A stretch of 64,000 nucleotides of DNA from Thermodesulfobacteriota bacterium (GTDB taxonomy: Bacteria > Desulfobacterota_D > UBA1144 > Nemesobacterales > JAJCZQ01), in assembly GCA_965215275.1 (NCBI GenBank), contig OZ244044.1, positions 1,632,001 to 1,696,000 of the forward strand. Reading direction: 5' to 3'. The notes under the pieces are model-generated. The model was not told where the DNA came from. It saw only the letters and a list, made by a program, of their open reading frames with translations, and searched no databases. The translations under genes and the position numbers were made by a program. This document shows, piece after piece, positions 1 through 64,000 of this stretch. Positions within the stretch are counted from its first letter, which is position 1, and the number at the start of each line of letters is the position of its first letter.

Positions 1-204
1 GTCAGCAAAAACCAGACCGTTATAGAGGACAACGTTTTTATAGGTAGCGACAGCATGCTCGTTGCTCCTGTTAAAATAGGCAGAGGGTCCGTTACCGCCG
101 CGGGGTCTGCAATAACAAAAGACGTTGAAAAAGATTCTCTTGCTATTGAAAGAAGCCGGCAGAAGACGATAAAAGGGTGGGCCAAGAGAAAAAAAAGAGA
201 ATAA
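1..204 (+). CDS. glmU: Bifunctional UDP-GlcNAc pyrophosphorylase/acetyltransferase, 3' end (partial)
   Basis: Manual translation of frame 1: [42 protein letters not shown]...[15 protein letters not shown]; directly upstream of glmS. Confidence 0.93.
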
Positions 205-205
205 G

Positions 206-2038
206 ATGTGTGGCATAATGGGTTATATCGGCGATCCTGGAAGTACCGTGGACGTGCTGTACGACGGTCTTAGATCTCTTGAGTACAGGGGCTATGACTC
301 TTCAGGTATCTGCGTTCTGGGCGAAAGTGGCCGGTCTGTCATAAAAAGTGAAGGCAATCTTGATAATTTAAAGGTCAAGCTGAAAGCTGAGACGGTCTCC
401 GGTAAGGTCGGTATAGGTCACACCCGCTGGGCAACTCACGGTAAACCAACGGAGCAGAACGCCCATCCTCACGTATCGGGACGTATAAGTATCGTTCACA
501 ATGGCATAATTGAGAACTTTGCAGAGTTGAGGGACGATCTGATATCGAATGGACACGAGTTTTATTCCGATACCGACACTGAAGTAGTTGCTCATTTAGT
601 GGAGTATTTTATTCAGCTTGGTAATTCGTTCGAGGGATCCGTAAGGAAAGCATTCTCAAAAGTTGAAGGTTCTTATGCAGCAGCGGTACTTTTTAATGAC
701 GAGCCTGAAAAAATTATTGCCATTAGAAAGTTCTCCCCTCTCTTGATCGCTGAAAATAAAGGTGAGAAATTCCTGGCTTCGGATTTGCAGGCCGTACTGC
801 CTCATTCAAAAAGTATAATATTTCTGGAAGATGGGGATGTTGCCGTTATCACTCCCGGCCTTGTTAAGATTACAGACGCTGAAGGAAAAGAGGTTAAAAG
901 GGTCCCTAAGACCATTAACTGGGACCCGGTATCGGTCGAGAAAGAAGGGTACCGGCACTTTATGCTGAAAGAGATATATGAACAGCCAATGGCGCTGCTG
1001 AGCACTATGAGAGAAAGGTTCGGAAGTGAACGGTGCTCGGTGTATTTTAACGAATTAAGCTCTCTTGAGATTGATGAGATCGTAAAAGTACTGATTCTCG
1101 GATGTGGCACTTCATACTACGCCGCACTTATTGGGAAATACATTATGGAATCCCTTGCACGTATACCGGTGGAAGTTGACCTGGCCTCTGAATTTCGCTA
1201 CAGGGATCATATTATTGATAAAAACACGTTAGTTATTGCAGTTTCTCAATCTGGAGAGACCGCGGATACTTCTGAGGCCTTGCTGGCTGCAAGGAAAGAG
1301 GGTGCCAGGACCATAGGTCTTACGAACGTTGAGATGAGCAAGATAGCAAGGGATTCCCATTATTCGATCTATACCAAGGCAGGTCCGGAAATAGGCGTGG
1401 CCTCTACCAAAGCTTTTACAACTCAGGTGATCAACTTTTATTTACTTTCCATCTTTTTAGGTATTAAAAAAGCCAATATAAAAAATGACAAGGCCGAGCA
1501 CCTGATCAGGGAGGTTATTTCCATTCCGAAGATCCAGAACTTGGCTTTACAACTGAACGACGAGATAAAAGTTCTGGCGAAGGAGTTTTACAACTATAAA
1601 AATTTTATATATCTTGGTCGAGGGGTCAACTATCCAGTGGCACTTGAAGGTGCACTTAAACTGAAGGAAATTTCATACGTTCATGCCGAAGGTTATGCCG
1701 CGGGTGAAATGAAACACGGTCCAATAGCATTAATTGATGAAAGTATGCCCGTTGTTGTTATTGCCCCGAAAGATGAAGTCTACTTTCAGAAGATCCTCGG
1801 GAACTTGCAGGAAATAAAAGCCAGGGGTGGCAGGATAATAGTTATTACTTCGGAAAAAAAATTGATAGATCTGGTCGATAAGAACGACAGGGTAGTCATC
1901 ATTCCAAGATGCAGCGAGTTCCTGTCCCCCTTGATCACAGTTGTGCCTTTACAGTTCCTTGCATATCATATTGCCAATACGCTGGGGACGGATATTGACC
2001 AGCCGCGAAACCTTGCCAAAGTCGTTACGGTGGAATAA
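206..2038 (+). CDS. glmS: Glutamine-fructose-6-phosphate aminotransferase
   Basis: MCGIMG N-terminus, GHTRWATHG, C-terminal PRNLAKVVTVE. Confidence 0.98.
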   Translation: MCGIMGYIGDPGSTVDVLYDGLRSLEYRGYDSSGICVLGESGRSVIKSEGNLDNLKVKLKAETVSGKVGIGHTRWATHGKPTEQNAHPHVSGRISIVHNGIIENFAELRDDLISNGHEFYSDTDTEVVAHLVEYFIQLGNSFEGSVRKAFSKVEGSYAAAVLFNDEPEKIIAIRKFSPLLIAENKGEKFLASDLQAVLPHSKSIIFLEDGDVAVITPGLVKITDAEGKEVKRVPKTINWDPVSVEKEGYRHFMLKEIYEQPMALLSTMRERFGSERCSVYFNELSSLEIDEIVKVLILGCGTSYYAALIGKYIMESLARIPVEVDLASEFRYRDHIIDKNTLVIAVSQSGETADTSEALLAARKEGARTIGLTNVEMSKIARDSHYSIYTKAGPEIGVASTKAFTTQVINFYLLSIFLGIKKANIKNDKAEHLIREVISIPKIQNLALQLNDEIKVLAKEFYNYKNFIYLGRGVNYPVALEGALKLKEISYVHAEGYAAGEMKHGPIALIDESMPVVVIAPKDEVYFQKILGNLQEIKARGGRIIVITSEKKLIDLVDKNDRVVIIPRCSEFLSPLITVVPLQFLAYHIANTLGTDIDQPRNLAKVVTVE

Positions 2039-2344
2039 GCCGTTGTTGCCTGTAGGTGCCCTTAAGCCAGCTAAAGACGTGACAGTTATCTTAACTTTTT
2101 AAGTTAAGTGGATCATATTAACAGCTGTCTTTCTCTTACGACCTTCATGCTGTTACACAAGACAGTACTATGATGATCAGAACTGCCTGCCGCCCTGATA
2201 TTTTATAACACAACGAATTTTCAGGTATCCTTGACCGAGTTTTAATTCATGTTTATACGTTTCAATGTGTATCTGAATAACCAGCAGATTCTATGATAAA
2301 ATATATCCTGTTAAGTTCTGACCTTACCCGGTATTGAAAATAAA

Positions 2345-3280
2345 ATGGAAATAATTTACAACCCTGAAGAACCATTAGCTTTTTCAACATCAGTGGCAAT
2401 AGGGAACTTTGACGGAGTTCACTTAGGACACAGGTACGTTATTGATTTTTTACGGAAGGTCTCCTCGGCAAGATCTTCAAAGTTGTGCGTCGTTACGTTC
2501 GACCCTCATCCGCAAAAAGTTCTATCAAGAAAGGAAGTAGCTCTTATTATGCCGTTTCGGGAAAAGATCAAACTACTTGAAAGCCTGGGCGTTGACGTGA
2601 CGGTTTGTTTGAGCTTTACACGGAAGTTGTCAGAAATGACCGCTGAGGATTTTGTAAAAAAAATACTGGTCGACTTACTGCGGATCAGAGACATCATCGT
2701 TGGTCCGGGTTTTATGTTCGGAAATAAAAGACTGGGAAATACTGGGCTTCTGAGCAGTCTTGGCGAAGTATACGGTTATGATACCACCGTTTTACAGCCA
2801 AAGGTTATGAACGATGAAAAAATAAGCAGCAGCCTGCTCCGCAGACACCTGCTGGATGGAAACGTTCAGGTAGCCAACGGGCTTCTGGGATATACGTTCT
2901 TTATAGAGGGAGTTGTGGTCGAAGGAGAGAAACGAGGAAGAAAGATCGGCTTTCCAACCACTAATGTCAGGACCGATTGGGAACTGCTCCCAAGGCCGGG
3001 AGTATATGCAACTTATGCGGTTATTAAGGGCAGACGTTTTAAAAGTATTACTAATATAGGCTATCGGCCGACTTTCGGTGAAAGTGACCTCCTTGTTGAA
3101 ACGTACATATTTGATTTCTCGGAGGATGTTTACGGTGCCGTCATCAGGGTTGAGTTCGTTAAAAGATTAAGGGACGAGAAGAAGTTCAACAGCGTGAACG
3201 ACTTGATTTCCAGGATAGAACTTGACGTAAAAGAAGTTAGGGACATTTTAGAAAAAGACGGCGAGGAACGTTCTTTATAA
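2345..3280 (+). CDS. ribF: Riboflavin kinase/FAD synthetase
   Basis: GNFDGVHLGH, KISSS, GFPTTN, NIGYRPTF motifs. Confidence 0.97.
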   Translation: MEIIYNPEEPLAFSTSVAIGNFDGVHLGHRYVIDFLRKVSSARSSKLCVVTFDPHPQKVLSRKEVALIMPFREKIKLLESLGVDVTVCLSFTRKLSEMTAEDFVKKILVDLLRIRDIIVGPGFMFGNKRLGNTGLLSSLGEVYGYDTTVLQPKVMNDEKISSSLLRRHLLDGNVQVANGLLGYTFFIEGVVVEGEKRGRKIGFPTTNVRTDWELLPRPGVYATYAVIKGRRFKSITNIGYRPTFGESDLLVETYIFDFSEDVYGAVIRVEFVKRLRDEKKFNSVNDLISRIELDVKEVRDILEKDGEERSL

Positions 3281-3286
3281 CAGATC

Positions 3287-4162
3287 ATGTCGGATATGAA
3301 TATAAGTTCCACTACAAGGACCTATGCAATATTTGGACATCCGGTCAAGCACAGTCTGTCGCCCGTGATGCATAATGCAGCATTCAAAGAGCTTGACATG
3401 GACGGTGTTTACGTTGCATTTGACGTAGCACCCGAAAACATAGGAATGGCCATAAACGGGATCAGGTCTCTTGGCATATCGGGTGTAAATATAACTATCC
3501 CTCACAAGGAAAGCGTAATGAACCACCTTGATGAGATCTCTGATGATGCAAAACTCGTAGGGGCGGTCAACACTATAAGCAACGAAAGGGGCAGACTGAT
3601 CGGCTACAACACGGACGTGAACGGGCTGCTGAGGGCGATCAGAGACGTTCTGAACTTTACCCCCGACGAAAAAAAGGTCCTTCTGATCGGTGCTGGCGGA
3701 GCGGCAAGGGCGGTCATAGCTGGATTGGGGCGGTCTGGCGCTTCGGAAATAGTCATTGTGAACAGAACGTTGCTCAAGGCCGAACGTCTTGCAGATGAGT
3801 TCAGTGGCCATTTCTCAAAAGTAGATATAAAGGCAGTAATGCTCGAGGACGATAAGGAGGTCAGACGGCATATACAGGAATGCGACATCCTTATAAATGC
3901 CTCTTCTGCCGGTATGAAGGAAAAAAATTTGCTGAAACTTCCTTTGCACCTGCTTTGCAGAACTGCCGTGGTGTATGATCTTGTTTATGACCCGAGAGAT
4001 ACCCAGCTTGTAAAGGACGCGAGAGAGATAGGTATTTCAGCAAGCTCAGGACTGAGCATGCTTCTTTTTCAAGGTGCCGAGGCATTTGAGATATGGAACG
4101 GGGTGCCTGCCCCGCTTAAAGCGATGAGAAAGGTCCTGGATGGAGGAAAGGATATATCATGA
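3287..4162 (+). CDS. aroE: Shikimate dehydrogenase
   Basis: HSLSPVMHN, NITIPHK, GYNTD, GAGGAARA. Confidence 0.97.
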   Translation: MSDMNISSTTRTYAIFGHPVKHSLSPVMHNAAFKELDMDGVYVAFDVAPENIGMAINGIRSLGISGVNITIPHKESVMNHLDEISDDAKLVGAVNTISNERGRLIGYNTDVNGLLRAIRDVLNFTPDEKKVLLIGAGGAARAVIAGLGRSGASEIVIVNRTLLKAERLADEFSGHFSKVDIKAVMLEDDKEVRRHIQECDILINASSAGMKEKNLLKLPLHLLCRTAVVYDLVYDPRDTQLVKDAREIGISASSGLSMLLFQGAEAFEIWNGVPAPLKAMRKVLDGGKDIS

Positions 4163-4356
4163 AAGTCGTAAGTCCTGCCGGAGAATTTGAGATCACGGTA
4201 AATGAATCAAGCGTTGAAGATGGCAAGATAGTTATTAAGGGTCAGATGGGCGTTTGGGATTCCAGTATATACATGGAGACCTCTGACGTTATTAAATTCA
4301 CAAGGATATTCCTGAACCCGAGAGTTATATGGTATCTGCTTAGATCTTTGTTCTGA
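4159..4356 (+). CDS. Small hypothetical protein
   Basis: 65-aa ORF overlapping the aroE stop (ATGA coupling), AAGGA upstream. Confidence 0.65.
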   Translation: MKVVSPAGEFEITVNESSVEDGKIVIKGQMGVWDSSIYMETSDVIKFTRIFLNPRVIWYLLRSLF

Positions 4357-4427
4357 TCTTGGTCTGCGGTATTACATGTCAGGCTACGTGCATTAAGGGA
4401 AAAAAGCCCAGAAGTGCAGATCTGGCC

Positions 4428-4910
4428 TTAGTTCTCAATAAAGTCCAGTGCGGCGGAATTTATACAGTATCTTTTTCCAGTGGGTTTGGGACCATCGTTA
4501 AAAACGTGCCCAAGGTGTTCTCCACACCTGCTTGATACGATCTCCCACCTCAGGTATCCAAGTTCACGATCAGGGAGCAGTTTAACTGCATCTTCTGAAA
4601 TAGGTTGCCAGAAACTGGGCCAGCCCGTTCCGGAGTCGTACTTGTGTTCAGAGTGAAAAACGGGCTGCTTGCATCCCGCGGTTACGTAAATCCCATCTTT
4701 CTTGTTGTTAAGCAGGTCGCCGGTGTATGGCCATTCAGTGCCTTTTTCCCATAGGACCTTGTATTCCAGAGGGGTTAGCTTTTCTTTCCACTCTTTCTTG
4801 CTTAAACCCATCACACCTTCGGGCAGTTTACTATTGCTGTCGTCGCTCAAAAGGTTCTTCATGGAAAAGGAAGCAAGTACTATAACCAGGATAAAAACGT
4901 ATTTTTTCAT
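4428..4910 (-). CDS. msrB: Peptide-methionine (R)-S-oxide reductase with N-terminal signal/anchor
   Basis: KYDSGTGWPSF, HLGHVFNDGP, RYCINSAAL; likely start MKKYVFILV at 4910. Confidence 0.95.
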   Translation of the reverse strand: MKKYVFILVIVLASFSMKNLLSDDSNSKLPEGVMGLSKKEWKEKLTPLEYKVLWEKGTEWPYTGDLLNNKKDGIYVTAGCKQPVFHSEHKYDSGTGWPSFWQPISEDAVKLLPDRELGYLRWEIVSSRCGEHLGHVFNDGPKPTGKRYCINSAALDFIEN

Positions 4911-5061
4911 TTTTAACTTATACGACCTGTCCAGTATATTGCTCTTAAATATATTACATAACGGGATCAATTCAAATTCATCTGCTGGTCATATATCTCG
5001 ATCTTGGGTTTTATTACAGCATTTATGATCGTGTAAATATACAGAGATAAAGGAGAGCAAA

Positions 5062-6456
5062 ATGCCAAAAAAATTAAAAGTTCTGACAGCGTACGACGAG
5101 AAGGTCATAAAGGAGCTGCCTTATGATAGTGCAAAGAAAGCAGAAAGAGCTCTTGCTGCCGCGAGAAGTCTTGCGGACGACAGGAGCAGATGGCTGACCG
5201 GTGCTGAGAGGATCAAGATACTTGAAAAGGCAAAATCCATAGTCGGGCAAAGGTACGACGAGATCGTAAAGACCTCATCAATGGAAGGGGGCAAACCTCT
5301 GATCGACACGAGGGCTGAACTTACAAGAGCAATAAACGGGATACAGGTAGCAATAGAGGAGGTCAGCAGGCTGACCGGCAGGGAGATAGCCATGAACATA
5401 AATGCTGCTTCGATGAACCGTATGGCATATACGTTCAGAGAACCGATCGGAGTGGTGTTTGCGATCTGTGCGTTCAATCATCCATTCAATCTCTGCATTC
5501 ATCAGGTAATAACCGCCGTTGCAACTGGATGTCCTGTTATTATCAAGCCTGCCAGTACAACCCCACTGTCGGCTGTTACACTGGTGGAAATACTGCACGA
5601 GAGCGGACTGCCGAAAGAATGGGCACAGGTACTGATCCTGGAGGACCGTATTGCTGAAAAACTGGCAACTGACAGAAGAGTCAACTACTTGACTTTTATC
5701 GGTTCTGCAAGGGTCGGATGGTATCTCAGGTCCAGGCTGGCACCTGGTACGAGGTGTGCACTTGAACATGGCGGGTCAGCACCTGTAATCTTTGAAGCCG
5801 ACGCGGACATCGATAAGGCCTTGCCGCTGCTTGCCAAAGGTGGATTTTATCACGCTGGCCAGGTCTGCGTTTCTGTTCAGAGGATATTTGCTCATCAGGA
5901 TGTTGCACGCAGAGTTGTCAGGGGTCTGGCAAAGATCGCAAAAAAGCTGAAGGTGGGTGACCCGCTGGATGGCAGGGTTGATGTTGGACCGTTGATATTG
6001 CCAAAGGAAGTTAACAGGGTTCACAGATGGGTCGGAGAAGCCGTAAGCAGGGGAGGGGAGCTTATCTGCGGCGGCAGGAAATTAAGCAGGACCTGCTATG
6101 AACCGACCGTCATACTTAATCCTCCACAGAACGTTAAGGTCTCGCGTGAGGAAATATTCGGTCCCGTGATCGCCGTCTACAGCTATAAAGACCGCAGAGA
6201 CGCCATCAAGCTGGCGAACGGTATCCCGTCTTCGTTTCAGGCAGCGATATTTACCAAGGACATTGACGCAGCGCTCGACACGGTTAAAAAGATAAACGCC
6301 TCAGCTGTTATGGTAAACGACCACACTGCTTTCAGGGTCGACTGGATGCCTTTCAGAGGTGCAAAGGAGTCCGGTATCGGAACGGGTGGTATACCTTATA
6401 CCATGCACGAAATGACGGAAGAGAAGCTAATGGTCATCAGGTCAGAGGTATTATAG
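5062..6456 (+). CDS. Aldehyde dehydrogenase family protein
   Basis: TFIGS, LEHGG, GQVCVS, EEIFGPV. Confidence 0.93.
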   Translation: MPKKLKVLTAYDEKVIKELPYDSAKKAERALAAARSLADDRSRWLTGAERIKILEKAKSIVGQRYDEIVKTSSMEGGKPLIDTRAELTRAINGIQVAIEEVSRLTGREIAMNINAASMNRMAYTFREPIGVVFAICAFNHPFNLCIHQVITAVATGCPVIIKPASTTPLSAVTLVEILHESGLPKEWAQVLILEDRIAEKLATDRRVNYLTFIGSARVGWYLRSRLAPGTRCALEHGGSAPVIFEADADIDKALPLLAKGGFYHAGQVCVSVQRIFAHQDVARRVVRGLAKIAKKLKVGDPLDGRVDVGPLILPKEVNRVHRWVGEAVSRGGELICGGRKLSRTCYEPTVILNPPQNVKVSREEIFGPVIAVYSYKDRRDAIKLANGIPSSFQAAIFTKDIDAALDTVKKINASAVMVNDHTAFRVDWMPFRGAKESGIGTGGIPYTMHEMTEEKLMVIRSEVL

Positions 6457-6543
6457 GGGTCCGGTCCGCTGTTAGCAGCTGCATATGACGTTCTGTCTGC
6501 TTCGGACCGTTCAGGAGGAGTAACGTCAGCAGTATTTTGCAGG

Positions 6544-6852
6544 TCAGAACATACCGAGACTTTCCTTTGCGTCGTCGCTCATCATGCTGGGTTCCCAGGG
6601 TGGGTCCCATACTATTTCTATATTTGCCCCGGATACTTCCGGCAGGTCTTCAAGAAGCAGTTTTGCTTCAGTTACTATCTGCGTGGCCGCGGGACAGCCG
6701 GGAGACGTCATGGTCATGTTCACGTTGACGACGTCGTTCTGTATTTCCACTCCATAAACCAGACCGAGGTTAACTATATCTACTGGTATCTCGGGGTCGT
6801 ATATATCACTTAATGTCTCATATACTTTTTTTTCGGTTACAGGTGATTTCAC
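6544..6852 (-). CDS. Metal-sulfur cluster assembly factor (SufT/DUF59)
   Basis: DPEIPVDIVNLGLVY, TSPGCP, VWDPPW. Confidence 0.93.
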   Translation of the reverse strand: MKSPVTEKKVYETLSDIYDPEIPVDIVNLGLVYGVEIQNDVVNVNMTMTSPGCPAATQIVTEAKLLLEDLPEVSGANIEIVWDPPWEPSMMSDDAKESLGMF

Positions 6853-6919
6853 TTTTTCCCTCTTTGCTGTACAATCGCTTAATGATCCGTTCTCATGTCT
6901 TGAGTACCGGTTGCTAAAA

Positions 6920-7435
6920 TTATATCAGGGATTTTACAACGTCCAAAACCGCACGGTAATCTGGTTCCTCGGATATCTCCTTTACATATTCGGCGTACCT
7001 TACGACGTTGTCTTTATCAACAACGAATATAGCCCTTGCCAGTAAGCGATTTTCCTTGATCAGCACTCCATAGGATTCTCCGAACGAGGCATGCATATAG
7101 TCAGAGATATTCCTTAAATTTTTAATCGAAGCACTGTTGCAGTATCTGTTTTGTGCAAAAGGCAGGTCCATGGAAACGGTCAGTATCTCAACGTCGTCCG
7201 GCAGGGTTGCGGATTCATCATTGAACCTCCTGGTCTGAACGTCACATACCGGTGTATCGATCGAGATTACCACGTTAAAAACCTTTACCTTGTTTTTAAA
7301 AGTGGAAAGTGATACAAAGTTGCCAAGACCTTCCACTGCTTTAAAATCAGGTGCCTTATCCCCTGCCTTGATCTCCTTTCCGATCAAGGTTAACGGATTG
7401 TTCTTCAGTGTCACGGCTGATGGTCTTTCTTCCAT
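6920..7435 (-). CDS. tpx: Thiol peroxidase
   Basis: SIDTPVC, SMDLPFAQNRYC. Confidence 0.95.
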   Translation of the reverse strand: MEERPSAVTLKNNPLTLIGKEIKAGDKAPDFKAVEGLGNFVSLSTFKNKVKVFNVVISIDTPVCDVQTRRFNDESATLPDDVEILTVSMDLPFAQNRYCNSASIKNLRNISDYMHASFGESYGVLIKENRLLARAIFVVDKDNVVRYAEYVKEISEEPDYRAVLDVVKSLI

Positions 7436-7455
7436 AATGGTTAAACCTCCTTAAC

Positions 7456-7779
7456 TTATATTTTCTTGTTGGTTTCTTCATTTATCCTGTCGGCATTTTG
7501 TTTAGCGTCAACGATCGAGTACACCCATAGTATAGCCCCTGCTATAAAATACCCGACGAACACGATCATTGTAGGGCGACTTACGCTTTGAGCATCCTCT
7601 ATCACGGCTGCTAATGGCTCCCTTATCAGAAAGTTTATTAACATGTTAAGACCGATGAAAAAGAGTCCCTTTTTTACCTCGGAGTTATATACCTGTCCAA
7701 GTCCTGGAAGAAGGGCGGACAGCACGATCGCAACGGTCGGGTTCTTTACCTTTTTATTTCCATTGCCGTCTTTGTTCAT
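7456..7779 (-). CDS. Small membrane protein (TM2/DUF5683-like)
   Basis: KNPTVAIVLSALLPGLGQVYN motif, hydrophobic helices. Confidence 0.75.
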   Translation of the reverse strand: MNKDGNGNKKVKNPTVAIVLSALLPGLGQVYNSEVKKGLFFIGLNMLINFLIREPLAAVIEDAQSVSRPTMIVFVGYFIAGAILWVYSIVDAKQNADRINEETNKKI

Positions 7780-7785
7780 CAGTAC

Positions 7786-8580
7786 CTATATCCCCGCTCT
7801 TACGTTATGGATAAACTCTCCAAGTCTGTTACCGGGACTTGAAGAGCTCATGAAAGTTTCTCCGATCAGAAAGGTACTTATACCAAGCCTCATCAGATCT
7901 CTGACCTGATAGGGATCGTTTATACCGCTTTCGCTTATCACGTGGACGTTATCCGGGACATATTTGATCAGATCCTCTGTTGTACCTGTATTTACCTCAA
8001 AAGTTTTCAGATCTCTGTTGTTTATACCGATGATCCGGCTTTCCGCCTTGATGGCTTTCTTGGTAAGTTCTTCTCTGTCGTGCACTTCAACTACTGCACT
8101 CATTCCAAGTTGATGGGTAACGTCCAGAAGTTCGGTTATCTGGGACAGCTCAAGTAACGAAGCGATCAGCAGTATTACGTCCGCACCATATAACCGTGCT
8201 TCGTAAACATGATAAGGGTCGATGGTAAAATCCTTTCTCAGAAGCGGCAGGTCTGTTCTTTCCCTTATACTTTGCAGATAGTCCAGCCTGCCTCCGAAAA
8301 ACCTTTCGTCGGTTAATACTGATAGTGCAAAAGCACCATTGCTTTTATAGGACATGGCGATCTTTACAGGATCAAAGTCACGACAGATAGTTCCCTTTGA
8401 GGGAGATCTTTTCTTGATCTCTGATATGATCTTCAGATCTTCATCTTCTGACATGAGGCCGTAGAAGTCCCTAGGGGGTGGAAGCTTTTTTATTTCTTTT
8501 TCTATCTCTGTCAGGGTATGCAGCTGCACCGAGCGTTTAAGTTCGGACCTCTTATGCTCAATAATGTCGTCAAGGATCAT
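7786..8580 (-). CDS. trpC: Indole-3-glycerol phosphate synthase
   Basis: EIKKRSPSKG, LRKDF, GINNRDL, SESGI. Confidence 0.97.
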   Translation of the reverse strand: MILDDIIEHKRSELKRSVQLHTLTEIEKEIKKLPPPRDFYGLMSEDEDLKIISEIKKRSPSKGTICRDFDPVKIAMSYKSNGAFALSVLTDERFFGGRLDYLQSIRERTDLPLLRKDFTIDPYHVYEARLYGADVILLIASLLELSQITELLDVTHQLGMSAVVEVHDREELTKKAIKAESRIIGINNRDLKTFEVNTGTTEDLIKYVPDNVHVISESGINDPYQVRDLMRLGISTFLIGETFMSSSSPGNRLGEFIHNVRAGI

Positions 8581-8585
8581 TTGTA

Positions 8586-9611
8586 TTACTGTTTCCAGTC
8601 GTTTGTGAATTTCACCAGAGCTTCCAGTTTTTTCATGGCACTGCCGCTGTCGATCGACTCTTTTGCAAGATCGACCGCTTCACTGAACTCTGAAACCGTA
8701 TCGGATACAAAGACAGCAGCGGCTGCGTTCAGCAGAGCGGCGTCTCTTTTAGCTCCTTTGTCTTTGCCGTTCAGAACGTCCAGGAGTATATCTGCGTTCT
8801 CTTTGCTGGTTTTGCCTCCAAGGACCTCTGACAGTTTATGTTTTTTGAAATTGAACTCCCTTGGGTCAAGCAGTTTTGTTTTAACTATACCGTCTTTTAA
8901 CTCCGCAATCGACGTGGAACCGGTAACGGTGATCTCGTCCATGGAATCGGTTCCATGAACAACGAGTACGTGCCTGGAACCTAAGTTCCTCAGCACTTTG
9001 GCAACGGGTTCGATCAGAAATTCATCATACACCCCTATGATCTGATGTTTAACGCTTGCGGGATTTATAATTGGTCCGATCAGGTTAAAGACGGTTCTGA
9101 TACCTATCTCTTTTCTTACTTTAGCGACGTTTTTCATTGCCGGGTGATAGACAGGGGCGAACAGGAACGTGATCCCCGTTTCCTGAAGACATTTTTCCGC
9201 TCCGGCAGGGCTTATATCGATCTTTACACCGAGTTCTTCAAGTACGTCGGCACTGCCTACATAGCTGGAAACGGACCTGTTGCCGTGCTTGGCTACCGGA
9301 ACCCCGGCACCTGCAGCCACGAACGAAGCTGCGGTTGAAATATTGAACGTTCCCTGGGTATCTCCTCCCGTTCCGCATAGGTCGACGACATTGTCGTATG
9401 AATGATCGATCTTGACTGCCTTATCTGTCATGACCTTTGCGATGCCTGTGATCTCCTGTATGGTCTCTCCCTTGATCCTCAGGGCAACGAGGAATGCCGC
9501 GATCTGACTATCGGTCAGTTCGCCGTTCATCATCCGTTCAAATATAGGTGAGATCTCAGATTCTTCTATATCCAGCCTGTTCACCAACGCTGATATCGTC
9601 TCACTTATCAT
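8586..9611 (-). CDS. trpD: Anthranilate phosphoribosyltransferase
   Basis: GTGGD, FNIST, KHGNRSVSS; start MISETI assumed. Confidence 0.97.
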   Translation of the reverse strand: MISETISALVNRLDIEESEISPIFERMMNGELTDSQIAAFLVALRIKGETIQEITGIAKVMTDKAVKIDHSYDNVVDLCGTGGDTQGTFNISTAASFVAAGAGVPVAKHGNRSVSSYVGSADVLEELGVKIDISPAGAEKCLQETGITFLFAPVYHPAMKNVAKVRKEIGIRTVFNLIGPIINPASVKHQIIGVYDEFLIEPVAKVLRNLGSRHVLVVHGTDSMDEITVTGSTSIAELKDGIVKTKLLDPREFNFKKHKLSEVLGGKTSKENADILLDVLNGKDKGAKRDAALLNAAAAVFVSDTVSEFSEAVDLAKESIDSGSAMKKLEALVKFTNDWKQ

Positions 9612-10056
9612 TTTGCTGTTCTCCTTGTTCAAATGCCAGTTTAACCTTGTCTATAACCCCGTTGATAAACGAGCCCGATTCGCCGGTCCCGTATTTTTTA
9701 GCGATATCCACTGCCTCGTTTATTGTAACGGCGTAAGGTATGTTGCTCATCTCGGTCATTTCATAGACGGCGATCCTTAAAACGTTCCGGTCTATCCTGG
9801 ACATCCTGGATATTTTCCAGTTATCTGAATGCTGTGAAATGATCTTATCAATGCGTTCAATGTTCGCACACACGCCCTTTACCAGAAAGACCATAAATTC
9901 TTTTATATCTTTATCAGCAGGGAGGTTATCTATAATAGAAAAGTTTTTTAACTCTCCATCAACGTCTAATTTCTGTTTATTTTTATCACGTGAAAGGATA
10001 TCTATCTGATAAAGAAATTTCAGTGCTTGTTCTCTGGCAAGCCTTCGTTTTCCCAT
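9601..10056 (-). CDS. nusB: Transcription antitermination factor
   Basis: RRLAREQAL, INEAVDIAKKYG, FINGVID. Confidence 0.96.
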   Translation of the reverse strand: MGKRRLAREQALKFLYQIDILSRDKNKQKLDVDGELKNFSIIDNLPADKDIKEFMVFLVKGVCANIERIDKIISQHSDNWKISRMSRIDRNVLRIAVYEMTEMSNIPYAVTINEAVDIAKKYGTGESGSFINGVIDKVKLAFEQGEQQNDK

Positions 10057-10065
10057 TGTGGATGG

Positions 10066-10527
10066 TTATAACGATCTGGCAAGATTTGCCATCTCGATTG
10101 CCGATAAAGCGGCGTCACTTCCTCTGTTACCCCCTTTGACTCCTGCTCTGTCGATCGCCTCTTCAACGCTTCCTGTTGTGAGAACACCAAGGGCCACCGG
10201 AACCTCGACGTCCAGAGCTACCCTGGCAAGATCGCTTGTAACCTGAGCGGCAAGGACCTCATAATGTATCGTCTGTCCTTTTATAATGGAACCAATGGCG
10301 ATCACGGCCTCATATTTTTTTGTATTAGCTGCTTTCAGAACGGCAAGTGGCAGCTCGAACGATCCGGGGACCCTTATGAGGTCAATGTCGGATTCCAGAG
10401 CACCGTGTCTTAGCAGCGTACTGTTCGCACCCTCTACGAGCTGCTTGGTTATCAGTTCGTTAACTCTGCTTGCCACTATGGCGAACCTGAGTCCTTCTGC
10501 GTTTAATGAGCCTTCTTTTATGTTCAT
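10066..10527 (-). CDS. ribH: 6,7-dimethyl-8-ribityllumazine synthase
   Basis: VPGSFELP, GVLTT...AIDRAG. Confidence 0.96.
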   Translation of the reverse strand: MNIKEGSLNAEGLRFAIVASRVNELITKQLVEGANSTLLRHGALESDIDLIRVPGSFELPLAVLKAANTKKYEAVIAIGSIIKGQTIHYEVLAAQVTSDLARVALDVEVPVALGVLTTGSVEEAIDRAGVKGGNRGSDAALSAIEMANLARSL

Positions 10528-10576
10528 ACGTTCGTCGTTACCCCTTTTTTATCCAGATAATAACTGAATAAAATAT

Positions 10577-11749
10577 TTATCCGCTTATTTTCTTCAGTTC
10601 AATAAAGTTATATTCCCCTTCAGACGTCATAATGGGAACCCTCTCCACTATCTTTATACCGAACCCTTCCAGACCTTTGACCTTCATCGGATTATTTGTC
10701 AGAAGTCTGATCTTCTTTACGTTCAGGTCACGCAGGATCTGTGCACCGATCCCGTAGTTCCTCAGTTCGTTCTTAAGTTCGTGATGATTTTTACCATTTA
10801 GCGGATCGGGTATCGTTCCGTTCTCTGCATGGTTTTTTACCTTGTTAACAAGACCGTTACTGTAGCTCTCGGACCTTATGTAGAGTATGACTCCCGTGCC
10901 TTCGTCTTCCATCATCTTCATGGCACTGGTCAGCTTTGGTTTATCATCAAAGTTCAGGGCGTTAAAAACGTCGCTGATAAGACACTCGGAATGAACTCTG
11001 ACAAGTATTTCTCTGTCAGGGTCTATATCCCCTTTCACAAGAGCAACGTGATGGGCACGATTGATCTCACTTTCATAAACCATTGATTTGAAGGTCCCGC
11101 ACTCGGTAAGCAGTTCCGTCTGTGCGACCTTATTGACCAGGGTTTCATTCTCCAGTCTGTAGCTGATTATGTCCGCAATGGTCGCGATCTTTATATCGTG
11201 CTTTTTTGCAAATCTTTTAAGGTCTTCAAGTCTTGCCATATTACCGTCATCTTTCATGATCTCACATATGACGGATGCCGGCTTGAGTCCCGCGATCCTT
11301 GCCAGGTCCACCGACCCTTCAGTATGTCCGGCTCTGACGAGTACTCCACCTTTTCTTGCTATTAGAGGGAAAACATGGCCGGGTCTTATGAAGTCCTGAG
11401 GCTTTGACCCTTCCGAAATAGCAAGCTCAACGGTTAATGCTCTGTCGAAAGCGGAGATGCCCGTTGTAACGCCTCGTACGGCATCTATTGGTACGGTAAA
11501 CGCCGTATATTCTGATATATTACTGTTCTCTGGCTTGATAAGCTGCAGAGAAAGTCTGTCGGCGTTCTCCTTGGTCATGGTGAGACAGATCAGTCCCCTG
11601 CCGTGCGTTGCCATAAAGTTAATGACTTCTGCCGTTGCATATTCTGCTGCAACTACAAGGTCGCCTTCGTTCTCCCGGTCTTCGTCGTCGACCAGTATCA
11701 CTACCTTGCCATTTTTAATATCTTCGATTGCTTTTTTTATATCCACCAT
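10577..11749 (-). CDS. ribB: DHBP synthase fused to a degenerate GTP cyclohydrolase II domain (RibBX-type)
   Basis: DDEDRENEGD and RAGHTEG intact; GCH-II RCDC and EGRGIG motifs absent. Confidence 0.9.
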   Translation of the reverse strand: MVDIKKAIEDIKNGKVVILVDDEDRENEGDLVVAAEYATAEVINFMATHGRGLICLTMTKENADRLSLQLIKPENSNISEYTAFTVPIDAVRGVTTGISAFDRALTVELAISEGSKPQDFIRPGHVFPLIARKGGVLVRAGHTEGSVDLARIAGLKPASVICEIMKDDGNMARLEDLKRFAKKHDIKIATIADIISYRLENETLVNKVAQTELLTECGTFKSMVYESEINRAHHVALVKGDIDPDREILVRVHSECLISDVFNALNFDDKPKLTSAMKMMEDEGTGVILYIRSESYSNGLVNKVKNHAENGTIPDPLNGKNHHELKNELRNYGIGAQILRDLNVKKIRLLTNNPMKVKGLEGFGIKIVERVPIMTSEGEYNFIELKKISG

Positions 11750-11999
11750 TTTTTCTTGGTTTTTCCACTGTGTTCCCGCGTCTTGCCTGAAGCGGTTTTA
11801 CACGGTAAAAGATAAATTGTAATACACCTAAATGATATTGTATGCTGAAGTTTTGTCAATTATTTCTGACTTCTTGCAATAATCAGATCTTTCTTTGCAG
11901 AAGCGTTCATTCAGTCGGTGGTTTTACAGATGGGATTTCTCTTGACATCTTTTTCCGTAGATGTATCGTTTGTGTAGTTTTACTTACGGAGCGTGAAAA

Positions 12000-12182
12000 A
12001 TGTCAGATGAATTCCATTTTATTCAGTTTGTTCAGGAAGAGGAAACGGATCATGAAGAGGGTTTCTACGAGGACGTTGATGATCTTTTAGGGGAGGAGGG
12101 TTTCGAGTATGAAGACTGGGACGAAGGTCCTGAACTCGAAGATGATGCAGTAAAGGAAGAGCAGGAAATACTGCTTCATTAG
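12000..12182 (+). CDS. Small highly acidic hypothetical protein
   Basis: 60-aa D/E-rich ORF, GGAG upstream, TTGACA at 11942. Confidence 0.55.
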   Translation: MSDEFHFIQFVQEEETDHEEGFYEDVDDLLGEEGFEYEDWDEGPELEDDAVKEEQEILLH

Positions 12183-12251
12183 TCAGAACGTTCTCTCATC
12201 GATCACTCTGTTCCCATCCGAAACTCGACCTGTATTTCCGTGTTGAAAGAC

Positions 12252-13721
12252 CTACCTTTGCCCCATTATATAGTTCATTATCGTTCTTACTCCAAAGCCT
12301 GTACCTCCTGAAGGATAGACCTCGTTCCCGTCATTTAAATACGCGGGTCCGGCGATATCCATATGTATCCAGTGCTTTTGTGAGACGAAATGTTCTAGAA
12401 ATAACGCTGCCGTGATTGCCCCGCCCCATCTGCTGCCGACGTGTTTTACATCTGCGATCTTGCTTTTGAGCTCTTTTTTCAATTCATCATCAAGGGGCAG
12501 TTGCCACATTTTCTCACCCACGTTTTCCGCTGCTTTTAAAACGTCATCGATGAACGGCTGGTTATTTCCCATAACTCCAGCTGTGTAGCTTCCAAGGCCA
12601 ACGATACATGCCCCGGTCAACGTTGCCATATCTATTATCTCGTCCGCCTTTAGTTTTTTTACCGCGTAACTCAGAGCGTCGGACAGGATCAATCTGCCCT
12701 CTGCGTCCGTGTTTATTACCTCAATTGACTTACCGTTCATAGCATAGATCACGTCGTCCGGCTTATAGGCGTCACCTCCCGTCATGTTCTCCGTTGTGGG
12801 AACGAGCCCGTGGACCTTTATCTTTGGCCGCAGTTTAGATACGGCTTTCATTATCCCTATGACCGCTGCCGCTCCCGCCATGTCCATTTTCATCGTAAGC
12901 ATTGAATCTGCCGGTTTGAGGCACAGACCGCCTGAGTCAAAGGTAATCCCCTTGCCTACAACTGCCAGGGTTTTTGAATATTTCGGTGGTGAGTAGGTCA
13001 TACTTATGAACTTGGGAGGCTGGGTACTTCCGCGGGACACGGCGTACAGTGCTCCCATTTTCATCTCCAGGATCTCCTCTTTGTTGTATATCTTCACTTC
13101 GATATTCCCCTCTTCAGCCAACGATTCTGCAATTTCTGCCAGCCTGGAGGGGGTCAGATATACAGGTGGTTCGTTGACAACGTTCCTTGCCAGGCTTACC
13201 GAATCGGACATTTCAGCGGCAAACGCTCTTTCCCTTTCAAAGGTTTTGGGATTGAGGGTCTTTGAATATATATAAGTATTTCTTATGAGGGCCGTTTTAT
13301 CTGCAGTTTTATATTTACTGAACTTATAGCTTCCCTGAATAAGTCCTTCAATGGCAGATGATAGAACGTTCCTTCTGTTCGGCAGTTCATACACGACTTT
13401 AATATCGGTATCTTTTGCCAGCAGTTTTTTTCCAACGGAGGCGAACGACCTGTAACAGGAACTTATGGAGAATTCTTTACTTGATCCCAGACCTGCCACG
13501 AGGATGGACCTGGATCTCAGGGTTCCGATGGTATCCAGGGTCAGGATAGTTCCTTTTTCTCCTTTGAACTCGGTGGCTTTGGCTTTTTTTGATATTGCAC
13601 TTCCAATCCTGTTGTCTGTTTTTTTCAGTTCGCCTGAAAATGGTTTATCGGAAAATTTAGTGAAGATCAGCACGTCGCTGTCATAGTTTAGATATCCCTC
13701 TTTTTTTAGAGAAAGGTTCAT
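12252..13721 (-). CDS. pepA: Leucyl aminopeptidase (M17)
   Basis: VGKGITFDSGG, MKMDMAGAA, NTDAEGRL. Confidence 0.97.
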   Translation of the reverse strand: MNLSLKKEGYLNYDSDVLIFTKFSDKPFSGELKKTDNRIGSAISKKAKATEFKGEKGTILTLDTIGTLRSRSILVAGLGSSKEFSISSCYRSFASVGKKLLAKDTDIKVVYELPNRRNVLSSAIEGLIQGSYKFSKYKTADKTALIRNTYIYSKTLNPKTFERERAFAAEMSDSVSLARNVVNEPPVYLTPSRLAEIAESLAEEGNIEVKIYNKEEILEMKMGALYAVSRGSTQPPKFISMTYSPPKYSKTLAVVGKGITFDSGGLCLKPADSMLTMKMDMAGAAAVIGIMKAVSKLRPKIKVHGLVPTTENMTGGDAYKPDDVIYAMNGKSIEVINTDAEGRLILSDALSYAVKKLKADEIIDMATLTGACIVGLGSYTAGVMGNNQPFIDDVLKAAENVGEKMWQLPLDDELKKELKSKIADVKHVGSRWGGAITAALFLEHFVSQKHWIHMDIAGPAYLNDGNEVYPSGGTGFGVRTIMNYIMGQR

Positions 13722-13832
13722 TTGTGGACCTCCTGAATTTGTTATTTCGCAGATTTTGAACGTTATGGTTTTCCGCGATATTCTGTTCTTCTGCAGCTGC
13801 TTTTTATTACTTAAAGTATAACCGTAATGTTG

Positions 13833-14006
13833 CCTTGATGATATTTATAATCCGCAAAGGAACGATTATAATATTTTCACGAAGGACAGAGATAGGGATA
13901 GACAAAGAGCGTATGTACGAACTGCTTACGGTTAACACTGGACGGGTTTTACAGAAGTGCATATATAGTTCTGAAGACGTTAAAACTGAACGCCGCTTAT
14001 GGTTAA
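13833..14006 (+). pseudogene. Internally deleted remnant of the M20 peptidase gene (copy of 43436-43517 joined to 44539-44645)
   Basis: Direct sequence match to both ends of the gene at 43497-44645, joined at a GTATG microhomology (13911-13915). Confidence 0.88.
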
Positions 14007-14376
14007 GAGAAAAAGGGCATTAATACTGATAGATCACGGCAGTAAAGTAAGAGAGGCCAACGACCTGCTTGTAAAGGTCAGGGAAAAGCTTCTGAGCAGT
14101 CCGGCCTGTAAATTCGATATTGTGGAACACTGTCACATGGAGCTTGCCTCTCCCACTTTGGAAGACGCTTTTTCAGTTTGCGTCAGTTCAGGTGCGGAGG
14201 AGATAGTGGTACATCCGTATTTTCTGGCACCGGGCAGGCATTCAAAGACCGATATACCAGAAATGGTAAAAGAAGCTTTGATCAAGTTCCCGGACGTTGA
14301 GTGTAAAATAACGGAGCCGCTGGGGTTACATGATAAAATTATAGAAGTTATCATTCAGCGTGCCGACCTTTGCTGA
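13999..14376 (+). CDS. Sirohydrochlorin chelatase, CbiX/SirB-type single domain
   Basis: LIDHGS, HMELASP, HPYFLAPGRH, DIP, EPLG. Confidence 0.9.
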   Translation: MVKRKRALILIDHGSKVREANDLLVKVREKLLSSPACKFDIVEHCHMELASPTLEDAFSVCVSSGAEEIVVHPYFLAPGRHSKTDIPEMVKEALIKFPDVECKITEPLGLHDKIIEVIIQRADLC

Positions 14377-14390
14377 TATACGGTTTTATA

Positions 14391-15128
14391 ATGAAAAAGT
14401 ACTCAGACGTTATATTCGATCTTTTTGACACGCTGATATTGTTTCGGCCTGAACTCCTCCCAAAGATTGAAGTTAACGGCAGGGAGAGTTTTTCAACGGG
14501 TAAAGACGTTTACAGGATCTTCACGAGATATTTTAAAAACTACGGATTTAATGAGTTTTACGACCATTTTGTAAGGAGCTATCAAAAGTTTCAGGAACTA
14601 AAGAACGCGGACAACAGAGAATATCCTACAAGAAAAAGATTTGAGATCATGCTTGGAGGTATGGACGTTCCTGGTTATGATACTGACGTTCTGCAGGAAC
14701 TTGTCGTTTCTCATATGAGGTCACTTTCGCGTTCCATGGTATTTCCACAAGGATACAAAGCTGTTCTCTCTGAGCTTGCAAAGAGGGGTTACAGACTTTC
14801 CATACTGTCTAATTTCGATTGTTCCAGAACGGCTTATGACTTGCTGAAGCTGTACAAGATGATCCACCACTTTGACCATATATTTATTTCAGAGGATATA
14901 GGATGGAGAAAGCCGAGTCCCAGGGCATTTGAGCACGTTACCAGGACCCTGAACGTTCGTGTGGAAGATGCAGTATATATAGGGGATGATTATGAACGCG
15001 ACATCATTGGTGCCTGCAGGTCTAATATCGACAGCATATTGATCGATCCAGACAACAGAAGGGTATCGTGTTCACCTGCGTTTGCTTCGGTAACCCGGTT
15101 CGATCAGATCCTGAACGTGTTGCCCTGA
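14391..15128 (+). CDS. HAD family hydrolase
   Basis: FDLFDTL, LSNF, RKP, IGDDYERDI. Confidence 0.9.
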   Translation: MKKYSDVIFDLFDTLILFRPELLPKIEVNGRESFSTGKDVYRIFTRYFKNYGFNEFYDHFVRSYQKFQELKNADNREYPTRKRFEIMLGGMDVPGYDTDVLQELVVSHMRSLSRSMVFPQGYKAVLSELAKRGYRLSILSNFDCSRTAYDLLKLYKMIHHFDHIFISEDIGWRKPSPRAFEHVTRTLNVRVEDAVYIGDDYERDIIGACRSNIDSILIDPDNRRVSCSPAFASVTRFDQILNVLP

Positions 15129-15221
15129 TGTCTGAGAGATACCGCCTTAAAGATTTGAAAATTTATTTATGGAAGTATGGATAAATTGTAATATCTTAAT
15201 GATGATCATAAGATTTTAAAA

Positions 15222-16925
15222 ATGGGCCGGATATTTTTAATCACTATATATGCTTCGTTGATCTTTTTATGTACCGCAGAATATAAAAGCGTTAATACTG
15301 CGGCCGCTCCTGCGGAAAAAACGCTGTCAGCGGAACTGCGTGTTTTATTGAACGATTCCCTTGAAAGCAAAAATATAACCTTTGGGGATAAGGTCTATCA
15401 GGCGTCTCCGCTGCTGAACAAACTCTATAAGTCCCGGCAGTACAACCTCATCTGGTTTAAGGAGGATATGAGTTCCGGTGAGTACCTGTCTCCAGGCAGG
15501 CACCTGTTCTCTTATCTGGAGGTACTGAGGGATTCAAAACTGGAAGGTCTGGATCCGAATTTCTACGATATTGAAAGTATTGAGAAAAATATCAATGAGA
15601 TGAAAGACCTGGAAGGGGACATCTTAAGATCAAGGGCGGTCCAGGTCGATCTGCTGATCTCTAACTCCAATATTTCCTATTTTATTGACCTTCTGTACGG
15701 GAGGTACGAGGTAGCCAGTAATTTTATAGAAAGAGACTACTTTGAATCCTATATAGATATTATTGCACTGATCGACAGGGCAGTATCGGAAAATAATTTT
15801 TCTGGTGCCGTAAGGGCACTGTTGCCTGACAGTTATTTCTACCATGCCCTGAAGAGATCTTTGATCAGATATGAAAATATAAAGGAAAATGGCGGATTGC
15901 ACCCCATACCTTTAGGTGAGAATTTACAACTTGGAGTATATGACGTCAGGGTCGTCTTCTTAAAGCATCGCTTATATACAACTGGAGACATTGATTTCAA
16001 ATTGAACGAGGAAGGGAAGCGGTATCTTAACGACCCGTTGTTCGATTACCGTTTGATTAAAGCAGTGAAACGCTTTCAAAGACGTCATGGGTTAAAAGCG
16101 GACAGCGTGGTTGGTGAAAATACTATTGCGGCAATGAACGTTCCGCTGAGTGAAAAGATAGACTCTATAAAAAGAAATCTGGATATATGGAGAAAACTGC
16201 CTCGGAATTTTGGAGATAGATATGTTATGGTCAACATTCCCGTGTTCAGGCTTTTTGCCGTTAAGGACAATACGCCCGTTTTGGAGATGAGTGCCATAGT
16301 GGGTACTCCCGACTGGAATACTCCCGTGTTGATCGATGATATAGAGTATGTGGCGATCAACCCTTACTGGAACATTCCAAAAAGCATATTTTCAGAGGAG
16401 GTATTACCCATTATCCGTAGTGACCCGAGCTATTTGGCAAAGGCAAATTTAGAAGTTCTTTCACTTGAAACTGACATAGTGCAGAAGGACTATTCGTGGG
16501 ACTGGTCCGAGGTTGATCCGGAGAATTTTAACTACAGGTTAAGACAGTTGCCGGGAGGTACGAACCCGCTTGGCAAGTTGAAGTTCCTTTTTCCCAATAA
16601 ATACAATGTGTACCTGCATGACACACCACACAGGCAGTTTTTTGACCAGCTTGATAAGAAACTGAGCCATGGGTGCATCAGGGTCGAAAAACCTGTCCAG
16701 CTGGCAGAGTTTATATTTGATTATGACAGCGAGTGGAATGCCGAAGTTATAAGGTCTCAGATCGACTCCGGACAGTCGTGGGAGATTCAGTTAGATCGGT
16801 CTGTGCCGGTGTACATAGTGTATTTTACGACCTGGGTGGGAGATGATGGTCTGACCTATTTCAGTGACGATTTCTATAATTTCTTAACCCCTGTCCAGGA
16901 AGTCCAAGAAGTCCAGGAAAATTAA
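15222..16925 (+). CDS. L,D-transpeptidase (YcbB/LdtD-like) with peptidoglycan-binding domain
   Basis: AVKRFQRRHGL, NPLGKLKFLFPN, YLHDTP, SHGCIRV. Confidence 0.93.
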   Translation: MGRIFLITIYASLIFLCTAEYKSVNTAAAPAEKTLSAELRVLLNDSLESKNITFGDKVYQASPLLNKLYKSRQYNLIWFKEDMSSGEYLSPGRHLFSYLEVLRDSKLEGLDPNFYDIESIEKNINEMKDLEGDILRSRAVQVDLLISNSNISYFIDLLYGRYEVASNFIERDYFESYIDIIALIDRAVSENNFSGAVRALLPDSYFYHALKRSLIRYENIKENGGLHPIPLGENLQLGVYDVRVVFLKHRLYTTGDIDFKLNEEGKRYLNDPLFDYRLIKAVKRFQRRHGLKADSVVGENTIAAMNVPLSEKIDSIKRNLDIWRKLPRNFGDRYVMVNIPVFRLFAVKDNTPVLEMSAIVGTPDWNTPVLIDDIEYVAINPYWNIPKSIFSEEVLPIIRSDPSYLAKANLEVLSLETDIVQKDYSWDWSEVDPENFNYRLRQLPGGTNPLGKLKFLFPNKYNVYLHDTPHRQFFDQLDKKLSHGCIRVEKPVQLAEFIFDYDSEWNAEVIRSQIDSGQSWEIQLDRSVPVYIVYFTTWVGDDGLTYFSDDFYNFLTPVQEVQEVQEN

Positions 16926-17073
16926 AAAAAGGTTTCCTGTCTTTTTATAAACACCTTGGAAGAAACTGCTGTTTAATGAATGGGGATCATCTGCTTGATT
17001 ACCCAGAAATTTAAATTACTTCTCTGCACTGACCTTGAAGTTTTGACCGGGTCGTTCAGCAAGGAAATTATTC

Positions 17074-17103
17074 TTGACATTCATTCAGGATACAAAGTAG
17101 AAT
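17074..17103 (+). promoter_or_regulatory. Sigma70-type promoter of surface gene 1
   Basis: TTGACA (17074-17079), 18-nt spacer, TAGAAT (17098-17103); conserved in the duplicate at 18314. Confidence 0.7.
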
Positions 17104-17112
17104 AAAATAGTT

Positions 17113-18050
17113 ATGAACATGTTATTCAGAGCAATACCCCCCCCCCTTATAATTCAGTAATTCCCCTTTTCTTTCTTCTTTGCCTTGTATCCGTTGAGGC
17201 ATATGGCCAGATTAATAATTGTGACTCCAGTGCAGATATTGAAGCTACGCTGCAACTGGACGGAATGGAAAGTCGCTATACTTTAGCAGATGCCAATGAC
17301 CTGGATTATTTTCAGATAGAGGTAACAGGTTCTGTTATGGTAGATATAGAGGTAGTCATGGTAGTTGCGGCTTTACCGACAGACTACAGGTTACAGTTGT
17401 GTGACAGCAATGATGATCTGATAGCCAGTGATACTGATGATTTAATTCTGAACGTTATGGATCAGCTTGAACCGGGAACGTACTATATCGTTATGGGAAA
17501 CAGCAGAGGTGTCGCATTATACGATATTGCAGTAATGGGTACCATAATTAATCCACCTGATCCTGACCCTAACATACCAACCTTTGGCAGTGAAACGATA
17601 GATGATCAGGATTACATAGCAGGGAATCCAATAACACCAGTAACTCTGCCTGCTGCAACGGGAGGGGATGGAGCATTAACATACAGCCTGACTCCTGCAT
17701 TACCAACCGGACTGGATTTTAACGCAGGTACTCGAGAGATAAGCGGGACACCCACTACTGTAACGAGCAGGACTACTTATACATATACTGTAACAGACGA
17801 TGACGGAGATACGGATGATTTGAACTTCAGGATCAGTGTAGAGGTTCCTCCTGCTCCGCCACCGCCAGGACCGACACCAACACCACGAAGACCGACAACA
17901 TCAGGTACTGATACAGGCGGAGGTGGAGGATGTGCGGTCTCCGATCAGAGCAACGTTGTTCCTGATCTGCTCGGAGCAGTGGCATGTCTGATGCTTATAC
18001 CCGTGTCAGTAGTGATCAGAAGGAAGATAATGTCTCAGATAAATATGTAG
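17113..18050 (+). CDS. Surface protein 1: signal peptide, PPC-like domain, one Ig-like (He_PIG-type) repeat, Pro linker, Gly-Cys-TM sorting tail; frameshifted at C10
   Basis: ATG 17113 MNMLFRAIPPP then stop at 17158; the body frame reads YNSVIPLFFLLCLVSVEAYGQ... into ORF 17265-18050. Confidence 0.85.
17137..17146 (+). repeat. Poly-C tract (C10), putative phase-variation switch
   Basis: C11 or C8 would restore the frame. Confidence 0.85.
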
Positions 18051-18313
18051 CAACGCGGTCTTTTCCAGGATGTTAAACTAACTAATATTTTTCCCATCAG
18101 AATAATGGTCTGACCTATTTCAGTGAAGATTTCTATAATTTCTTAACCCCTGTCCAGGAAGATTAAAACGGTCTCCTGTCGTTTTATGATCACCTTAGGA
18201 AGAAGTTGCTGTTTAATGAATGGGAATTATCTGCCTGATTACCTGAAAACTTAGATTACTTCTCTGCACTGACCTTGAAGTTTTGAACGGGTCGTTTAGC
18301 AAAGAAATTATTC

Positions 18314-18343
18314 TTGACATTCGGTCAGGGTACAAAGTAGAAT
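18314..18343 (+). promoter_or_regulatory. Sigma70-type promoter of surface gene 2
   Basis: TTGACA-18 nt-TAGAAT. Confidence 0.7.
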
Positions 18344-18352
18344 AGAAAAGTT

Positions 18353-20106
18353 ATGAACATATCTTTTAGAGTAATACCCCCCCCTTTCTATCTAAGTTAG
18401 TAATTCCCTTTTTCTTTCTTCTGTGCCTTGTATCCATTGAGGCATATGGACAGATCAATAACTGTGACACCAGTACCACCGATCTCAATGATCCCTTATA
18501 CGGCTGTCAGTGGCATCTGAAAAATACAGGACAGCTTGGGGCTGTAACTACCTCTGGAGAAGATATAAACATAGAAGGGGTATGGGATGATAATGTATTC
18601 GGTGCTGGAATTAATGTGGCGGTGGTAGATTATGGTATGCAAACCGGTCACGAGGACCTTGCTGATAATGTAAATACCAGCCTGAATCATGATTATTCAG
18701 GAAGCAGTAACATATACGACCCTTCAGAAACTCGTGGTACACGTGTATCGGGAGTTATAGCAGCAGTGGGAGATAACAGCCTTGGGGTAAGAGGCGTGGC
18801 ACCACAGGCAGGCATCTATAGTTATAATTTAGCTGGCAACTTCAGCGGTGCCAACGCAAAGGATGCCATGGTCCGTAACAGAGATACAACGGCTGTATCC
18901 GTCAACAACTGGGGACCGAATGACCTGCCTCTTCTCAGAGAGGCTTCATCAGATTGGGAAGAAGGAGTGGGAACGGGTATAAGTGAAGGGTTTGGTGGTA
19001 AAGGGGTATTTTATGTGTGGGCGGCCGGGGACGGAGATAAAAGGGCAGATCAGGCTAATTTTGATGAGTATTCCAGCTACTACGCTGTAACTGCCGTATG
19101 TTCGGTAGATGGAGAAGGGAACAAGAGTTCTTTTTCAGAAGAAGGAGTAAATCTTTGGGTATGTGCTCCAGGAGAAAATATTACAACTACTGATAATAAC
19201 AATGAATATATTTTTGATGCAAGTGGAACAGCATATTCAGCAGCACAGGTTGCAGGTGTGGCGGCACTGATGAGGGAGGTAAACGGTGACCTTAGCTGGA
19301 GAGACCTTAAACTGATACTTGCAACTTCAGCTCGTAAGAACGACGCTTCTGACACAAGCTGGGAGACGGGAGCACAGAAGTACGGTTCTGGTTCAGAAAA
19401 TTATAATTACAATCCTAAGTATGGTTTTGGTGTGGTAGATGCAGAAGCAGCAGCAGGACTTGCTGAAAGCTGGACTAATGTTCCAAGGATGAGAACTCAG
19501 ACCGTTTCCTCCGGGACTATTGATATGGCAATCATCGACCACGATGACATAACCGGAGTAGACGGAGAAACTATTTCCAGACTGACAATACCGGATACTT
19601 CTCTTTCTTTTACAGAGTTTGTAGAGGTTGAGTTTAATTTCTCTCACACGTTCTTGCCAGATCTGGAAATACAGATAACCTCCCCTGACGGTACTGTGTC
19701 ACAGCTTACTGAGGAATATACAGCAGGAGCGATATTACTCGTACTTAACACTTCACTCACTTCAAGTGACTTTGATTACACGAACAAAACTCATCGTTTT
19801 GGTTCAGCCAGGCACCTTGGAGAAGACCTTGCCGGAGAATGGATTTTGAAAATAACTGATCATCATAATGGAGGTTCAGGGATTTTACACTCGTGGAGCA
19901 TTAAAGTTTATGGTCACGGGAGGGAAGATACAGTTGCACCACCGCCACAAGGTCCAGTGTCAGATAGTGATACAGGTGGAGGAGGATGTGTGGTCTCTGA
20001 TCAGAACGAAGTTGTTTCGAATCTGCTTGGAGTAATGGCATGTCTGATGCTTATACCTGTATCAGCAGTGATCAGAAGAAAGATAAGGTCTCAGATAAAT
20101 ATGTAG
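18353..20106 (+). CDS. Surface protein 2: signal peptide, inactive kexin-like S8 domain, P domain, Gly-Cys-TM sorting tail; frameshifted at C8
   Basis: ATG 18353 MNISFRVIPPPFYLS*; the body frame reads FLSKLVIPFFFLLCLVSIEAYGQ...DPLYGCQWHLKNTGQ into ORF 18616-20106; LSWRD and YGFGVVDA kexin-like motifs. Confidence 0.87.
18377..18384 (+). repeat. Poly-C tract (C8), putative phase-variation switch
   Basis: C9 would restore the frame. Confidence 0.85.
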
Positions 20107-20242
20107 CAACGCGGTCTTTTCCAGGACACTTAACTAACTAATATTTTCCCCATCAGAATATCTGCTGGCTGCGATACCTGTTCTTTAATATCAGGCAACA
20201 GAGCATGTAACGCCCGGTTTTTTTAATTAAAGGGCCGTCTGA

Positions 20243-20317
20243 TGGAGCCAACGAGGGGAGTCGAACCCCTGACCTGATCATTACGAGTGAACTGCTCTAC
20301 CACTGAGCTACGTTGGC
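20243..20317 (-). tRNA. tRNA-Thr(CGT)
   Basis: Reverse complement GCCAACGTAGCTCAGTGGTAGAGCAGTTCACT-CGT-AATGATCAGGTCAGGGGTTCGACTCCCCTCGTTGGCTCCA: acceptor stem, D arm, T-loop, encoded CCA. Confidence 0.96.
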
Positions 20318-20448
20318 TTTGCAAGAAAATTTAAAAGATCCATACGATCTGTAATCGTTACGGTTAAACAGTATACAGTAAAGTGCCTGTTTACTAAATC
20401 ATGCGGGAGATATTGGTTTAACATTAAACGCACCGGCAAATTTCGCTG

Positions 20449-21855
20449 TTATGTTTCGGACGACGCACCGGTCAAAATAAGGTCTGCGGCTTTTTGTCCG
20501 CTTTTAATGCAATCTGGTATTCCTATACCGTCATACGCGTTACCCGCAACTGCTACGGTTCCCAGACCCGCCGTTATATGATCTATCTTTTTGATCAGGT
20601 CTGAATGTCCTAAATTGTATTGAGGTATAGCGTTAAGGTATTTTTTTATTCTGACGAACAGGGGTTTTATATCTGTGTTCAGTATCAGTCTGAACTCGTC
20701 GATAAGCAGATCGGTTATTTCATGTTCATTTTTACGGGTCAGGTTCAGATTAAGCGTTCCGCCGGCAAAACATCTGACCGTTTCGTACCCTTCTTTACTC
20801 ATATACGGGAATTTACGACTTGTGAAAGAGCACGCCAGTATGTTCATTTTTTCTGAAGGAGGAACAACGATACCTATGCCTTCGGGAAAATCCTTCAGGT
20901 CTTTTCTTGAAACTGCCATGTTGACGACGACCGAGGACGCACATTCGATCTTTCCCAGCGTACTGGACAGACCAGCGTCTATGCCTTTAGCAAGTTCAGA
21001 CGCGGTATCAGGGGGAACTGCAAGAACGACCGCGTCAGCAATGTACGTGTTATTTCTCGTGTCCTTTAGTATCCAGCCGTTACCTTCTCTGGAAATTGAC
21101 GTTACCTCACGTCCATAATGAAAATTAACCCCGCTTATAGCTTTAACAAGGCCGTCGACCAGTCTGCTCATACCTCCCTGAAGAGATAAGAACAGGCCAT
21201 ATCTTGCTCCGCTTTCAGCTTTTGAAGGTGAATACTTTTCCTGCAACCCTTTGATCACGCTACCGAATTTTTTCTCCATTGATATAAATTCGGGTAAGAC
21301 GGAGGCAGCGCTCAGCTTTTTTGTATCCCCGGTATAGATCCCTCCGAGCAGGGGTTTGGCGGCTTTTTCCAGAAGGGCGTTCCCAAATCTCCTTTTAACG
21401 AACTCATCCACGCTCTCTTCCTCTTCGGTCTCTTTTACCGGGACGTGCTGTTCGTATAATATCCTTTCCTTTTCCTCCACGGAGAAAAAATCGCTCATCA
21501 TAAATGAATTTAAATCTGAAGGGGACATGAGAAAAAAACCATCTGGCAGGGCTTTCAGTTTGCCACCCAGATATACAAAGCATTTTCTGTTGTTCGTGTT
21601 GACGGGGATCAGCTCGGGTCCTAATCCTACCTCCCTGCTTATCTCCAGTGCCCAGGGCTTTGAAGTAATAAAGGAATCGGCTCCTTCTTCAACTATAAAT
21701 CCGTCTTCTTTTAAGGTGGAGATCGTTCCTCCCGGCGTGTTGCTTTTCTCTATTATATCTATCTCCAGAGCCGCTCCGAGTTCTTCGGTAAGTTTACTCA
21801 GATGGTATGCACTGCTTAAACCGGAGATGCCGGCACCAATTATTGCGATCTTCAT
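20449..21855 (-). CDS. hemY: Protoporphyrinogen/coproporphyrinogen oxidase (HemY type)
   Basis: GAGISGL, EEGADSF, IPQY, GIGIPDCI. Confidence 0.94.
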   Translation of the reverse strand: MKIAIIGAGISGLSSAYHLSKLTEELGAALEIDIIEKSNTPGGTISTLKEDGFIVEEGADSFITSKPWALEISREVGLGPELIPVNTNNRKCFVYLGGKLKALPDGFFLMSPSDLNSFMMSDFFSVEEKERILYEQHVPVKETEEEESVDEFVKRRFGNALLEKAAKPLLGGIYTGDTKKLSAASVLPEFISMEKKFGSVIKGLQEKYSPSKAESGARYGLFLSLQGGMSRLVDGLVKAISGVNFHYGREVTSISREGNGWILKDTRNNTYIADAVVLAVPPDTASELAKGIDAGLSSTLGKIECASSVVVNMAVSRKDLKDFPEGIGIVVPPSEKMNILACSFTSRKFPYMSKEGYETVRCFAGGTLNLNLTRKNEHEITDLLIDEFRLILNTDIKPLFVRIKKYLNAIPQYNLGHSDLIKKIDHITAGLGTVAVAGNAYDGIGIPDCIKSGQKAADLILTGASSET

Positions 21856-21864
21856 CGGGTAGCT

Positions 21865-22824
21865 CTATTGACGTGGCATGTGTCTTACGACCTCGTCACG
21901 GATAGCTCTGATGAACAGGTCATTGTCGTTGACGGTCTTGGCAACGTGTAAGTTCACTCCGGCTTTTTCCGCGGTTTCGCGGGCCTCTATGCCGATGTCG
22001 AAAAGCACTTCAACGTGGTCACACATAAATCCTATTGCCTGTATCACTATGTTCTTTATTCCCTTGTTCCCCAGTTCCTCTATAACGTCGCAGACGTCAG
22101 GTTCAAGCCAGGGAGTATCGGGAGAACCACTTCTGCTCTGGTAGGCGGTCATCCAGTTCCTGTGCTGCAGGTTTTCCGCAACTAATCTGGCTGATCTTTC
22201 GAACTGTGTAGCATAAGGTGAGGCTTCGGCCATTTTTACGGGGATACTGTGTGCCGTAAATATTAGTTTTGTGTTTTCCAGCTCCGGACCGTTTATTTTC
22301 TCAAGACATTTTCTGATCTGAGCGCTGCTGCTCTCTATGAACAGGGGATTATCAAAAAGTGGCTCGGTATAAACGAACTCTATATCAGCCCCTGACCTTG
22401 CAACTGCCTCGCTGACGTCCCTTTGATATCTTTGCCAGCTGGCGTCGCACTGGTGCAGAGCCATTATCACGCCTATTGCCCTGCTGACCCCCAGGTCCGC
22501 TATCTTTTTTACGCTGTCGTATATAAAAGGATGCCAGTTCCTCATACCGATAAACACCGGGACCTCGTATCCGTCTTCTGATAACATATCCTCTAATTTT
22601 TCTGCCTGCTTTCTCGTCAGGTCGTTCAGAGGTGATCTGCCGCCAATGAGCTTATAATGATGTGCCACTTCTTTTAACCTGTCTTCAGGTATTGAAAATC
22701 CACTGGCTACGTTTTTAAGAAAGGGGATCACGTCTTCGGGTTTTTCAGGACCTCCGTACCCTATGAGCAGCACCGCTGTATTTTGAGGTTCGTTCTTGAG
22801 CCTGGTTGCTGTGTTCTTATTCAC
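21865..22824 (-). CDS. hemH: Ferrochelatase
   Basis: GGRSPL, FTAHSIP, YQSRSG, WLEPD, DHVEVLFD. Confidence 0.95.
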   Translation of the reverse strand: MNKNTATRLKNEPQNTAVLLIGYGGPEKPEDVIPFLKNVASGFSIPEDRLKEVAHHYKLIGGRSPLNDLTRKQAEKLEDMLSEDGYEVPVFIGMRNWHPFIYDSVKKIADLGVSRAIGVIMALHQCDASWQRYQRDVSEAVARSGADIEFVYTEPLFDNPLFIESSSAQIRKCLEKINGPELENTKLIFTAHSIPVKMAEASPYATQFERSARLVAENLQHRNWMTAYQSRSGSPDTPWLEPDVCDVIEELGNKGIKNIVIQAIGFMCDHVEVLFDIGIEARETAEKAGVNLHVAKTVNDNDLFIRAIRDEVVRHMPRQ

Positions 22825-22901
22825 TGAGGTCAGTACTATATAAGTTCAAATTGGAATTTACTGCGAGTTATTATACCACCGGTCTCTGCGTCTTGCGTCC
22901 C

Positions 22902-24860
22902 TTACTTGTTTTTGTTCATTTTATACGAATGCTCATGGACGGTGTCAACTAAGGACAGAACGTTGTCCACGGGAGTGTTGGGCAATATGCCGTGACCAAG
23001 ATTAAAGATATGTCCCGGTCTGCCGCCTGCCTCGTTAAGTATCCTCTTTGCCTCCTCATTGACCCGTGACCGGGTGGAAAGCAGGACTACCGGGTCCATA
23101 TTACCCTGTATTGCCTTGTTGTAACCTATCTGCTTCCATGCTGTTTTTATACTGACCTTCCAGTCAACGCCCACGACCCCGCAGCCTGTCCTGGCGATCT
23201 GCTTCAGGAGCGATGACGTGTCCGTGCCAAAAAGGATCACCGGCACGTTCCTGTCTATCATGCTCACAAGTTTTTTTGTATACGGAAAAACAAACTCCCT
23301 GTAGTCTCCGGGAGATAGGCAGCCGACCCAGCTGTCGAATATCTGAACGGCGTCTGCACCTGCTTCGATCTGTCCGTTCAGATAGGCCGCGGTGGCATCG
23401 GTAAGTCCGTTCATAAGCAGGTCCCATGATTCGGGGTCCTGAAGCATCAAGGTCTTGGTTTTTGCATAATTTTTGGACCCGCTTCCCTCGATCGCGTAAG
23501 ACGCAAGTGTGAAAGGAGCTCCGGAAAAACCTATTAATGCTTTCCCGGGGTCTAAGGCCTTTCTGGTCAGCCTGATGGCGTCGTAGACGAACTTCATCGA
23601 ATCCGGCTCGAACTCGGGAAGTGAACTGATCGACGATGAGGAGCCGAGTTTCTTACTTATCCTCGGTCCGTCGTTTGTTTGATATTCCAGGTCGAGCCCG
23701 AACGATTCCAGTATAAGCAGAATATCTGAAAATATTATAGCAGCGTCTACGTTCAGCTTTTCAGCCGCCATGAGAGTGACCTCAGCGGCAAGGTCACGGG
23801 TCTTGCACATCTCTGTAAAGGAGACCTTTGATCTGATCTGTCTGTACTCCCTAAGGAAACGTCCAGCCTGTCTCATGATCCAGACGGGTGTATAATCCGT
23901 TGTCTCAAGGTTGCAGGCTTTCAGAAAGACCGGATCTCGTTTTGCATTTTTAGGTCGAGGACCCTGAACGTTTTCCCATACCATGTCGGTCCTTTTCCAG
24001 TTAACGGTCTTTATTCCAAGACCTCGTGCCTTTCTTTTTTTGGTTAAAAGCCTGTTTGCCGTTCTGGCGAGTTCTCTGACCAGGTTTCCCATCCTGGGAT
24101 CGTTTGGTTCGTAATCTGCCGAGATCCCGTATTTTTTCAGGGTTTCCGTTGTAGTTGGCCCTATGGAGCCGATCACGACGTTGGATAATCCTTCATATAG
24201 ATCGTTCTTTGATCCCAGGTCAGAAGCAAGGCTGACGAGATTTACGACCTGTTGTGAACTTGTGAACAGAACAACGTCTTCATCCTTGCTGTGTATCGAC
24301 CGTATTGCAGTTTTAAGGGGCTGCAGGTCATCAGGGAAACCCCACTTGTACACGGTTATGGTCTTTACCTTTGCTCCTCTGTCCTCAAGGTTTTTTAGAA
24401 ATTCCCTGTTCTTGGCACCGTATTCCTGGACATAAATGGTTTTATTTTTAATTTCTAACTCCGAGTCCATGGTAGACAGAACGTCTTTCCATGTGTTTGG
24501 TGAGGGGATCGTTATATCAGGCTTTATACTTATCTCCCTCAGTGCCGCAACGGGTTTTGGACCTCTTGTGACCACGGTGACGTTCTGCAAAGCCGTAGTG
24601 TACTTTTCAAAACCGTCTTTCTTTGTCATAAGGTCAGACAGCATTCGTGTTCCGACCCCGGTGAATAAAACAAGGATATGGACCTTATTGCCGTAAAGGT
24701 CCTTGGCAAAACCGGATATGTCCTTTGACTGTACCGGTACTTCCTTCATGGACGGGGACACTCTGGGAACGCCGTTGTGATAGATGATCAGCCTTTCCAT
24801 TACATTTGAAAGACGGCTTTCAAATGAAGTGACCTTCAGTTTGTTAAAGTGTTCTGTCAT
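22902..24860 (-). CDS. hemE: Uroporphyrinogen-III synthase (HemD)-uroporphyrinogen decarboxylase (HemE) fusion
   Basis: N-half RGPKP, FTSSQQV, SIGPTT; C-half WIMRQAGR, IIFSDIL, FNLGHG. Confidence 0.92.
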   Translation of the reverse strand: MTEHFNKLKVTSFESRLSNVMERLIIYHNGVPRVSPSMKEVPVQSKDISGFAKDLYGNKVHILVLFTGVGTRMLSDLMTKKDGFEKYTTALQNVTVVTRGPKPVAALREISIKPDITIPSPNTWKDVLSTMDSELEIKNKTIYVQEYGAKNREFLKNLEDRGAKVKTITVYKWGFPDDLQPLKTAIRSIHSKDEDVVLFTSSQQVVNLVSLASDLGSKNDLYEGLSNVVIGSIGPTTTETLKKYGISADYEPNDPRMGNLVRELARTANRLLTKKRKARGLGIKTVNWKRTDMVWENVQGPRPKNAKRDPVFLKACNLETTDYTPVWIMRQAGRFLREYRQIRSKVSFTEMCKTRDLAAEVTLMAAEKLNVDAAIIFSDILLILESFGLDLEYQTNDGPRISKKLGSSSSISSLPEFEPDSMKFVYDAIRLTRKALDPGKALIGFSGAPFTLASYAIEGSGSKNYAKTKTLMLQDPESWDLLMNGLTDATAAYLNGQIEAGADAVQIFDSWVGCLSPGDYREFVFPYTKKLVSMIDRNVPVILFGTDTSSLLKQIARTGCGVVGVDWKVSIKTAWKQIGYNKAIQGNMDPVVLLSTRSRVNEEAKRILNEAGGRPGHIFNLGHGILPNTPVDNVLSLVDTVHEHSYKMNKNK

Positions 24861-24980
24861 GCAGGTAACCTGTTATGAACTGTACGTAACTGCTCACCTA
24901 ATTTATCCGTTATAATTGATTTTTCTAATTATTGTTGAGATACTTTTAGCAGATTATCTTTTTTTACTGGAATTATTTCA

Positions 24981-26249
24981 TTGTCATTTTCCGTCTACTA
25001 TAAGAACGATGAGCTTTATATGGAGGGCGTTCCCGTCAGGGAAGTTGCCGAAAGCGTTGGGACCCCGTGTTTTCTTTACAGTCACAGGTCGATAGTGGAC
25101 AGCTTTAACGGCTACTCGAAGGCCCTTTCAGATATAGATCACGTGATCTGTTTTTCGGTCAAAGCCAATTCCAATATTGCGGTCCTCAGGCTGTTTGCCG
25201 ATATGGACGCCGGCTTTGATATAGTGTCCGCTGGAGAATTAAGCCGCGTTATCAAAGCAGGTGGCGATATGGCTAAAGTAGTTTTTTCAGGCGTTGGCAA
25301 GAAGGAAGCGGAGATAGCGGCTGCCATAGACGCTGGAATACTTTTTTTTAACGTTGAGTCCGTCGAGGAACTTAACTGCATTAACGAGACCGGTATGAAA
25401 ATGGGAAGGAAAGCCCCGGTCGCCCTGAGGGTCAATCCGGATATAAATCCCAGAACGCACCGTTATATCTCCACGGGTTTTAAAAAGAGTAAATTCGGAA
25501 TTCAGCTGGACAGGTCCGTTCAGATATATAAAAATGCTTCAAAAATGGAAGGGATAGAGATAGTTGGAATAGATGCACATATCGGATCTCAGATATTCGA
25601 CCTGTCCTCATTTACCGATTCTGTGGAAAGACTGGTCTTGCTTGCTGACACGTTAAAAGGTGAAGGTATTGATATCAGATATATGGATATAGGGGGTGGG
25701 CTGGCCATAAATTATAAAGCGGACGAGACGCCTCCTTCTGTCGTTGAGTACGCCGAGGTCATTAAAAAGGTCATATCTGAAAAAAGCCCTTATACAGTAA
25801 TAGTTGAACCGGGACGTTCATTAATTGGCAATTCAGGTATAATGGTAACGGAGGTCCTGTATAACAAAGAAGGGACTTCTAAAGATTTTGTTATTGTTGA
25901 TGCTGCTATGAACGACTTGATAAGGCCTGCTTTTTACGACGCTCACCATGAGATCGTTCCGGTTAATATATCAAATTCCGGAACCTGCAAGGTTGATGTA
26001 GTGGGTCCGATCTGCGAGTCTGGGGATTTCCTGGCAACTGATCGAGAACTCCCTGCCGTTTCAAGAGGGGATTACCTGTCGGTGCTAAGTGCCGGAGCCT
26101 ATGGATTTGTTATGTCCTCTAATTACAACTCAAGAACGAGGGCACCTGAAGTAATGGTAAAAGAAAACGAATTTGAGATAATAAAACAAAGAGAGACGTT
26201 TGATGATCTGATCAAAGGAGAAAGGATACCGGGGTTTTTTAAGAGTTAA
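24981..26249 (+). CDS. lysA: Diaminopimelate decarboxylase
   Basis: SVKAN, SKFG, HIGSQ, EPGR, GPICESGD, SNYN. Confidence 0.97.
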   Translation: MSFSVYYKNDELYMEGVPVREVAESVGTPCFLYSHRSIVDSFNGYSKALSDIDHVICFSVKANSNIAVLRLFADMDAGFDIVSAGELSRVIKAGGDMAKVVFSGVGKKEAEIAAAIDAGILFFNVESVEELNCINETGMKMGRKAPVALRVNPDINPRTHRYISTGFKKSKFGIQLDRSVQIYKNASKMEGIEIVGIDAHIGSQIFDLSSFTDSVERLVLLADTLKGEGIDIRYMDIGGGLAINYKADETPPSVVEYAEVIKKVISEKSPYTVIVEPGRSLIGNSGIMVTEVLYNKEGTSKDFVIVDAAMNDLIRPAFYDAHHEIVPVNISNSGTCKVDVVGPICESGDFLATDRELPAVSRGDYLSVLSAGAYGFVMSSNYNSRTRAPEVMVKENEFEIIKQRETFDDLIKGERIPGFFKS

Positions 26250-26313
26250 GGGATCTACGACCTTAATTATCTTTCATGTAATAAAAAACTAATAAAGTAA
26301 TCAGGAGATACAA

Positions 26314-26952
26314 ATGGACATTGTTAGCTCATTTGCCGAACTGGCACATAAAACGGGTGTATTTATATACCCACTTCTTCTATGTTCCGTAATAGGAGTT
26401 GCAGTCTTTCTTGAAAAATACTGGCAGCTGAGAGATAAGAACATCCTTCCGGGTGCTTTTCTTGGCAGATTATACGACCTGCTGGGTAAGGGCAAGATCG
26501 AAGATGCCAGGGATTTCTGTAACGGGGATGACTCTGTGATCTCCAGGATAGCCGTCGTCGCGATAGAATCACGTGACTTTACAAAAGATCACAGAATGGA
26601 GGAACTGGAAAGAGTTGGACATAACGAAGTGTTTAATTTAGGCAGGCACATAGAGATCCTGGGCGTTATCAGTACCATAAGCACTCTGCTTGGGCTGCTC
26701 GGGACGATCTCCGGTATGATAAAGATCTTCAGCGTGATCTCTTCGCAGGACGTTGTAAATCCGCCGGCGTTGGCAGGGGGAATATCAGAGGCACTGTACA
26801 CGACCGCTGTGGGGCTTTCCATAGCGATCCTTACCTTTCTTGCCTACAAATACATATCGGCAAAGTACGAAGAGTTCGTTATCCTGCTTGAGCAAGAGGG
26901 CGTGAGGATCATGGAAGTTATTTTGGAATCCCAGAACGCCCCATCTAAATGA
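26314..26952 (+). CDS. MotA/TolQ/ExbB proton channel protein
   Basis: LLGLLGTISGMI, GISEALYTTAVGL. Confidence 0.93.
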   Translation: MDIVSSFAELAHKTGVFIYPLLLCSVIGVAVFLEKYWQLRDKNILPGAFLGRLYDLLGKGKIEDARDFCNGDDSVISRIAVVAIESRDFTKDHRMEELERVGHNEVFNLGRHIEILGVISTISTLLGLLGTISGMIKIFSVISSQDVVNPPALAGGISEALYTTAVGLSIAILTFLAYKYISAKYEEFVILLEQEGVRIMEVILESQNAPSK

Positions 26953-27362
26953 TCATGAAATTCAGACGCAGTAAAGCAGAAACGGTTTCATCATTAACCC
27001 TTGATATAACTCCACTGGTGGACGTTGTGTTCAATATGCTTATATTCTTTGCACTGACCTTGAACTTTGCGATGTCGGACAGTATTAAGGTCAACCTCCC
27101 TGCCTCTTCTGCAAAAGCCAGTAAACCACCAGCGGAAAGTATAAAAATAAGTATAGACAAAGATGGGACCGTATTTTACAACGAAGACACGGCTTCCTTA
27201 AAAGAGGTCAGACAGTATCTGAGGTCCACAGGTGACAAGAGATCAGTTGTTATTATAAGGGCGGATACCCAGGTGCTGCACGGAAAAGTGGTACAGATCA
27301 TGGATATGGCAAAATCTGAAGGATTTTCAAAACTTTCCATAGCGGTTGAAAGAAAGAACTGA
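26949..27362 (+). CDS. ExbD/TolR family protein
   Basis: DITPLVDVVFNMLIFF, IIRAD. Confidence 0.93.
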   Translation: MIMKFRRSKAETVSSLTLDITPLVDVVFNMLIFFALTLNFAMSDSIKVNLPASSAKASKPPAESIKISIDKDGTVFYNEDTASLKEVRQYLRSTGDKRSVVIIRADTQVLHGKVVQIMDMAKSEGFSKLSIAVERKN

Positions 27363-27442
27363 TTTGCAGTTTAAGGATAAAATGACAGAATTACCAATAA
27401 TTTTATAGAGTTTCAAGAACTTGGAAGGAGGTTGAGAAAAAA

Positions 27443-27943
27443 TTGAGTAAGACAAGAAGTGATGAACATTTTTATGTAGGTAAAGGAGGAGAACATTTGG
27501 TATGTAGTGAACTTTTATTTCACAAATTCGACGCAAGCATAATGAGCGTTGATACGGGAATAGACATTGCTGTTGTTAAAGACAATAGGTTTTTTGGTAT
27601 TCAGGTTAAAACATCCCAACCTCGTAAAAAAACCAAGTTCTCCACCAATTACAGCTGGACTATTTCAAGAAGTTCTATGGAGAAGCACAATAAAAGTAAT
27701 ATTTTTTACATCTTTGTTTTGATAGATGGTCTAAAGAAAGATTGTTTAATTTTACCGTTAACTGAAATGGAGAAACGCATCGACCAAGGAATAATCAAGG
27801 TTGTAAATCAAAACAGTGATAAATATAAATCTTCATATTCAATAGCAGTAAAATTTAAAAATGACAAATATTATCTTGGTCGTGGTACCACTCACGAAAA
27901 CGAAATGACTTACTTCTTAAATAACTGGGATATTATTAAATAA
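27443..27943 (+). CDS. Putative PD-(D/E)XK nuclease, AT-rich
   Basis: GxxGE...GID...IQVKT pattern of restriction-endonuclease-like fold. Confidence 0.7.
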   Translation: MSKTRSDEHFYVGKGGEHLVCSELLFHKFDASIMSVDTGIDIAVVKDNRFFGIQVKTSQPRKKTKFSTNYSWTISRSSMEKHNKSNIFYIFVLIDGLKKDCLILPLTEMEKRIDQGIIKVVNQNSDKYKSSYSIAVKFKNDKYYLGRGTTHENEMTYFLNNWDIIK

Positions 27944-28299
27944 GGGATTATATATGCCTAATTACTAAAGAAACTTTAACTCAAATATGGTATTGCTCTA
28001 ACTAAAATATCAACAATGATTTTCTCTTATTTCAAGTTATTTATATGATTTTCGTTTCTTTAGTTCGTTAAAGTTCAATAAGTTTTCATTCGAGCTTGGT
28101 CCACTTCTTTTTTACTGATTTGAAATCACCGGTCGTATCCCTGTATCTGATATTGTTACCTTCCTGAATGGTCATGATCTGTACCCGTGACCCGTTCTGC
28201 GTACCGGGTTCTTTCGGGATAGTTTTATCCGGATGGTCTGGATGAATCCTTAATTTTGGTTTAAACTAATATAATCGACAATAATAAGGTAAGCAGATA

Positions 28300-30015
28300 A
28301 TGAAAAAAACACCCCGAACTAAACCAAAGGACTTAATGCACACGGTCAGCTATAAGAGAGAAAACGGGAAGTTTGACGTTGAGTGGTACCTGAAGGAGGA
28401 TATGACTGGATGGGTGCTTCCTGAAATACTGAAAAAGCAGGCAAAGGAACTGGGGAAAAAGCCGTTCTTACAGTTTGGATATAACAGGCCTGTAAGCTTT
28501 TACCAGACGAACCAGCTTGCCAACAGGATTGCGAACGGATTGATGGAACTGGGCGTTAAAAAGCAGGAAAAGGTCGCGGTATATATGCCAAACTCCGACG
28601 ACTACGTTATTACATGGTTTGGCATACTTAAGATGTGTGCCGTTATGGTACCGATCAACACGGCGTACGTTATGGACTTTCTTCAGTACATTATTGAAAG
28701 CTCTGATGCAAAGGTCCTTTTTATAGACGAGAACTACCTTGACAGACTTCGTCCGATAGCCCGGAAGCTCCCTCAGCTTGAAAGCGTAATAGTATGGAAA
28801 AAAGACGGGACACTTAAACCTAAGAAAAGCGGTTTTAAATTTAAGAACATGGTGTCTTATTCGGATTTTATATCCTCTCAGAGTGCAAAAGAACCCAGAG
28901 TTGAGATCACCTTTATGGATTATGCAAGGCTGATGTACACTTCGGGAACTACAGGAAGGTCAAAAGGCGTTATGAGACCGTCAGCTGCCGATTACAGCAG
29001 TGCAAGGAACTACATCGAGATAATGGACATCGGCCCGGATGACGTCTGTTTTACGTGCCTGCCTTTATTTCATTCAAATGCAATGGTCATGACCGTTTAT
29101 CCCGCTCTGATAAGAGGTGCGAAGGCTGTCGTGGAAGAAAAATACAGTGCACGCAACTTCTGGAAATGGATAGTTGACCACAAGGTGACGAAGTTTAATC
29201 TCGTTGGCACGATATGCTATTTTATCTGGAATACCCCTCCCGTGCCCGAGGAGAAGCAGCATTGTGTGAAGCTGGTTCTGGGTTCGCCTGCACCACACGA
29301 TATTATAGAAGAATTTATGGAAAGGTTTAACATAAGGTTTATGGAGGGTTATGGATTGACGGAGATCGGTCAGTGCACCTGGATGAGGCCTGGTGAACCT
29401 TTTAGGGTCGGGTCTTGCGGAAAAGAAGCTCCGAATTATGAAATAAAGGTCGTTGATCCTGAAACGGACCTGGAAGTTTCAAGGGGTGACATAGGAGAAA
29501 TAGTGGTAAGACCGAGGATCTCTAATATAATGCTTCACTATTACCATAAAATGCCTGAAAAGACGGTACAGGATTTCAGGAATTTCTGGTTTCACACGGG
29601 TGATGCGGGAAGGATGGATAAGGACGGGTATATATATTTTGTTGACCGCGTGAAGGATTACATAAGGAGAAGAGGGGAAAATATAAGTTCATTTGAGGTT
29701 GAAAAGATCGTTAATTCATATCCGGATATAGAAGAATCCGCCGTAATAGGCGTTAAGGCGGAAGAAGGCAGGTACGCTGAAAATGAGATCATGATAGTTG
29801 TGATCCCGAAAGGGAATAAAACTGTGGACCCCGTGGACCTGATAAAGTTCCTTGAACCAAAGATGCCTGCTTTTATGATTCCCAGGTACGTCAGATCTGT
29901 AAAGGACCTTCCCAAAACCGGAACGCAGAGAACGCAGAAGAACAAGATCAGAGAGCAGGGGATTACAAAAGATACCTGGGACAGAGAGAGATCTGGTTAC
30001 AAATTAAAGAAATAA
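28300..30015 (+). CDS. ATP-dependent acyl-CoA ligase (CaiC-like)
   Basis: YTSGTTGRSKG, GYGLTE, FHTGD, RRGENISS. Confidence 0.93.
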   Translation: MKKTPRTKPKDLMHTVSYKRENGKFDVEWYLKEDMTGWVLPEILKKQAKELGKKPFLQFGYNRPVSFYQTNQLANRIANGLMELGVKKQEKVAVYMPNSDDYVITWFGILKMCAVMVPINTAYVMDFLQYIIESSDAKVLFIDENYLDRLRPIARKLPQLESVIVWKKDGTLKPKKSGFKFKNMVSYSDFISSQSAKEPRVEITFMDYARLMYTSGTTGRSKGVMRPSAADYSSARNYIEIMDIGPDDVCFTCLPLFHSNAMVMTVYPALIRGAKAVVEEKYSARNFWKWIVDHKVTKFNLVGTICYFIWNTPPVPEEKQHCVKLVLGSPAPHDIIEEFMERFNIRFMEGYGLTEIGQCTWMRPGEPFRVGSCGKEAPNYEIKVVDPETDLEVSRGDIGEIVVRPRISNIMLHYYHKMPEKTVQDFRNFWFHTGDAGRMDKDGYIYFVDRVKDYIRRRGENISSFEVEKIVNSYPDIEESAVIGVKAEEGRYAENEIMIVVIPKGNKTVDPVDLIKFLEPKMPAFMIPRYVRSVKDLPKTGTQRTQKNKIREQGITKDTWDRERSGYKLKK

Positions 30016-30190
30016 AAACAGTTTTCAGGGGGATATGGTCATAACGCGTGGGAACGGCAGATCAGATGGGATTTGCTTTGCCTGTTTCACAATGCCGATG
30101 TGAACGGTTATTCGTCCTTGAAAACAGTTAAAATGGTTGATAACCTTTAATTAATTTGAGTTGTGTAGTTTAAGGTTCAGGAGGTATCGG

Positions 30191-30901
30191 ATGAGTAAAG
30201 TGAAAGTATTTATGGTTGTTACTGCTGTACTGATAGCGGGATTCTACACTTATGGTTGTGTTTCCAAGGTACAAAAGAAATTATCTGACACCCAGGCTGC
30301 TTTGATATCAGCGAAAGAAGCGGGGGCAGAAGGTACCTCACTGTATAAGAACGTGGAAGACCTGATCGCAAAAGCGAATGAACTTATGGCCGAAGGGAAA
30401 CAGGACGAGGCGGTCGATCTTTTGGAGGAAGCGAGAACCAAGGCTATTGTAGCAAAAGGGGAGATAATCGAGACGGATTACATGGAGATGAGATCCGATG
30501 CCGAGTTACAAGAGGAAGCCGCCAGACTGAAAGTTCAGAAATTCGAGGCTTCAAGTATGCTTCAGGATGTGTTTTTTGACTTTGACAGTGCTAAAATAAC
30601 GCCTGCTTCAAGGCAGGTACTTGATAAAAGTATAAAATATCTTATGAAAGATCCGGAAAGTTCGAAGGTCGTTGTTGTAGAGGGTTATTGCGACGTGCGG
30701 GGAACGGAAGAATATAACCTTGCACTTGCACAGCGAAGGGCCGACACCGTGAAGTTCTATATGATCGGAAGGGGCGTACCCAGTTCAATGATCAGGGCGG
30801 TAGGTAAAGGTGAGACTGACCGATGGGGTGCCGGTACGTCGGATTATCAATACAGTCAGAACAGACGGGCACGTTTTATCGTTGAACGGATCAGTGAGTA
30901 A
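30191..30901 (+). CDS. OmpA/Pal-like lipoprotein with extended helical N-domain
   Basis: TYGC lipobox-like, VFFDFDS, GYCDVRGTEEYNLALAQRRA, NRR; upstream of cpoB. Confidence 0.88.
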   Translation: MSKVKVFMVVTAVLIAGFYTYGCVSKVQKKLSDTQAALISAKEAGAEGTSLYKNVEDLIAKANELMAEGKQDEAVDLLEEARTKAIVAKGEIIETDYMEMRSDAELQEEAARLKVQKFEASSMLQDVFFDFDSAKITPASRQVLDKSIKYLMKDPESSKVVVVEGYCDVRGTEEYNLALAQRRADTVKFYMIGRGVPSSMIRAVGKGETDRWGAGTSDYQYSQNRRARFIVERISE

Positions 30902-30905
30902 ACGG

Positions 30906-31742
30906 ATGAATTTTTTGTTATTTTCAATAATCGTTCCGGTTTTGCTTCTTGTCTCGGCCTGTGTGGCAACGCAGGATGACGTAGGTGGCATCTATGCCAG
31001 ACAGAACAGGATCGAGGCCAAAGTGAAACAGCTGTCGGACAAGCTGGACTCAATAGACGGCGGGGCAGGTGAACTGAACACGGCCCCGAATATCGCAGAT
31101 CAGGTTTTTCAGCTTGAGGTAAAGGTCTACGACGTTGAACAGAAACTGTCACTGTTTGAAAAACAACTTAACACGATTATAAAGAACGGGGAAATAGAGT
31201 CTTTTCAACTGCCGAGATTTCCTGACCTTCAAAATAAGGATGATACACATGCCCTGCCTGGTTCGCTTCAGGATAATGCGAAAAAACAGGTTAAGGGAAG
31301 GGTAAAACAAGTAGTAAGAACAAGATCAGAGCAAAAGGAAAAGTCAGGAACAAAAAGCGAAAAAAATCCCGAAGCCGAGTTAAAAGATGCTTACAGAGAT
31401 ACTAACTTAGGCAAGTATGCAAGTGCCAGGAGAAAGTTCCGGAGTTTTATGAGGGAGTATCCCGGTTCGCAGCGAGGTGCTGACGCGGCTTTTATGATAG
31501 CGGATTCCTATTACAAGGAAGGGCTTTATGAAGAGGCCGTGCTTGAGTATCAGGAGTTTATTGATAAGCACCCGAACGACTCTCGTGTACCCCTGGCATA
31601 TCTGAGACAGCCCTTGAGCTTAATGGAGCTGGGTAAAAAGGAACAGGCAAGGTTGTTTCTGGAGATCCTCATTGACAAGTATCCAAAGTCGCGGGAAGCG
31701 AATGAGGCAAAAAAGTTAATACCAAAACTCAGAAGAAGATAG
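30906..31742 (+). CDS. Tol-Pal associated CpoB/YbgF-like TPR lipoprotein
   Basis: LVSAC lipobox, coiled coil, C-terminal TPR (...LIDKYPKSREA). Confidence 0.85.
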   Translation: MNFLLFSIIVPVLLLVSACVATQDDVGGIYARQNRIEAKVKQLSDKLDSIDGGAGELNTAPNIADQVFQLEVKVYDVEQKLSLFEKQLNTIIKNGEIESFQLPRFPDLQNKDDTHALPGSLQDNAKKQVKGRVKQVVRTRSEQKEKSGTKSEKNPEAELKDAYRDTNLGKYASARRKFRSFMREYPGSQRGADAAFMIADSYYKEGLYEEAVLEYQEFIDKHPNDSRVPLAYLRQPLSLMELGKKEQARLFLEILIDKYPKSREANEAKKLIPKLRRR

Positions 31743-31853
31743 CTGATCTTGTTCAGTAATACCGTGCTGGTCCGGAGCGTCAGTTTTCTATCGGCTGTAT
31801 TTGAACGGGTATAGGTCCTTCCTCTTCTCCACAGCAAAGTTCAGGAAGTAAGT

Positions 31854-33143
31854 GTGATGCCTTCTTTTAAAAGATCTGAAAAACTGTTCATTAAGGCCAA
31901 TAAGTATATGGTAGGTGGGGTTAACAGTCCCGTAAGGTCCTTCAGCGCGGTTGGTGGAACACCTGTATTTATTTCAAAAGCAAAAGGCTCGAGGATATCT
32001 GACGTTGATGGGAACGAATACATTGATTATCTTGCATCCTGGGGACCGCTGATACTTGGACACGCGGATAAGGACGTATTAAAGGCCATAAAAACGTCCT
32101 GTATGGCTGGTACCAGCTACGGAGCACCATGTGAACAGGAGATATCGCTGTCAAGTATAGTGGCTGACAGTGTTCCTTCAATTGAAAAGGTTCGTATGAC
32201 AAGTTCAGGCACCGAGGCAACGATGAGTGCTGTAAGGCTGGCGAGGGCATACACAAAAAAAGATCATATAATCAAGTTTGAGGGATGCTACCATGGACAC
32301 GCGGACCATCTTCTTGTCAAAGCGGGCTCAGGTGTGTCTACTTTCGGTTATCCCAACAGTCCGGGAGTTCCGATATCTTTTACCTCCAAAACCCTGGTCG
32401 CCAGATATAACGACTTTGCTTCAGTGGAGAAGCTATACAGAAAATACGGCGAAAAGATAGCAGGTGTCATTATAGAACCGGTAGCAGGTAACATGGGCGT
32501 CGTGCTGCCTGATCAGGGTTTTTTAAAAGACCTGAGGTCCATAACGAAAAAACACGACTCGCTTCTGATTTTCGATGAGGTCATTACCGGTTTCAGGCTT
32601 GGACCCGGGGGAGCACAGTCCCTTTTTGACGTAATTCCCGATATTACCTGCCTTGGCAAGATCATAGGAGGAGGCCTGCCGGTCGGAGCCTATGGGGCCA
32701 GCAGGGAAATAATGGGTCACATCTCTCCAGAGGGTCCCGTTTATCAGGCTGGTACACTTTCCGGTAATCCCATTGCGGTTGCCGCTGGAGTGGCTGGTCT
32801 GAAAAAGATCATGAAAAAGGACTTTTTTACCAGGTTAGATCTCAAAACTGAAAAAATGGTAAAAGAGATCAGGACCTTCATAGACAGGCACGGTATCAGT
32901 GCGTCTGTAAACCACATTGGCTCTATGTTCACGATCTTTTTCAGCTCCGACAGAGTGGTTGATCATGCAACTGCCTCAAAGTGTGATACGAAAACGTTCG
33001 CCAGATTTTTCACGATGCTTTTAAAGGGAGGCGTTATGTTCCCTCCTTCTCAGTTTGAAACTGCCTTTGTATCGTACTCTCATTCAAAAGAAGATATTGA
33101 AGAAACCCTGAAGGTGATTAAAAAAGCCTTAAAGGACCTGTAG
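31854..33143 (+). CDS. hemL: Glutamate-1-semialdehyde 2,1-aminomutase
   Basis: GGVNSPVR, FEGCYHGH, GKIIGGG, YQAGTLSGNP. Confidence 0.98.
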   Translation: MMPSFKRSEKLFIKANKYMVGGVNSPVRSFSAVGGTPVFISKAKGSRISDVDGNEYIDYLASWGPLILGHADKDVLKAIKTSCMAGTSYGAPCEQEISLSSIVADSVPSIEKVRMTSSGTEATMSAVRLARAYTKKDHIIKFEGCYHGHADHLLVKAGSGVSTFGYPNSPGVPISFTSKTLVARYNDFASVEKLYRKYGEKIAGVIIEPVAGNMGVVLPDQGFLKDLRSITKKHDSLLIFDEVITGFRLGPGGAQSLFDVIPDITCLGKIIGGGLPVGAYGASREIMGHISPEGPVYQAGTLSGNPIAVAAGVAGLKKIMKKDFFTRLDLKTEKMVKEIRTFIDRHGISASVNHIGSMFTIFFSSDRVVDHATASKCDTKTFARFFTMLLKGGVMFPPSQFETAFVSYSHSKEDIEETLKVIKKALKDL

Positions 33144-33148
33144 ACAGA

Positions 33149-33364
33149 ATGCCGAAAAGAGATAAGAGATGGGTTTACTTTGTTGTAGTCGGTACCAACT
33201 TTGGTTTCTCGGTCGCTGCGGGTTTATTGATCGGGAGCTATCTGGATGACAGGTCCGGTAATGAAACACCTTATTTTACGATCCTGGGACTTATTGCGGG
33301 TCTGGTTTCAGGGGTCGTATTCCTTGTGAGGCTGCTGAATCTTAAAAACAAAAATGACGGATAA
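33149..33364 (+). CDS. AtpZ/AtpI-family small membrane protein
   Basis: Two TM helices, GSYLD motif, first gene of the F0 cluster. Confidence 0.8.
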   Translation: MPKRDKRWVYFVVVGTNFGFSVAAGLLIGSYLDDRSGNETPYFTILGLIAGLVSGVVFLVRLLNLKNKNDG

Positions 33365-33734
33365 TAAAAGACCGAAGTTTGTAGTTTTTGGCGGGACGGA
33401 AAAAACTGCCATAGTGGTTATTCTGCTCCTTGTTCTTGGCAATCTGTTAATTGATCAAAGTCAGATAGCGGTTGGGGTAGGGGTAGGGGGATCGCTGTTT
33501 CTTCTTGACTTTATGGGTATAAAATTTATAGTAAATTCAGTATTAAGTAACAGGTATTCAACTGGTTTCAGCCTTTTTGTGTTCATAATTAAACTCACTG
33601 TTTTACTTGGGATATTATTCGCGTTACTGGTGTTTGCAAAATTAAATATTTATGGTTTTATTATAGCCCTTACAGCACTGGTACTTGTTATTATCGGAAG
33701 AGGCTTAAAGGGAAATCATAATGGAACATTCTAA
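33354..33734 (+). CDS. atpI: ATP synthase protein I
   Basis: Four hydrophobic helices upstream of atpB. Confidence 0.7.
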   Translation: MTDNKRPKFVVFGGTEKTAIVVILLLVLGNLLIDQSQIAVGVGVGGSLFLLDFMGIKFIVNSVLSNRYSTGFSLFVFIIKLTVLLGILFALLVFAKLNIYGFIIALTALVLVIIGRGLKGNHNGTF

Positions 33735-34431
33735 CTGGTTTATATTCTTGCTTGGAAAGCTTGGACTGGAGAATTATCACATACCGGACCACGTACTGGG
33801 TACCATTTTTGTTCTGGCACTGATCGCCGTTATCGGAGTAAGTTTAAAGAAGCGTCTTTCAAAAGAATCTGCCATAGTTCCGGATTCAAAGATATCACTA
33901 AATAATTTCCTTCAGGTCATATGTCTGGATTTTTTATTCAGCATTTTTGAAGATATTTTTCATTCAAGAGAGAAAGCGGAAAAATATTTTCCACTCCTTG
34001 GAGGGTCGTTCGTTTTTATTTTATTTTTAAATCTTCTCGGGATCGTTCCCGGTTTTACTCCTCCGACCGGTTCTCTGAGCACGACCCTTGCTTTTGGGGC
34101 GATCATTTTCGTTATGTACAACTATTATGGATTTAAGGAACACGGTATATCCTATTTAAAGCATTTTGCCGGTCCGGTCTTGTTTCTTGCTCCTTTGATG
34201 ATCATCATTGAGGTAATAAGTCATCTTGTAAGACCTGTGTCACTTTCCCTAAGGCTTTTTATGAACATCACGGGCGACCATATGGTACTGAGCGTATTTA
34301 CGAACCTGACCCATATTTTCTTACCGGCGATCTTTGTCGGGCTGGGTATATTCGTAGCCTTTTTGCAGGCGTTTATTTTCACTGTGCTTTCTGCCATTTA
34401 CATCGTTCTGGCAGAGTCACATGATCACTGA
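33721..34431 (+). CDS. atpB: ATP synthase F0 subunit a
   Basis: RPVSLSLRLFMN, LQAFIF. Confidence 0.97.
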   Translation: MEHSNWFIFLLGKLGLENYHIPDHVLGTIFVLALIAVIGVSLKKRLSKESAIVPDSKISLNNFLQVICLDFLFSIFEDIFHSREKAEKYFPLLGGSFVFILFLNLLGIVPGFTPPTGSLSTTLAFGAIIFVMYNYYGFKEHGISYLKHFAGPVLFLAPLMIIIEVISHLVRPVSLSLRLFMNITGDHMVLSVFTNLTHIFLPAIFVGLGIFVAFLQAFIFTVLSAIYIVLAESHDH

Positions 34432-34481
34432 TTATAGAGATAAAATAACAACACTAACATATTTATAAGGAGGTTTTCTTA

Positions 34482-34814
34482 ATGAAAAAGTTATTTTCAT
34501 TATTCGTTTTGGTTGCGGCGGTGGTTGGAGTTTTTGTTCCAGAGGCTTTTGCGGAAGCAGGTGCGGAGGCGGGCAAGGTAGGTGATCTGGCAAAGCTGGG
34601 AATAGGACTTGGCGCAGGGCTGGGTATTGGGGTCGCAGCTGGTATTGCCGGTATGGGACAGGGACGTGCTACTGCAGCGGCACTTGATGGGATTGCAAGA
34701 AATCCTGGTGCTGCTTCTGCAATTCAGACCCCGATGATAATTGGTCTTGCACTTATTGAGTCCCTTGTAATATACGCTTTGCTGATCGCTTTCTTATTGC
34801 AGGGAAAGATATAA
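34482..34814 (+). CDS. atpE: ATP synthase F0 subunit c with N-terminal leader
   Basis: ARNP, LALIESL; leader MKKLFSLF...AFA. Confidence 0.96.
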
Positions 34815-34845
34815 AAGGTACATAGATCTTGATTTAGATATTTAG

Positions 34846-34877
34846 AGACATGGAGAGCGTTAAAGCTCTCCATGTCT
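34846..34877. terminator. Hairpin between convergent atpE and cca
   Basis: AGACATGGAGAGC-gttaaa-GCTCTCCATGTCT perfect 13-bp stem. Confidence 0.7.
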
Positions 34878-35010
34878 GTTATGAGGGTCTGCAAGAGGTC
34901 TAATGTTTTATCGTTAACGGTATTTTTCCTTTGCGGACGTGACGGCGGAAGTAAAAAACCCTGTATGGTCCATTATACAGAAAAATTACCTGCTCCTGGT
35001 TCAGATATCT

Positions 35011-36369
35011 TTAAGGGCTGAAGTTATTTTTAACAAAGTTTAACGCTTCTTCCTTATCTTTTAACTTGCCTTCGAGTTGCTGCTCTTCTATTTTATTTAA
35101 AATCCTTGAGAACAGAGGTCCGGGTTTTAATCCACATCCGATCAGGTCGTTGCCATTTATAAGTGGAACGGGTTTTATGTCCTCTTCCTGAAAATTTTCC
35201 AGTTTGTGCTTTATAAAATCATAAGCGTCCCTGAGCCCATGGCTTCCCAGACAGTCTGCAAGGTGCATCGTTAAATGGTCGTTAAAATTCGGGATGGAAA
35301 TGAACCTTTTTAAAGTACTTTCTCTCATTTTCATGACGTCTTTGAACTTTAAATGTTCATTGATCAGCGAGGTGATATGATCGGTCTGTTTTCTGGAGAA
35401 CCTCAGCCGTTTACATATCTTCCTTGCCATTGCCGCACCAACTCTGTCATGTCCGTTAAAGCGTATCCTGTCAGTGACTTCAAAGGTCGGCGGTTTTCCC
35501 ACGTCATGGAGCAGTGCACCCATTGCTGTCTCAGGTGAGTATTTCCCTTCTGTAATTTCGTACAGCTTATCCAGAACGATGCAGGTGTGCGTGAATACAT
35601 CGCCTTCGGGGTGAAATTGTGGCGGCTGCTCAACCCCTGTCATATCGGAGACTTCAGGTAATATATGTTTCAGAAGTCCTGCTTCATCAAGCAGTTTAAG
35701 TCCATATCCTGGATTTTTCTGCGTTATTATCTTTAAAAGTTCATCCCTTATTCGCTCTTTGCTTACCTTGTTTATATCACCGCTTAATTTTTTAATGGCG
35801 TTAAAGGTCTTTTCCTCTATTTTAAACGACAGTCTTGCTGCAAATCTGGTGGCTCTTATCATCCTGAGCTTATCCTCTCCAAACCTTAGTTCAGGATCGC
35901 CGATCGTTCTGATTATTTTTTCCCTCAGGTCTTTTTCTCCCTCAACGTGGTCGTGAAGCTTTTTTTTCATCGGATCATAGAGCATTCCATTGATCGTGAA
36001 ATCCCTTCTTAGAACGTCCTCTACCTCACTTTTGCTGTACTTTACCTCTGAAGGATGTCTGCCGTCCTTATATTTGTTTTCTTTTCGGAAAGTTGCCACC
36101 TCGAACTCTCCATCGGTACCCTGCACCAGTATTACCCCGAATTGCCTGCCGATCGGTACGTTCCTGGGAAATATTTTCTGTATGTCTTCCGGAGGTGCAC
36201 TGGTAGCAATATCATACTCCTGCAGCTCTTTCTGACCCATCAGTGCATCTCTTAAGCATCCACCGACCAGAAAGGCCTTATGTCCATGGCCGCAAAGCGT
36301 CTCCACGATGGATCTTGCTTCATTGTAGCGTCTGCCGTTAAACTCTTCGATAACCTTACTTGTAATCAT
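35011..36369 (-). CDS. CCA tRNA nucleotidyltransferase/poly(A) polymerase family with HD domain
   Basis: VGGCLRD, RRDFTING, EDKLRMIR, LLHDVGK. Confidence 0.93.
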   Translation of the reverse strand: MITSKVIEEFNGRRYNEARSIVETLCGHGHKAFLVGGCLRDALMGQKELQEYDIATSAPPEDIQKIFPRNVPIGRQFGVILVQGTDGEFEVATFRKENKYKDGRHPSEVKYSKSEVEDVLRRDFTINGMLYDPMKKKLHDHVEGEKDLREKIIRTIGDPELRFGEDKLRMIRATRFAARLSFKIEEKTFNAIKKLSGDINKVSKERIRDELLKIITQKNPGYGLKLLDEAGLLKHILPEVSDMTGVEQPPQFHPEGDVFTHTCIVLDKLYEITEGKYSPETAMGALLHDVGKPPTFEVTDRIRFNGHDRVGAAMARKICKRLRFSRKQTDHITSLINEHLKFKDVMKMRESTLKRFISIPNFNDHLTMHLADCLGSHGLRDAYDFIKHKLENFQEEDIKPVPLINGNDLIGCGLKPGPLFSRILNKIEEQQLEGKLKDKEEALNFVKNNFSP

Positions 36370-36577
36370 CTGTTTGGATCTTTTTATCCTTGTATTTACA
36401 ACCCTTTTATTATACTATTACATTTGTTGCTTGACTATTTTACAGATTTTTTCAGGTATAGATAACTGCCGGTAACGAGAGTAACAGGATGCTCTTCTGA
36501 GCGTCTTTTTTAATGTCCTTGGTAATAAATATGACGATAAAAGATGGATTTATCTTAAAGTCTGAGAGATAGTCACA

Positions 36578-37606
36578 GTGACCTTAAATGGCGACTTCGG
36601 AGATCGTGTGAACGAATCAAAATTCTATAATTTTTTTCAGGGCAGAATCAAAAAAAACAGATCAAGGCTTCTTTTTCAAAAGCGCGACGGGTGGAGCTGG
36701 AAACAGATAACCTGGCTGGATTTTAATACTGACGTCAACAGCATAGCTGCGTTTTTATTAGATAGTGGTTTTCAAAAAGAGGACAAGGTGCTGATAGTTT
36801 CCTCTAATACACTTGAGAGATTGTTCGTTGAATCAGCGATACTTCTGCTGGGAGGCTGTACGGTTTCCATACCCTGCAACGTTCAGGTTGAGGAAGCTGC
36901 GAAAGTGCTGAACGGGGAAAGGATCAGGTTTGCCTTTGCAGGCAGTGCCGATATTTTAAGCGCTCTGAAACCGGCTTTACGATCAAGCCAGTTCATTGAA
37001 AAGATATTCCTGCTTTCCGATCACAGATTGGACATTAAGGATAATATTGTCAATTACGGTTCTGTTGTGAAGTTCGGATCTATGAAATTAAAGAAACTGA
37101 AAGACGACCTGACGAAGTTATCTGTATCCGTAAGTCCGGATACCCCGGCGATCAGCTTTTATGTCTTTGAAGATGGAAAGATGGAGAGTAAGGTCCTTAC
37201 CCAGGAGTTCGTTCTGAAGCTGCTTCGGCTGTCTTATAAAAAGCTGAGGTTTATAACCCCGGAAGATCAGTCTTTTTCTTATCTGAGTTCATCGGGGTTG
37301 TTCTCGGAACTTGCCAACTTTTTACCGTTCTTTATGGAAAACAGGGTAGCAATAGCCGGGAGCAAAGAGGACTTTTATACGGACGTACTGGAAATTATGC
37401 CGACGGTGCTGTTCTTGTCAGATGAATATTCAAAGCAGACGTTAAGCAGTTTTAATGAGAACAACGGTTCAGGGTCGTTGAGAAAATTTTTTGGCGGAAG
37501 ACTTAAATACGTTTTTACCAACAGAGAACCGGAATATTCGGTAAAGAACAGGTTCATTAAGGAAGGCATATCGGTTATTGCCCTGCCTGAACTCGCGTCA
37601 CTGTAA
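36578..37606 (+). CDS. Degenerate, truncated AMP-binding (long-chain acyl-CoA ligase-like) protein
   Basis: WKQITW...GFQKEDKV N-terminus and FFGGRLKY; lacks the SGTTG loop and C-terminal domain. Confidence 0.7.
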   Translation: MTLNGDFGDRVNESKFYNFFQGRIKKNRSRLLFQKRDGWSWKQITWLDFNTDVNSIAAFLLDSGFQKEDKVLIVSSNTLERLFVESAILLLGGCTVSIPCNVQVEEAAKVLNGERIRFAFAGSADILSALKPALRSSQFIEKIFLLSDHRLDIKDNIVNYGSVVKFGSMKLKKLKDDLTKLSVSVSPDTPAISFYVFEDGKMESKVLTQEFVLKLLRLSYKKLRFITPEDQSFSYLSSSGLFSELANFLPFFMENRVAIAGSKEDFYTDVLEIMPTVLFLSDEYSKQTLSSFNENNGSGSLRKFFGGRLKYVFTNREPEYSVKNRFIKEGISVIALPELASL

Positions 37607-37747
37607 GGAAAAAGGGAATTTAAGCCAGAATTACCCTTTGCTGCCGCCGAGTACCTTGATATGGTTTCACGGACGATCGGTTAATGACAATAACGGCAGT
37701 GGCATAACTAATACGAACTTAATGTTCTTATAAGCGGTCCCGGCCGT

Positions 37748-38926
37748 TCAGCTTGTAACCTTGTCAACGGTGCAGTCGGCTTTACCGATGTGAAACTGTA
37801 TAGAGAGCTTATCTCCCGTTTTTATATCTTTTGAACTTTTTATAACATGTTCTTTCTTTCTATCCTGCACGATGCTGTAGCCTCTGCCAAGCACGTTCAG
37901 TGGACTTATACTGTTCAGCTTGGTAACCAGGACATTTAGCTGTGACCGACTTGTATCCCGTTTATTTTTAATGCTCCATATAAGTTCGCTTTTGACATGG
38001 TCCAGGTCTTTGGTCAGTATCCCTATGCGATTGCTCAGGGAAGAGTTGATCCTTCTGCTGAAGTTCTTTAACTCGTCTAAAAGCTCGTTCCTGTCTTTTA
38101 CGGCGAGTTCCGCCGCTGCAGATGGTGTTGCCGCTCTTAAGTCGGCGACCAGGTCTGCAATCGTCACATCCGTTTCGTGTCCTACCGCCGATATGGTAGG
38201 GAACGGAGATATACTTATTTCCCTTGCAACCAGTTCTTCATTAAATACCCACAGGTCTTCTGACGACCCACCGCCTCGGGCGACTATGATAAGGTCAAGG
38301 TCGTTTATTCTGTACAATAATCTCAGCGCCTTTGATATTTCCGAAGGTGCGTTCTTTCCCTGTACCCTTGCTGGAGAAACGATTATCTGCGTGTTAGAAG
38401 ATCTTCTTTGTGTTACTTTTATTATATCTCTTATCACTGCTCCGGTTGGAGAAGTGATCACTCCGATCTTTCTGCTTAAGAACGGTAGCTGTCGTTTACG
38501 ACCCGGATCAAAAAGTCCTTCTGATTTTAATTTTTCCTTTAGCTGTTCAAGGGCAAGCCTCTGAGCTCCGATACCTTTTGGTTCGATATAAGTGACGTTT
38601 ATCTGACAGGTGCCGCTCTTTTCGTAAATGCTGATCTGTCCGCAGCATATTACTTCCTGTCCATCTTTTGGTTTGAATTTGATATGCTGGTTATTTCCTC
38701 TGAAACATACTGCAGATATCAGGCTTTTCTCGTCTTTTAATGAAAAGTACCAATGTCCGCTTGAGTAATTTCCTTTGAAGTTAGATATTTCCCCTTCGAT
38801 CCACAGATATTCCTTTTTGAACTCTTTATCAAGGATCTTTTTGATCCTGGAGTTTAGCTCGGATACCTTCAGGATATTTTCACTGATCAGGTTTTTAAAT
38901 GAAGGATACTCTGTGGTGTCTGTCAT
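37748..38926 (-). CDS. xseA: Exodeoxyribonuclease VII large subunit
   Basis: GEISN, SGHWYFSLKD, ARGGGS, AVGHETD, TPSAAAE. Confidence 0.97.
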   Translation of the reverse strand: MTDTTEYPSFKNLISENILKVSELNSRIKKILDKEFKKEYLWIEGEISNFKGNYSSGHWYFSLKDEKSLISAVCFRGNNQHIKFKPKDGQEVICCGQISIYEKSGTCQINVTYIEPKGIGAQRLALEQLKEKLKSEGLFDPGRKRQLPFLSRKIGVITSPTGAVIRDIIKVTQRRSSNTQIIVSPARVQGKNAPSEISKALRLLYRINDLDLIIVARGGGSSEDLWVFNEELVAREISISPFPTISAVGHETDVTIADLVADLRAATPSAAAELAVKDRNELLDELKNFSRRINSSLSNRIGILTKDLDHVKSELIWSIKNKRDTSRSQLNVLVTKLNSISPLNVLGRGYSIVQDRKKEHVIKSSKDIKTGDKLSIQFHIGKADCTVDKVTS

Positions 38927-39417
38927 ATCAGATCAGGAAAGGACCTTCTTATTTCGTCCAGGTAAGTTGGGTCCATCTTGGTATTCTTGAGGGTTTTAAC
39001 GTTCGAGAGCTGCTTCAGGGTGAGTTTTCTGACCCCGGATAGGTCTGCTCCATACAGATCGGCTCCATCCAGGTTGGTAAGTTTCATATTGCACCCTCTT
39101 AGATTTGCATTTCTGATGTTGGAATTTATCAAATGTGCGCCTTCCATGTTCGCACCTTCCATGTTCGCACCTTCCATGTTAGCGCCTTCCATGTTAGCAC
39201 CGTAAAGATTTGCATTTATGAATATGGAACTTTTAAGGTTGGAGCTTTTCAGATAGGCCAGCTTGAGATTAACCTCCTGGAAATTTACCGACATCAGGTC
39301 AAGACCTATAAGGTTTGCCCAGCTCAGATCGGGAGATCCACCCGTGTTGTCATCTCTCCACCTGTTCCATAAGACCACGCCTTGATTGATCAGTTTTAAG
39401 TGATTTGAGTTTGCCAT
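38923..39417 (-). CDS. Pentapeptide repeat protein
   Basis: A(N/D)LxG repeats incl. (ANMEG)x4 encoded by 15-bp tandem repeats near 39140-39200. Confidence 0.92.
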   Translation of the reverse strand: MANSNHLKLINQGVVLWNRWRDDNTGGSPDLSWANLIGLDLMSVNFQEVNLKLAYLKSSNLKSSIFINANLYGANMEGANMEGANMEGANMEGAHLINSNIRNANLRGCNMKLTNLDGADLYGADLSGVRKLTLKQLSNVKTLKNTKMDPTYLDEIRRSFPDLI

Positions 39418-39426
39418 CGTAGCCGT

Positions 39427-39606
39427 TCAGAAGATCTTTAGAGCCGTGAGAAGTATATAGATCGCAAAGAGTATGAAAGCCACTCTTCTGAAAAAACCCA
39501 TTATTCTGCTCTTTCCGGCCTTTGTCAGTTTTTCACCGCAGTTGAAGCACGTACTGGTCTTCATGGAAATTTCAAAACCACATTCTTCACACTTTATAAC
39601 GTTCAT
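39427..39606 (-). CDS. Small zinc-ribbon membrane protein (59 aa, not in the ORF track)
   Basis: Manual translation MNVIKCEECGFEISMKTSTCFNCGEKL...FFRRVAFILFAIYILLTALKIF*; GAGG upstream; fills the operon gap. Confidence 0.8.
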   Translation of the reverse strand: MNVIKCEECGFEISMKTSTCFNCGEKLTKAGKSRIMGFFRRVAFILFAIYILLTALKIF

Positions 39607-39615
39607 TTCTGCCTC

Positions 39616-41076
39616 TTAACTGTTCAGCCTTGACGAGGTGGCTTCTACGATAACGGGATGATATTTTCGTATTTCTTCCATAAGGTCCTGCATAACGGTC
39701 TTTATGTCCCACTGGGCTGCTTCTGACGTTCTTAGGTTTACAAGATGGAAAAGTTCCCACAGATCAAACTTACCGGTCACCCGTCTGTTATGGGCATTTG
39801 TTACCACGTAATGAGCGGCCGTGTCGAGTCCCTCGTTCATCAGTTTTTCAAACATATCTTCACTCCGTTCTGTTGCTTTAAGTAACAGCTCCTCGACCCC
39901 TGCTTCTTTGATCCTGGGGGGAACAGTTATGCCGTTATAAACGGAAGGTTCACCAAATATCCAGTTTACCTTTCTGTGTCTGAGAAGCTGATGCCAGCAA
40001 GCCTCACTTATTACAAGCTCTGCTTCGTAGTCTATGAGTTTAAACGCTTTTACCGGATTGTCATGTTTACCGAGATGTTTGACGGTTTCTTTAAATAACG
40101 ACGTTAGCTGCTCGGACGTAAGTGATTCTACAAGTCCTGATACTTTACTGTACTTACTGTCGTGACGTTCGAATATTACTGCTTTAATTATCTTTTTTAA
40201 TGCAATGTCCTGCGGGTTGTCCGAATTATCTCCCGTCCAGCTTATCAGGTTCACCCTTGCTGAGGGTCTGTTGTAAACTGATGTATCGCACATTTTGTCT
40301 GACAGCCTTTCAAATATACCGCGGGTTTTTGTTATATACCCCTTTTCGCTTGCGTATTTTATTAAAGTTGGTACAGAAAAACCTACCTCTTGCTTGATCT
40401 CGTTCGCCCTTGAACGAACTTCTGGGTATTTACTTGACAGAAGCACCGCAAGGGCATCTTCAACGGCTCTTGCGTTGGCTGTTATACCCAGGTTGGTATA
40501 AGTGGACAGATTAAGTGCGTACCTGGCGTCTTCAAATGCTATTTTCTCCAGTACTTTGTCGTCTGACGACGGGTCTTTTTTTTTCAGATAGCTTATCAAA
40601 GCATTGTATAAGTCGATATATAGGTCATACGTGTTCAGCGACAGCTTCTGAAACTCTTTGTTTAAGGATCTTTTACTGCTTACCTCCACTGGGGTGTAAA
40701 AACCACCCCTGACCGGTTTCTGGTACCTCTGCGAATACTCTGTAAAGGAAAGATATTCATTGGAAAGTTCAAGAAGGGAAGAGAACAGCCTTGATACTTT
40801 CTCTACACCTACGTGGACGCAGGCATGTTCGGCAACGGAAGAATGTCCATAGTTCAGGACCCATTTTTCGTGAAATTTACTGGCCCTTTCCTGCCCCATC
40901 TGTTCCTCTTTAATTACAGTGCTGATATTTTCCCTGAAGCTCTTCATACTTCTGCTTACGTAGGCGAAAATAACCGCAACGACTTCCTCGGGAATGTTGT
41001 TTACCGTGTAGATATCTTTGTCAAGGTTGGAAACGTACTGCTTTATTTTATCGTTTTCTTCTTTATTGTTGCTCAT
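39616..41076 (-). CDS. thyX: FAD-dependent thymidylate synthase, long two-domain form
   Basis: YGHSSVAEHA, TEYSQRY, EDARY, QLLRHR, LRT...AQWDI. Confidence 0.85.
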   Translation of the reverse strand: MSNNKEENDKIKQYVSNLDKDIYTVNNIPEEVVAVIFAYVSRSMKSFRENISTVIKEEQMGQERASKFHEKWVLNYGHSSVAEHACVHVGVEKVSRLFSSLLELSNEYLSFTEYSQRYQKPVRGGFYTPVEVSSKRSLNKEFQKLSLNTYDLYIDLYNALISYLKKKDPSSDDKVLEKIAFEDARYALNLSTYTNLGITANARAVEDALAVLLSSKYPEVRSRANEIKQEVGFSVPTLIKYASEKGYITKTRGIFERLSDKMCDTSVYNRPSARVNLISWTGDNSDNPQDIALKKIIKAVIFERHDSKYSKVSGLVESLTSEQLTSLFKETVKHLGKHDNPVKAFKLIDYEAELVISEACWHQLLRHRKVNWIFGEPSVYNGITVPPRIKEAGVEELLLKATERSEDMFEKLMNEGLDTAAHYVVTNAHNRRVTGKFDLWELFHLVNLRTSEAAQWDIKTVMQDLMEEIRKYHPVIVEATSSRLNS

Positions 41077-41102
41077 TGTGACCGGTCTCTGCAGTAAGTT
41101 GT

Positions 41103-41861
41103 TTATGAGATTGGGATATGTTTTTTTACCTCTTCGGCTATGTAGGGTACGACCTGATCTGGCTTTCCATACAGGACCGCACTTACGTAATCATCAGCGG
41201 CGGTTTCCGTCTCGCTTATTATTACGACCTTATCTCCCTTGTTCATTATCTGAAACGGAAAAGATGCCACTGGTTCGTTTTCCAGATCGGCCCCGACTAT
41301 AATAAAAAGGTCACAGTTTTGGAGCTTGATCCATGACTCTCTTATATCCCAGTGTGGAAGGGGTTGTCCCGGAAACGATATGGGAGGCTTGATAAGGTCA
41401 CTGTTACAGACCGTGCAGGTAGGGACCTGCTTGCCTTTTTCAAGCTGACCCAGGGCTTCCGTCATTGGCTGGTCCTTGCCACAGTCCGGACAGGTTGCCC
41501 AGTGAACGTTAGCGTAGATCTCAATTACGTTGTTGTTGCCGGCTTTTTGATGAAGTCCGTCTCCGTTCTGAGTTATTATACAACTTACATTTGAAAACAT
41601 GCTAAGTTCATATATAGCCTCGTGGGCGGGTGTGGGTGTAGCAGAGGAGATCTGTGGATAATGTTCCTTTAGTTTATTCCAGTATTCCTGTCTGGTTTGA
41701 ACGTCGTTTTTAAATTTTCGTATATCAGGGTTGAAGCTTATATTTGTGACGTTCTGTATGCCGGAATCAAATAAGAGCTCCGGTCCAGTAAGAAATACTA
41801 TGTTTGCCGATAGACCGATCCAGTTTATAACGGCGGAGAGGGCGGTGTCTTCTTGTTTCAT
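41103..41861 (-). CDS. Sir2-family protein with degenerate catalytic motifs
   Basis: PTPAH, ITQNGDGLHQKAG, CxxC...CxxC zinc site; GAGxS and catalytic HG replaced. Confidence 0.85.
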   Translation of the reverse strand: MKQEDTALSAVINWIGLSANIVFLTGPELLFDSGIQNVTNISFNPDIRKFKNDVQTRQEYWNKLKEHYPQISSATPTPAHEAIYELSMFSNVSCIITQNGDGLHQKAGNNNVIEIYANVHWATCPDCGKDQPMTEALGQLEKGKQVPTCTVCNSDLIKPPISFPGQPLPHWDIRESWIKLQNCDLFIIVGADLENEPVASFPFQIMNKGDKVVIISETETAADDYVSAVLYGKPDQVVPYIAEEVKKHIPIS

Positions 41862-41957
41862 TTGGATTTGATTATACTATCTGAACGCTTATTTATCAAT
41901 AAAGATGAAAGCTCGCTCTGCCAAAATGAAAGTCCTTAAGAGAGATAGGTAATATTA

Positions 41958-42305
41958 ATGCAATATAAAATAAAAGAACTTACTGAATTCAGTGATAACG
42001 CTCTCTATGTTCTTTGGGAAGATGGACATAAAAGTATATATCTGTATACGGACCTGAGGGATATATGTCCGTGCGCGGGTTGCGGCAAGCCAAGAAAGTC
42101 GGCCAGGGAAAGCGGCAGACCTCCGTTTAAAAAAAGAATTCAGGTTTCAGCCAAAGAAAGATCAGATATAAGACCCTTGAAAATAGAGAACATCGGCCAC
42201 TATGCTATAAGATTTTACTGGAGCGATGGACACAGCACCGGTATATACACCTTTGATCTGTTAAGAGATAACTGCTCCTGCGACTTATGTAACGTACAGG
42301 GATAG
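41958..42305 (+). CDS. DUF971 / GBBH-like N-terminal domain protein
   Basis: WEDGH, LRDICPCAGC, GHYAI, WSDGHSTGIY. Confidence 0.92.
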   Translation: MQYKIKELTEFSDNALYVLWEDGHKSIYLYTDLRDICPCAGCGKPRKSARESGRPPFKKRIQVSAKERSDIRPLKIENIGHYAIRFYWSDGHSTGIYTFDLLRDNCSCDLCNVQG

Positions 42306-42311
42306 GGTCTG

Positions 42312-42334
42312 CAACTGACCTGATCGGTCAGTTG
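42312..42334. terminator. Hairpin between convergent genes
   Basis: CAACTGACC-tgatc-GGTCAGTTG. Confidence 0.55.
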
Positions 42335-42378
42335 ACCTTTCATCTCACTTACCGCATAGGCAGCACTTTAATTAAGCT

Positions 42379-43245
42379 CTAATTCGCCCGTGCACTTACT
42401 GCCAGCCAGTTCCTTATAACGAACAGTTTTCCATCCTTGTCTTTCTCGCCATGCAGTAATATGGAGGGAGCTACTGCGTTTTTCATGGCCGTGGAAGCAT
42501 CATCGGTCGGATAGCCGTGAAGGGCACCGGCGGCGTATTGCTGGAACTCACTTATATGTTCCCAGGCATCCTGGGTGAGACGTGCAGCAAACTCCTGGGC
42601 GTTGACCAGTTTGAACCCTGCTTTGCTCACCAGATCTTCATAGTATGACCTTGGATGGAATTTTGCTGCTTCTGCTTTCTTATTGTCCTTCCCCCGCTTA
42701 ATACCTTTTTCCCTTAACAACAGGACGGCGTTCTTTACCTGTGTTCTGTAAAAAGGGATAGTGTTTGCGGGTCTTGCTTCTTCGTAGAAGGCGGTATTGA
42801 AAAAAAGCCAGCCGTTTGGCGTCAGTGTTTCTTTTATCTTTATCAGACTTTCTATTTGTGCTTTCTCGTTCAGATAGTGTATACCGTTCCCCCAGACTGC
42901 GACGTCAACGCTCCCTTTCGGCAGGTTAATATCTTCAATTGGCGAATTGATGAACTTAAGCTTTTCTATGTGATTTTCGAGTTTGGACTGGGCTAATTTC
43001 AGAGCGTCTGAAGATTGGTCAAGGCACATTACGACCGACTCTCTCCACTTTGAAGGCAGGTGGTTAAAGAAAAGTTGCACCATTGTTCCCGCACCGGTCG
43101 CCACGTCCAGTATCTTGTCTATTTTCCCCATACCTTTATCTACCATAAGCTGTACCCAGCTAGCTATTATATCTCCGTTGACCTTTTTATAATCCTCGGT
43201 ATTAGCAAAAGGTTCATAATTATATGTTTCCTGCTTGTCTGACAT
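42379..43245 (-). CDS. Class I SAM-dependent methyltransferase
   Basis: ILDVATGAG motif I, LTPNGWLFF. Confidence 0.88.
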   Translation of the reverse strand: MSDKQETYNYEPFANTEDYKKVNGDIIASWVQLMVDKGMGKIDKILDVATGAGTMVQLFFNHLPSKWRESVVMCLDQSSDALKLAQSKLENHIEKLKFINSPIEDINLPKGSVDVAVWGNGIHYLNEKAQIESLIKIKETLTPNGWLFFNTAFYEEARPANTIPFYRTQVKNAVLLLREKGIKRGKDNKKAEAAKFHPRSYYEDLVSKAGFKLVNAQEFAARLTQDAWEHISEFQQYAAGALHGYPTDDASTAMKNAVAPSILLHGEKDKDGKLFVIRNWLAVSARAN

Positions 43246-43496
43246 CTTGACCGTCTCCCTGAAACTTTATTTTAAAATCGAAATTAACTTTAGTAAAGTA
43301 TAGAACATTTAAGCAAACATTCAATTATCTAAACTATACTCTCTTTTTTTGATGTCTTTTAAGTGATTACTTTAATGAACTTTGGTTCAGAAAAACCAAT
43401 TCAGGTTCATATCTGGAAATTTCCGAGTATCATTACCTTGATGATATTTATGATCCGCGAAGGAACAACTATACTAATTTCAGGAAGGACTGGGAT

Positions 43497-44645
43497 ATGA
43501 TAAACAAAGAGCGTATGACCGAACATTTAATGGAACTTATAAGGATAGATAGTCCGTCCAGGCGTGAAAAGAGGGTTGCATTAAAACTTCAAAGGGAAAT
43601 GGAGGAGCTTGGAGGGAAGTGCATATACGATGAAGCGGGAGATGTAGTAGGGGGAGAAGTAGGCAATCTGTTGGTGAAGATAAAAGGTAATAAGAATGGA
43701 GTTCCAGCTTTTTTTCTCTCTTCTCACATGGACACGGTTGGTCCCGGAGAGGGTATAAGACCGGAAATAGAAGATGGAAGGATGAGAAGCGACGGCACGA
43801 CGATCTTAGGTGCTGATGATAAAAGCGGGGTTTCGATAATAGTGGAAATAATAAGAACGCTCAAGGAGCAAGATTTACCACATGGCGATATTGAGATTGC
43901 ATTTACGATATGTGAAGAGGTAGGACTTTTAGGAGCAAAGTACTTTGACGTATCAAGTCTGAATTCCCGTTATGGAATAGTTCTGGATAGCAGTACCCCG
44001 GACAGGCTTGTTCTTAAATGTCCGTCTTCTGATATTTTAACGATAAGAGTACACGGACTTGAAGCTCACGCGGGTCTTTGTCCAGAGAAAGGGATCAGTG
44101 CGATACAGTTAGCCTGTCGTGCAATATCCAATATTACAACTGGCAGGATAGATCATGAAACTACTTCAAATATTGGTATTATAGGAGGAGGGGTTGCTGC
44201 CAACATAGTTCCAAACTTCGCTGAGGTTGTCCTGGAAGTCAGGAGCCATGATAATGCAAAACTTGATGAACAGGTCAAGCATATATGTGACAGTTTTCAT
44301 CAGGAAGTAAAAAGCTGCTCGGTTATTGTAGATGGTCAGGAAAAGAGGCCAGTTGTAGATATTGACGTCGACCACGTTTATCGTAAGATGGACGTTCCTG
44401 CGACAGCCAGGGTCACTCAATTAGTGGACAAGGCCGTTTCAGACCTTGGGTATACAATAAAGCACCATACTACTGGAGGAGGTTGTGACGCGAACTATTT
44501 TAATAATAAAGGCGTGGAATGTGTAAACCTTGGAACGGGTATGTACGAACTGCATACGGTTAACGAGTATTTAGTACTGGATGAGTTTTACAGAAGTGCA
44601 GATATAGTTCTGGAGACGTTAAAACTGAACGCCGCTGATGGTTAA
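43497..44645 (+). CDS. M20 family peptidase T-like metallopeptidase
   Basis: SHMDTV, LGADDKSG, EEVG, GGCDAN, HTVNE. Confidence 0.93.
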   Translation: MINKERMTEHLMELIRIDSPSRREKRVALKLQREMEELGGKCIYDEAGDVVGGEVGNLLVKIKGNKNGVPAFFLSSHMDTVGPGEGIRPEIEDGRMRSDGTTILGADDKSGVSIIVEIIRTLKEQDLPHGDIEIAFTICEEVGLLGAKYFDVSSLNSRYGIVLDSSTPDRLVLKCPSSDILTIRVHGLEAHAGLCPEKGISAIQLACRAISNITTGRIDHETTSNIGIIGGGVAANIVPNFAEVVLEVRSHDNAKLDEQVKHICDSFHQEVKSCSVIVDGQEKRPVVDIDVDHVYRKMDVPATARVTQLVDKAVSDLGYTIKHHTTGGGCDANYFNNKGVECVNLGTGMYELHTVNEYLVLDEFYRSADIVLETLKLNAADG

Positions 44646-44893
44646 GAGAAAAAGGGGCGTTAATACTGATAGATCATGGCAGTAAAGTAAAAGAGGCTAA
44701 CGACCTGCTTGTAAAGGTCAGGGAAAAGCTGCAGAGCAGTCCGGACTGTAAATTCGATATTGTGGAACACTGCCACATGGAACTTGCCTCTCCCAGTTTG
44801 GAAGACGCGTTTTCCGTTTGCGTCAGTTCAGGTGCGGAGGAGATAGTGGTACATCCGTATTTTCTGGCACCGGGCAGGCATTCAAAGACTGAT
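44638..44893 (+). pseudogene. Truncated, frameshifted copy of the CbiX/SirB chelatase gene
   Basis: Near-identical to 13999-14253; extra G (AAAAGGGG vs AAAAGGG) after codon 6; homology stops just before the promoter at 44898. Confidence 0.92.
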
Positions 44894-44897
44894 GTAC

Positions 44898-44926
44898 TTG
44901 ACATTACAGCAAAGCAGAAGTAAAAT
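44898..44926 (+). promoter_or_regulatory. Sigma70-type promoter of surface gene 3
   Basis: TTGACA (44898-44903), 17 nt, TAAAAT (44921-44926). Confidence 0.75.
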
Positions 44927-44935
44927 ATAAATGTT

Positions 44936-47900
44936 ATGAAAAATTTCATGAAAAGTTCAAACATAAAAACACGTAGTTCCATTACCCCCCCCCCCGTGTA
45001 TACCTGACCTTTCAGTCTGGTATAAGTATTTTGTAAGAACAATGTTTAAGATAATACCCCCCCCCATCTAAGTTAATCCTTTCTTTATTCTTATTTTTTC
45101 TGTTTATACTGGTAATAGCTGCAAAAGGGCAGAGCAGCTCAGAAGAAACATTATCTGAATGCAGAGGTATGAGTGCAGACACGGAAGATCCGTTATACGG
45201 ATGTCAGTGGCATCTGAAGAACACTGGGCAGTTAAGTTTTTCCGGAAAGGAAATAACGGCAGGAGAAGATATAAACATAGAGGGAGTGTGGAACGAAGAC
45301 GTATACGGTACCGGAATTAACATAGCAATAGTAAGTGACGGTATCGACCTTTCACATGAGGACCTTTCTGCTAACGTCCGTTCCGGACTGCACTATGATC
45401 ATTCATACGGTTCATCCTTTAGTGGAACACAAGCGGCAGGTGTTATTGCAGCAACTGGATATAACGGACTGGGAGTAAGAGGAACTGCACCTGGTGCGAG
45501 TATATACAGTTACAGGTTATCCGGTGATATCAGTGAAGCGGACGCGGTGGTCCGTAATAAGGAAATAACTGCAGTATCGGTTAACGGCCTGGGATCTGAG
45601 GACGGATATTATTTTCAGGAGGCTTCATCTTCCTGGGAAGAAGGAGTGGAACTTGGTATAAAGAAAGGGTTTTATGGTAAAGGGGTGTTTTACGTCTGGG
45701 GAGCAGGGGATGGGCATGAGAATAACGATCAGGCTAATTTTTCTGAATATTCTAATTACTACGGCGTAACTGCCGTGTGTTCAACAGACGGCTTTGGAAA
45801 GAAGAGTATATTTTCAGAAGAGGGAGTAAATCTATGGGTATGTGCACCTGGTTCTGATATTGTAACTACTGATAACAACAACGATTACATTGTAACTTCC
45901 GGAACATTTCTTTCAGCTTCACAGGTTGGAGGAGTGGCAGCACTGCTGAGAGAGATAAACGGACAGCTGAGCTGGAGGGATATAAAGCTTATACTTGCGG
46001 GTTCAGCACGGCAGAACGATTTTTTTGATATGAGCTGGGAGACTGGAGCTGTTAAATACGGTTCTGATACGGAAAGATATAATTATAATCCTAAGTATGG
46101 TTTTGGCGTGGTAGACGCAGAAGCAGCTGCAGAGCTTGCAAAAAGCTGGAAAGGCGTTGGTGAAATGAGGACCGTTACAGCTTCTTCAGATAATGAGATA
46201 ACAATTCCTGATGGAGAAGGAGATGGAGAAGGAGAAGCAGACGGGATCCTTGTTTCCAGACTTATGATACCGGACCTTGAAGAAATATTTACGGAATTCG
46301 TTGAAGTAGAACTTGTTTTTTCGTGTGACTGCTTACAGGACCTTGATATAAAAATAACCTCTCCTTCCGGGACAATATCGGAACTTGTAAGGGAGTCTGT
46401 AAGTGGATCTTCGGATGAAGAAAAAAACTGCGTCAGTTACCTGAGAAGAACACATCGTTTCGGGTCGGCTAAACACCTCGGAGAAGACCCTTCCGGAGAA
46501 TGGATTCTCAATATAGCCGATACTGCTTCCGGAGATGAAGAAAATGGAGAAAATACTTTTACCTTACACTCTTGGAGCATTAAGGTATACGGGAATTTTT
46601 ATCAGGGACCTGGCAGTGAGACAGGTCCCAAAGATCATAATGTAAGTTTTGGCAATGCAACGATAGCTGAACAATCGTATAAAGTAGGTGAAGCAATAAA
46701 ACCATTAGTGCTGCCTCTCCCAATAACAGGGGGTGGTTACAGTCTTTCATTGTCTCCTAAATTACCTGATGGATTGAGTCGTAGCTTCCGAACTATAAGT
46801 GGAACACCAACTACTGCAACACCTGAGACCCTTTATACATGGACCGCCAGAGATAGTAACAGTGGAGATACGGATGAGTTAACGTTCAATATTACGGTAG
46901 AATCTGACATACCAACCTTCGGCAGTGAGACGGTAGAGGATCAGACGTGGTTTAATGGCAGCGCAGTAACGTTAACTCTGCCTCAGGCTACCGGAGGTAA
47001 CGGAACTTTAAATTACAGTTTAACTCCTGCTGAACCAAGTGGACTTACCTTTACCGAAAGCACCAGAATGTTAAGTGGAACACCCAGCATTTCTGCACAT
47101 CTACTTCCTTTAACTGTTACTTATACTTACAAGGTAACTGATGATGACGGTGATTCTGACAGTATTACTTTCTCTATTACTATAACAACGGACCTGGCCT
47201 TTGACAGTGGGGATGGGTCTTTTACTGATTTTTATACACTAATAGCAAATGCATTATCATCAATACCCACTCTAACGAGTAATTCGTTGCCTGCTGCAAC
47301 GGGAGGTACTCCTCCATATATATACAGTGTTACTCCTGTATTACCAGACGGATTAGCAGCGTATAACTCTAATGACAGAGTTATACGCGGGACACCAACT
47401 ACTGCAACGCCCAGGACTACCTATACGTATACCGTTACTGACAATAACGGACATACGGCTGAATTGATGTTCGATATTGCTGTAAGAGCACTCTTCATAA
47501 GTGCTGCTGTGATAAATGATAAGGTGTATTTAACCGGTACAGAAGTAACAGAAGTGCTGCCTGCAGCAGATGGACATAATGGAACGTTAACGTACAGTTT
47601 AACTCCCAATTTACCTTCCGGACTGGATTTTACCCCTGCCACCCGAGAGATAAGTGGAACTCCAGATACTGCAACTTCCAGAAGCACTTATACTTATACG
47701 GTAACTGACACAGATGGATTTAAGAACTCAAAGACGTTCAGTATTACTGTAAGAGCAGAACCGAACACAATGCCGACCTTCGGCAGTGAAACTATAGATA
47801 ATAAAGTGTATATAAACGGAGAAGCAGTAAATGAAACACTGCCAGAAGCAACGGGAGGGAATGCTCCTTTAACTTACAGTTTAACTAGTCTTGGGTTAAT

Positions 47901-48501
47901 TGATCTTAATTTACCAACTGAATTGGGATTTAATCCTGATACCAGAGTGTTAAGTGGAACACCCAACCTTGATGCACGAATACTTCCTGTAACTCGTACA
48001 TATACATATACAGTAACGGACGCAGATAATGATACAGATGAACTGGAGTTCAGTATTACAGTGGAAGAAGACAGCGAACCGGACTTCAGCGTGACGACGA
48101 TAGAAGATCAGGTGTACATGGGGAGATCAATAAGTTTGCCGGTAGCAACGGGAGGGAATGCACCGTTAGTATACAGTATAACGCCTCCCTTACCTCCTGG
48201 GTTGAGATTGGACAGAGACACAGGGATAATAAGCGGGACGCCCGCGAGTGCGTCGTCTGAGAGGACCTACACGTACACGGTAACGGACAGGAATGGAGAC
48301 ATTAAAGAGTTGACCTTCAGGTTCAGTGCAGCGGCTCCGCCACCGACAGGTAGTGATTCAGGCGGAGGTGGTGGAGGATGTGCTGTCTCAGATCAGAGCA
48401 GCACTGCTTCTGATATTCTCGGAGTAATGGCATGTCTGATACTTATACCTGTATCAGTAGCTATCAGAAGGAAGAGAAGGTCTCAGGTAAAAAAGCAGTA
48501 A
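44936..48501 (+). CDS. Surface protein 3: signal peptide, inactive kexin-like S8 plus P domain, six Ig-like (He_PIG-type) repeats, Gly-Cys-TM sorting tail; frameshifted at C11 and C9
   Basis: ORF 45169-48501 extends upstream in frame to SKLILSLFLFFLFILVIAAKGQ at 45067; ATGs at 44936 and 45042 are out of frame across the tracts. Confidence 0.85.
44985..44995 (+). repeat. Poly-C tract (C11)
   Basis: C10 joins ATG 44936 to the open frame that includes ATG 45042. Confidence 0.75.
45057..45065 (+). repeat. Poly-C tract (C9), putative phase-variation switch
   Basis: C8 or C11 joins MFKIIPP to the signal peptide h-region. Confidence 0.85.
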
Positions 48502-48637
48502 TGCAGTTCTTTCAAAGGCATTTATGAGAGAGCACTACAGCTTGGTTTTCTTTTATATCAGTTATCAGTTCTTTGAGGAGAACGGGTGTAGTATTACCGT
48601 GTATTGAACTATAGTATATAATTTCTTTAAATTGTGT

Positions 48638-48960
48638 TTAGCCTTGTTTATTAACTGTTATTTTCCCTGTGGCTACTAACTCGTTGAGCAATGCAGTCAA
48701 TTCTGCTTTTTGCTGAGCAAGTTTTTTGTCCATATAAGTTGTCTGAGCAGCAAGTTTTTTGTCCATATAAGTCGTCTGAGCAGCAAATTTATCAGTAAAA
48801 TATTTTTTAACTTCTTCGATCTTATCTGAATATTCTTTTAACATTTTCTTCTCTTTTATACTTAGCTGATTTTCCAAATATATTTTAATTGTAAAAAACA
48901 CAGCAGCAATTATCGAAGTTGCTGCAATTACTATTGGAGTTAAATTTTTAAAAGAAACAT
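48638..48960 (-). pseudogene. 5'-truncated tandem copy of the 49070-49504 gene
   Basis: 48542-48960 is near-identical to 48980-49392; no in-frame ATG, first TM missing. Confidence 0.75.
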
Positions 48961-49069
48961 AGATAAGAGAATTGGGGTCTGGTTTTCTTTTAATCAGTTA
49001 TCAGTTCGTTGAAAAAATGGGTGTATTACCGTGTATTGAGCTATAGTATATAATTCCTTTAAATTGTGT

Positions 49070-49504
49070 TTAGCCTTGTTTATTAACTGTTATTTTCCCT
49101 GTGGCTACTAACTCATTGAGCAATGCAGTCAATTCTGCTTTTTGCTGAGCAAATTTTTTGTCCATATCAGTCATTTGAGCAGCAAGTTTTGTGTTCATAT
49201 CAGTCGTCTGAGCAGCAAATTTGTCAGTAAAATCTTTTTTAACTTCCTCAACCTTATCTGAATATTCTTTTAACATTTTCTTCTCCTTTATACTTAGCTG
49301 ATTTCCCAAATATATTTTAATCGTAAAAAACACAGCAGCAATTATTGAAGTTGCTGCAATTACTATTGGAGTTAAATTTTTAAAAGAAACATGGTTATAA
49401 GCCCCTTTATGGAAAAATATACTACCATATATTAAAAAAATTATAAATAATATAATAAATGCAATTTCAAAAATGAGTTTGTAATTAGATAATCTATCGT
49501 TCAT
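49070..49504 (-). CDS. AT-rich membrane protein, two TM helices plus coiled coil with 11-aa repeats
   Basis: K(F/L)AAQ(T/M)TDM(N/D)(T/K) repeats after two hydrophobic helices. Confidence 0.75.
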   Translation of the reverse strand: MNDRLSNYKLIFEIAFIILFIIFLIYGSIFFHKGAYNHVSFKNLTPIVIAATSIIAAVFFTIKIYLGNQLSIKEKKMLKEYSDKVEEVKKDFTDKFAAQTTDMNTKLAAQMTDMDKKFAQQKAELTALLNELVATGKITVNKQG

Positions 49505-49708
49505 CGTCTGCCTTTCTTAAATACAAAATCCATAATATATAGTAATAGAAAATGGATAAAAAAACAACAAAAAGAATACAGCCTATTAACGCTTCTATGA
49601 ATAAAGTAACAGACAAAACATCAGAGGTGTTTTTGAAAATGGTATCAATCCCGCATAAACGAACTGAAAACCTGCCAAATTAGTAATAAATCCTAATGGA
49701 AATCTTTT

Positions 49709-50350
49709 TTAAACACCTCTTTTTTCACCCCATATTATCTTATGTAGCTGCGGTAGCACCCTGATCGAATCCAAATTATCTGCAAGAATTTTTTCCGCCA
49801 GCCAGGTAGGGCTTTTGCCGTAGACGGGCTGGAATATTATTGAGGCTCTTATATCATAACGGCTTAATACATTTATAGCGTATGAATAGTCATTTTCATC
49901 GTTTATGACGAATTTAATTTGATCTTTTGGTTTCAGATCTTCAAATAAACTGAAGTCCATACGGTTGTCCATGCCGGAACTGGGACATTTACAGTCCATA
50001 CTGATCAGGCAGGAACTTTTTTCAAATATTTCTGGAGGCTTTTTATGACCGCTGGTCTCAAGTAAGATAAAGTATCCAGTGTCGAGCAGTTTCTCGGTAA
50101 GTGGTACCAGTTCCTTTTTTTGTATCAGAGGTTCTCCTCCGGTGATACATACCCTGCCACAGTTGTATTTGGCGATCTCTGCTATAATTTTATCGTTGGA
50201 TATCTCCGTAAAATCATTTCCTTCAACGGCGTACATGGTATCACACCAACTGCATCTCAGGTCGCAGGCAAAAAGCCTTAAAAACACAGTTGGCTGACCG
50301 ATTTGAACACCTTCACCTTGTATGGAATAGAAAATTTCACTAACCTTCAT
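49709..50350 (-). CDS. queE: 7-carboxy-7-deazaguanine synthase (radical SAM)
   Basis: EIFYSIQGEG, CDLRCSWCDT, TGGEP, QLHK. Confidence 0.95.
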   Translation of the reverse strand: MKVSEIFYSIQGEGVQIGQPTVFLRLFACDLRCSWCDTMYAVEGNDFTEISNDKIIAEIAKYNCGRVCITGGEPLIQKKELVPLTEKLLDTGYFILLETSGHKKPPEIFEKSSCLISMDCKCPSSGMDNRMDFSLFEDLKPKDQIKFVINDENDYSYAINVLSRYDIRASIIFQPVYGKSPTWLAEKILADNLDSIRVLPQLHKIIWGEKRGV

Positions 50351-50353
50351 AAT

Positions 50354-51028
50354 TTAGTTTTTGTACTGAGTGGGGTCTTTTATTCCGGATTCCAGAAATG
50401 CTCTTTTTCTCTCTTCGCAGGCACTGCACTTTCCGCAGTGGACCCTGTTCCCTTCGTAACACGTCCATGTCAACTCGAACGGGACCCCGAGTTCATTTCC
50501 CAGTTTTACGATCTCAGATTTATCCAGGTTGACAAAAGGAGCCTCCACTTTTAAGGCCGGATTATCGTTTGCCAGTCTTTCGGCGGTTTCAAAAGCCTCA
50601 ACGAACTCCTTTCTGCAGTCAGGGTAAACCCCTCTGTCTGAATGATGAGCTCCGAAGCAGACGCTGTTAGCTCCGATGCTCTGGGCATACCCTACTGCCA
50701 CTGATAAAAAGATCGCATTTCTGTTGGGAACGACAGTTACTTTGAGAGAATCAAAATACTCGGCCTTTTCAGGCACTTTAGGAACGTTCACGTCCGTATC
50801 TGTCAATGCTGACCCGGACAGGATATGCTTTAAAGAGGAAAGATCAACCACTTTATGATCGATCCCAAGGGCTTCTGCTATGTTCTTTGCGGAATTGACT
50901 TCTTTTATATGTCTTTGCCCGTAAATTATCGTCAGGGAATAAACGTCAAAAAACTCTCTTTTGTACTTATAGCAAAGGGTTGAACTGTCTATTCCGCCTG
51001 AAAGTACAATTACGGTCCTTTTGTTCAC
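50354..51028 (-). CDS. queC: 7-cyano-7-deazaguanine synthase
   Basis: LSGGIDS, YGQRH, VPNRN, YPDCR, CGKCSAC. Confidence 0.97.
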   Translation of the reverse strand: MNKRTVIVLSGGIDSSTLCYKYKREFFDVYSLTIIYGQRHIKEVNSAKNIAEALGIDHKVVDLSSLKHILSGSALTDTDVNVPKVPEKAEYFDSLKVTVVPNRNAIFLSVAVGYAQSIGANSVCFGAHHSDRGVYPDCRKEFVEAFETAERLANDNPALKVEAPFVNLDKSEIVKLGNELGVPFELTWTCYEGNRVHCGKCSACEERKRAFLESGIKDPTQYKN

Positions 51029-51086
51029 GACTATATGCTAATTGCTGTCTCAGGAGATTACAAATCCACGTTACAGGACGGGAAAA

Positions 51087-53252
51087 TCAGGTGGATTTTT
51101 GAGGACTGGAAACGTTCTGATAAAAATCGCCGAGCTTGTTCTGCAGCTGATCAACGTGGTCTATGACGTCATGTATCTGATGATCGAGTTCTTCTGCCTC
51201 AAGGTCAATATCTTCGCATTTTTTCCATTCCAGTATGTGTCCCTTGATATGATCAAAAGAGTCGTACATCGTTTTAAGTTCTTCGGATATGCGAGATACG
51301 TTCATTGCTATTTCCTTTCTTTCTTTTTCTCCTGAGACATTTGCGATCCAGAACGAGGCGAATATGAACGCTACTACTATAATGGATTGGGGAATGAGCG
51401 TTTCTAACGTTGGATAAATACCCAGGATATCGATCCGTGGAACGTAATCCACAATGGTCGTTCCGATCATACCGGCACTCTGAAGTTCATAAATACCCTT
51501 GCCCACGAGTATGAAGCAAAGGAAATACAGCAGCAGGCTCGTTGCAGAAAAGAAGTATCGTATAGGTATACTGATCGCGAGTTTAAATATTAAAAATCCC
51601 AGGATACCCGTAACTGCGACCCCTGCTACAAAACCCCATATTACCGGAGAGATATTGTTTTCTGCCTGATATCCCAGTGCCTGATAGAACAGCACGGTTT
51701 CAAATGCCTCTCTGTAAACCGCGAAGAACGAGACCGTGACCAGTGCCATGATGCTCTTTTTGTTCAGTGCGGTTTCTATTTTTGTTTTTATGAACTCTTT
51801 CCATTTTTCCACTTCTATCTTGGATATAAGCCAGTAGCTTACGTAAAACAGCACGGCAGCGGCAATTAACGAGGTTATTCCTTCGATCAGTTCCCGGTTC
51901 AGTCCGGATATAGAGATTATAGTCCTTGCGACGTACCACGTTATCAATCCTGCAACTATGGCGGAGACCCAGCCGACGTGAATGTACCTTATTACCCTTC
52001 TCGATCCGGTGTTAACTAAAAATGCGATAATTGCAGCAATTATCAGTATTGCTTCAAGACCTTCTCTTAAAATAATAGAAAAGGAACTCGTGAACAGCAC
52101 GGCGGAATTAAAAGTGTTCTTATCGTACAGCAGGTCTGATGCCTTGTTCAGGTCTTTGGAAATATCGCTTGTAAGTCGTTCGACCTCGTCTGCGGGAGCA
52201 CCTTTTTTTACTTCTGATCTGAATCTTGCCATGTTCTGCTCGATCTTCGAAGCCAGCAAGCCGTCTGCCAGAAAGATATCAGCTTCAACCAGCTCGTATC
52301 CGTTCAGATAGGCATCAATTGAACTGTCAAGGGCTTTTTCGTGCTCATTGTTCTTATAGTGTTTCAGTGCCGATCGTAGTTCTGCGATGGCAAACTCAAT
52401 GTACTTGTTCTTATCATTGCTATTGTTCGGGTCGTTATCTGGATCAGAATTCCTTATTGCCATTATGGAGGCGTAGGAACTGTTGTCATCCCGGTTGAGG
52501 TTGAGCCTCTCACTGATCTGCTGATTTGTTAATGAAGATAGAGCTTTGTAATCTGAAAGTTCTTCAGGAACCCTGACCTTCGTTGTATCGTTAAGGATAT
52601 GGTCGGGAAAACCAGCCGACAGGACGTAAAATGCCACGTCCCATTTTTCTTTATCCGTAAGAGTAACGAAAGCCGGCATCGCGGTGTCTTTGATACCGAA
52701 GTTCAGCGTATTGTAAACCTTGAGAGGGGACAGGGTTAACGAAACGTCCAGGGATTGAAAATTGGTAGGTTCAGGTATTAAGTTCTCTGCAAGTATACCC
52801 CTGCCGTTACCTCTTTCACCATGACACGCCGTGCAGTGCCTGGCAAACAGGACGGAACCGTTACTTAAACTCGGCATTGATGAAGGGTTTCTTGTAATAT
52901 TAAAGCCGGATATCAGATCCTTTTTTATCTCATTGGTTATATCCTTTACTTCCTGAACGGACGCTCTGGCATTTATCTTGTTACTCAACCTTGTTATTTT
53001 CCGTATCAGATCATCACTGGTTATCTCCAGCGTGCTGGATATCGCGACCGCGGACTCGGAAAAATCGAGCATCTCGGTATATTCATTATCGTTTATTATC
53101 CTGCCTTTGCTGACCGCGAACTGATAATCTCCACCGATATAGTCGATCAGGGAAAAAAGTCTTTGAGGATCATTGCTGCCAAAGGCATTTGAAGATATGA
53201 AAATTATCGGTAAAATAAATATCAGGGAAAGAAAAACTGTTTTCTGTTTCAT
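51087..53252 (-). CDS. Cytochrome c-FTR1 iron permease fusion
   Basis: CTACH heme motif, REGLE and REAFE motifs; start MKQKTV assumed. Confidence 0.92.
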   Translation of the reverse strand: MKQKTVFLSLIFILPIIFISSNAFGSNDPQRLFSLIDYIGGDYQFAVSKGRIINDNEYTEMLDFSESAVAISSTLEITSDDLIRKITRLSNKINARASVQEVKDITNEIKKDLISGFNITRNPSSMPSLSNGSVLFARHCTACHGERGNGRGILAENLIPEPTNFQSLDVSLTLSPLKVYNTLNFGIKDTAMPAFVTLTDKEKWDVAFYVLSAGFPDHILNDTTKVRVPEELSDYKALSSLTNQQISERLNLNRDDNSSYASIMAIRNSDPDNDPNNSNDKNKYIEFAIAELRSALKHYKNNEHEKALDSSIDAYLNGYELVEADIFLADGLLASKIEQNMARFRSEVKKGAPADEVERLTSDISKDLNKASDLLYDKNTFNSAVLFTSSFSIILREGLEAILIIAAIIAFLVNTGSRRVIRYIHVGWVSAIVAGLITWYVARTIISISGLNRELIEGITSLIAAAVLFYVSYWLISKIEVEKWKEFIKTKIETALNKKSIMALVTVSFFAVYREAFETVLFYQALGYQAENNISPVIWGFVAGVAVTGILGFLIFKLAISIPIRYFFSATSLLLYFLCFILVGKGIYELQSAGMIGTTIVDYVPRIDILGIYPTLETLIPQSIIVVAFIFASFWIANVSGEKERKEIAMNVSRISEELKTMYDSFDHIKGHILEWKKCEDIDLEAEELDHQIHDVIDHVDQLQNKLGDFYQNVSSPQKST

Positions 53253-53492
53253 GTTGATCTGATCTTCTTCTGAACCATCCGGGCTTCTGAATTTTATAAA
53301 GACATCAAAGCTACCATTATAGACCCATTTTGTCAAGGATACTTTTTCTTTCCAGCTACCGTTCAGGCGGCACTCTTTTACAGGTCTTAAGAATAAAAAG
53401 CAGGTAACGCTCACGAGGGACCGCCTTTATTCATAGCCTCTTAACGTGTATCCTGTTATATCAGAAAGTCAGATTTCAGAAAGGATACAGGC

Positions 53493-55388
53493 GTGAAAAG
53501 AACAGTCGATCTATTTAAAGAGTTTTCCTCTGTAAGTTATGAGGAATGGAACGAGCAGGTCGCAAAAGACGTTGACCGGTCCGGCTACAGAAGACCGCTG
53601 GTCTGGAAAACGGACGAGGGTTTTGAGGTAGCTCCGTTCTATACCGCTGAAAACGTTAAAGACCTTTTGCACCTGACGGACACTCTGCCCGGGGAATATC
53701 CATTTGTCAGGGGAAACAGCGGCAGAGGAAATGACTGGGATATATGCGTGAAGATCGCCAGAAAGGATATTTCGGACTCCAACGTATCAGCCAGGCAGGC
53801 ACTGAAAAACGGAGCTGACTCTGTTACCTTTTCCGAGGTCTCCGTTGATTCTGCCGCTGAGATGTCCGGTCTGCTGAAAGGTATATCCCTTTGCGATACA
53901 AAACTTAACTTTGAGTCCGTACCAAGCGATCTGAAGGTGCTCGACCTGCTTTTACAGGAGGCAAAGAACAGGGACGTCGACCCTTCAGAGATATCAGGAA
54001 CTTTATACTTCAGTCCCTTGAACGAACTTCTGTCGGATGGCTTTCTGCCTTTTGACAGCGAAGAATGTTTTTCAAGGGCAAAAGAGCTTATAGTCTTTGC
54101 TGATCGTAATGCTCCGAATTACAAAACGTTAGCAGTTAAAGGTGACGGCTTTTCCGAGGCAGGGTCAAGCGTGGTTCAGGAAGTCGCGTTCTCTTTGCTG
54201 GCAGGATGCGAATATCTGGTAAAGCTAAGGGAAAAAGGACTGAGCGTAGACGCTGTCTCGGACAGGATGGTCTTTCAGTTCTCTGCCGGTTCAAGCTACT
54301 TTATGGAAACTGCGAAGTTAAGAGCTGCCAGGAATTTGTGGGCGAAGATCGTAAGCAGGTTCGAACCTGAACGTTATTCTTCCTGCAAAATGACCATTCA
54401 CTGTATAACTTCACTGCGAAATAAAACCCTTTACGACCCTTATGTGAACGTTTTAAGAGGCACGGTTGAATCAATGGCCGCGGTCATGGGAGGTTGCAGC
54501 TCGCTCTGTGTTCTTCCTTTTGATCACAGAAGCGGGTCCGAAGACGATGACCCCGTCAGGCTGGCACGTAATACGCAGCTGATATTAAAAGAAGAAGCAT
54601 ATTTACACGAAGTTACGGATCCCTGTGCCGGTTCTTACTACGTTGAAAAACTGACCGATCTTATATCTGCCGAGGCCCTCAGGCTTTTTCAAAGTGCTGA
54701 AAAGAACGGGGGATTTATACAGTGCGTAAACAGTTCGTACGTTCAGGACCGGATAATGGAGACCGGCAGTTCAAAGATGGATAAAATAAGCCTGGGAAAG
54801 CGGTGCATTGTGGGGATAACCCGATCTCCGAACCTTGAAGAAAAGATAATCGACCAGGTGGATACAGCGGACGAGGGCCTTTCCGGTGACGATCAGGATA
54901 ATGGTAACGGGGATGCAGGTCCCTGGAGGGTCAGGAAACTGGATAAGGTCAACTGGGCAAGTCTGTATGAAGACCTTAGGCTGAGGACGGAAAAGTTTGA
55001 AAGGCTAACGGGCAGGTCCGTCAGGGTGTTCTTGCTCAAGACGGGTGATCCCGTCTCCGGAAGTGCCAGAGCCGTGTTCTCTGCAAATTTCTTTGGTTGT
55101 GCGGGGTACAGCATAACGGAAGGTGCGGGGTCTGAAAGTATTGACGAGGGGGTAAGCGGTGCGGATATAGTGGTGCTGTGTAGCGGAGACAGGGATTATG
55201 CAGAGATCGGCACGGATATTGTGGGACGGATAAGGTCTGCCCACCCGGAAGCCATCGTCGTTGTTGCGGGGTATCCCGTAGATACTATAGATGAACTTAT
55301 AAAGTCCGGCGTTGATGATTTTGTTCACGTGGGTTCTGAACTGTATGAGACGCTCTCGAAATATCATAAGAAACTCGGAATAATGTGA
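53493..55388 (+). CDS. mutA: Methylmalonyl-CoA mutase small (beta) subunit
   Basis: [28 protein letters not shown]; no DxHxxG. Confidence 0.92.
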
Positions 55389-55408
55389 GACATTCCATGA
55401 GACATTCC

Positions 55409-57550
55409 ATGAGACCTGATTTTTCAGATATTAACGTAAAGCCGCGGAACTTCCCGGAGGGTGCTGCTGACCTGTGTCCGACGGGTAATGAATGGCTGAC
55501 GGCGGAGGGGATCCCCTTAAAGCACGTTTACACAAAGGAGGACGTAAAGGATTTAAGGCACTTGGGCTATGGTGCTGGAGTACCTCCATATTTAAGAGGT
55601 CCATATTCCACGATGTACGTAACGAGGCCGTGGACCATCAGACAGTACGCGGGTTTTTCCACCGCTGAAGAGTCAAATGCGTTTTACAGACGCAACCTTG
55701 CTTCAGGACAGAAGGGGCTTTCCGTTGCCTTCGACCTTGCAACTCACAGAGGGTACGACTCTGATCACGAAAGGGTTTTCGGCGACGTTGGCAAGGCGGG
55801 AGTAGCCGTTGATTCGGTTGAAGATATGAAGATACTCTTTGATCAGATACCCCTTGACGAGATTTCCGTTTCGATGACCATGAACGGTGCCGTTCTTCCA
55901 GTTATGGCCTTTTATATCGTTGCTGCGGAAGAGCAGGGCGTGGTCCCTGATAAATTAAATGGAACTATTCAGAATGATATTCTCAAGGAGTTCATGGTCA
56001 GAAATACCTATATTTATCCCCCTGAATTCTCAATGAGGATAATAGCGGATATCTTTGAATACACCTCACGGCACGTGCCAAAGTTCAATTCGATCAGCGT
56101 CAGCGGATATCACATGCAGGAAGCCGGAGCAACTGCCGACGTTGAACTTGCCTATACGCTTGCAAATGGACTTGAATACGTGCGCACTGGCATTAACGCT
56201 GGTCTGAACGTGGATGATTTTGCTCCCAGGATCTCGTTCTTCTGGGGAATTGGGATGAACCATTTCATGGAGGTCGCTAAAATGAGGGCAGGCAGGATGC
56301 TCTGGGCAAAGATCGTTCGCAGGTTCGGTCCTGAAAATCCCAGGTCACTGGCACTGCGTGCACATTGCCAGACGTCCGGATGGAGCCTCACCGAACGCGA
56401 TCCTTTTAATAACGTCGTCAGGACCTGCGTGGAAGCCATGGCCGCCGTTCTTGGAGGTACTCAGTCTCTTCATACCAACGCACTTGATGAAGCTATTGCC
56501 CTGCCGACGGATTTTTCAGCCCGGATAGCAAGGAACACGCAGATATATATCCAGGAAGAAACCGACGTGTGCAGATCGGTTGATCCACTGGCAGGTTCCT
56601 ACTACGTTGAATATCTTACGGACCGGATAGCAAGAAAGGCATGGGAACTGATCGAGGAAGTTGAACAGCTCGGAGGGATCACAAAAGCGATCGAAGCAGG
56701 ACTTCCGAAAATGAGAATAGAGGAAGCCGCTGCCAGAAGGCAGGCAAGGATCGATTCGGGAAAGGATATAATAGTCGGGGTCAATAAATATGAGACCGGC
56801 CGGGACGTTAATATAGATATTTTAGAAGTGGACAACAGCGCGGTCAGGCAGGTTCAGATCGAGCGTATAAAGAGCATAAAGGAAAAGCGCAGTGACAAAG
56901 CCGTCAGAAGCTCACTTGACGGGATAACCCGGTGTGCGGGATCGGGTGAGGGAAATCTTCTTACCCTTGCCATTGAAGCCGCCAGGCACAGAGCTACCCT
57001 TGGAGAGATATCAGACGCCTGTGAAAAGGTGTGCGGGAGATATAAAGCGGTGATCAGATCGATTTCTGGTGTATATTCTTCTGAAATGGCAGAAGATAAT
57101 GACTTTAAAAAAGTAAGGATGCTTGCAGATGAGTTTGCAAGGGCTGATGGAAGAAGGCCCAGGATGATCGTTGTAAAGATGGGACAGGACGGCCACGACA
57201 GGGGAGCAAAGGTAATTGCGACCAGTTTTGCTGACCTCGGATTTGACGTTGACGTAGGCACTCTTTTTCAGACTCCGGCTGAAGCGGCAAAGCAGGCGGT
57301 GGAGAGCGACGTGCATATACTGGGTATCTCCAGTCTTGCGGGTGGACATAAGACGCTTGTTCCGAAACTTATGGATGAACTGAAGAAACTGAAACGTGAG
57401 GATATGGTAATTATCGTCGGAGGGGTAGTTCCCAGAAAGGACCACGGGTTTTTATACGAAGCAGGCGTGGACGAGATATTCGGTCCCGGGACCGTTATCC
57501 CTCACGCTGCGGAAAAAATACTGAAACTCCTTATAAAGAGATTATCGTAA
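55409..57550 (+). CDS. mutB: Methylmalonyl-CoA mutase large subunit
   Basis: [21 protein letters not shown]12 motif; start could be 55385, 55397 or 55409. Confidence 0.97.
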
Positions 57551-57580
57551 TTGTCGTCACAAGGTCTTGTGGCTTGATCA

Positions 57581-58591
57581 ATGGTGAAGGTCGCTAAAAA
57601 AGCAAGGAACTCGTTAAGCGTCGAGCAGTACACGGACGGAATAATGAATTCCGACGTTAAGGTCCTCAGCAAGGCCATAACCGTTGTGGAGAGCACTTTA
57701 AGGTCTGATGCTGATACTGCCCGTCAGGTCGTTGAAAAATGCCTTCCCAGGTCCGGGAACTCCATACGCATAGGTATATCAGGAGTTCCCGGGGTTGGAA
57801 AGAGCACGTTCATTGACGCGTTTGGCACCTACCTGACCGATCAGGTCGGCAGGAAGGTGGCGGTGCTTACCGTTGATCCCTCAAGTCAGATCACAAAGGG
57901 CAGTATACTTGGGGACAAGATCAGGATGACACGGCTTTCAAAGGATCCGAACGCATATATAAGAACCTCGCCGTCTTCGGGATTTCTGGGCGGCGTTGCG
58001 GCAAGAACGAGAGAGATCATCGTTTTATGCGAAGCCGCCGGGTTTGATACCGTGATCGTGGAGACCGTTGGAGTGGGACAGTCGGAAACGACCGTTCATC
58101 GTATCGTTGATTTTTTTCTGCTGTTACATCTTGCCGGAGCCGGTGATGAGATACAGGGTATAAAAAGAGGGATAATGGAGCTTGCCGACGCGGTCGTTGT
58201 AAACAAGTGCGACGGACCGGACGTGCAGAGGTCCAGACTGGCAAGAAAGCAGATCGAAGGTGCCTTGAGCCTCTTCCCGGTTGACGGTTCAGGATGGAAG
58301 CCTCGTGCACTGACCTGCTCCTCCCTTGATGGCACGGGTATTGATGAGGTGTGGAGCGTTATAAAAGAGAAGAACTCTCTTGCCATGAGATCAGGATATT
58401 TCGAAAGTAACAGACGGGATCAGGCGGTATACTGGATACATGAAACGGTGACGAGGATGCTGAAGGACAGCTTTTATGCCTGTGAAGAAATTCAGCGGTC
58501 CATCGATAGGATGAAAAAAGACGTTGCGGACGGAAAGATCAGTCCTTTTCACGCGGCGGAAAAGCTGATGGGATCATACAGGGTGGAGTAA
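57581..58591 (+). CDS. meaB: MCM-associated GTPase
   Basis: GVPGVGKST, VDPSS, LGDK, ETVGVGQSE. Confidence 0.96.
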   Translation: MVKVAKKARNSLSVEQYTDGIMNSDVKVLSKAITVVESTLRSDADTARQVVEKCLPRSGNSIRIGISGVPGVGKSTFIDAFGTYLTDQVGRKVAVLTVDPSSQITKGSILGDKIRMTRLSKDPNAYIRTSPSSGFLGGVAARTREIIVLCEAAGFDTVIVETVGVGQSETTVHRIVDFFLLLHLAGAGDEIQGIKRGIMELADAVVVNKCDGPDVQRSRLARKQIEGALSLFPVDGSGWKPRALTCSSLDGTGIDEVWSVIKEKNSLAMRSGYFESNRRDQAVYWIHETVTRMLKDSFYACEEIQRSIDRMKKDVADGKISPFHAAEKLMGSYRVE

Positions 58592-59104
58592 ATGGTGCAT
58601 TCATATGGTGCTGGTGCGGTGGACACTTCAGTAAATTACCGTATAGAAGAGCTGTCGGAGGAAAATATAAGCAGGGTCCTGGAGATCGAGAACGCTTCGT
58701 TCAGGTCCCCCTGGCATCGAGCTTTATTTGAAGCGGAACTGAAGAACAGAAGGTCCTACAATATAGCCTGTATAGATGAAAGCGATGAAAATCGTGACCT
58801 GATAGGATACTGTCTGTCGTGGCTTATCTACGATGAGATACACATTTTGAAAGTTGCAGTTGATGAAAAATTCAGAAATCAGGGTATCGGCAGTGAGATG
58901 ATCGTTAAAACCCTGGAGCATTTTATTCCCAGGGGAGCGACCCATGCAGTTCTGGAGGTCAGGCTGGATAACTATGGGGCAAGGAGCCTTTACGAAAAAC
59001 TGGGATTTGAAGACCTGAGGATAAGAAGGAACTATTACAGTGAGACGGGGGAAGACGCTTTGGTAATGGGGCTTGACCTGAACGGCTACAGAGGTGACCC
59101 GTAA
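58592..59104 (+). CDS. rimI: Ribosomal-protein-alanine N-acetyltransferase
   Basis: SFRSPW, LEVRLDN, RRNYY...EDALVM. Confidence 0.92.
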   Translation: MVHSYGAGAVDTSVNYRIEELSEENISRVLEIENASFRSPWHRALFEAELKNRRSYNIACIDESDENRDLIGYCLSWLIYDEIHILKVAVDEKFRNQGIGSEMIVKTLEHFIPRGATHAVLEVRLDNYGARSLYEKLGFEDLRIRRNYYSETGEDALVMGLDLNGYRGDP

Positions 59105-59237
59105 AAGGGAACAAAAGGGTCAGAGAGTTCAGTTTCACCCCCTCCCTTTTTTTGTCCGCAAGGGTCTTTATATTTGCATGGGTTAGCGTGTATCATATAT
59201 TAACGGACGACGGTCTTTACAGGGTGGTATCTCAGAT

Positions 59238-59468
59238 ATGTTTGGCGTTGGAACAGGCGAACTTATAGTAATAATCCTTATTGCGATCCTTATACTGGGA
59301 CCTAAGGAGATACCGAAAGTGGCTCGTACTATCGGCAGGGGAATGAGAGAGATCAGGCGGGTAAAGGATGACCTGACAAAAAATATAGAGTTTGAAGACG
59401 ATGCTCATTCTGAAAAGAAAGCGGAGAAGGTGAACGGACCGGCCAAGGATACCGACCTTGACGTTTAA
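59238..59468 (+). CDS. Twin-arginine translocase TatA/TatB subunit
   Basis: MFGVGTGEL...LGPKEIP. Confidence 0.92.
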   Translation: MFGVGTGELIVIILIAILILGPKEIPKVARTIGRGMREIRRVKDDLTKNIEFEDDAHSEKKAEKVNGPAKDTDLDV

Positions 59469-59552
59469 AGGCGTTTTTTTGGTCCATTCAGTCCTTGCCT
59501 TTGACTTTCAATAAGGTAAACTCACAGCGACTTTTAACAGGAGTACCGACTT

Positions 59553-61133
59553 TTGCCAAAGATCACGATAGATAATACAGAAATAGAGGTAGAAGGTGGT
59601 ATAAACGTTATTCAGGCTGCTTCAAAGATAGGCATAGAGATCCCGCATTTCTGCTATCATCCTTCCCTGAGCGTTGTGGCACAGTGCAGACAATGCCTCG
59701 TTGAAGTGGAAGGCGTTCCGAAGGTGCTGCCGGCCTGCAACATCATGGTGAGGGACGGGCTTGTCGTCAGAACGAATACCGAAAAGGCCGTTAAAGCGAG
59801 AGAGGCGACCCTGGAGTTCACACTGATAAACCACCCTCTTGACTGTCCTATCTGTGACAAAGGGGGTGAGTGTCCGCTGCAGCTTATCACTTTTGACCAT
59901 GGACCTGGATACAGCCGCGTCAGCGGTCCGGAAGAGAAGAAGGTACGCCAGAAGTATTACCTGAGCGACAGGATACTTTACGACCCCAATCGGTGCATAA
60001 TGTGCACCAGATGTATAAGGTTCACCGATGAGGTAACACGGACCTCGGAACTTGGGACGAGCGGAAGGGGATTTAGAAAAAAAATAGTTGTTTTTCCGGG
60101 AAGGGAACTTAATAACAAACTTGCCAGCAACGTTATAGACATCTGTCCCGTGGGTGCACTTCTGGATAAGGATACTCTTCATGAAGAAAGGGTATGGTAC
60201 TACAAGTTTACCGACAGCGTGTGCTCGCTCTGCAGTAACGGATGCAGTATTACAGTAGGTGCCGATGAGCGAAAGGGTAAAGTCTCAAGGATACGTCCCA
60301 GACCCAACCCGGACGTTAACGATTTCTGGATCTGTGATAAGGGAAGATACGGATTTAAAAAGGTTCAGGAAGACAAAAGATTAAGGGACCCCATTGTCAG
60401 AAATGGAAGCGGGTATGAAATAACGAGCTGGAAAACGGCTATAGACGTCATTTATGAGCGGCTTTGCGAGGCTGGAAAGTTCTCACATAAGAACACGGCG
60501 TTCATTGCCTCTCCGAAGTTAACGAACGAGGAGCTTTACCTTTTCCGTAAGATCTATGAAAAGGCAGATGCCGACCACATCGTATCCGGCGTCGGATTTG
60601 CGTCAGGGGCTAAGGAGTACGGCATAATAAGTTCAGATCCCTATCCTAATTCCTGCGGCGTCAGGCATCTGGGACTGCCCGTGAACCTGAGAGAAACAGT
60701 TCAGAAGATCATTGATAAAAAGATAGACGTACTGTTCATAGCAGGGGAGGACCTGCTTGGCCAGGTGGAAGAGCCGAACAGGTCTAAACTGAAAGAAGCA
60801 CTTGATGATATGGATTTTATCGCGGTCATGGACTATAAGTTGTCCGACACGGCACATTTTGCGGACGTGATAATTCCCGGTGCTACTCCCTACGAGAAAG
60901 ATGGAACGTTCATCAACGACGAGGGACGAGTGCAGAGGATCCAAAAGGCAATATCGCCCCCCGGGAACGCCAAGGCGGACTGGGAGGCTTTAAGTCTGAT
61001 AGGTAAGAGATTTGACGGTCTGGCCTTTAATTACGTTCATCCAAAGGACATAATGTCGGAGATCGCCGCCTGTACGCCGCCTTATAATGGCATCAGCTAT
61101 GAACGAATAGGTGTTTTAGGAGTAAAGACCTGA
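59553..61133 (+). CDS. nuoG: NADH-quinone oxidoreductase subunit G (short form)
   Basis: IPHFCYHP, CRQCLVE, HPLDCPICDKGGEC, CIMCTRC, WICDKGR. Confidence 0.92.
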   Translation: MPKITIDNTEIEVEGGINVIQAASKIGIEIPHFCYHPSLSVVAQCRQCLVEVEGVPKVLPACNIMVRDGLVVRTNTEKAVKAREATLEFTLINHPLDCPICDKGGECPLQLITFDHGPGYSRVSGPEEKKVRQKYYLSDRILYDPNRCIMCTRCIRFTDEVTRTSELGTSGRGFRKKIVVFPGRELNNKLASNVIDICPVGALLDKDTLHEERVWYYKFTDSVCSLCSNGCSITVGADERKGKVSRIRPRPNPDVNDFWICDKGRYGFKKVQEDKRLRDPIVRNGSGYEITSWKTAIDVIYERLCEAGKFSHKNTAFIASPKLTNEELYLFRKIYEKADADHIVSGVGFASGAKEYGIISSDPYPNSCGVRHLGLPVNLRETVQKIIDKKIDVLFIAGEDLLGQVEEPNRSKLKEALDDMDFIAVMDYKLSDTAHFADVIIPGATPYEKDGTFINDEGRVQRIQKAISPPGNAKADWEALSLIGKRFDGLAFNYVHPKDIMSEIAACTPPYNGISYERIGVLGVKT

Positions 61134-61152
61134 CCCCAGCTGAACTGATAAC

Positions 61153-62208
61153 TTGCAAATGACCGGAATTGAAACAGCTGTAGTATTGATAAAGATCGCC
61201 CTGGTTTTCTTTGTTGTCCTTACGGCGGTTGCGTACCTTACTTACGCGGAAAGACGGATAAGTGCAATTATTCAGGACAGGATCGGTCCGAACAGGGTCG
61301 GTCCGTTCGGTCTGCTCCAGCCCCTGGCCGATGGTATAAAGTTCATATTCAAGGAAGATATAGTCCCCGACAGCTCAAGCAGACTTCTTTACGTGGCCGC
61401 TCCGATGTTCGCACTTGTAACCGCTCTTGTTGCACTTGTGGTTATACCCATAGGGGAGGGGTTTGAGACGTCGCTCCTGGGCCTTGTTGACGAGCCCGTC
61501 AGGGTTGATCTTCACATCGCCGATATTAATGTGGGTTTGTTGTACGTTCTTGCAATAGGTTCTCTGGGTGTTTACGGCGTGGTTCTTGGGGGCTGGGCGT
61601 CGAACAGTAAATACTCCCTGCTCGGAGGTCTTAGAGGGGCTGCACAGATGATCAGCTATGAACTGGCGCTTGGACTGTCAATAATAGGCGTGATCGCGAT
61701 CGTGGGTTCATTAAGGCTCGGGGACGTGATAGAGGCACAGCAGGCCTACTGGTTTATCTTTCTCCAGCCCATAGGGTTTTTAGTTTTTATAATTGCTGCA
61801 TTTGCAGAGACCAACAGGCTTCCCTTTGACCTTCCCGAGGCAGAAACGGAGATAGTTGCCGGTTACCACACGGAATACAGCAGTATGAAATTTGCAATGT
61901 TCTTTATGGCCGAGTACACGCACATGATCGTTGCTTCCTGCATGATAACGGCGATCTTTCTTGGAGGCTGGTATCCTCTTCCCTTTGTGGGCTGGTTCGG
62001 GGTCGATACTGTCCAGCACTGGTACCTGCCGCCGCTCGTGTTCCTGGGCAAAGTCGTTTTTCTGCTCTTTCTTTTTATCTGGATAAGATGGACGTTACCG
62101 AGGTTCAGGTACGATCAGATAATGAAACTTGGATGGAAAGTACTGTTCCCTCTTGCGGTTCTCAATCTTGTTATCACAAGTATCCTGATACTCTCGGGGG
62201 TTCTGTAA
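61153..62208 (+). CDS. nuoH: NADH-quinone oxidoreductase subunit H
   Basis: GPNRVGPFGLLQPLADG, ETNRLPFDLPEAE, PRFRYDQ. Confidence 0.97.
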   Translation: MQMTGIETAVVLIKIALVFFVVLTAVAYLTYAERRISAIIQDRIGPNRVGPFGLLQPLADGIKFIFKEDIVPDSSSRLLYVAAPMFALVTALVALVVIPIGEGFETSLLGLVDEPVRVDLHIADINVGLLYVLAIGSLGVYGVVLGGWASNSKYSLLGGLRGAAQMISYELALGLSIIGVIAIVGSLRLGDVIEAQQAYWFIFLQPIGFLVFIIAAFAETNRLPFDLPEAETEIVAGYHTEYSSMKFAMFFMAEYTHMIVASCMITAIFLGGWYPLPFVGWFGVDTVQHWYLPPLVFLGKVVFLLFLFIWIRWTLPRFRYDQIMKLGWKVLFPLAVLNLVITSILILSGVL

Positions 62209-62218
62209 AAACGGTCTG

Positions 62219-63043
62219 CTAAGGTCCTTCCTGGATGGTTTTGCCTTCTGCCTTTCTGTCAAATGCCTTTTGCATTCGGTCAAGAATATCCTTGGTCGTT
62301 CGAACAGGGTCGTCGGATTTGTAGATCGGTCTTCCGATAACCAGGTAGTCGGAACCGTTCTCAACTGCTTCCTCCGGGGTGGTTGTGCGTTTATGATCGT
62401 CAGGACTTTCATTTAATCTGATACCGGGAGATACAACTACAAACTCCTCGTCTTTTTTTCCTTCCAGGTCAGTTCCGATAGCTTTTTTTATCAAACCGGC
62501 ATGTTTTCCTGATGCTACTACGCCGTCCGATCCGTGATCGTACGCTTGCCTTGCTCTGCGGATAACGTGGTCCTTGATGGACCGGGAACCTTCAATGTTG
62601 TAAATATCCTTGAGATCTTTTTCATCAAGGCTCGTCAGCAGGGTAACGACGAGTATTCTGGGTTTTCGTCTGCCGTTCTTTCCTCGCAGTGCGGCCTCTA
62701 TAAGGGAAGAACTCCCGTGTATGGTGCAGAATCGGACGTTCTCTGTTTTGGACAGTGCCCGTATGTAAGATTCAACGGTGTTTCGAATGTCGTAAAACTT
62801 AAGATCAAAAAAGACGTCGATGTCCCGTTGTGCTAAAAAGCTTAAAAAATCCCTTACGTTCGGTTCCGTACGGGTTGAGATCTCAAGAAAGTGTAAGTAG
62901 TTTATCTTTACCACACGGACCAGATCACCGAGCTTTCTGACCAGCTCCCTGCTTTCTGACACCGGCATGTCAAGTGAAAGGATCAGGCGGTCCTGGGCAA
63001 GGGGCCTTATGGCCCGTCCGTCTTTTTGAGCGGTTTTTGTCAT
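62219..63043 (-). CDS. pyrF: Orotidine-5'-phosphate decarboxylase
   Basis: DLKFYDIRNT, VTLLTS, PGIR, YLVIGRPI. Confidence 0.93.
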   Translation of the reverse strand: MTKTAQKDGRAIRPLAQDRLILSLDMPVSESRELVRKLGDLVRVVKINYLHFLEISTRTEPNVRDFLSFLAQRDIDVFFDLKFYDIRNTVESYIRALSKTENVRFCTIHGSSSLIEAALRGKNGRRKPRILVVTLLTSLDEKDLKDIYNIEGSRSIKDHVIRRARQAYDHGSDGVVASGKHAGLIKKAIGTDLEGKKDEEFVVVSPGIRLNESPDDHKRTTTPEEAVENGSDYLVIGRPIYKSDDPVRTTKDILDRMQKAFDRKAEGKTIQEGP

Positions 63044-63297
63044 TTTCTTTTGCCTGATAGGCAGGGCAGCAGCATGGAACTGAAACTGCCTGCGGTTTGC
63101 TGGTCTTGCTTTCAGATTAGCGTAACGAAAGCAAAGAAGTTATATTTCTGTTGTAACCAACCTGCCGTGATCTGCACTGTATTTTAACAGGCAAACAAAA
63201 TTTAACGGTTTTTTATAATTGTACAAGGGATTTATATACTTTAGTACCCAACAAAGGAGTTAATAGAAAAGTGTGATCGTGTTATAATTACAGAGTA

Positions 63298-64000
63298 ATG
63301 GATAGTGAAAAGAGGATAATTAAGCAGACGAGGACGGAACGCAGAGTGACTGGATTGAATCACCCTTCAACTCATAAGGGTTTGGAAAGGACTTTGGACC
63401 AGCTTACCTATCTGTATAACAGCGCTCTGGAAGAAAGGAAAGAAGCGTACAAAAAATACAAGAAGCTGAAGAAGTGGGGTTTGTCAGAAGAAAGGTTACA
63501 GATGTATTTCTACCCACAATGGGAGTTTGGTATTTCTTACAACAAGAAGAACAGAGTTAAATATCTGGATACAGTTTATGAAGCAGTTAACAGGTTAGTA
63601 AGTAATATCAGACCTTGTGATGATCCTGTTAACTGGAGAGAGTTATCAAAAGAAGAGCTAAAGAAGAAGTCAGTAAGTTATGAAGATCAGGCGAAGTCAC
63701 TGACGGAGATAAGGAATGATGTTTTATTGAAAGGATTCAGCAAGGTAGGTGTTCAGGCACAGCAAAGGACGTTAAAGAGAGTGGATAAGGCTTACAGTGA
63801 TTATATTAAAGGATTGAGAGGCAGTCCTAGATATAAGAACAGCAGCAGAAAGGTAAGAAGTTTTGAAACATATACATGGGGAAATGTAAAGAAAGGAGAG
63901 AGAAGGACATATTTAACGGTAAAGGGAGCAGGCAGGATCTCATTCAGGGGAAGAATACCGGAAGGAACAAAATACATAAGGATATTAAGAACAGCTTTAA
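63298..64000 (+). CDS. tnpB: TnpB-like RNA-guided endonuclease (IS200/IS605 OrfB family), 5' partial, runs off window; not in the ORF track
   Basis: Manual translation: LYNSALEERKEAY...SVSYEDQAKSLTEIR...QRTLKRVDKAYSDY...GSPRYK...RSFE...LTVKGAGRISF; 234 codons without a stop. Confidence 0.82.
   Translation, partial: MDSEKRIIKQTRTERRVTGLNHPSTHKGLERTLDQLTYLYNSALEERKEAYKKYKKLKKWGLSEERLQMYFYPQWEFGISYNKKNRVKYLDTVYEAVNRLVSNIRPCDDPVNWRELSKEELKKKSVSYEDQAKSLTEIRNDVLLKGFSKVGVQAQQRTLKRVDKAYSDYIKGLRGSPRYKNSSRKVRSFETYTWGNVKKGERRTYLTVKGAGRISFRGRIPEGTKYIRILRTAL

Follow-up and report, generated by a model that had tools for sequence, protein, structure and literature searches.

NalP is a subtilase whose gene carries a tract near its 5' end, and in Neisseria loci of the porA/opc type, poly-G/C variation is found in the promoter spacer. 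For N. meningitidis NalP and MspA, part of PMC3723659 describes a coding poly-C tract that sets expression of a serine-protease-type secreted protein, with lengths between 6 and 15. Excerpts of PMC3401435 give counts of 303, 18, 0, and 4 for runs of G5 to G8 in C. jejuni NCTC11168, with a mode at 9, and these excerpts and portions of PMC6321876 give 5 to 81 phase-variable genes for each Campylobacter strain. In the open-licence literature, no paper was found on the family described here or on two tracts in series. The window analyzed here (64,000 nucleotides of contig OZ244044.1 from a Thermodesulfobacteriota bacterium) contains three genes with 5' poly-C runs that probably act as slipped-strand on/off switches for a repertoire of predicted surface-anchored, mostly triad-less kexin-like proteins.

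The layout described in an initial annotation of the window (promoter, start codon, tract, signal stretch, and C-terminal tail) was present in all three genes, and their tracts were confirmed to be out of frame, with ATG frames ending after 15, 15, and 9 residues and the hydrophobic signal stretch lying in the frame of the long open reading frame, not the ATG frame. The three promoters each had 11 of 12 consensus matches and were the top-scoring sites in both scans. C10 at 17137, C8 at 18377, C11 at 44985, and C9 at 45057 were the sole C/G runs of at least 7 in the window. As had been noted, the A8 runs of glmU and of glmS, like the T9 run of thyX, sit in unbroken frames. Gene 1 has a sigma70-type promoter (TTGACA-18-TAGAAT, 17074 to 17103 by sequence scan; plus strand, as for all features unless stated), and because only 9 nt separate the -10 box from the ATG, its transcript would be near-leaderless. 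This ATG (17113) opens a 15-codon peptide in the present OFF frame (17113 to 17160, by translation) that includes the C10 tract (17137 to 17146; in frame at 8 or 11). The gene 1 body (17147 to 18050) contains a hydrophobic signal stretch, a PPC-like beta-sandwich, one He_PIG Ig domain, and a Pro/Thr linker, with a C-terminal tail (17916 to 18041) composed of a Gly run, an invariant Cys, a transmembrane stretch, and a basic cluster. A domain search found no protease domain in gene 1, neither S8 nor P-domain; the model of its 90%-identical orthologue P0137 resembled SraP cadherin-like and ColG collagen-binding domains by structure comparison.

Gene 2 has the same promoter form (TTGACA-18-TAGAAT, 18314 to 18343, by sequence scan), a start at ATG 18353 with a translated 15-codon OFF-frame peptide (18353 to 18400), and a C8 tract (18377 to 18384) that is in frame at 9. 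Its body (18385 to 20106) contains a signal stretch, a kexin-like S8 domain, a P-domain, and a tail at 19972 to 20097, and its catalytic triad reads D-R-A in place of D-H-S, with D at the oxyanion position. The previously given frame-corrected lengths of 312 aa for gene 1 (with C11) and 584 aa for gene 2 (with C9) agreed with recomputation. The 240 bp upstream of gene 2 are an 83% copy of the sequence upstream of gene 1, by which the two genes are taken to be a tandem duplication; a minus-strand tRNA-Thr(cgt) gene (20243 to 20317) flanks the pair.

Gene 3 had been described as a single-tract gene with a GTTATG start before C9. C9 was upheld as a switch, but that start (ATG 44936) precedes C11, itself an additional switch that is also out of frame, and C9 follows a different ATG (45042). 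The outer promoter (TTGACA-17-TAAAAT, 44898 to 44926, by sequence scan) is followed by the outer ATG and a 23-codon leader in the present frame (44936 to 45007) that stops 34 nt ahead of the inner ATG and spans tract 1 (C11, 44985 to 44995; in frame at 10 or 13). Alignment of the inner and outer modules revealed a putative decayed inner promoter (CTGACC-17-TATTTT, 45004 to 45032) 9 nt before the inner ATG, from which a 9-codon peptide is translated in the present frame (45042 to 45071) across tract 2 (C9, 45057 to 45065; in frame at 8 or 11), the tract that determines the signal-peptide frame. The body (45066 to 48501) contains a signal stretch, an S8 domain followed, as in gene 2, by a P-domain, five He_PIG repeats, and a tail at 48364 to 48489; its triad positions read S-S-F, with D at the oxyanion position. 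A 91% copy of window positions 13911 to 14257 (the 5' part of cbiX) at 44539 to 44897 abuts the outer promoter and is likely a scar of gene 3 insertion. In a search for a general flank-capture mechanism upstream of 49 promoters, gene 3 alone among the matches listed had a long copy of non-family sequence that ran up to its promoter.

What had been reported as a three-locus family comprised 59 genes in a whole-genome search, equivalent to 9% of the 1.99-Mb genome. Runs of 8 to 13 C were found at the 5' ends of 51 of the 59 (23 single, 28 double), placed in all 51 between the start codon and the signal stretch. The family promoter was conserved, with the ATG 8 to 10 nt after the -10 box. In the 28 double genes, a second promoter-ATG-tract cassette is stacked ahead of an older, decayed one, and one frame only is open between both tracts. 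The inter-tract leader showed no clear coding constraint (stop-making substitutions, 2 of 49 versus 11 of 135 possible; synonymous, 10 of 49 versus 28 of 135). The designation of all genes as OFF held for the window and not for the family, in which five tract-bearing genes were fully in frame. Signal-proximal tracts were in frame in 9 of 51 genes, under one third (P = 0.010), or in 11 of 51 counting two ambiguous starts (P = 0.048), both P values being subject to the nonindependence of paralogues. The initial annotation lacked the 59-gene scale, the second switch of gene 3, and the loss of cargo catalytic residues, and its interpretation overall was partly supported.

Genome-wide, 139 C/G runs of at least 8 were observed versus 13 expected, and none of exactly 7 versus 48 expected; combined counts for lengths 5 to 10 were 787, 78, 0, 6, 68, and 32, with a gap at 7 and a mode at 9. 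Eighty of the 139 long tracts stand at the 5' ends of this one paralogous family. Long C/G runs lay inside an unbroken frame in 14 of 139 cases; for long A/T runs the figure was 161 of 272, and for C/G runs of 5 to 6 it was 607 of 865. Frame disruption is specific to the long C/G class. Between paralogue pairs with identical 20-nt flanks, tract length differed in 25 of 39 (lengths, 8 to 13). By run spectrum, placement, and these length differences, the tracts are contingency-locus-like, as had been proposed. Fourteen of 20 scanned non-family tracts matched Pfam, mostly in DNA methyltransferase/restriction, glycan-modifying, and TPR genes. MutS and MutL were intact, which ruled out loss of mismatch repair as the cause of the tracts, and slippage should therefore be damped.

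Orthologue states in other assemblies were taken from protein calls and ends, not DNA. On this basis the proposed comparison of related genomes gave a divided outcome: one internal tract differed (P0033 versus P0134, the orthologue from the other assembly ending at this tract in the shifted frame, with C10 versus C17 inferred), whereas 5 of 7 orthologue sets shared their apparent state, so switching would be slow or selected. Gene callers begin at internal codons, as had been anticipated (P0001), and two other assemblies give the in-frame gene 1482325 an internal start (P0005 and P0124). Two relatives of the same order contained 130 and 113 tracts of at least 9. In the same-genus sister species G001, poly-G runs of G9-10 lie between the -35 and -10 boxes of a different lipoprotein family (Ig/LRR), with promoter spacers of 16, 16, 17, and 16. 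One match in a metagenome pattern scan (L218) carries no weight, and ESM Atlas matches were all below 0.9 and are leads only.

Homopolymer error in a long-read assembly, which would make the frameshifts artifacts, is very improbable. The assembly is a single contig, and run support, from libraries of unrecorded type and including one run that was perhaps the assembly source, covers, of the three genes, genes 1 and 2. In place of in-frame lengths, however, contigs of public runs carried the out-of-frame C10 of gene 1 (X1, X2, and X4; three samples of one study) and C8 of gene 2 (X2 and X4), identical to the assembly and aligned gap-free; because these lengths are repeated, assembly error is unlikely for the two genes and is largely refuted there. 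Four further tracts matched X1 contigs, and at one in-frame gene a run from another study agreed with the assembly (C8). Long A/T runs keep their frames like A/T runs of 6 (1,761 of 3,164 inside open frames), the gene 1 orthologue P0137 is called from the same internal start in other assemblies, and assembly error cannot account for why long runs are so numerous or where they sit. The comparison used assembled Logan contigs, which drop rare variants, and mixed lengths were not seen at unambiguous tracts in these contigs (one length each). Indels at L147 15090 and 15160 came from paralogues aligned to one place, and a break in run X5 at 17096 to 17169 around the gene 1 tract was not at the tract edge; neither was counted. 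Contig depth in X1 was lower over gene 1 (232 to 267 versus 372 to 454) and was given no weight.

It is unlikely that the tracts are recoding sites, at which slippage of RNA polymerase or frameshifting by the ribosome would sustain a low, steady level of expression and no heritable switching would occur. Such a role would suit the second tracts, of which 20 of 28 share one phase over three flank contexts (A+C11, AT+C10, and ATA+C9; Fisher's exact test, P = 0.003), and the states mostly common to different assemblies; the available part of a preprint also describes leak from OFF repeats in a Mycoplasma mod gene (bioRxiv 10.64898/2026.04.01.715767), although leak could supplement switching instead of replacing it. 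Phases are nevertheless mixed over the family (13, 6, and 4 for single tracts; 14, 6, and 8 for first tracts), which rules out a one-direction programmed frameshift as sole mechanism, lengths vary among identical flanks, and recoding cannot act in the promoter spacers of G001. Somewhat less probable still is a decaying expansion of mostly pseudogenes, silenced at mutable tracts and with triad loss as function loss. Forty-six of 51 genes are not fully in frame, the triad is gone in 49 of 49 domains, 5 of 58 bodies are split, a remnant family tail lies at 424606, and one strain is without a whole copy, but 53 of 58 bodies (0.3 to 2.1 thousand codons) are intact from signal to tail despite S8 divergence to a median of 67% identity. 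Conservation in all or almost all copies extends to the promoter, the signal stretch, and ten positions of the tail, and orthologues at 90 to 96% identity retain whole frames. Slipped-strand switching is the preferred explanation.

The best solved-structure match of the S8 and P-domain region was kexin (E = 7.5e-43). The catalytic triad was intact in none of the 49 tract-bearing kexin-like domains, while six copies without a 5' tract retain it and D-H-S/N persists in 83 of the 86 homologues from outside the family. In a quick tree (rows of <200 residues dropped; 8 outside rows), 48 tract-bearing S8 rows formed one clade with support of 99, and tract gain and triad loss are therefore not independent events.

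Three findings supported the proposal that these are anchored surface proteins: the tripartite Cys tail, a CPBP protease resembling myxosortases, and the secretin of a type II system; anchoring via the Cys tail is itself a prediction. The tail (GGG-C-x-x-S-x-Q with L-x-L-I-P-x-S) was invariant in 58 of 58 copies at Cys, three Gly, Ser, Gln, two Leu, Pro, and Ser, with a hydropathy of 2.1 to 2.3 over 19 residues. It scored below curated cut-offs for Synerg-CTERM (11.4 to 15.3 bits versus 22.5) and JDVT-CTERM (8.8 versus 27), and the MYXO-CTERM model gave no tail match at an E value of 10. The one CPBP protease in the genome (G000, 680809 to 681450) is encoded directly upstream of a family gene, and its best models were myxosortases, all below cut-off (65 versus 100 for the myxosortase core). 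CPBP proteases were present in 30 of 40 relatives, only a few of which gave weak matches to the tail profile, itself too lineage-specific to trace co-occurrence with the protease across the order. Rhomboid protease PF01694 was absent from G000 (99.87% complete; control positive in 14 of 14), and exosortase PF09721 had no match there, in disagreement with GlyGly-CTERM/rhombosortase and PEP-CTERM/exosortase systems, respectively. A GspD secretin above cut-off and a GspF-family match indicate that a type II route is available.

Under the switching model, replication slippage would change a tract by one base and flip expression, such that each cell would display few of many predicted surface-anchored proteins, most of them carrying triad-less kexin-like domains, on Ig stalks. 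In double genes, tract 2 would act as master switch, with tract 1 serving as an additional gate or as a dimmer whose possible outcomes are fusion, an early stop, or coupled restart from the inner ATG. Sec would export in-frame products, the CPBP protease would cleave and lipid-anchor them at the Cys tail, and type II secretion would carry them to the surface, as in MYXO-CTERM systems. The catalytically dead protease domains and the Ig domains may form variable binding or decoy surfaces toward host or phages, and selection may hold most copies OFF. A wider reading is tentative and on balance doubtful: that the stackable promoter-ATG-poly-C cassette controls a dead-protease coat of antigenic-variation scale in 51 paralogues, with a three-level gate (fusion, translationally coupled restart, or off) above the master switch in 28 and each protein rare, that the tail is an uncatalogued Cys sorting signal served by a dedicated enzyme of the myxosortase-like kind, and that large poly-C/G repertoires evolved more than once within this uncultured order, on different surface families and with different switch positions. 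The family offers a test case for natural switching of such repertoires, perhaps a logic built from two tracts, and a candidate for a new Cys sorting system. It is also a predicted example of proteases that have become noncatalytic proteins of the surface, whose N termini annotation misses.

As in the Campylobacter poly-G/C loci described in parts of PMC3401435 and PMC6321876, the run spectrum has a gap at 7 and a mode at 9, and coding-region tracts occur in surface, glycan-modifying, and restriction-modification genes. The 139 tracts in 2 Mb, 80 of them at the 5' ends of one family, exceed the 5 to 81 phase-variable genes per strain in those portions, from which this genome is further set apart by having MutS and MutL and 28 genes with two serial tracts. 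NalP and MspA, in the sections of the source available, are single autotransporter genes, whereas the family here comprises 51 tract-bearing paralogues that lack both a beta-barrel and the catalytic triad and carry a Cys tail at the C terminus. The G9-10 spacers of G001 are alike to porA/opc-type variation, and the window genes differ from them in protein family and switch position. The S8 and P-domain architecture is common to kexin/furin-like proteases, but the D-H-S triad is lacking in the tract-bearing copies here. C. difficile CspC, as partly described, is also a triad-less subtilase pseudoprotease; the proteins here form a 48-member clade and are predicted to be surface-anchored and switchable. 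With the Cys-containing CTERM signals (MYXO-, JDVT-, and Synerg-CTERM) the family shares a tripartite Cys tail, dozens of copies per genome, and a single candidate CPBP protease, encoded here beside a client gene, and with the MYXO-CTERM type also a type II secretin, but its tail and protease fall below all cut-offs, the tail has its own motif, and its clients are paralogues.

The positions that the initial annotation assigned to three paralogous genes in the window, together with their promoters, tracts, and C-terminal tails, were borne out in the sequence. Gene 1 has its ATG at 17113 and C10 at 17137 and stops after 15 residues; its long frame, which takes in the hydrophobic stretch and runs to 18050, would give 312 aa if the tract were C11. 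Gene 2 starts at 18353 and carries C8 at 18377 (584 aa if C9). The promoters of gene 1 (17074 to 17103), gene 2 (18314 to 18343), and gene 3 (44898, + strand) each matched 11 of 12 consensus positions and were the top consensus matches of their respective regions. Gene 3 had been described with one start and one tract, but it contains two of each, a first ATG at 44936 followed by C11 at 44985 and then an inner ATG at 45042 followed by C9 at 45057, with both tracts out of frame. A 359-bp copy (91%) of the 5' part of cbiX (44539 to 44897, versus 13911 to 14257) ends exactly at the gene 3 promoter and is possibly a scar left when gene 3 was inserted. A direct repeat of 418 bp (93%) lies 3' of gene 3 (48543 to 49100), and shorter similar pieces occur elsewhere in the genome. 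P0004, a protein from another assembly, fuses a gene 2-like S8 (kexin-like protease) body to a gene 1-like tail, which suggests recombination between the tandem copies of genes 1 and 2 (compare 17113 to 20106). The window also contains F-type ATP synthase genes, Tol-Pal genes, and a thyX gene of 486 aa with two ThyX stretches (39616 to 41076); a search of the genome for flagellin returned no match. Such gene content does not resemble that of spirochaetes, and the organism may belong to a deltaproteobacteria-like lineage such as 'Dadabacteria'.

The genome holding the window (G000) is one contig of 1,990,023 bp with 42.5% GC. C and G runs of lengths 5 to 10 numbered 787, 78, 0, 6, 68, and 32, respectively. 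Under an independent-base model, 48 runs of length 7 were expected and none was observed, and 139 runs of at least 8 were observed compared to 13 expected. A spectrum of the same shape is given for Campylobacter jejuni NCTC11168 (G5 to G8, 303/18/0/4; mode, 9; PMC3401435). Long C/G runs were located within an open frame (50 codons open on both sides) in 14 of 139 cases, compared to 607 of 865 C/G runs of 5 to 6; for A/T runs of at least 8, the figure was 161 of 272. The C10 of gene 1 was covered without gaps by contigs of sequencing runs X1, X2, and X4, and the C8 of gene 2 by contigs of X2 and X4, these being three samples of one study with unrecorded library type, one of which may be the source of the assembly. 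In a second region, four further tracts agreed in X1 and one agreed in X5, which is from a different study. The window tracts are not due to chance, assembly error is unlikely for those of genes 1 and 2, and the frame-break pattern of the window genes is real. MutS and MutL are intact in G000.

A pattern search for the tail (a Cys-TM-basic C terminus) found 58 genes in G000, and a profile search found 61 places, comprising these 58, a 59th gene that is split, one remnant, and one weak match. The 58 genes span approximately 186 kb (9.4% of the genome), and this one family accounts for 80 of the 139 long tracts. Poly-C was present between the start and the signal stretch in 51 genes (23 single tract and 28 double tract). 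The ATG was 8 to 10 nt past the -10 box in all 49 genes with a recognized promoter, and no Shine-Dalgarno sequence was evident before family ATGs, whereas the rest of the genome uses one; translation of family genes is probably near leaderless. Single-tract genes were in frame in 4 of 23 cases, plus two via an alternative ATG. In the double genes, the first tract was in frame in 8 of 28, the second in 5 of 28, and both in 1 of 28. Only 5 of 51 genes were therefore wholly in frame, and three OFF genes within one window are expected at that rate. Tract length differed in 25 of 39 paralogue pairs sharing identical 20-nt flanks on both sides. Family genes were on the + strand in 45 of 58 cases; on the arm whose + strand is probably the lagging one, judging by GC skew, the figure was 22 of 34.

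In the double genes, the stretch between the outer tract (tract 1) and the inner tract (tract 2) aligned with the family promoter module (-35 relic, 17 nt, -10 relic, 9 nt, ATG), and the relic in one gene still reads TTGACC-17-TACAAT. The double genes therefore appear to have arisen by stacking of a new promoter-ATG-tract cassette onto an older one. A comparable cassette is found as a short leader upstream of the active protease gene at G000 position 430973. Only the frame of the inner ATG is open between the tracts in all 28 double genes, so tracts 1 and 2 are unable to compensate for each other. When tract 1 is in its most frequent state (14 of 28 genes), the leader would terminate -1 to 5 nt ahead of the inner ATG in 27 of 28 genes, a proximity that could permit coupled restart. 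With tract 1 in the alternative closed frame, the leader stop is 34 nt ahead of the inner ATG in 24 of 28 genes, gene 3 included. The leader gave no clear sign of coding constraint. We infer that tract 2 is the master switch and that tract 1 is a second gate or dimmer.

Genes 2 and 3 encode S8 and P-domains, with kexin as the best solved-structure match, and gene 3 also encodes five He_PIG repeats. Gene 1 encodes a PPC-like domain (weak Pfam match) and one He_PIG; the predicted structure of its orthologue P0137 (90% identity; mean pLDDT, 76) is similar to the cadherin-like domains of SraP and the collagen-binding domains of ColG. The triad reads D-R-A for gene 2 and S-S-F for gene 3, and D-H-S was retained in 0 of 49 tract-bearing S8 regions. 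D-H-S/N was kept by five tract-less genes of the S8 alignment, by the 59th gene, and by 83 of 86 outside homologues; the gene at 430973 kept D-H-S together with an Asp in the oxyanion position. A quick tree grouped 48 tract-bearing rows into a single clade (support, 99) that neighbors 430973 and placed the intact genes at the base, so that tract gain and triad loss represent one event and not a repeated correlation. Two catalytically intact members contain internal in-frame tracts (C17 at 668426 and C9 at 605571), where a length shift would remove the P-domain or anchor. Another member is split by G13 at 518332 and has G11 directly before its ATG.

Ten tail positions, Cys among them, were invariant in 58 of 58 genes. 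The tail fits the tripartite design presented in Haft's preprint (10.1101/2023.06.07.544157) and scored under the Synerg-CTERM and JDVT-CTERM cutoffs. Searches of G000 for rhomboid and exosortase returned no match. G000 has a single CPBP protease, whose gene is immediately upstream of one of the family genes and whose best-scoring models were myxosortases, below cutoff; a CPBP protease was found in 30 of 40 relatives. MYXO-CTERM is reported to be cleaved by MrtX in a Cys-dependent manner (PMC11980579). GspD scored above its cutoff, and similar Gly-Cys-TM-Arg ends were found in three relatives belonging to another family. By analogy, the family proteins are probably surface anchored.

Apparent states differed between strains in 2 of 7 orthologue sets, with states read from protein calls of other assemblies and not from DNA. 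P0033 is cut short at the internal tract by a shift of frame, implying C10 versus the in-frame C17 of G000, and P0005 and P0124 were called from an internal start of the gene at 1482325, which is in frame in G000. The five agreeing sets comprised two in frame and three apparently off, including gene 1 and P0137. The strain in X6 is without 4.5 kb (locus L147, 4664 to 9185) containing a whole family gene of the double-tract type and a fragment of a methyltransferase gene. Free drift of tract length is counted against by the proportion of signal-proximal tracts in frame (9 of 51) and by the second tracts, which share an OFF phase across flank contexts (length of ≤9 in 3 of 10 with AT versus 10 of 10 with ATA, P = 0.003). 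The results fit selection for OFF at most loci, and some leak by slippage would fit as well.

Among 41 genomes searched, the S8 family expansion was found in G000 only. In the sister species G001 (same genus; 80% complete), G9-10 lies in the -35/-10 spacer (16, 16, 17, and 16 nt) of Ig/LRR lipoprotein-type genes; such tracts were located at L107, L109, L115, L119 (about 1487), L126, and L130, two other promoters included. It would be a switch design independent of that in G000, applied to a different surface family. A methyltransferase tract was common to both genomes (C9 against C13). Two genomes of another family in the same order (G011 and G025; loci L249 to L252) contained 130 and 113 tracts of at least 9, compared to 15 and 16 of exactly 7, and counts were far lower in most of 17 genomes examined. 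Non-family tract genes of G000 (59 total) had a Pfam match in 14 of 20 scanned, namely, five DNA methylases, two restriction-modification proteins, two glycosyltransferase-like proteins, and one each of TPR, SAM methyltransferase, sulfotransferase, AAA, and a conserved membrane family. TPR-like genes with poly-C approximately 100 codons in make up another paralogous family, which included in-frame and out-of-frame copies (19539, 20737, 31545, 1068992, 1899949, 1901573, 1914729, and 1964984). Three paralogous lipoprotein-like genes had poly-G immediately upstream of the start codon (94069, 1295437, and 1301357); a Pfam scan of one returned no match.

Searches of the open-licence literature found no paper describing the G000 family or genes with two serial tracts. 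Poly-C/G contingency loci are reported to comprise 5 to 81 genes per strain in Campylobacter (PMC6321876). The G000 family would work likewise and is also likened to Neisseria nalP/mspA (PMC3723659), with membership in both cases assigned by sequence features. Unlike the Campylobacter and Neisseria loci, G000 concentrates its tracts within a single family, stacks switches in 28 genes, and combines cargo that is catalytically dead, as judged by residues, with an uncatalogued tail.

Follow-up and report, generated by a model that had tools for sequence, protein, structure and literature searches.

The window analysed here is a 64,000-nucleotide stretch of a 1.99-Mb host genome that is assembled as a single contig. 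Its longest open frame (1148 codons) encodes a predicted surface protein. The original prediction called this the largest surface gene, which is true of the window and too broad for the genome, where paralogues reach 1553-2109 codons. As that prediction described, two poly-C tracts stand in series ahead of the gene, a C11 tract (44985-44995) and a C9 tract (45057-45065), with a gap of 61 nt between them. The features of the locus are as follows:

44631..44897, + strand: truncated, frameshifted duplicate of the 5' part of a cbiX-like chelatase gene, ending exactly where the outer -35 element begins
44898..44926, + strand: outer sigma70-like promoter P1, with -35 at 44898-44903, 17 nt and -10 at 44921-44926; presumed active
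44936..44984, + strand: ATG1 and leader codons; the ATG lies 9 nt past the -10 box, without a Shine-Dalgarno
44985..44995, + strand: tract 1, C11, out of frame; open to read-through at C10 or C13
44996..45056, + strand: spacer, a putative decayed second promoter-start unit, with -35-like 45004-45009 and -10-like 45027-45032 hexamers (8/12 consensus)
45042..45044, + strand: ATG2, the inner start, in the read-through frame and 5 nt behind TAA 45034
45057..45065, + strand: tract 2, C9, out of frame and stopped at 45069; open to read-through at C8 or C11
45073..45117, + strand: predicted Sec signal peptide, hydrophobic core (15 residues, mean Kyte-Doolittle hydropathy 3.39), reached only via tract 2
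45307..46584, + strand: kexin/furin-like S8 domain and P domain (Pfam PF00082, PF01483)
46640..48330, + strand: Ig-like repeat stalk, approximate limits (Pfam PF05345 He_PIG, six stretches)
48358..48501, + strand: Gly-rich motif and Cys, hydrophobic helix and basic tail, assigned by sequence shape

The outer promoter (TTGACA-17-TAAAAT) matches the consensus at 11 of 12 positions and is the best among the 26 sites listed for 43000-49800. The first three bases of its -10 box form a stop codon in frame with ATG 44936, which we infer to be a leaderless or near-leaderless start. At this leader the length of a repeat in the 5' coding region sets the reading frame, which is one of the properties that mark a contingency locus. 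In the assembled C11/C9 state, the leader from ATG 44936 comprises 23 aa and ends at TGA 45005. This stop closes the spacer for tract-1 lengths of C8 and C11, and TAA 45034 closes it for C9 and C12. Frame computation showed that, from ATG 44936, only C10 or C13 combined with C8 or C11 gives a product of 1187-1189 aa, which confirms the original prediction that one tract-1 length class passes and that tract 2 must be C8 or C11 for the ~1187-aa protein. From ATG 45042, C8 or C11 at tract 2 gives 1152-1153 aa whatever the length of tract 1. The assembled C11/C9 copy is OFF under every model. Judged from its sequence, the 44936 leader works like a poly-C contingency locus, and we regard it as a candidate for one.

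No Shine-Dalgarno match was found before ATG 45042, where the pairing energy is -0.4 kcal/mol compared with a median of -4.1 kcal/mol for 1170 long ORFs; this agrees with the earlier remark that the inner start has no obvious Shine-Dalgarno. Such a match is a usual, not an essential, mark of termination-reinitiation. An attenuator or hairpin over ATG2 was rejected as a candidate because no terminator-like site was found on the + strand ahead of 48903 and the leader RNA fold has a z of -1.2.

The closest solved relatives of the S8 domain are furin and kexin (E about 1e-28). At this locus the catalytic Asp, His and Ser and the oxyanion Asn are replaced by S, S, F and D, and by these residues the domain is a pseudo-protease, which may serve in surface binding or as a decoy. 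The tail at 48358-48501 is likely a C-terminal membrane anchor or sorting signal; it is similar in shape to Synerg-CTERM (TIGR04564), for which it scored 15.3 bits, under the 22.5 cut-off.

An intact cbiX copy lies at 13999-14376, and the duplicate at 44631-44897 corresponds to 13991-14257. In each of four runs, an 87-nt contig crosses the junction between the duplicate and the promoter with no differences. The relatives G001 and G002 have pepT, cbiX and the following gene side by side, which indicates that the surface gene came to this site with a rearrangement. The cbiX duplicate lies behind pepT, and a 3' fragment of pepT precedes the intact cbiX, a rearrangement footprint about 30 kb across relative to those two genomes. 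The window also holds two tandem single-tract family members, at 17074-18050 (C10 at 17137) and 18316-20106 (C8 at 18377), neither of which is in frame in the assembly. The S8 domain of the second also lacks the triad, and the upstream regions of the two are duplicates that include the end of an L,D-transpeptidase-like gene. Directly downstream of the surface gene, at 48638-49504 on the - strand, are two similar short ORFs that have heptad-like repeats and a matching pair of hairpins (48903 and 49335).

Poly-C tracts and the paralogous family in the host genome

Runs of C or G in the host genome number 78 at length 6, none at length 7 and 139 at length 8 or more, with a mode of 9; extrapolation from 5- and 6-runs predicts about one run of 8 or more. 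The runs group into 111 tract loci, which include 28 doubles with 59-63 nt between tracts, and all 28 doubles front one paralogous surface-protein family. We counted 57 ORFs with the Gly-rich/Cys/hydrophobic/basic tail, a search that misses some broken or atypical copies, and 47 of them carry a 5' tract (two tracts in 24, one in 23, none in the remaining 10). Family genes follow a common plan of TTGACA, 17 or 18 nt, a -10 box, about 9 nt, ATG, a short leader and poly-C, without a Shine-Dalgarno, whereas the rest of the genome uses Shine-Dalgarno sequences. TTGACA is present in 49 of the 50 promoters scored, which were found with a pattern that required TTGAC followed by A, C or T. The + strand of the contig carries most family members and their tracts (26/28 doubles).

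The promoter-ATG-poly-C plan, with tracts of up to C26, also precedes DNA-methylase-like genes at 384592, 496990, 828763, 899122 and 1401695 of the host genome, which shows that different gene families have the unit in common. A family of repeat proteins that appear TPR-like by eye carries internal C9-C11 tracts at equivalent positions (19539, 20737, 31554, 1069001, 1899949, 1901573, 1914739 and 1964984).

Among the 28 doubles, tract 1 ranges from 9 to 13 and tract 2 from 8 to 12, and all three frames are represented. Tract 1 is in frame in eight, tract 2 in five and both in one (1028883 of the host genome); the four copies with tract 2 alone in frame lie at 1007865, 1102206, 1486513 and 1496590. 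The second tract is one base longer than the in-frame length in 20. Single-tract copies are in frame in 5 of the 21 scored (22 rows were listed, from which one methylase row was dropped). The share of doubles with both tracts in frame (1/28) differs from that of in-frame singles (5/21) at a Fisher P of 0.045, a difference that follows from arithmetic alone.

The D-H-S triad is missing in 49 of the 50 tract-bearing S8 copies of the genome. In contrast, D-H-N-S is kept in six of seven tract-less copies and in all ten Dehalococcoidia relatives aligned, out of 24 relative loci. On the tree, from which one partial copy was left out, 48 of the 49 triad-less copies form one supported clade, which indicates that the triad was lost in one event rather than 49. 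Triad loss and the gain of 5' poly-C map to nearly the same branch, and the nearest outside relatives are intact Dehalococcoidia proteases. The sequences suggest that the S8 family was transferred between phyla.

We also compared tract lengths between sequencing runs. No length variants were found at three unique tracts (C9, C11 and C10; 315250-319950), where one contig each of runs X1, X3 and X4 equals the assembly base for base, although these runs belong to one study, possibly to one specimen or to the source of the assembly itself, and contigs drop rare alleles. Run X5, from another study, agrees in length at the single tract that it covered. The comparison draws on 4 of 17 listed runs, none of which is listed as an RNA run. 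Tract lengths differ among paralogues only.

Homopolymer assembly errors that break an intact gene would be one explanation of the OFF state. Long homopolymers are error-prone, and the tracts of the 44936 locus share flanks with paralogues, such that contigs break there and cannot be phased to the locus. However, C9, C11 and C10 recur at the unique tracts in contigs from three runs, pooled contigs at the 44936 leader show the length classes seen among the paralogues of the assembly, and errors of this kind would not create 28 doubles, which together make this explanation highly improbable.

The identical lengths in every run compared are also what would be seen if the tracts rarely change in DNA and most of the family is silent, a reservoir with low-level expression through slippage of RNA polymerase or +1 ribosomal shifting on the C runs, or with activation when paralogues recombine. 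The 20 of 28 second tracts that are one base too long form the class that a +1 shift would rescue, and proline CCC-C sites are reportedly shift-prone. Furthermore, supported branches on a tree of 66 S8 domains force at least seven gains or losses of the two-tract state, which indicates that leaders have been repeatedly gained, lost or swapped. Against this, the lengths of both tracts vary over all three frames, and the length spectrum, with no runs of 7 and a mode of 9, resembles a mutational equilibrium; we therefore consider a silent reservoir unlikely. The host genome does contain what we take, by sequence pattern, to be MutS- and MutL-like motifs, and slippage rates may be lower because of them.

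The case for switching is indirect and would rest on the spread of lengths among paralogues together with a spectrum like that of Campylobacter jejuni, in which the modal tract length is 9 and rates of 4e-4 to 4e-3 per division apply to the switching of G8-G11 tracts (PMC3401435). Among the criteria of phase variation is that switching be reversible and frequent (PMC11868660).

Origin and conservation of the spacer

The layout of the spacer repeats the outer plan: hexamers that resemble -35 and -10 boxes lie 17 nt apart, and the second is followed after 9 nt by ATG, a few codons and poly-C. Six spacers were tested for their best match outside the spacers of double loci. For the three least decayed, these matches are outer promoter-ATG units (30-34/45 identical), and one of these spacer types best matches the outer unit of its own locus (34/45). 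The other three, of the common type, gave weaker best matches (27-30/45), and the outer and inner units of the 44936 locus are identical at 26/45 positions. We conclude that the double leader is likely a tandem duplication of a promoter-start-poly-C unit. Neither this character of the spacer nor the set of 28 doubles figures in the original prediction. In certain single-tract paralogues (e.g., 421717 and 652456), a long outer leader joins the signal peptide directly via one tract, and these copies look like collapses between two C runs.

The duplicated units differ at codon -15, the start of the -10 box, which is TAA or TAG in 28/28 outer units and in 0/28 inner units (TAT in 20, TGT in 5, TAC in 2 and CAC in 1). 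The missing inner stop looks like the result of selection for read-through from ATG 44936. In all 28 double loci, ATG2 is kept, its frame crosses the spacer without a stop and each other frame contains at least one. Among 70 distinct spacer substitutions, none creates a stop in the read-through frame (3.8 expected, P about 0.02) and none changes ATG2 (3.6 expected, P about 0.03), P values that are optimistic in that paralogues recombine and are not independent. A spanning-tree simulation with 110 substitutions gave P of 0.003 for the open frame and ATG2 and 0.007 for the near stop, but it overcounts recurrent or recombined changes, and we therefore relied on the de-duplicated set of 70. A single-hit test of the read-through frame (P 0.008) is inapplicable because 2 of the 12 stop-making changes do occur, in contexts that make no stop. 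No coding constraint on the spacer peptide was detected (synonymous change 16%, compared with 22% expected). The conserved open frame speaks for translation that starts at the outer ATG and runs through both tracts, and the invariance of ATG2 suggests that the inner start is used.

The wrong frames of the spacer are closed at characteristic positions. The C9-type frame has its first stop at -8, -5 or -2 from ATG2 in 27 of the 28 doubles; the remaining one has a stop at +5 in the other frame. This stop differs by spacer type (TAA at -8, TAA at -5, TGA at -5 or TAA at -2). In the third frame, the stop falls at -37 or -43 in 25/28. A stop within a few bases of a downstream start is a mark of termination-reinitiation, and in the C9/C12 state the 44936 leader has one, with a gap of 5 nt. 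Protection of the C9-type frame from earlier stops was not significant (P 0.59 and 0.76). A six-base block at -33 to -28 is invariant among the doubles, as ATG2 is.

These data bear on a strict AND gate, in which only C10 or C13 with C8 or C11 would give protein, and ATG 45042 and the nearby stop would be relics of duplication. ATG2 has no Shine-Dalgarno, the inner promoter matches only 6-8 of 12 consensus positions in 21 of 24 distinct spacers, both wrong frames are closed in 28/28, and doubles are ON less often than singles, as arithmetic alone would give. Against a strict gate stand the invariant ATG2 and a stop that is maintained beside it though its place and codon vary by spacer type, and we regard this version as rather doubtful.

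The inner promoter might instead still fire and yield a leaderless mRNA from ATG 45042, such that tract 2 alone switches and tract 1 only adds a stronger outer transcript. The -35/17/-10/9-nt/ATG geometry is kept, a score of 8/12 lies in the top 0.6% of random positions, 3 of the 24 distinct spacers score 9-10, and the last T of the inner -10 box is invariant, although not significantly so (P 0.18). In contrast to the outer units, TTGACA is kept in 0/28 inner units, and such a model has no need of an open read-through frame. We consider an active inner promoter quite unlikely.

A possible leaky two-stage gate

Our preferred reading, to which we give slightly less than even credence, is that the tandem promoter-start-poly-C units form a leaky two-stage slippage gate. 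In such a gate, the outer promoter would be active, initiation at ATG 44936 would be leaderless, and both tracts would change length by replication slippage. A full-length product from ATG 44936 would need tract 1 and tract 2 in frame, and tract 2 would be obligatory by every route and in every model. With C10 or C13 at tract 1, the ribosome would pass the spacer (ON). With C9 or C12, the commonest state, it would stop 5 nt before ATG 45042 and might weakly re-initiate there (low output), and with C8 or C11 it would stop 34 nt short of that start (near OFF).

In Escherichia coli reporters, re-initiation was reduced by 5-70% at a 2-nt gap and by 80-100% at a 38-nt gap (PMC10666635), which, together with the stop distances at this leader, suggests three tract-1 output levels, all behind tract 2. 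Removal of the Shine-Dalgarno cut re-initiation in four of five E. coli pairs (PMC6728339). The leak is disfavoured by the lack of a Shine-Dalgarno at ATG2, the lack of significant protection of the C9-type frame, the equally invariant block at -33 to -28 and recombination among the paralogues.

The original prediction had offered an AND gate and, as an alternative, a leader ORF that controls initiation at ATG 45042. The first is borne out for translation from ATG 44936 by one open and two closed spacer frames in 28/28, an inner in-frame stop in 0/28 and no stop among the 70 substitutions, but the alternative has comparable support and a leak via ATG 45042 is possible. The second gains from an invariant ATG2 with a stop within 8 nt before it in 27/28 and is weakened by the missing Shine-Dalgarno. 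Taken together, both are probably partly true, with a two-tract gate for full output and a possible leak that depends on tract 2 only.

The likely purpose of such a gate would be that each of about 50 paralogous surface proteins is rarely expressed, such that a cell displays few. Independent switches on 50 paralogues would leave a dozen displayed per cell, and serial tracts cut the ON share per gene (1/28, compared with 5/21 for singles) without a regulator or recombinase. We also put forward, as a possibility that we hold more loosely, that a portable promoter/leaderless-start/poly-C unit was stacked into a two-input, three-level gate by duplication and loss of the inner -10 stop, and that one-unit and two-unit leaders are exchanged among some 50 dead protease-Ig surface genes, with unit number tuning the probability of ON. 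If shown, tandem duplication of a ~70-110-nt unit would be a simple evolutionary route to altered switching odds and graded output. The 61-nt spacing places both tracts on one read, so selection on their joint state is directly measurable.

Distribution and comparison with known systems

With this query, no member of the S8 family was detected in four genomes of the same genus or family (80-99% complete), and other members of the order gave distant S8 matches only. The proposed gate would thus also point to heavy surface variation, by way of a dead-protease family, in a lineage in which the four closest genomes yielded no match to that family. Among GTDB relatives, 24 loci were identified, 23 titled as Chloroflexota-type (Dehalococcoidia, Tepidiformaceae) and one as Acidimicrobiia; one of the 24 has a single G8 and the rest have no run of 8. 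JGI metagenomes yielded four protein-relative loci (39-43%), no leader tract in the two of these that were checked, and no matches to the spacer motif.

Double tracts at 50-70 nt spacing occur in 3 of 41 genomes, which besides the host are G007 (at C-rich contig ends) and G013 (one site). At 20-50 nt spacing there were none in five genomes, and at 70-100 nt spacing they occur in two of five, with the G011 case outside any long ORF. The single promoter-ATG-poly-C plan was found in 4 of 40 relatives (G005, G011, G025 and G029), on other surface or methylase genes. In other families of the same order, loci L109 (G005:C1:962010-965122), L097, L102, L094, L095 and L096 carry a TTGACA-ATG-poly-C leader (C9 to C37) ahead of unrelated surface proteins and a methylase. 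The surface gene L109 of G005 has the order ATG, C21, inner ATG, signal peptide and C12, with tracts 97 nt apart that flank the signal peptide. Its inner ATG-ATG is overlapped by one wrong-frame stop and one wrong frame stays open, which indicates that it is not a strict gate.

Several elements of the proposed gate are already known, namely a gene that has two repeats, a repeat with several starts around it and leader peptides tuned by a repeat. For stacked promoter-start-tract units that act as a serial gate, we found no account by exact-word matching in open-access literature text. The protein shares the order of S8 and P domains with kexin and furin (S8B), but its triad and oxyanion residue are replaced.

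The opa genes of Neisseria gonorrhoeae carry one pentamer repeat per gene, in the signal-peptide region, and are not known to have a serial second gate; their proteins are unrelated to those of the host family. Like that family, they are a multi-copy surface family with a 5' repeat per copy, and each copy is switched separately (11 phase-variable genes; PMC11868660), as the host copies would be. In C. jejuni, as in the host, dozens of C/G runs with a mode of 9 set reading frames, including that of the surface gene capA (PMC3401435). The loci described in that text have one G/C tract each, whereas the host has two stacked 59-63 nt apart in the leaders of 28 paralogues.

Other systems share parts of the leader arrangement. 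At Haemophilus influenzae licA/lic1A, several starts lie around a repeat and several frames can give product, but every start described there is upstream of one tract (PMC2212159), whereas in the host the second start is placed between two tracts, where re-initiation would be the way to reach it. In the pil1 leader of Streptococcus gallolyticus, a repeat alters how long the leader peptide is, and this peptide in turn controls a downstream surface structure; the account given is that it acts via a terminator hairpin (PMC3894217), whereas none was found in the host leader, which can fuse in frame to its gene. The Type IIG gene JHP1272 / HP1353-1354 of Helicobacter pylori likewise has two homopolymer repeats, each of which can cause a frameshift, and is described as using the first to set activity and the second to change the specificity of an already active 1071-aa protein (PMC3936762). 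In contrast, both host tracts precede the signal-peptide core, and both would gate expression.
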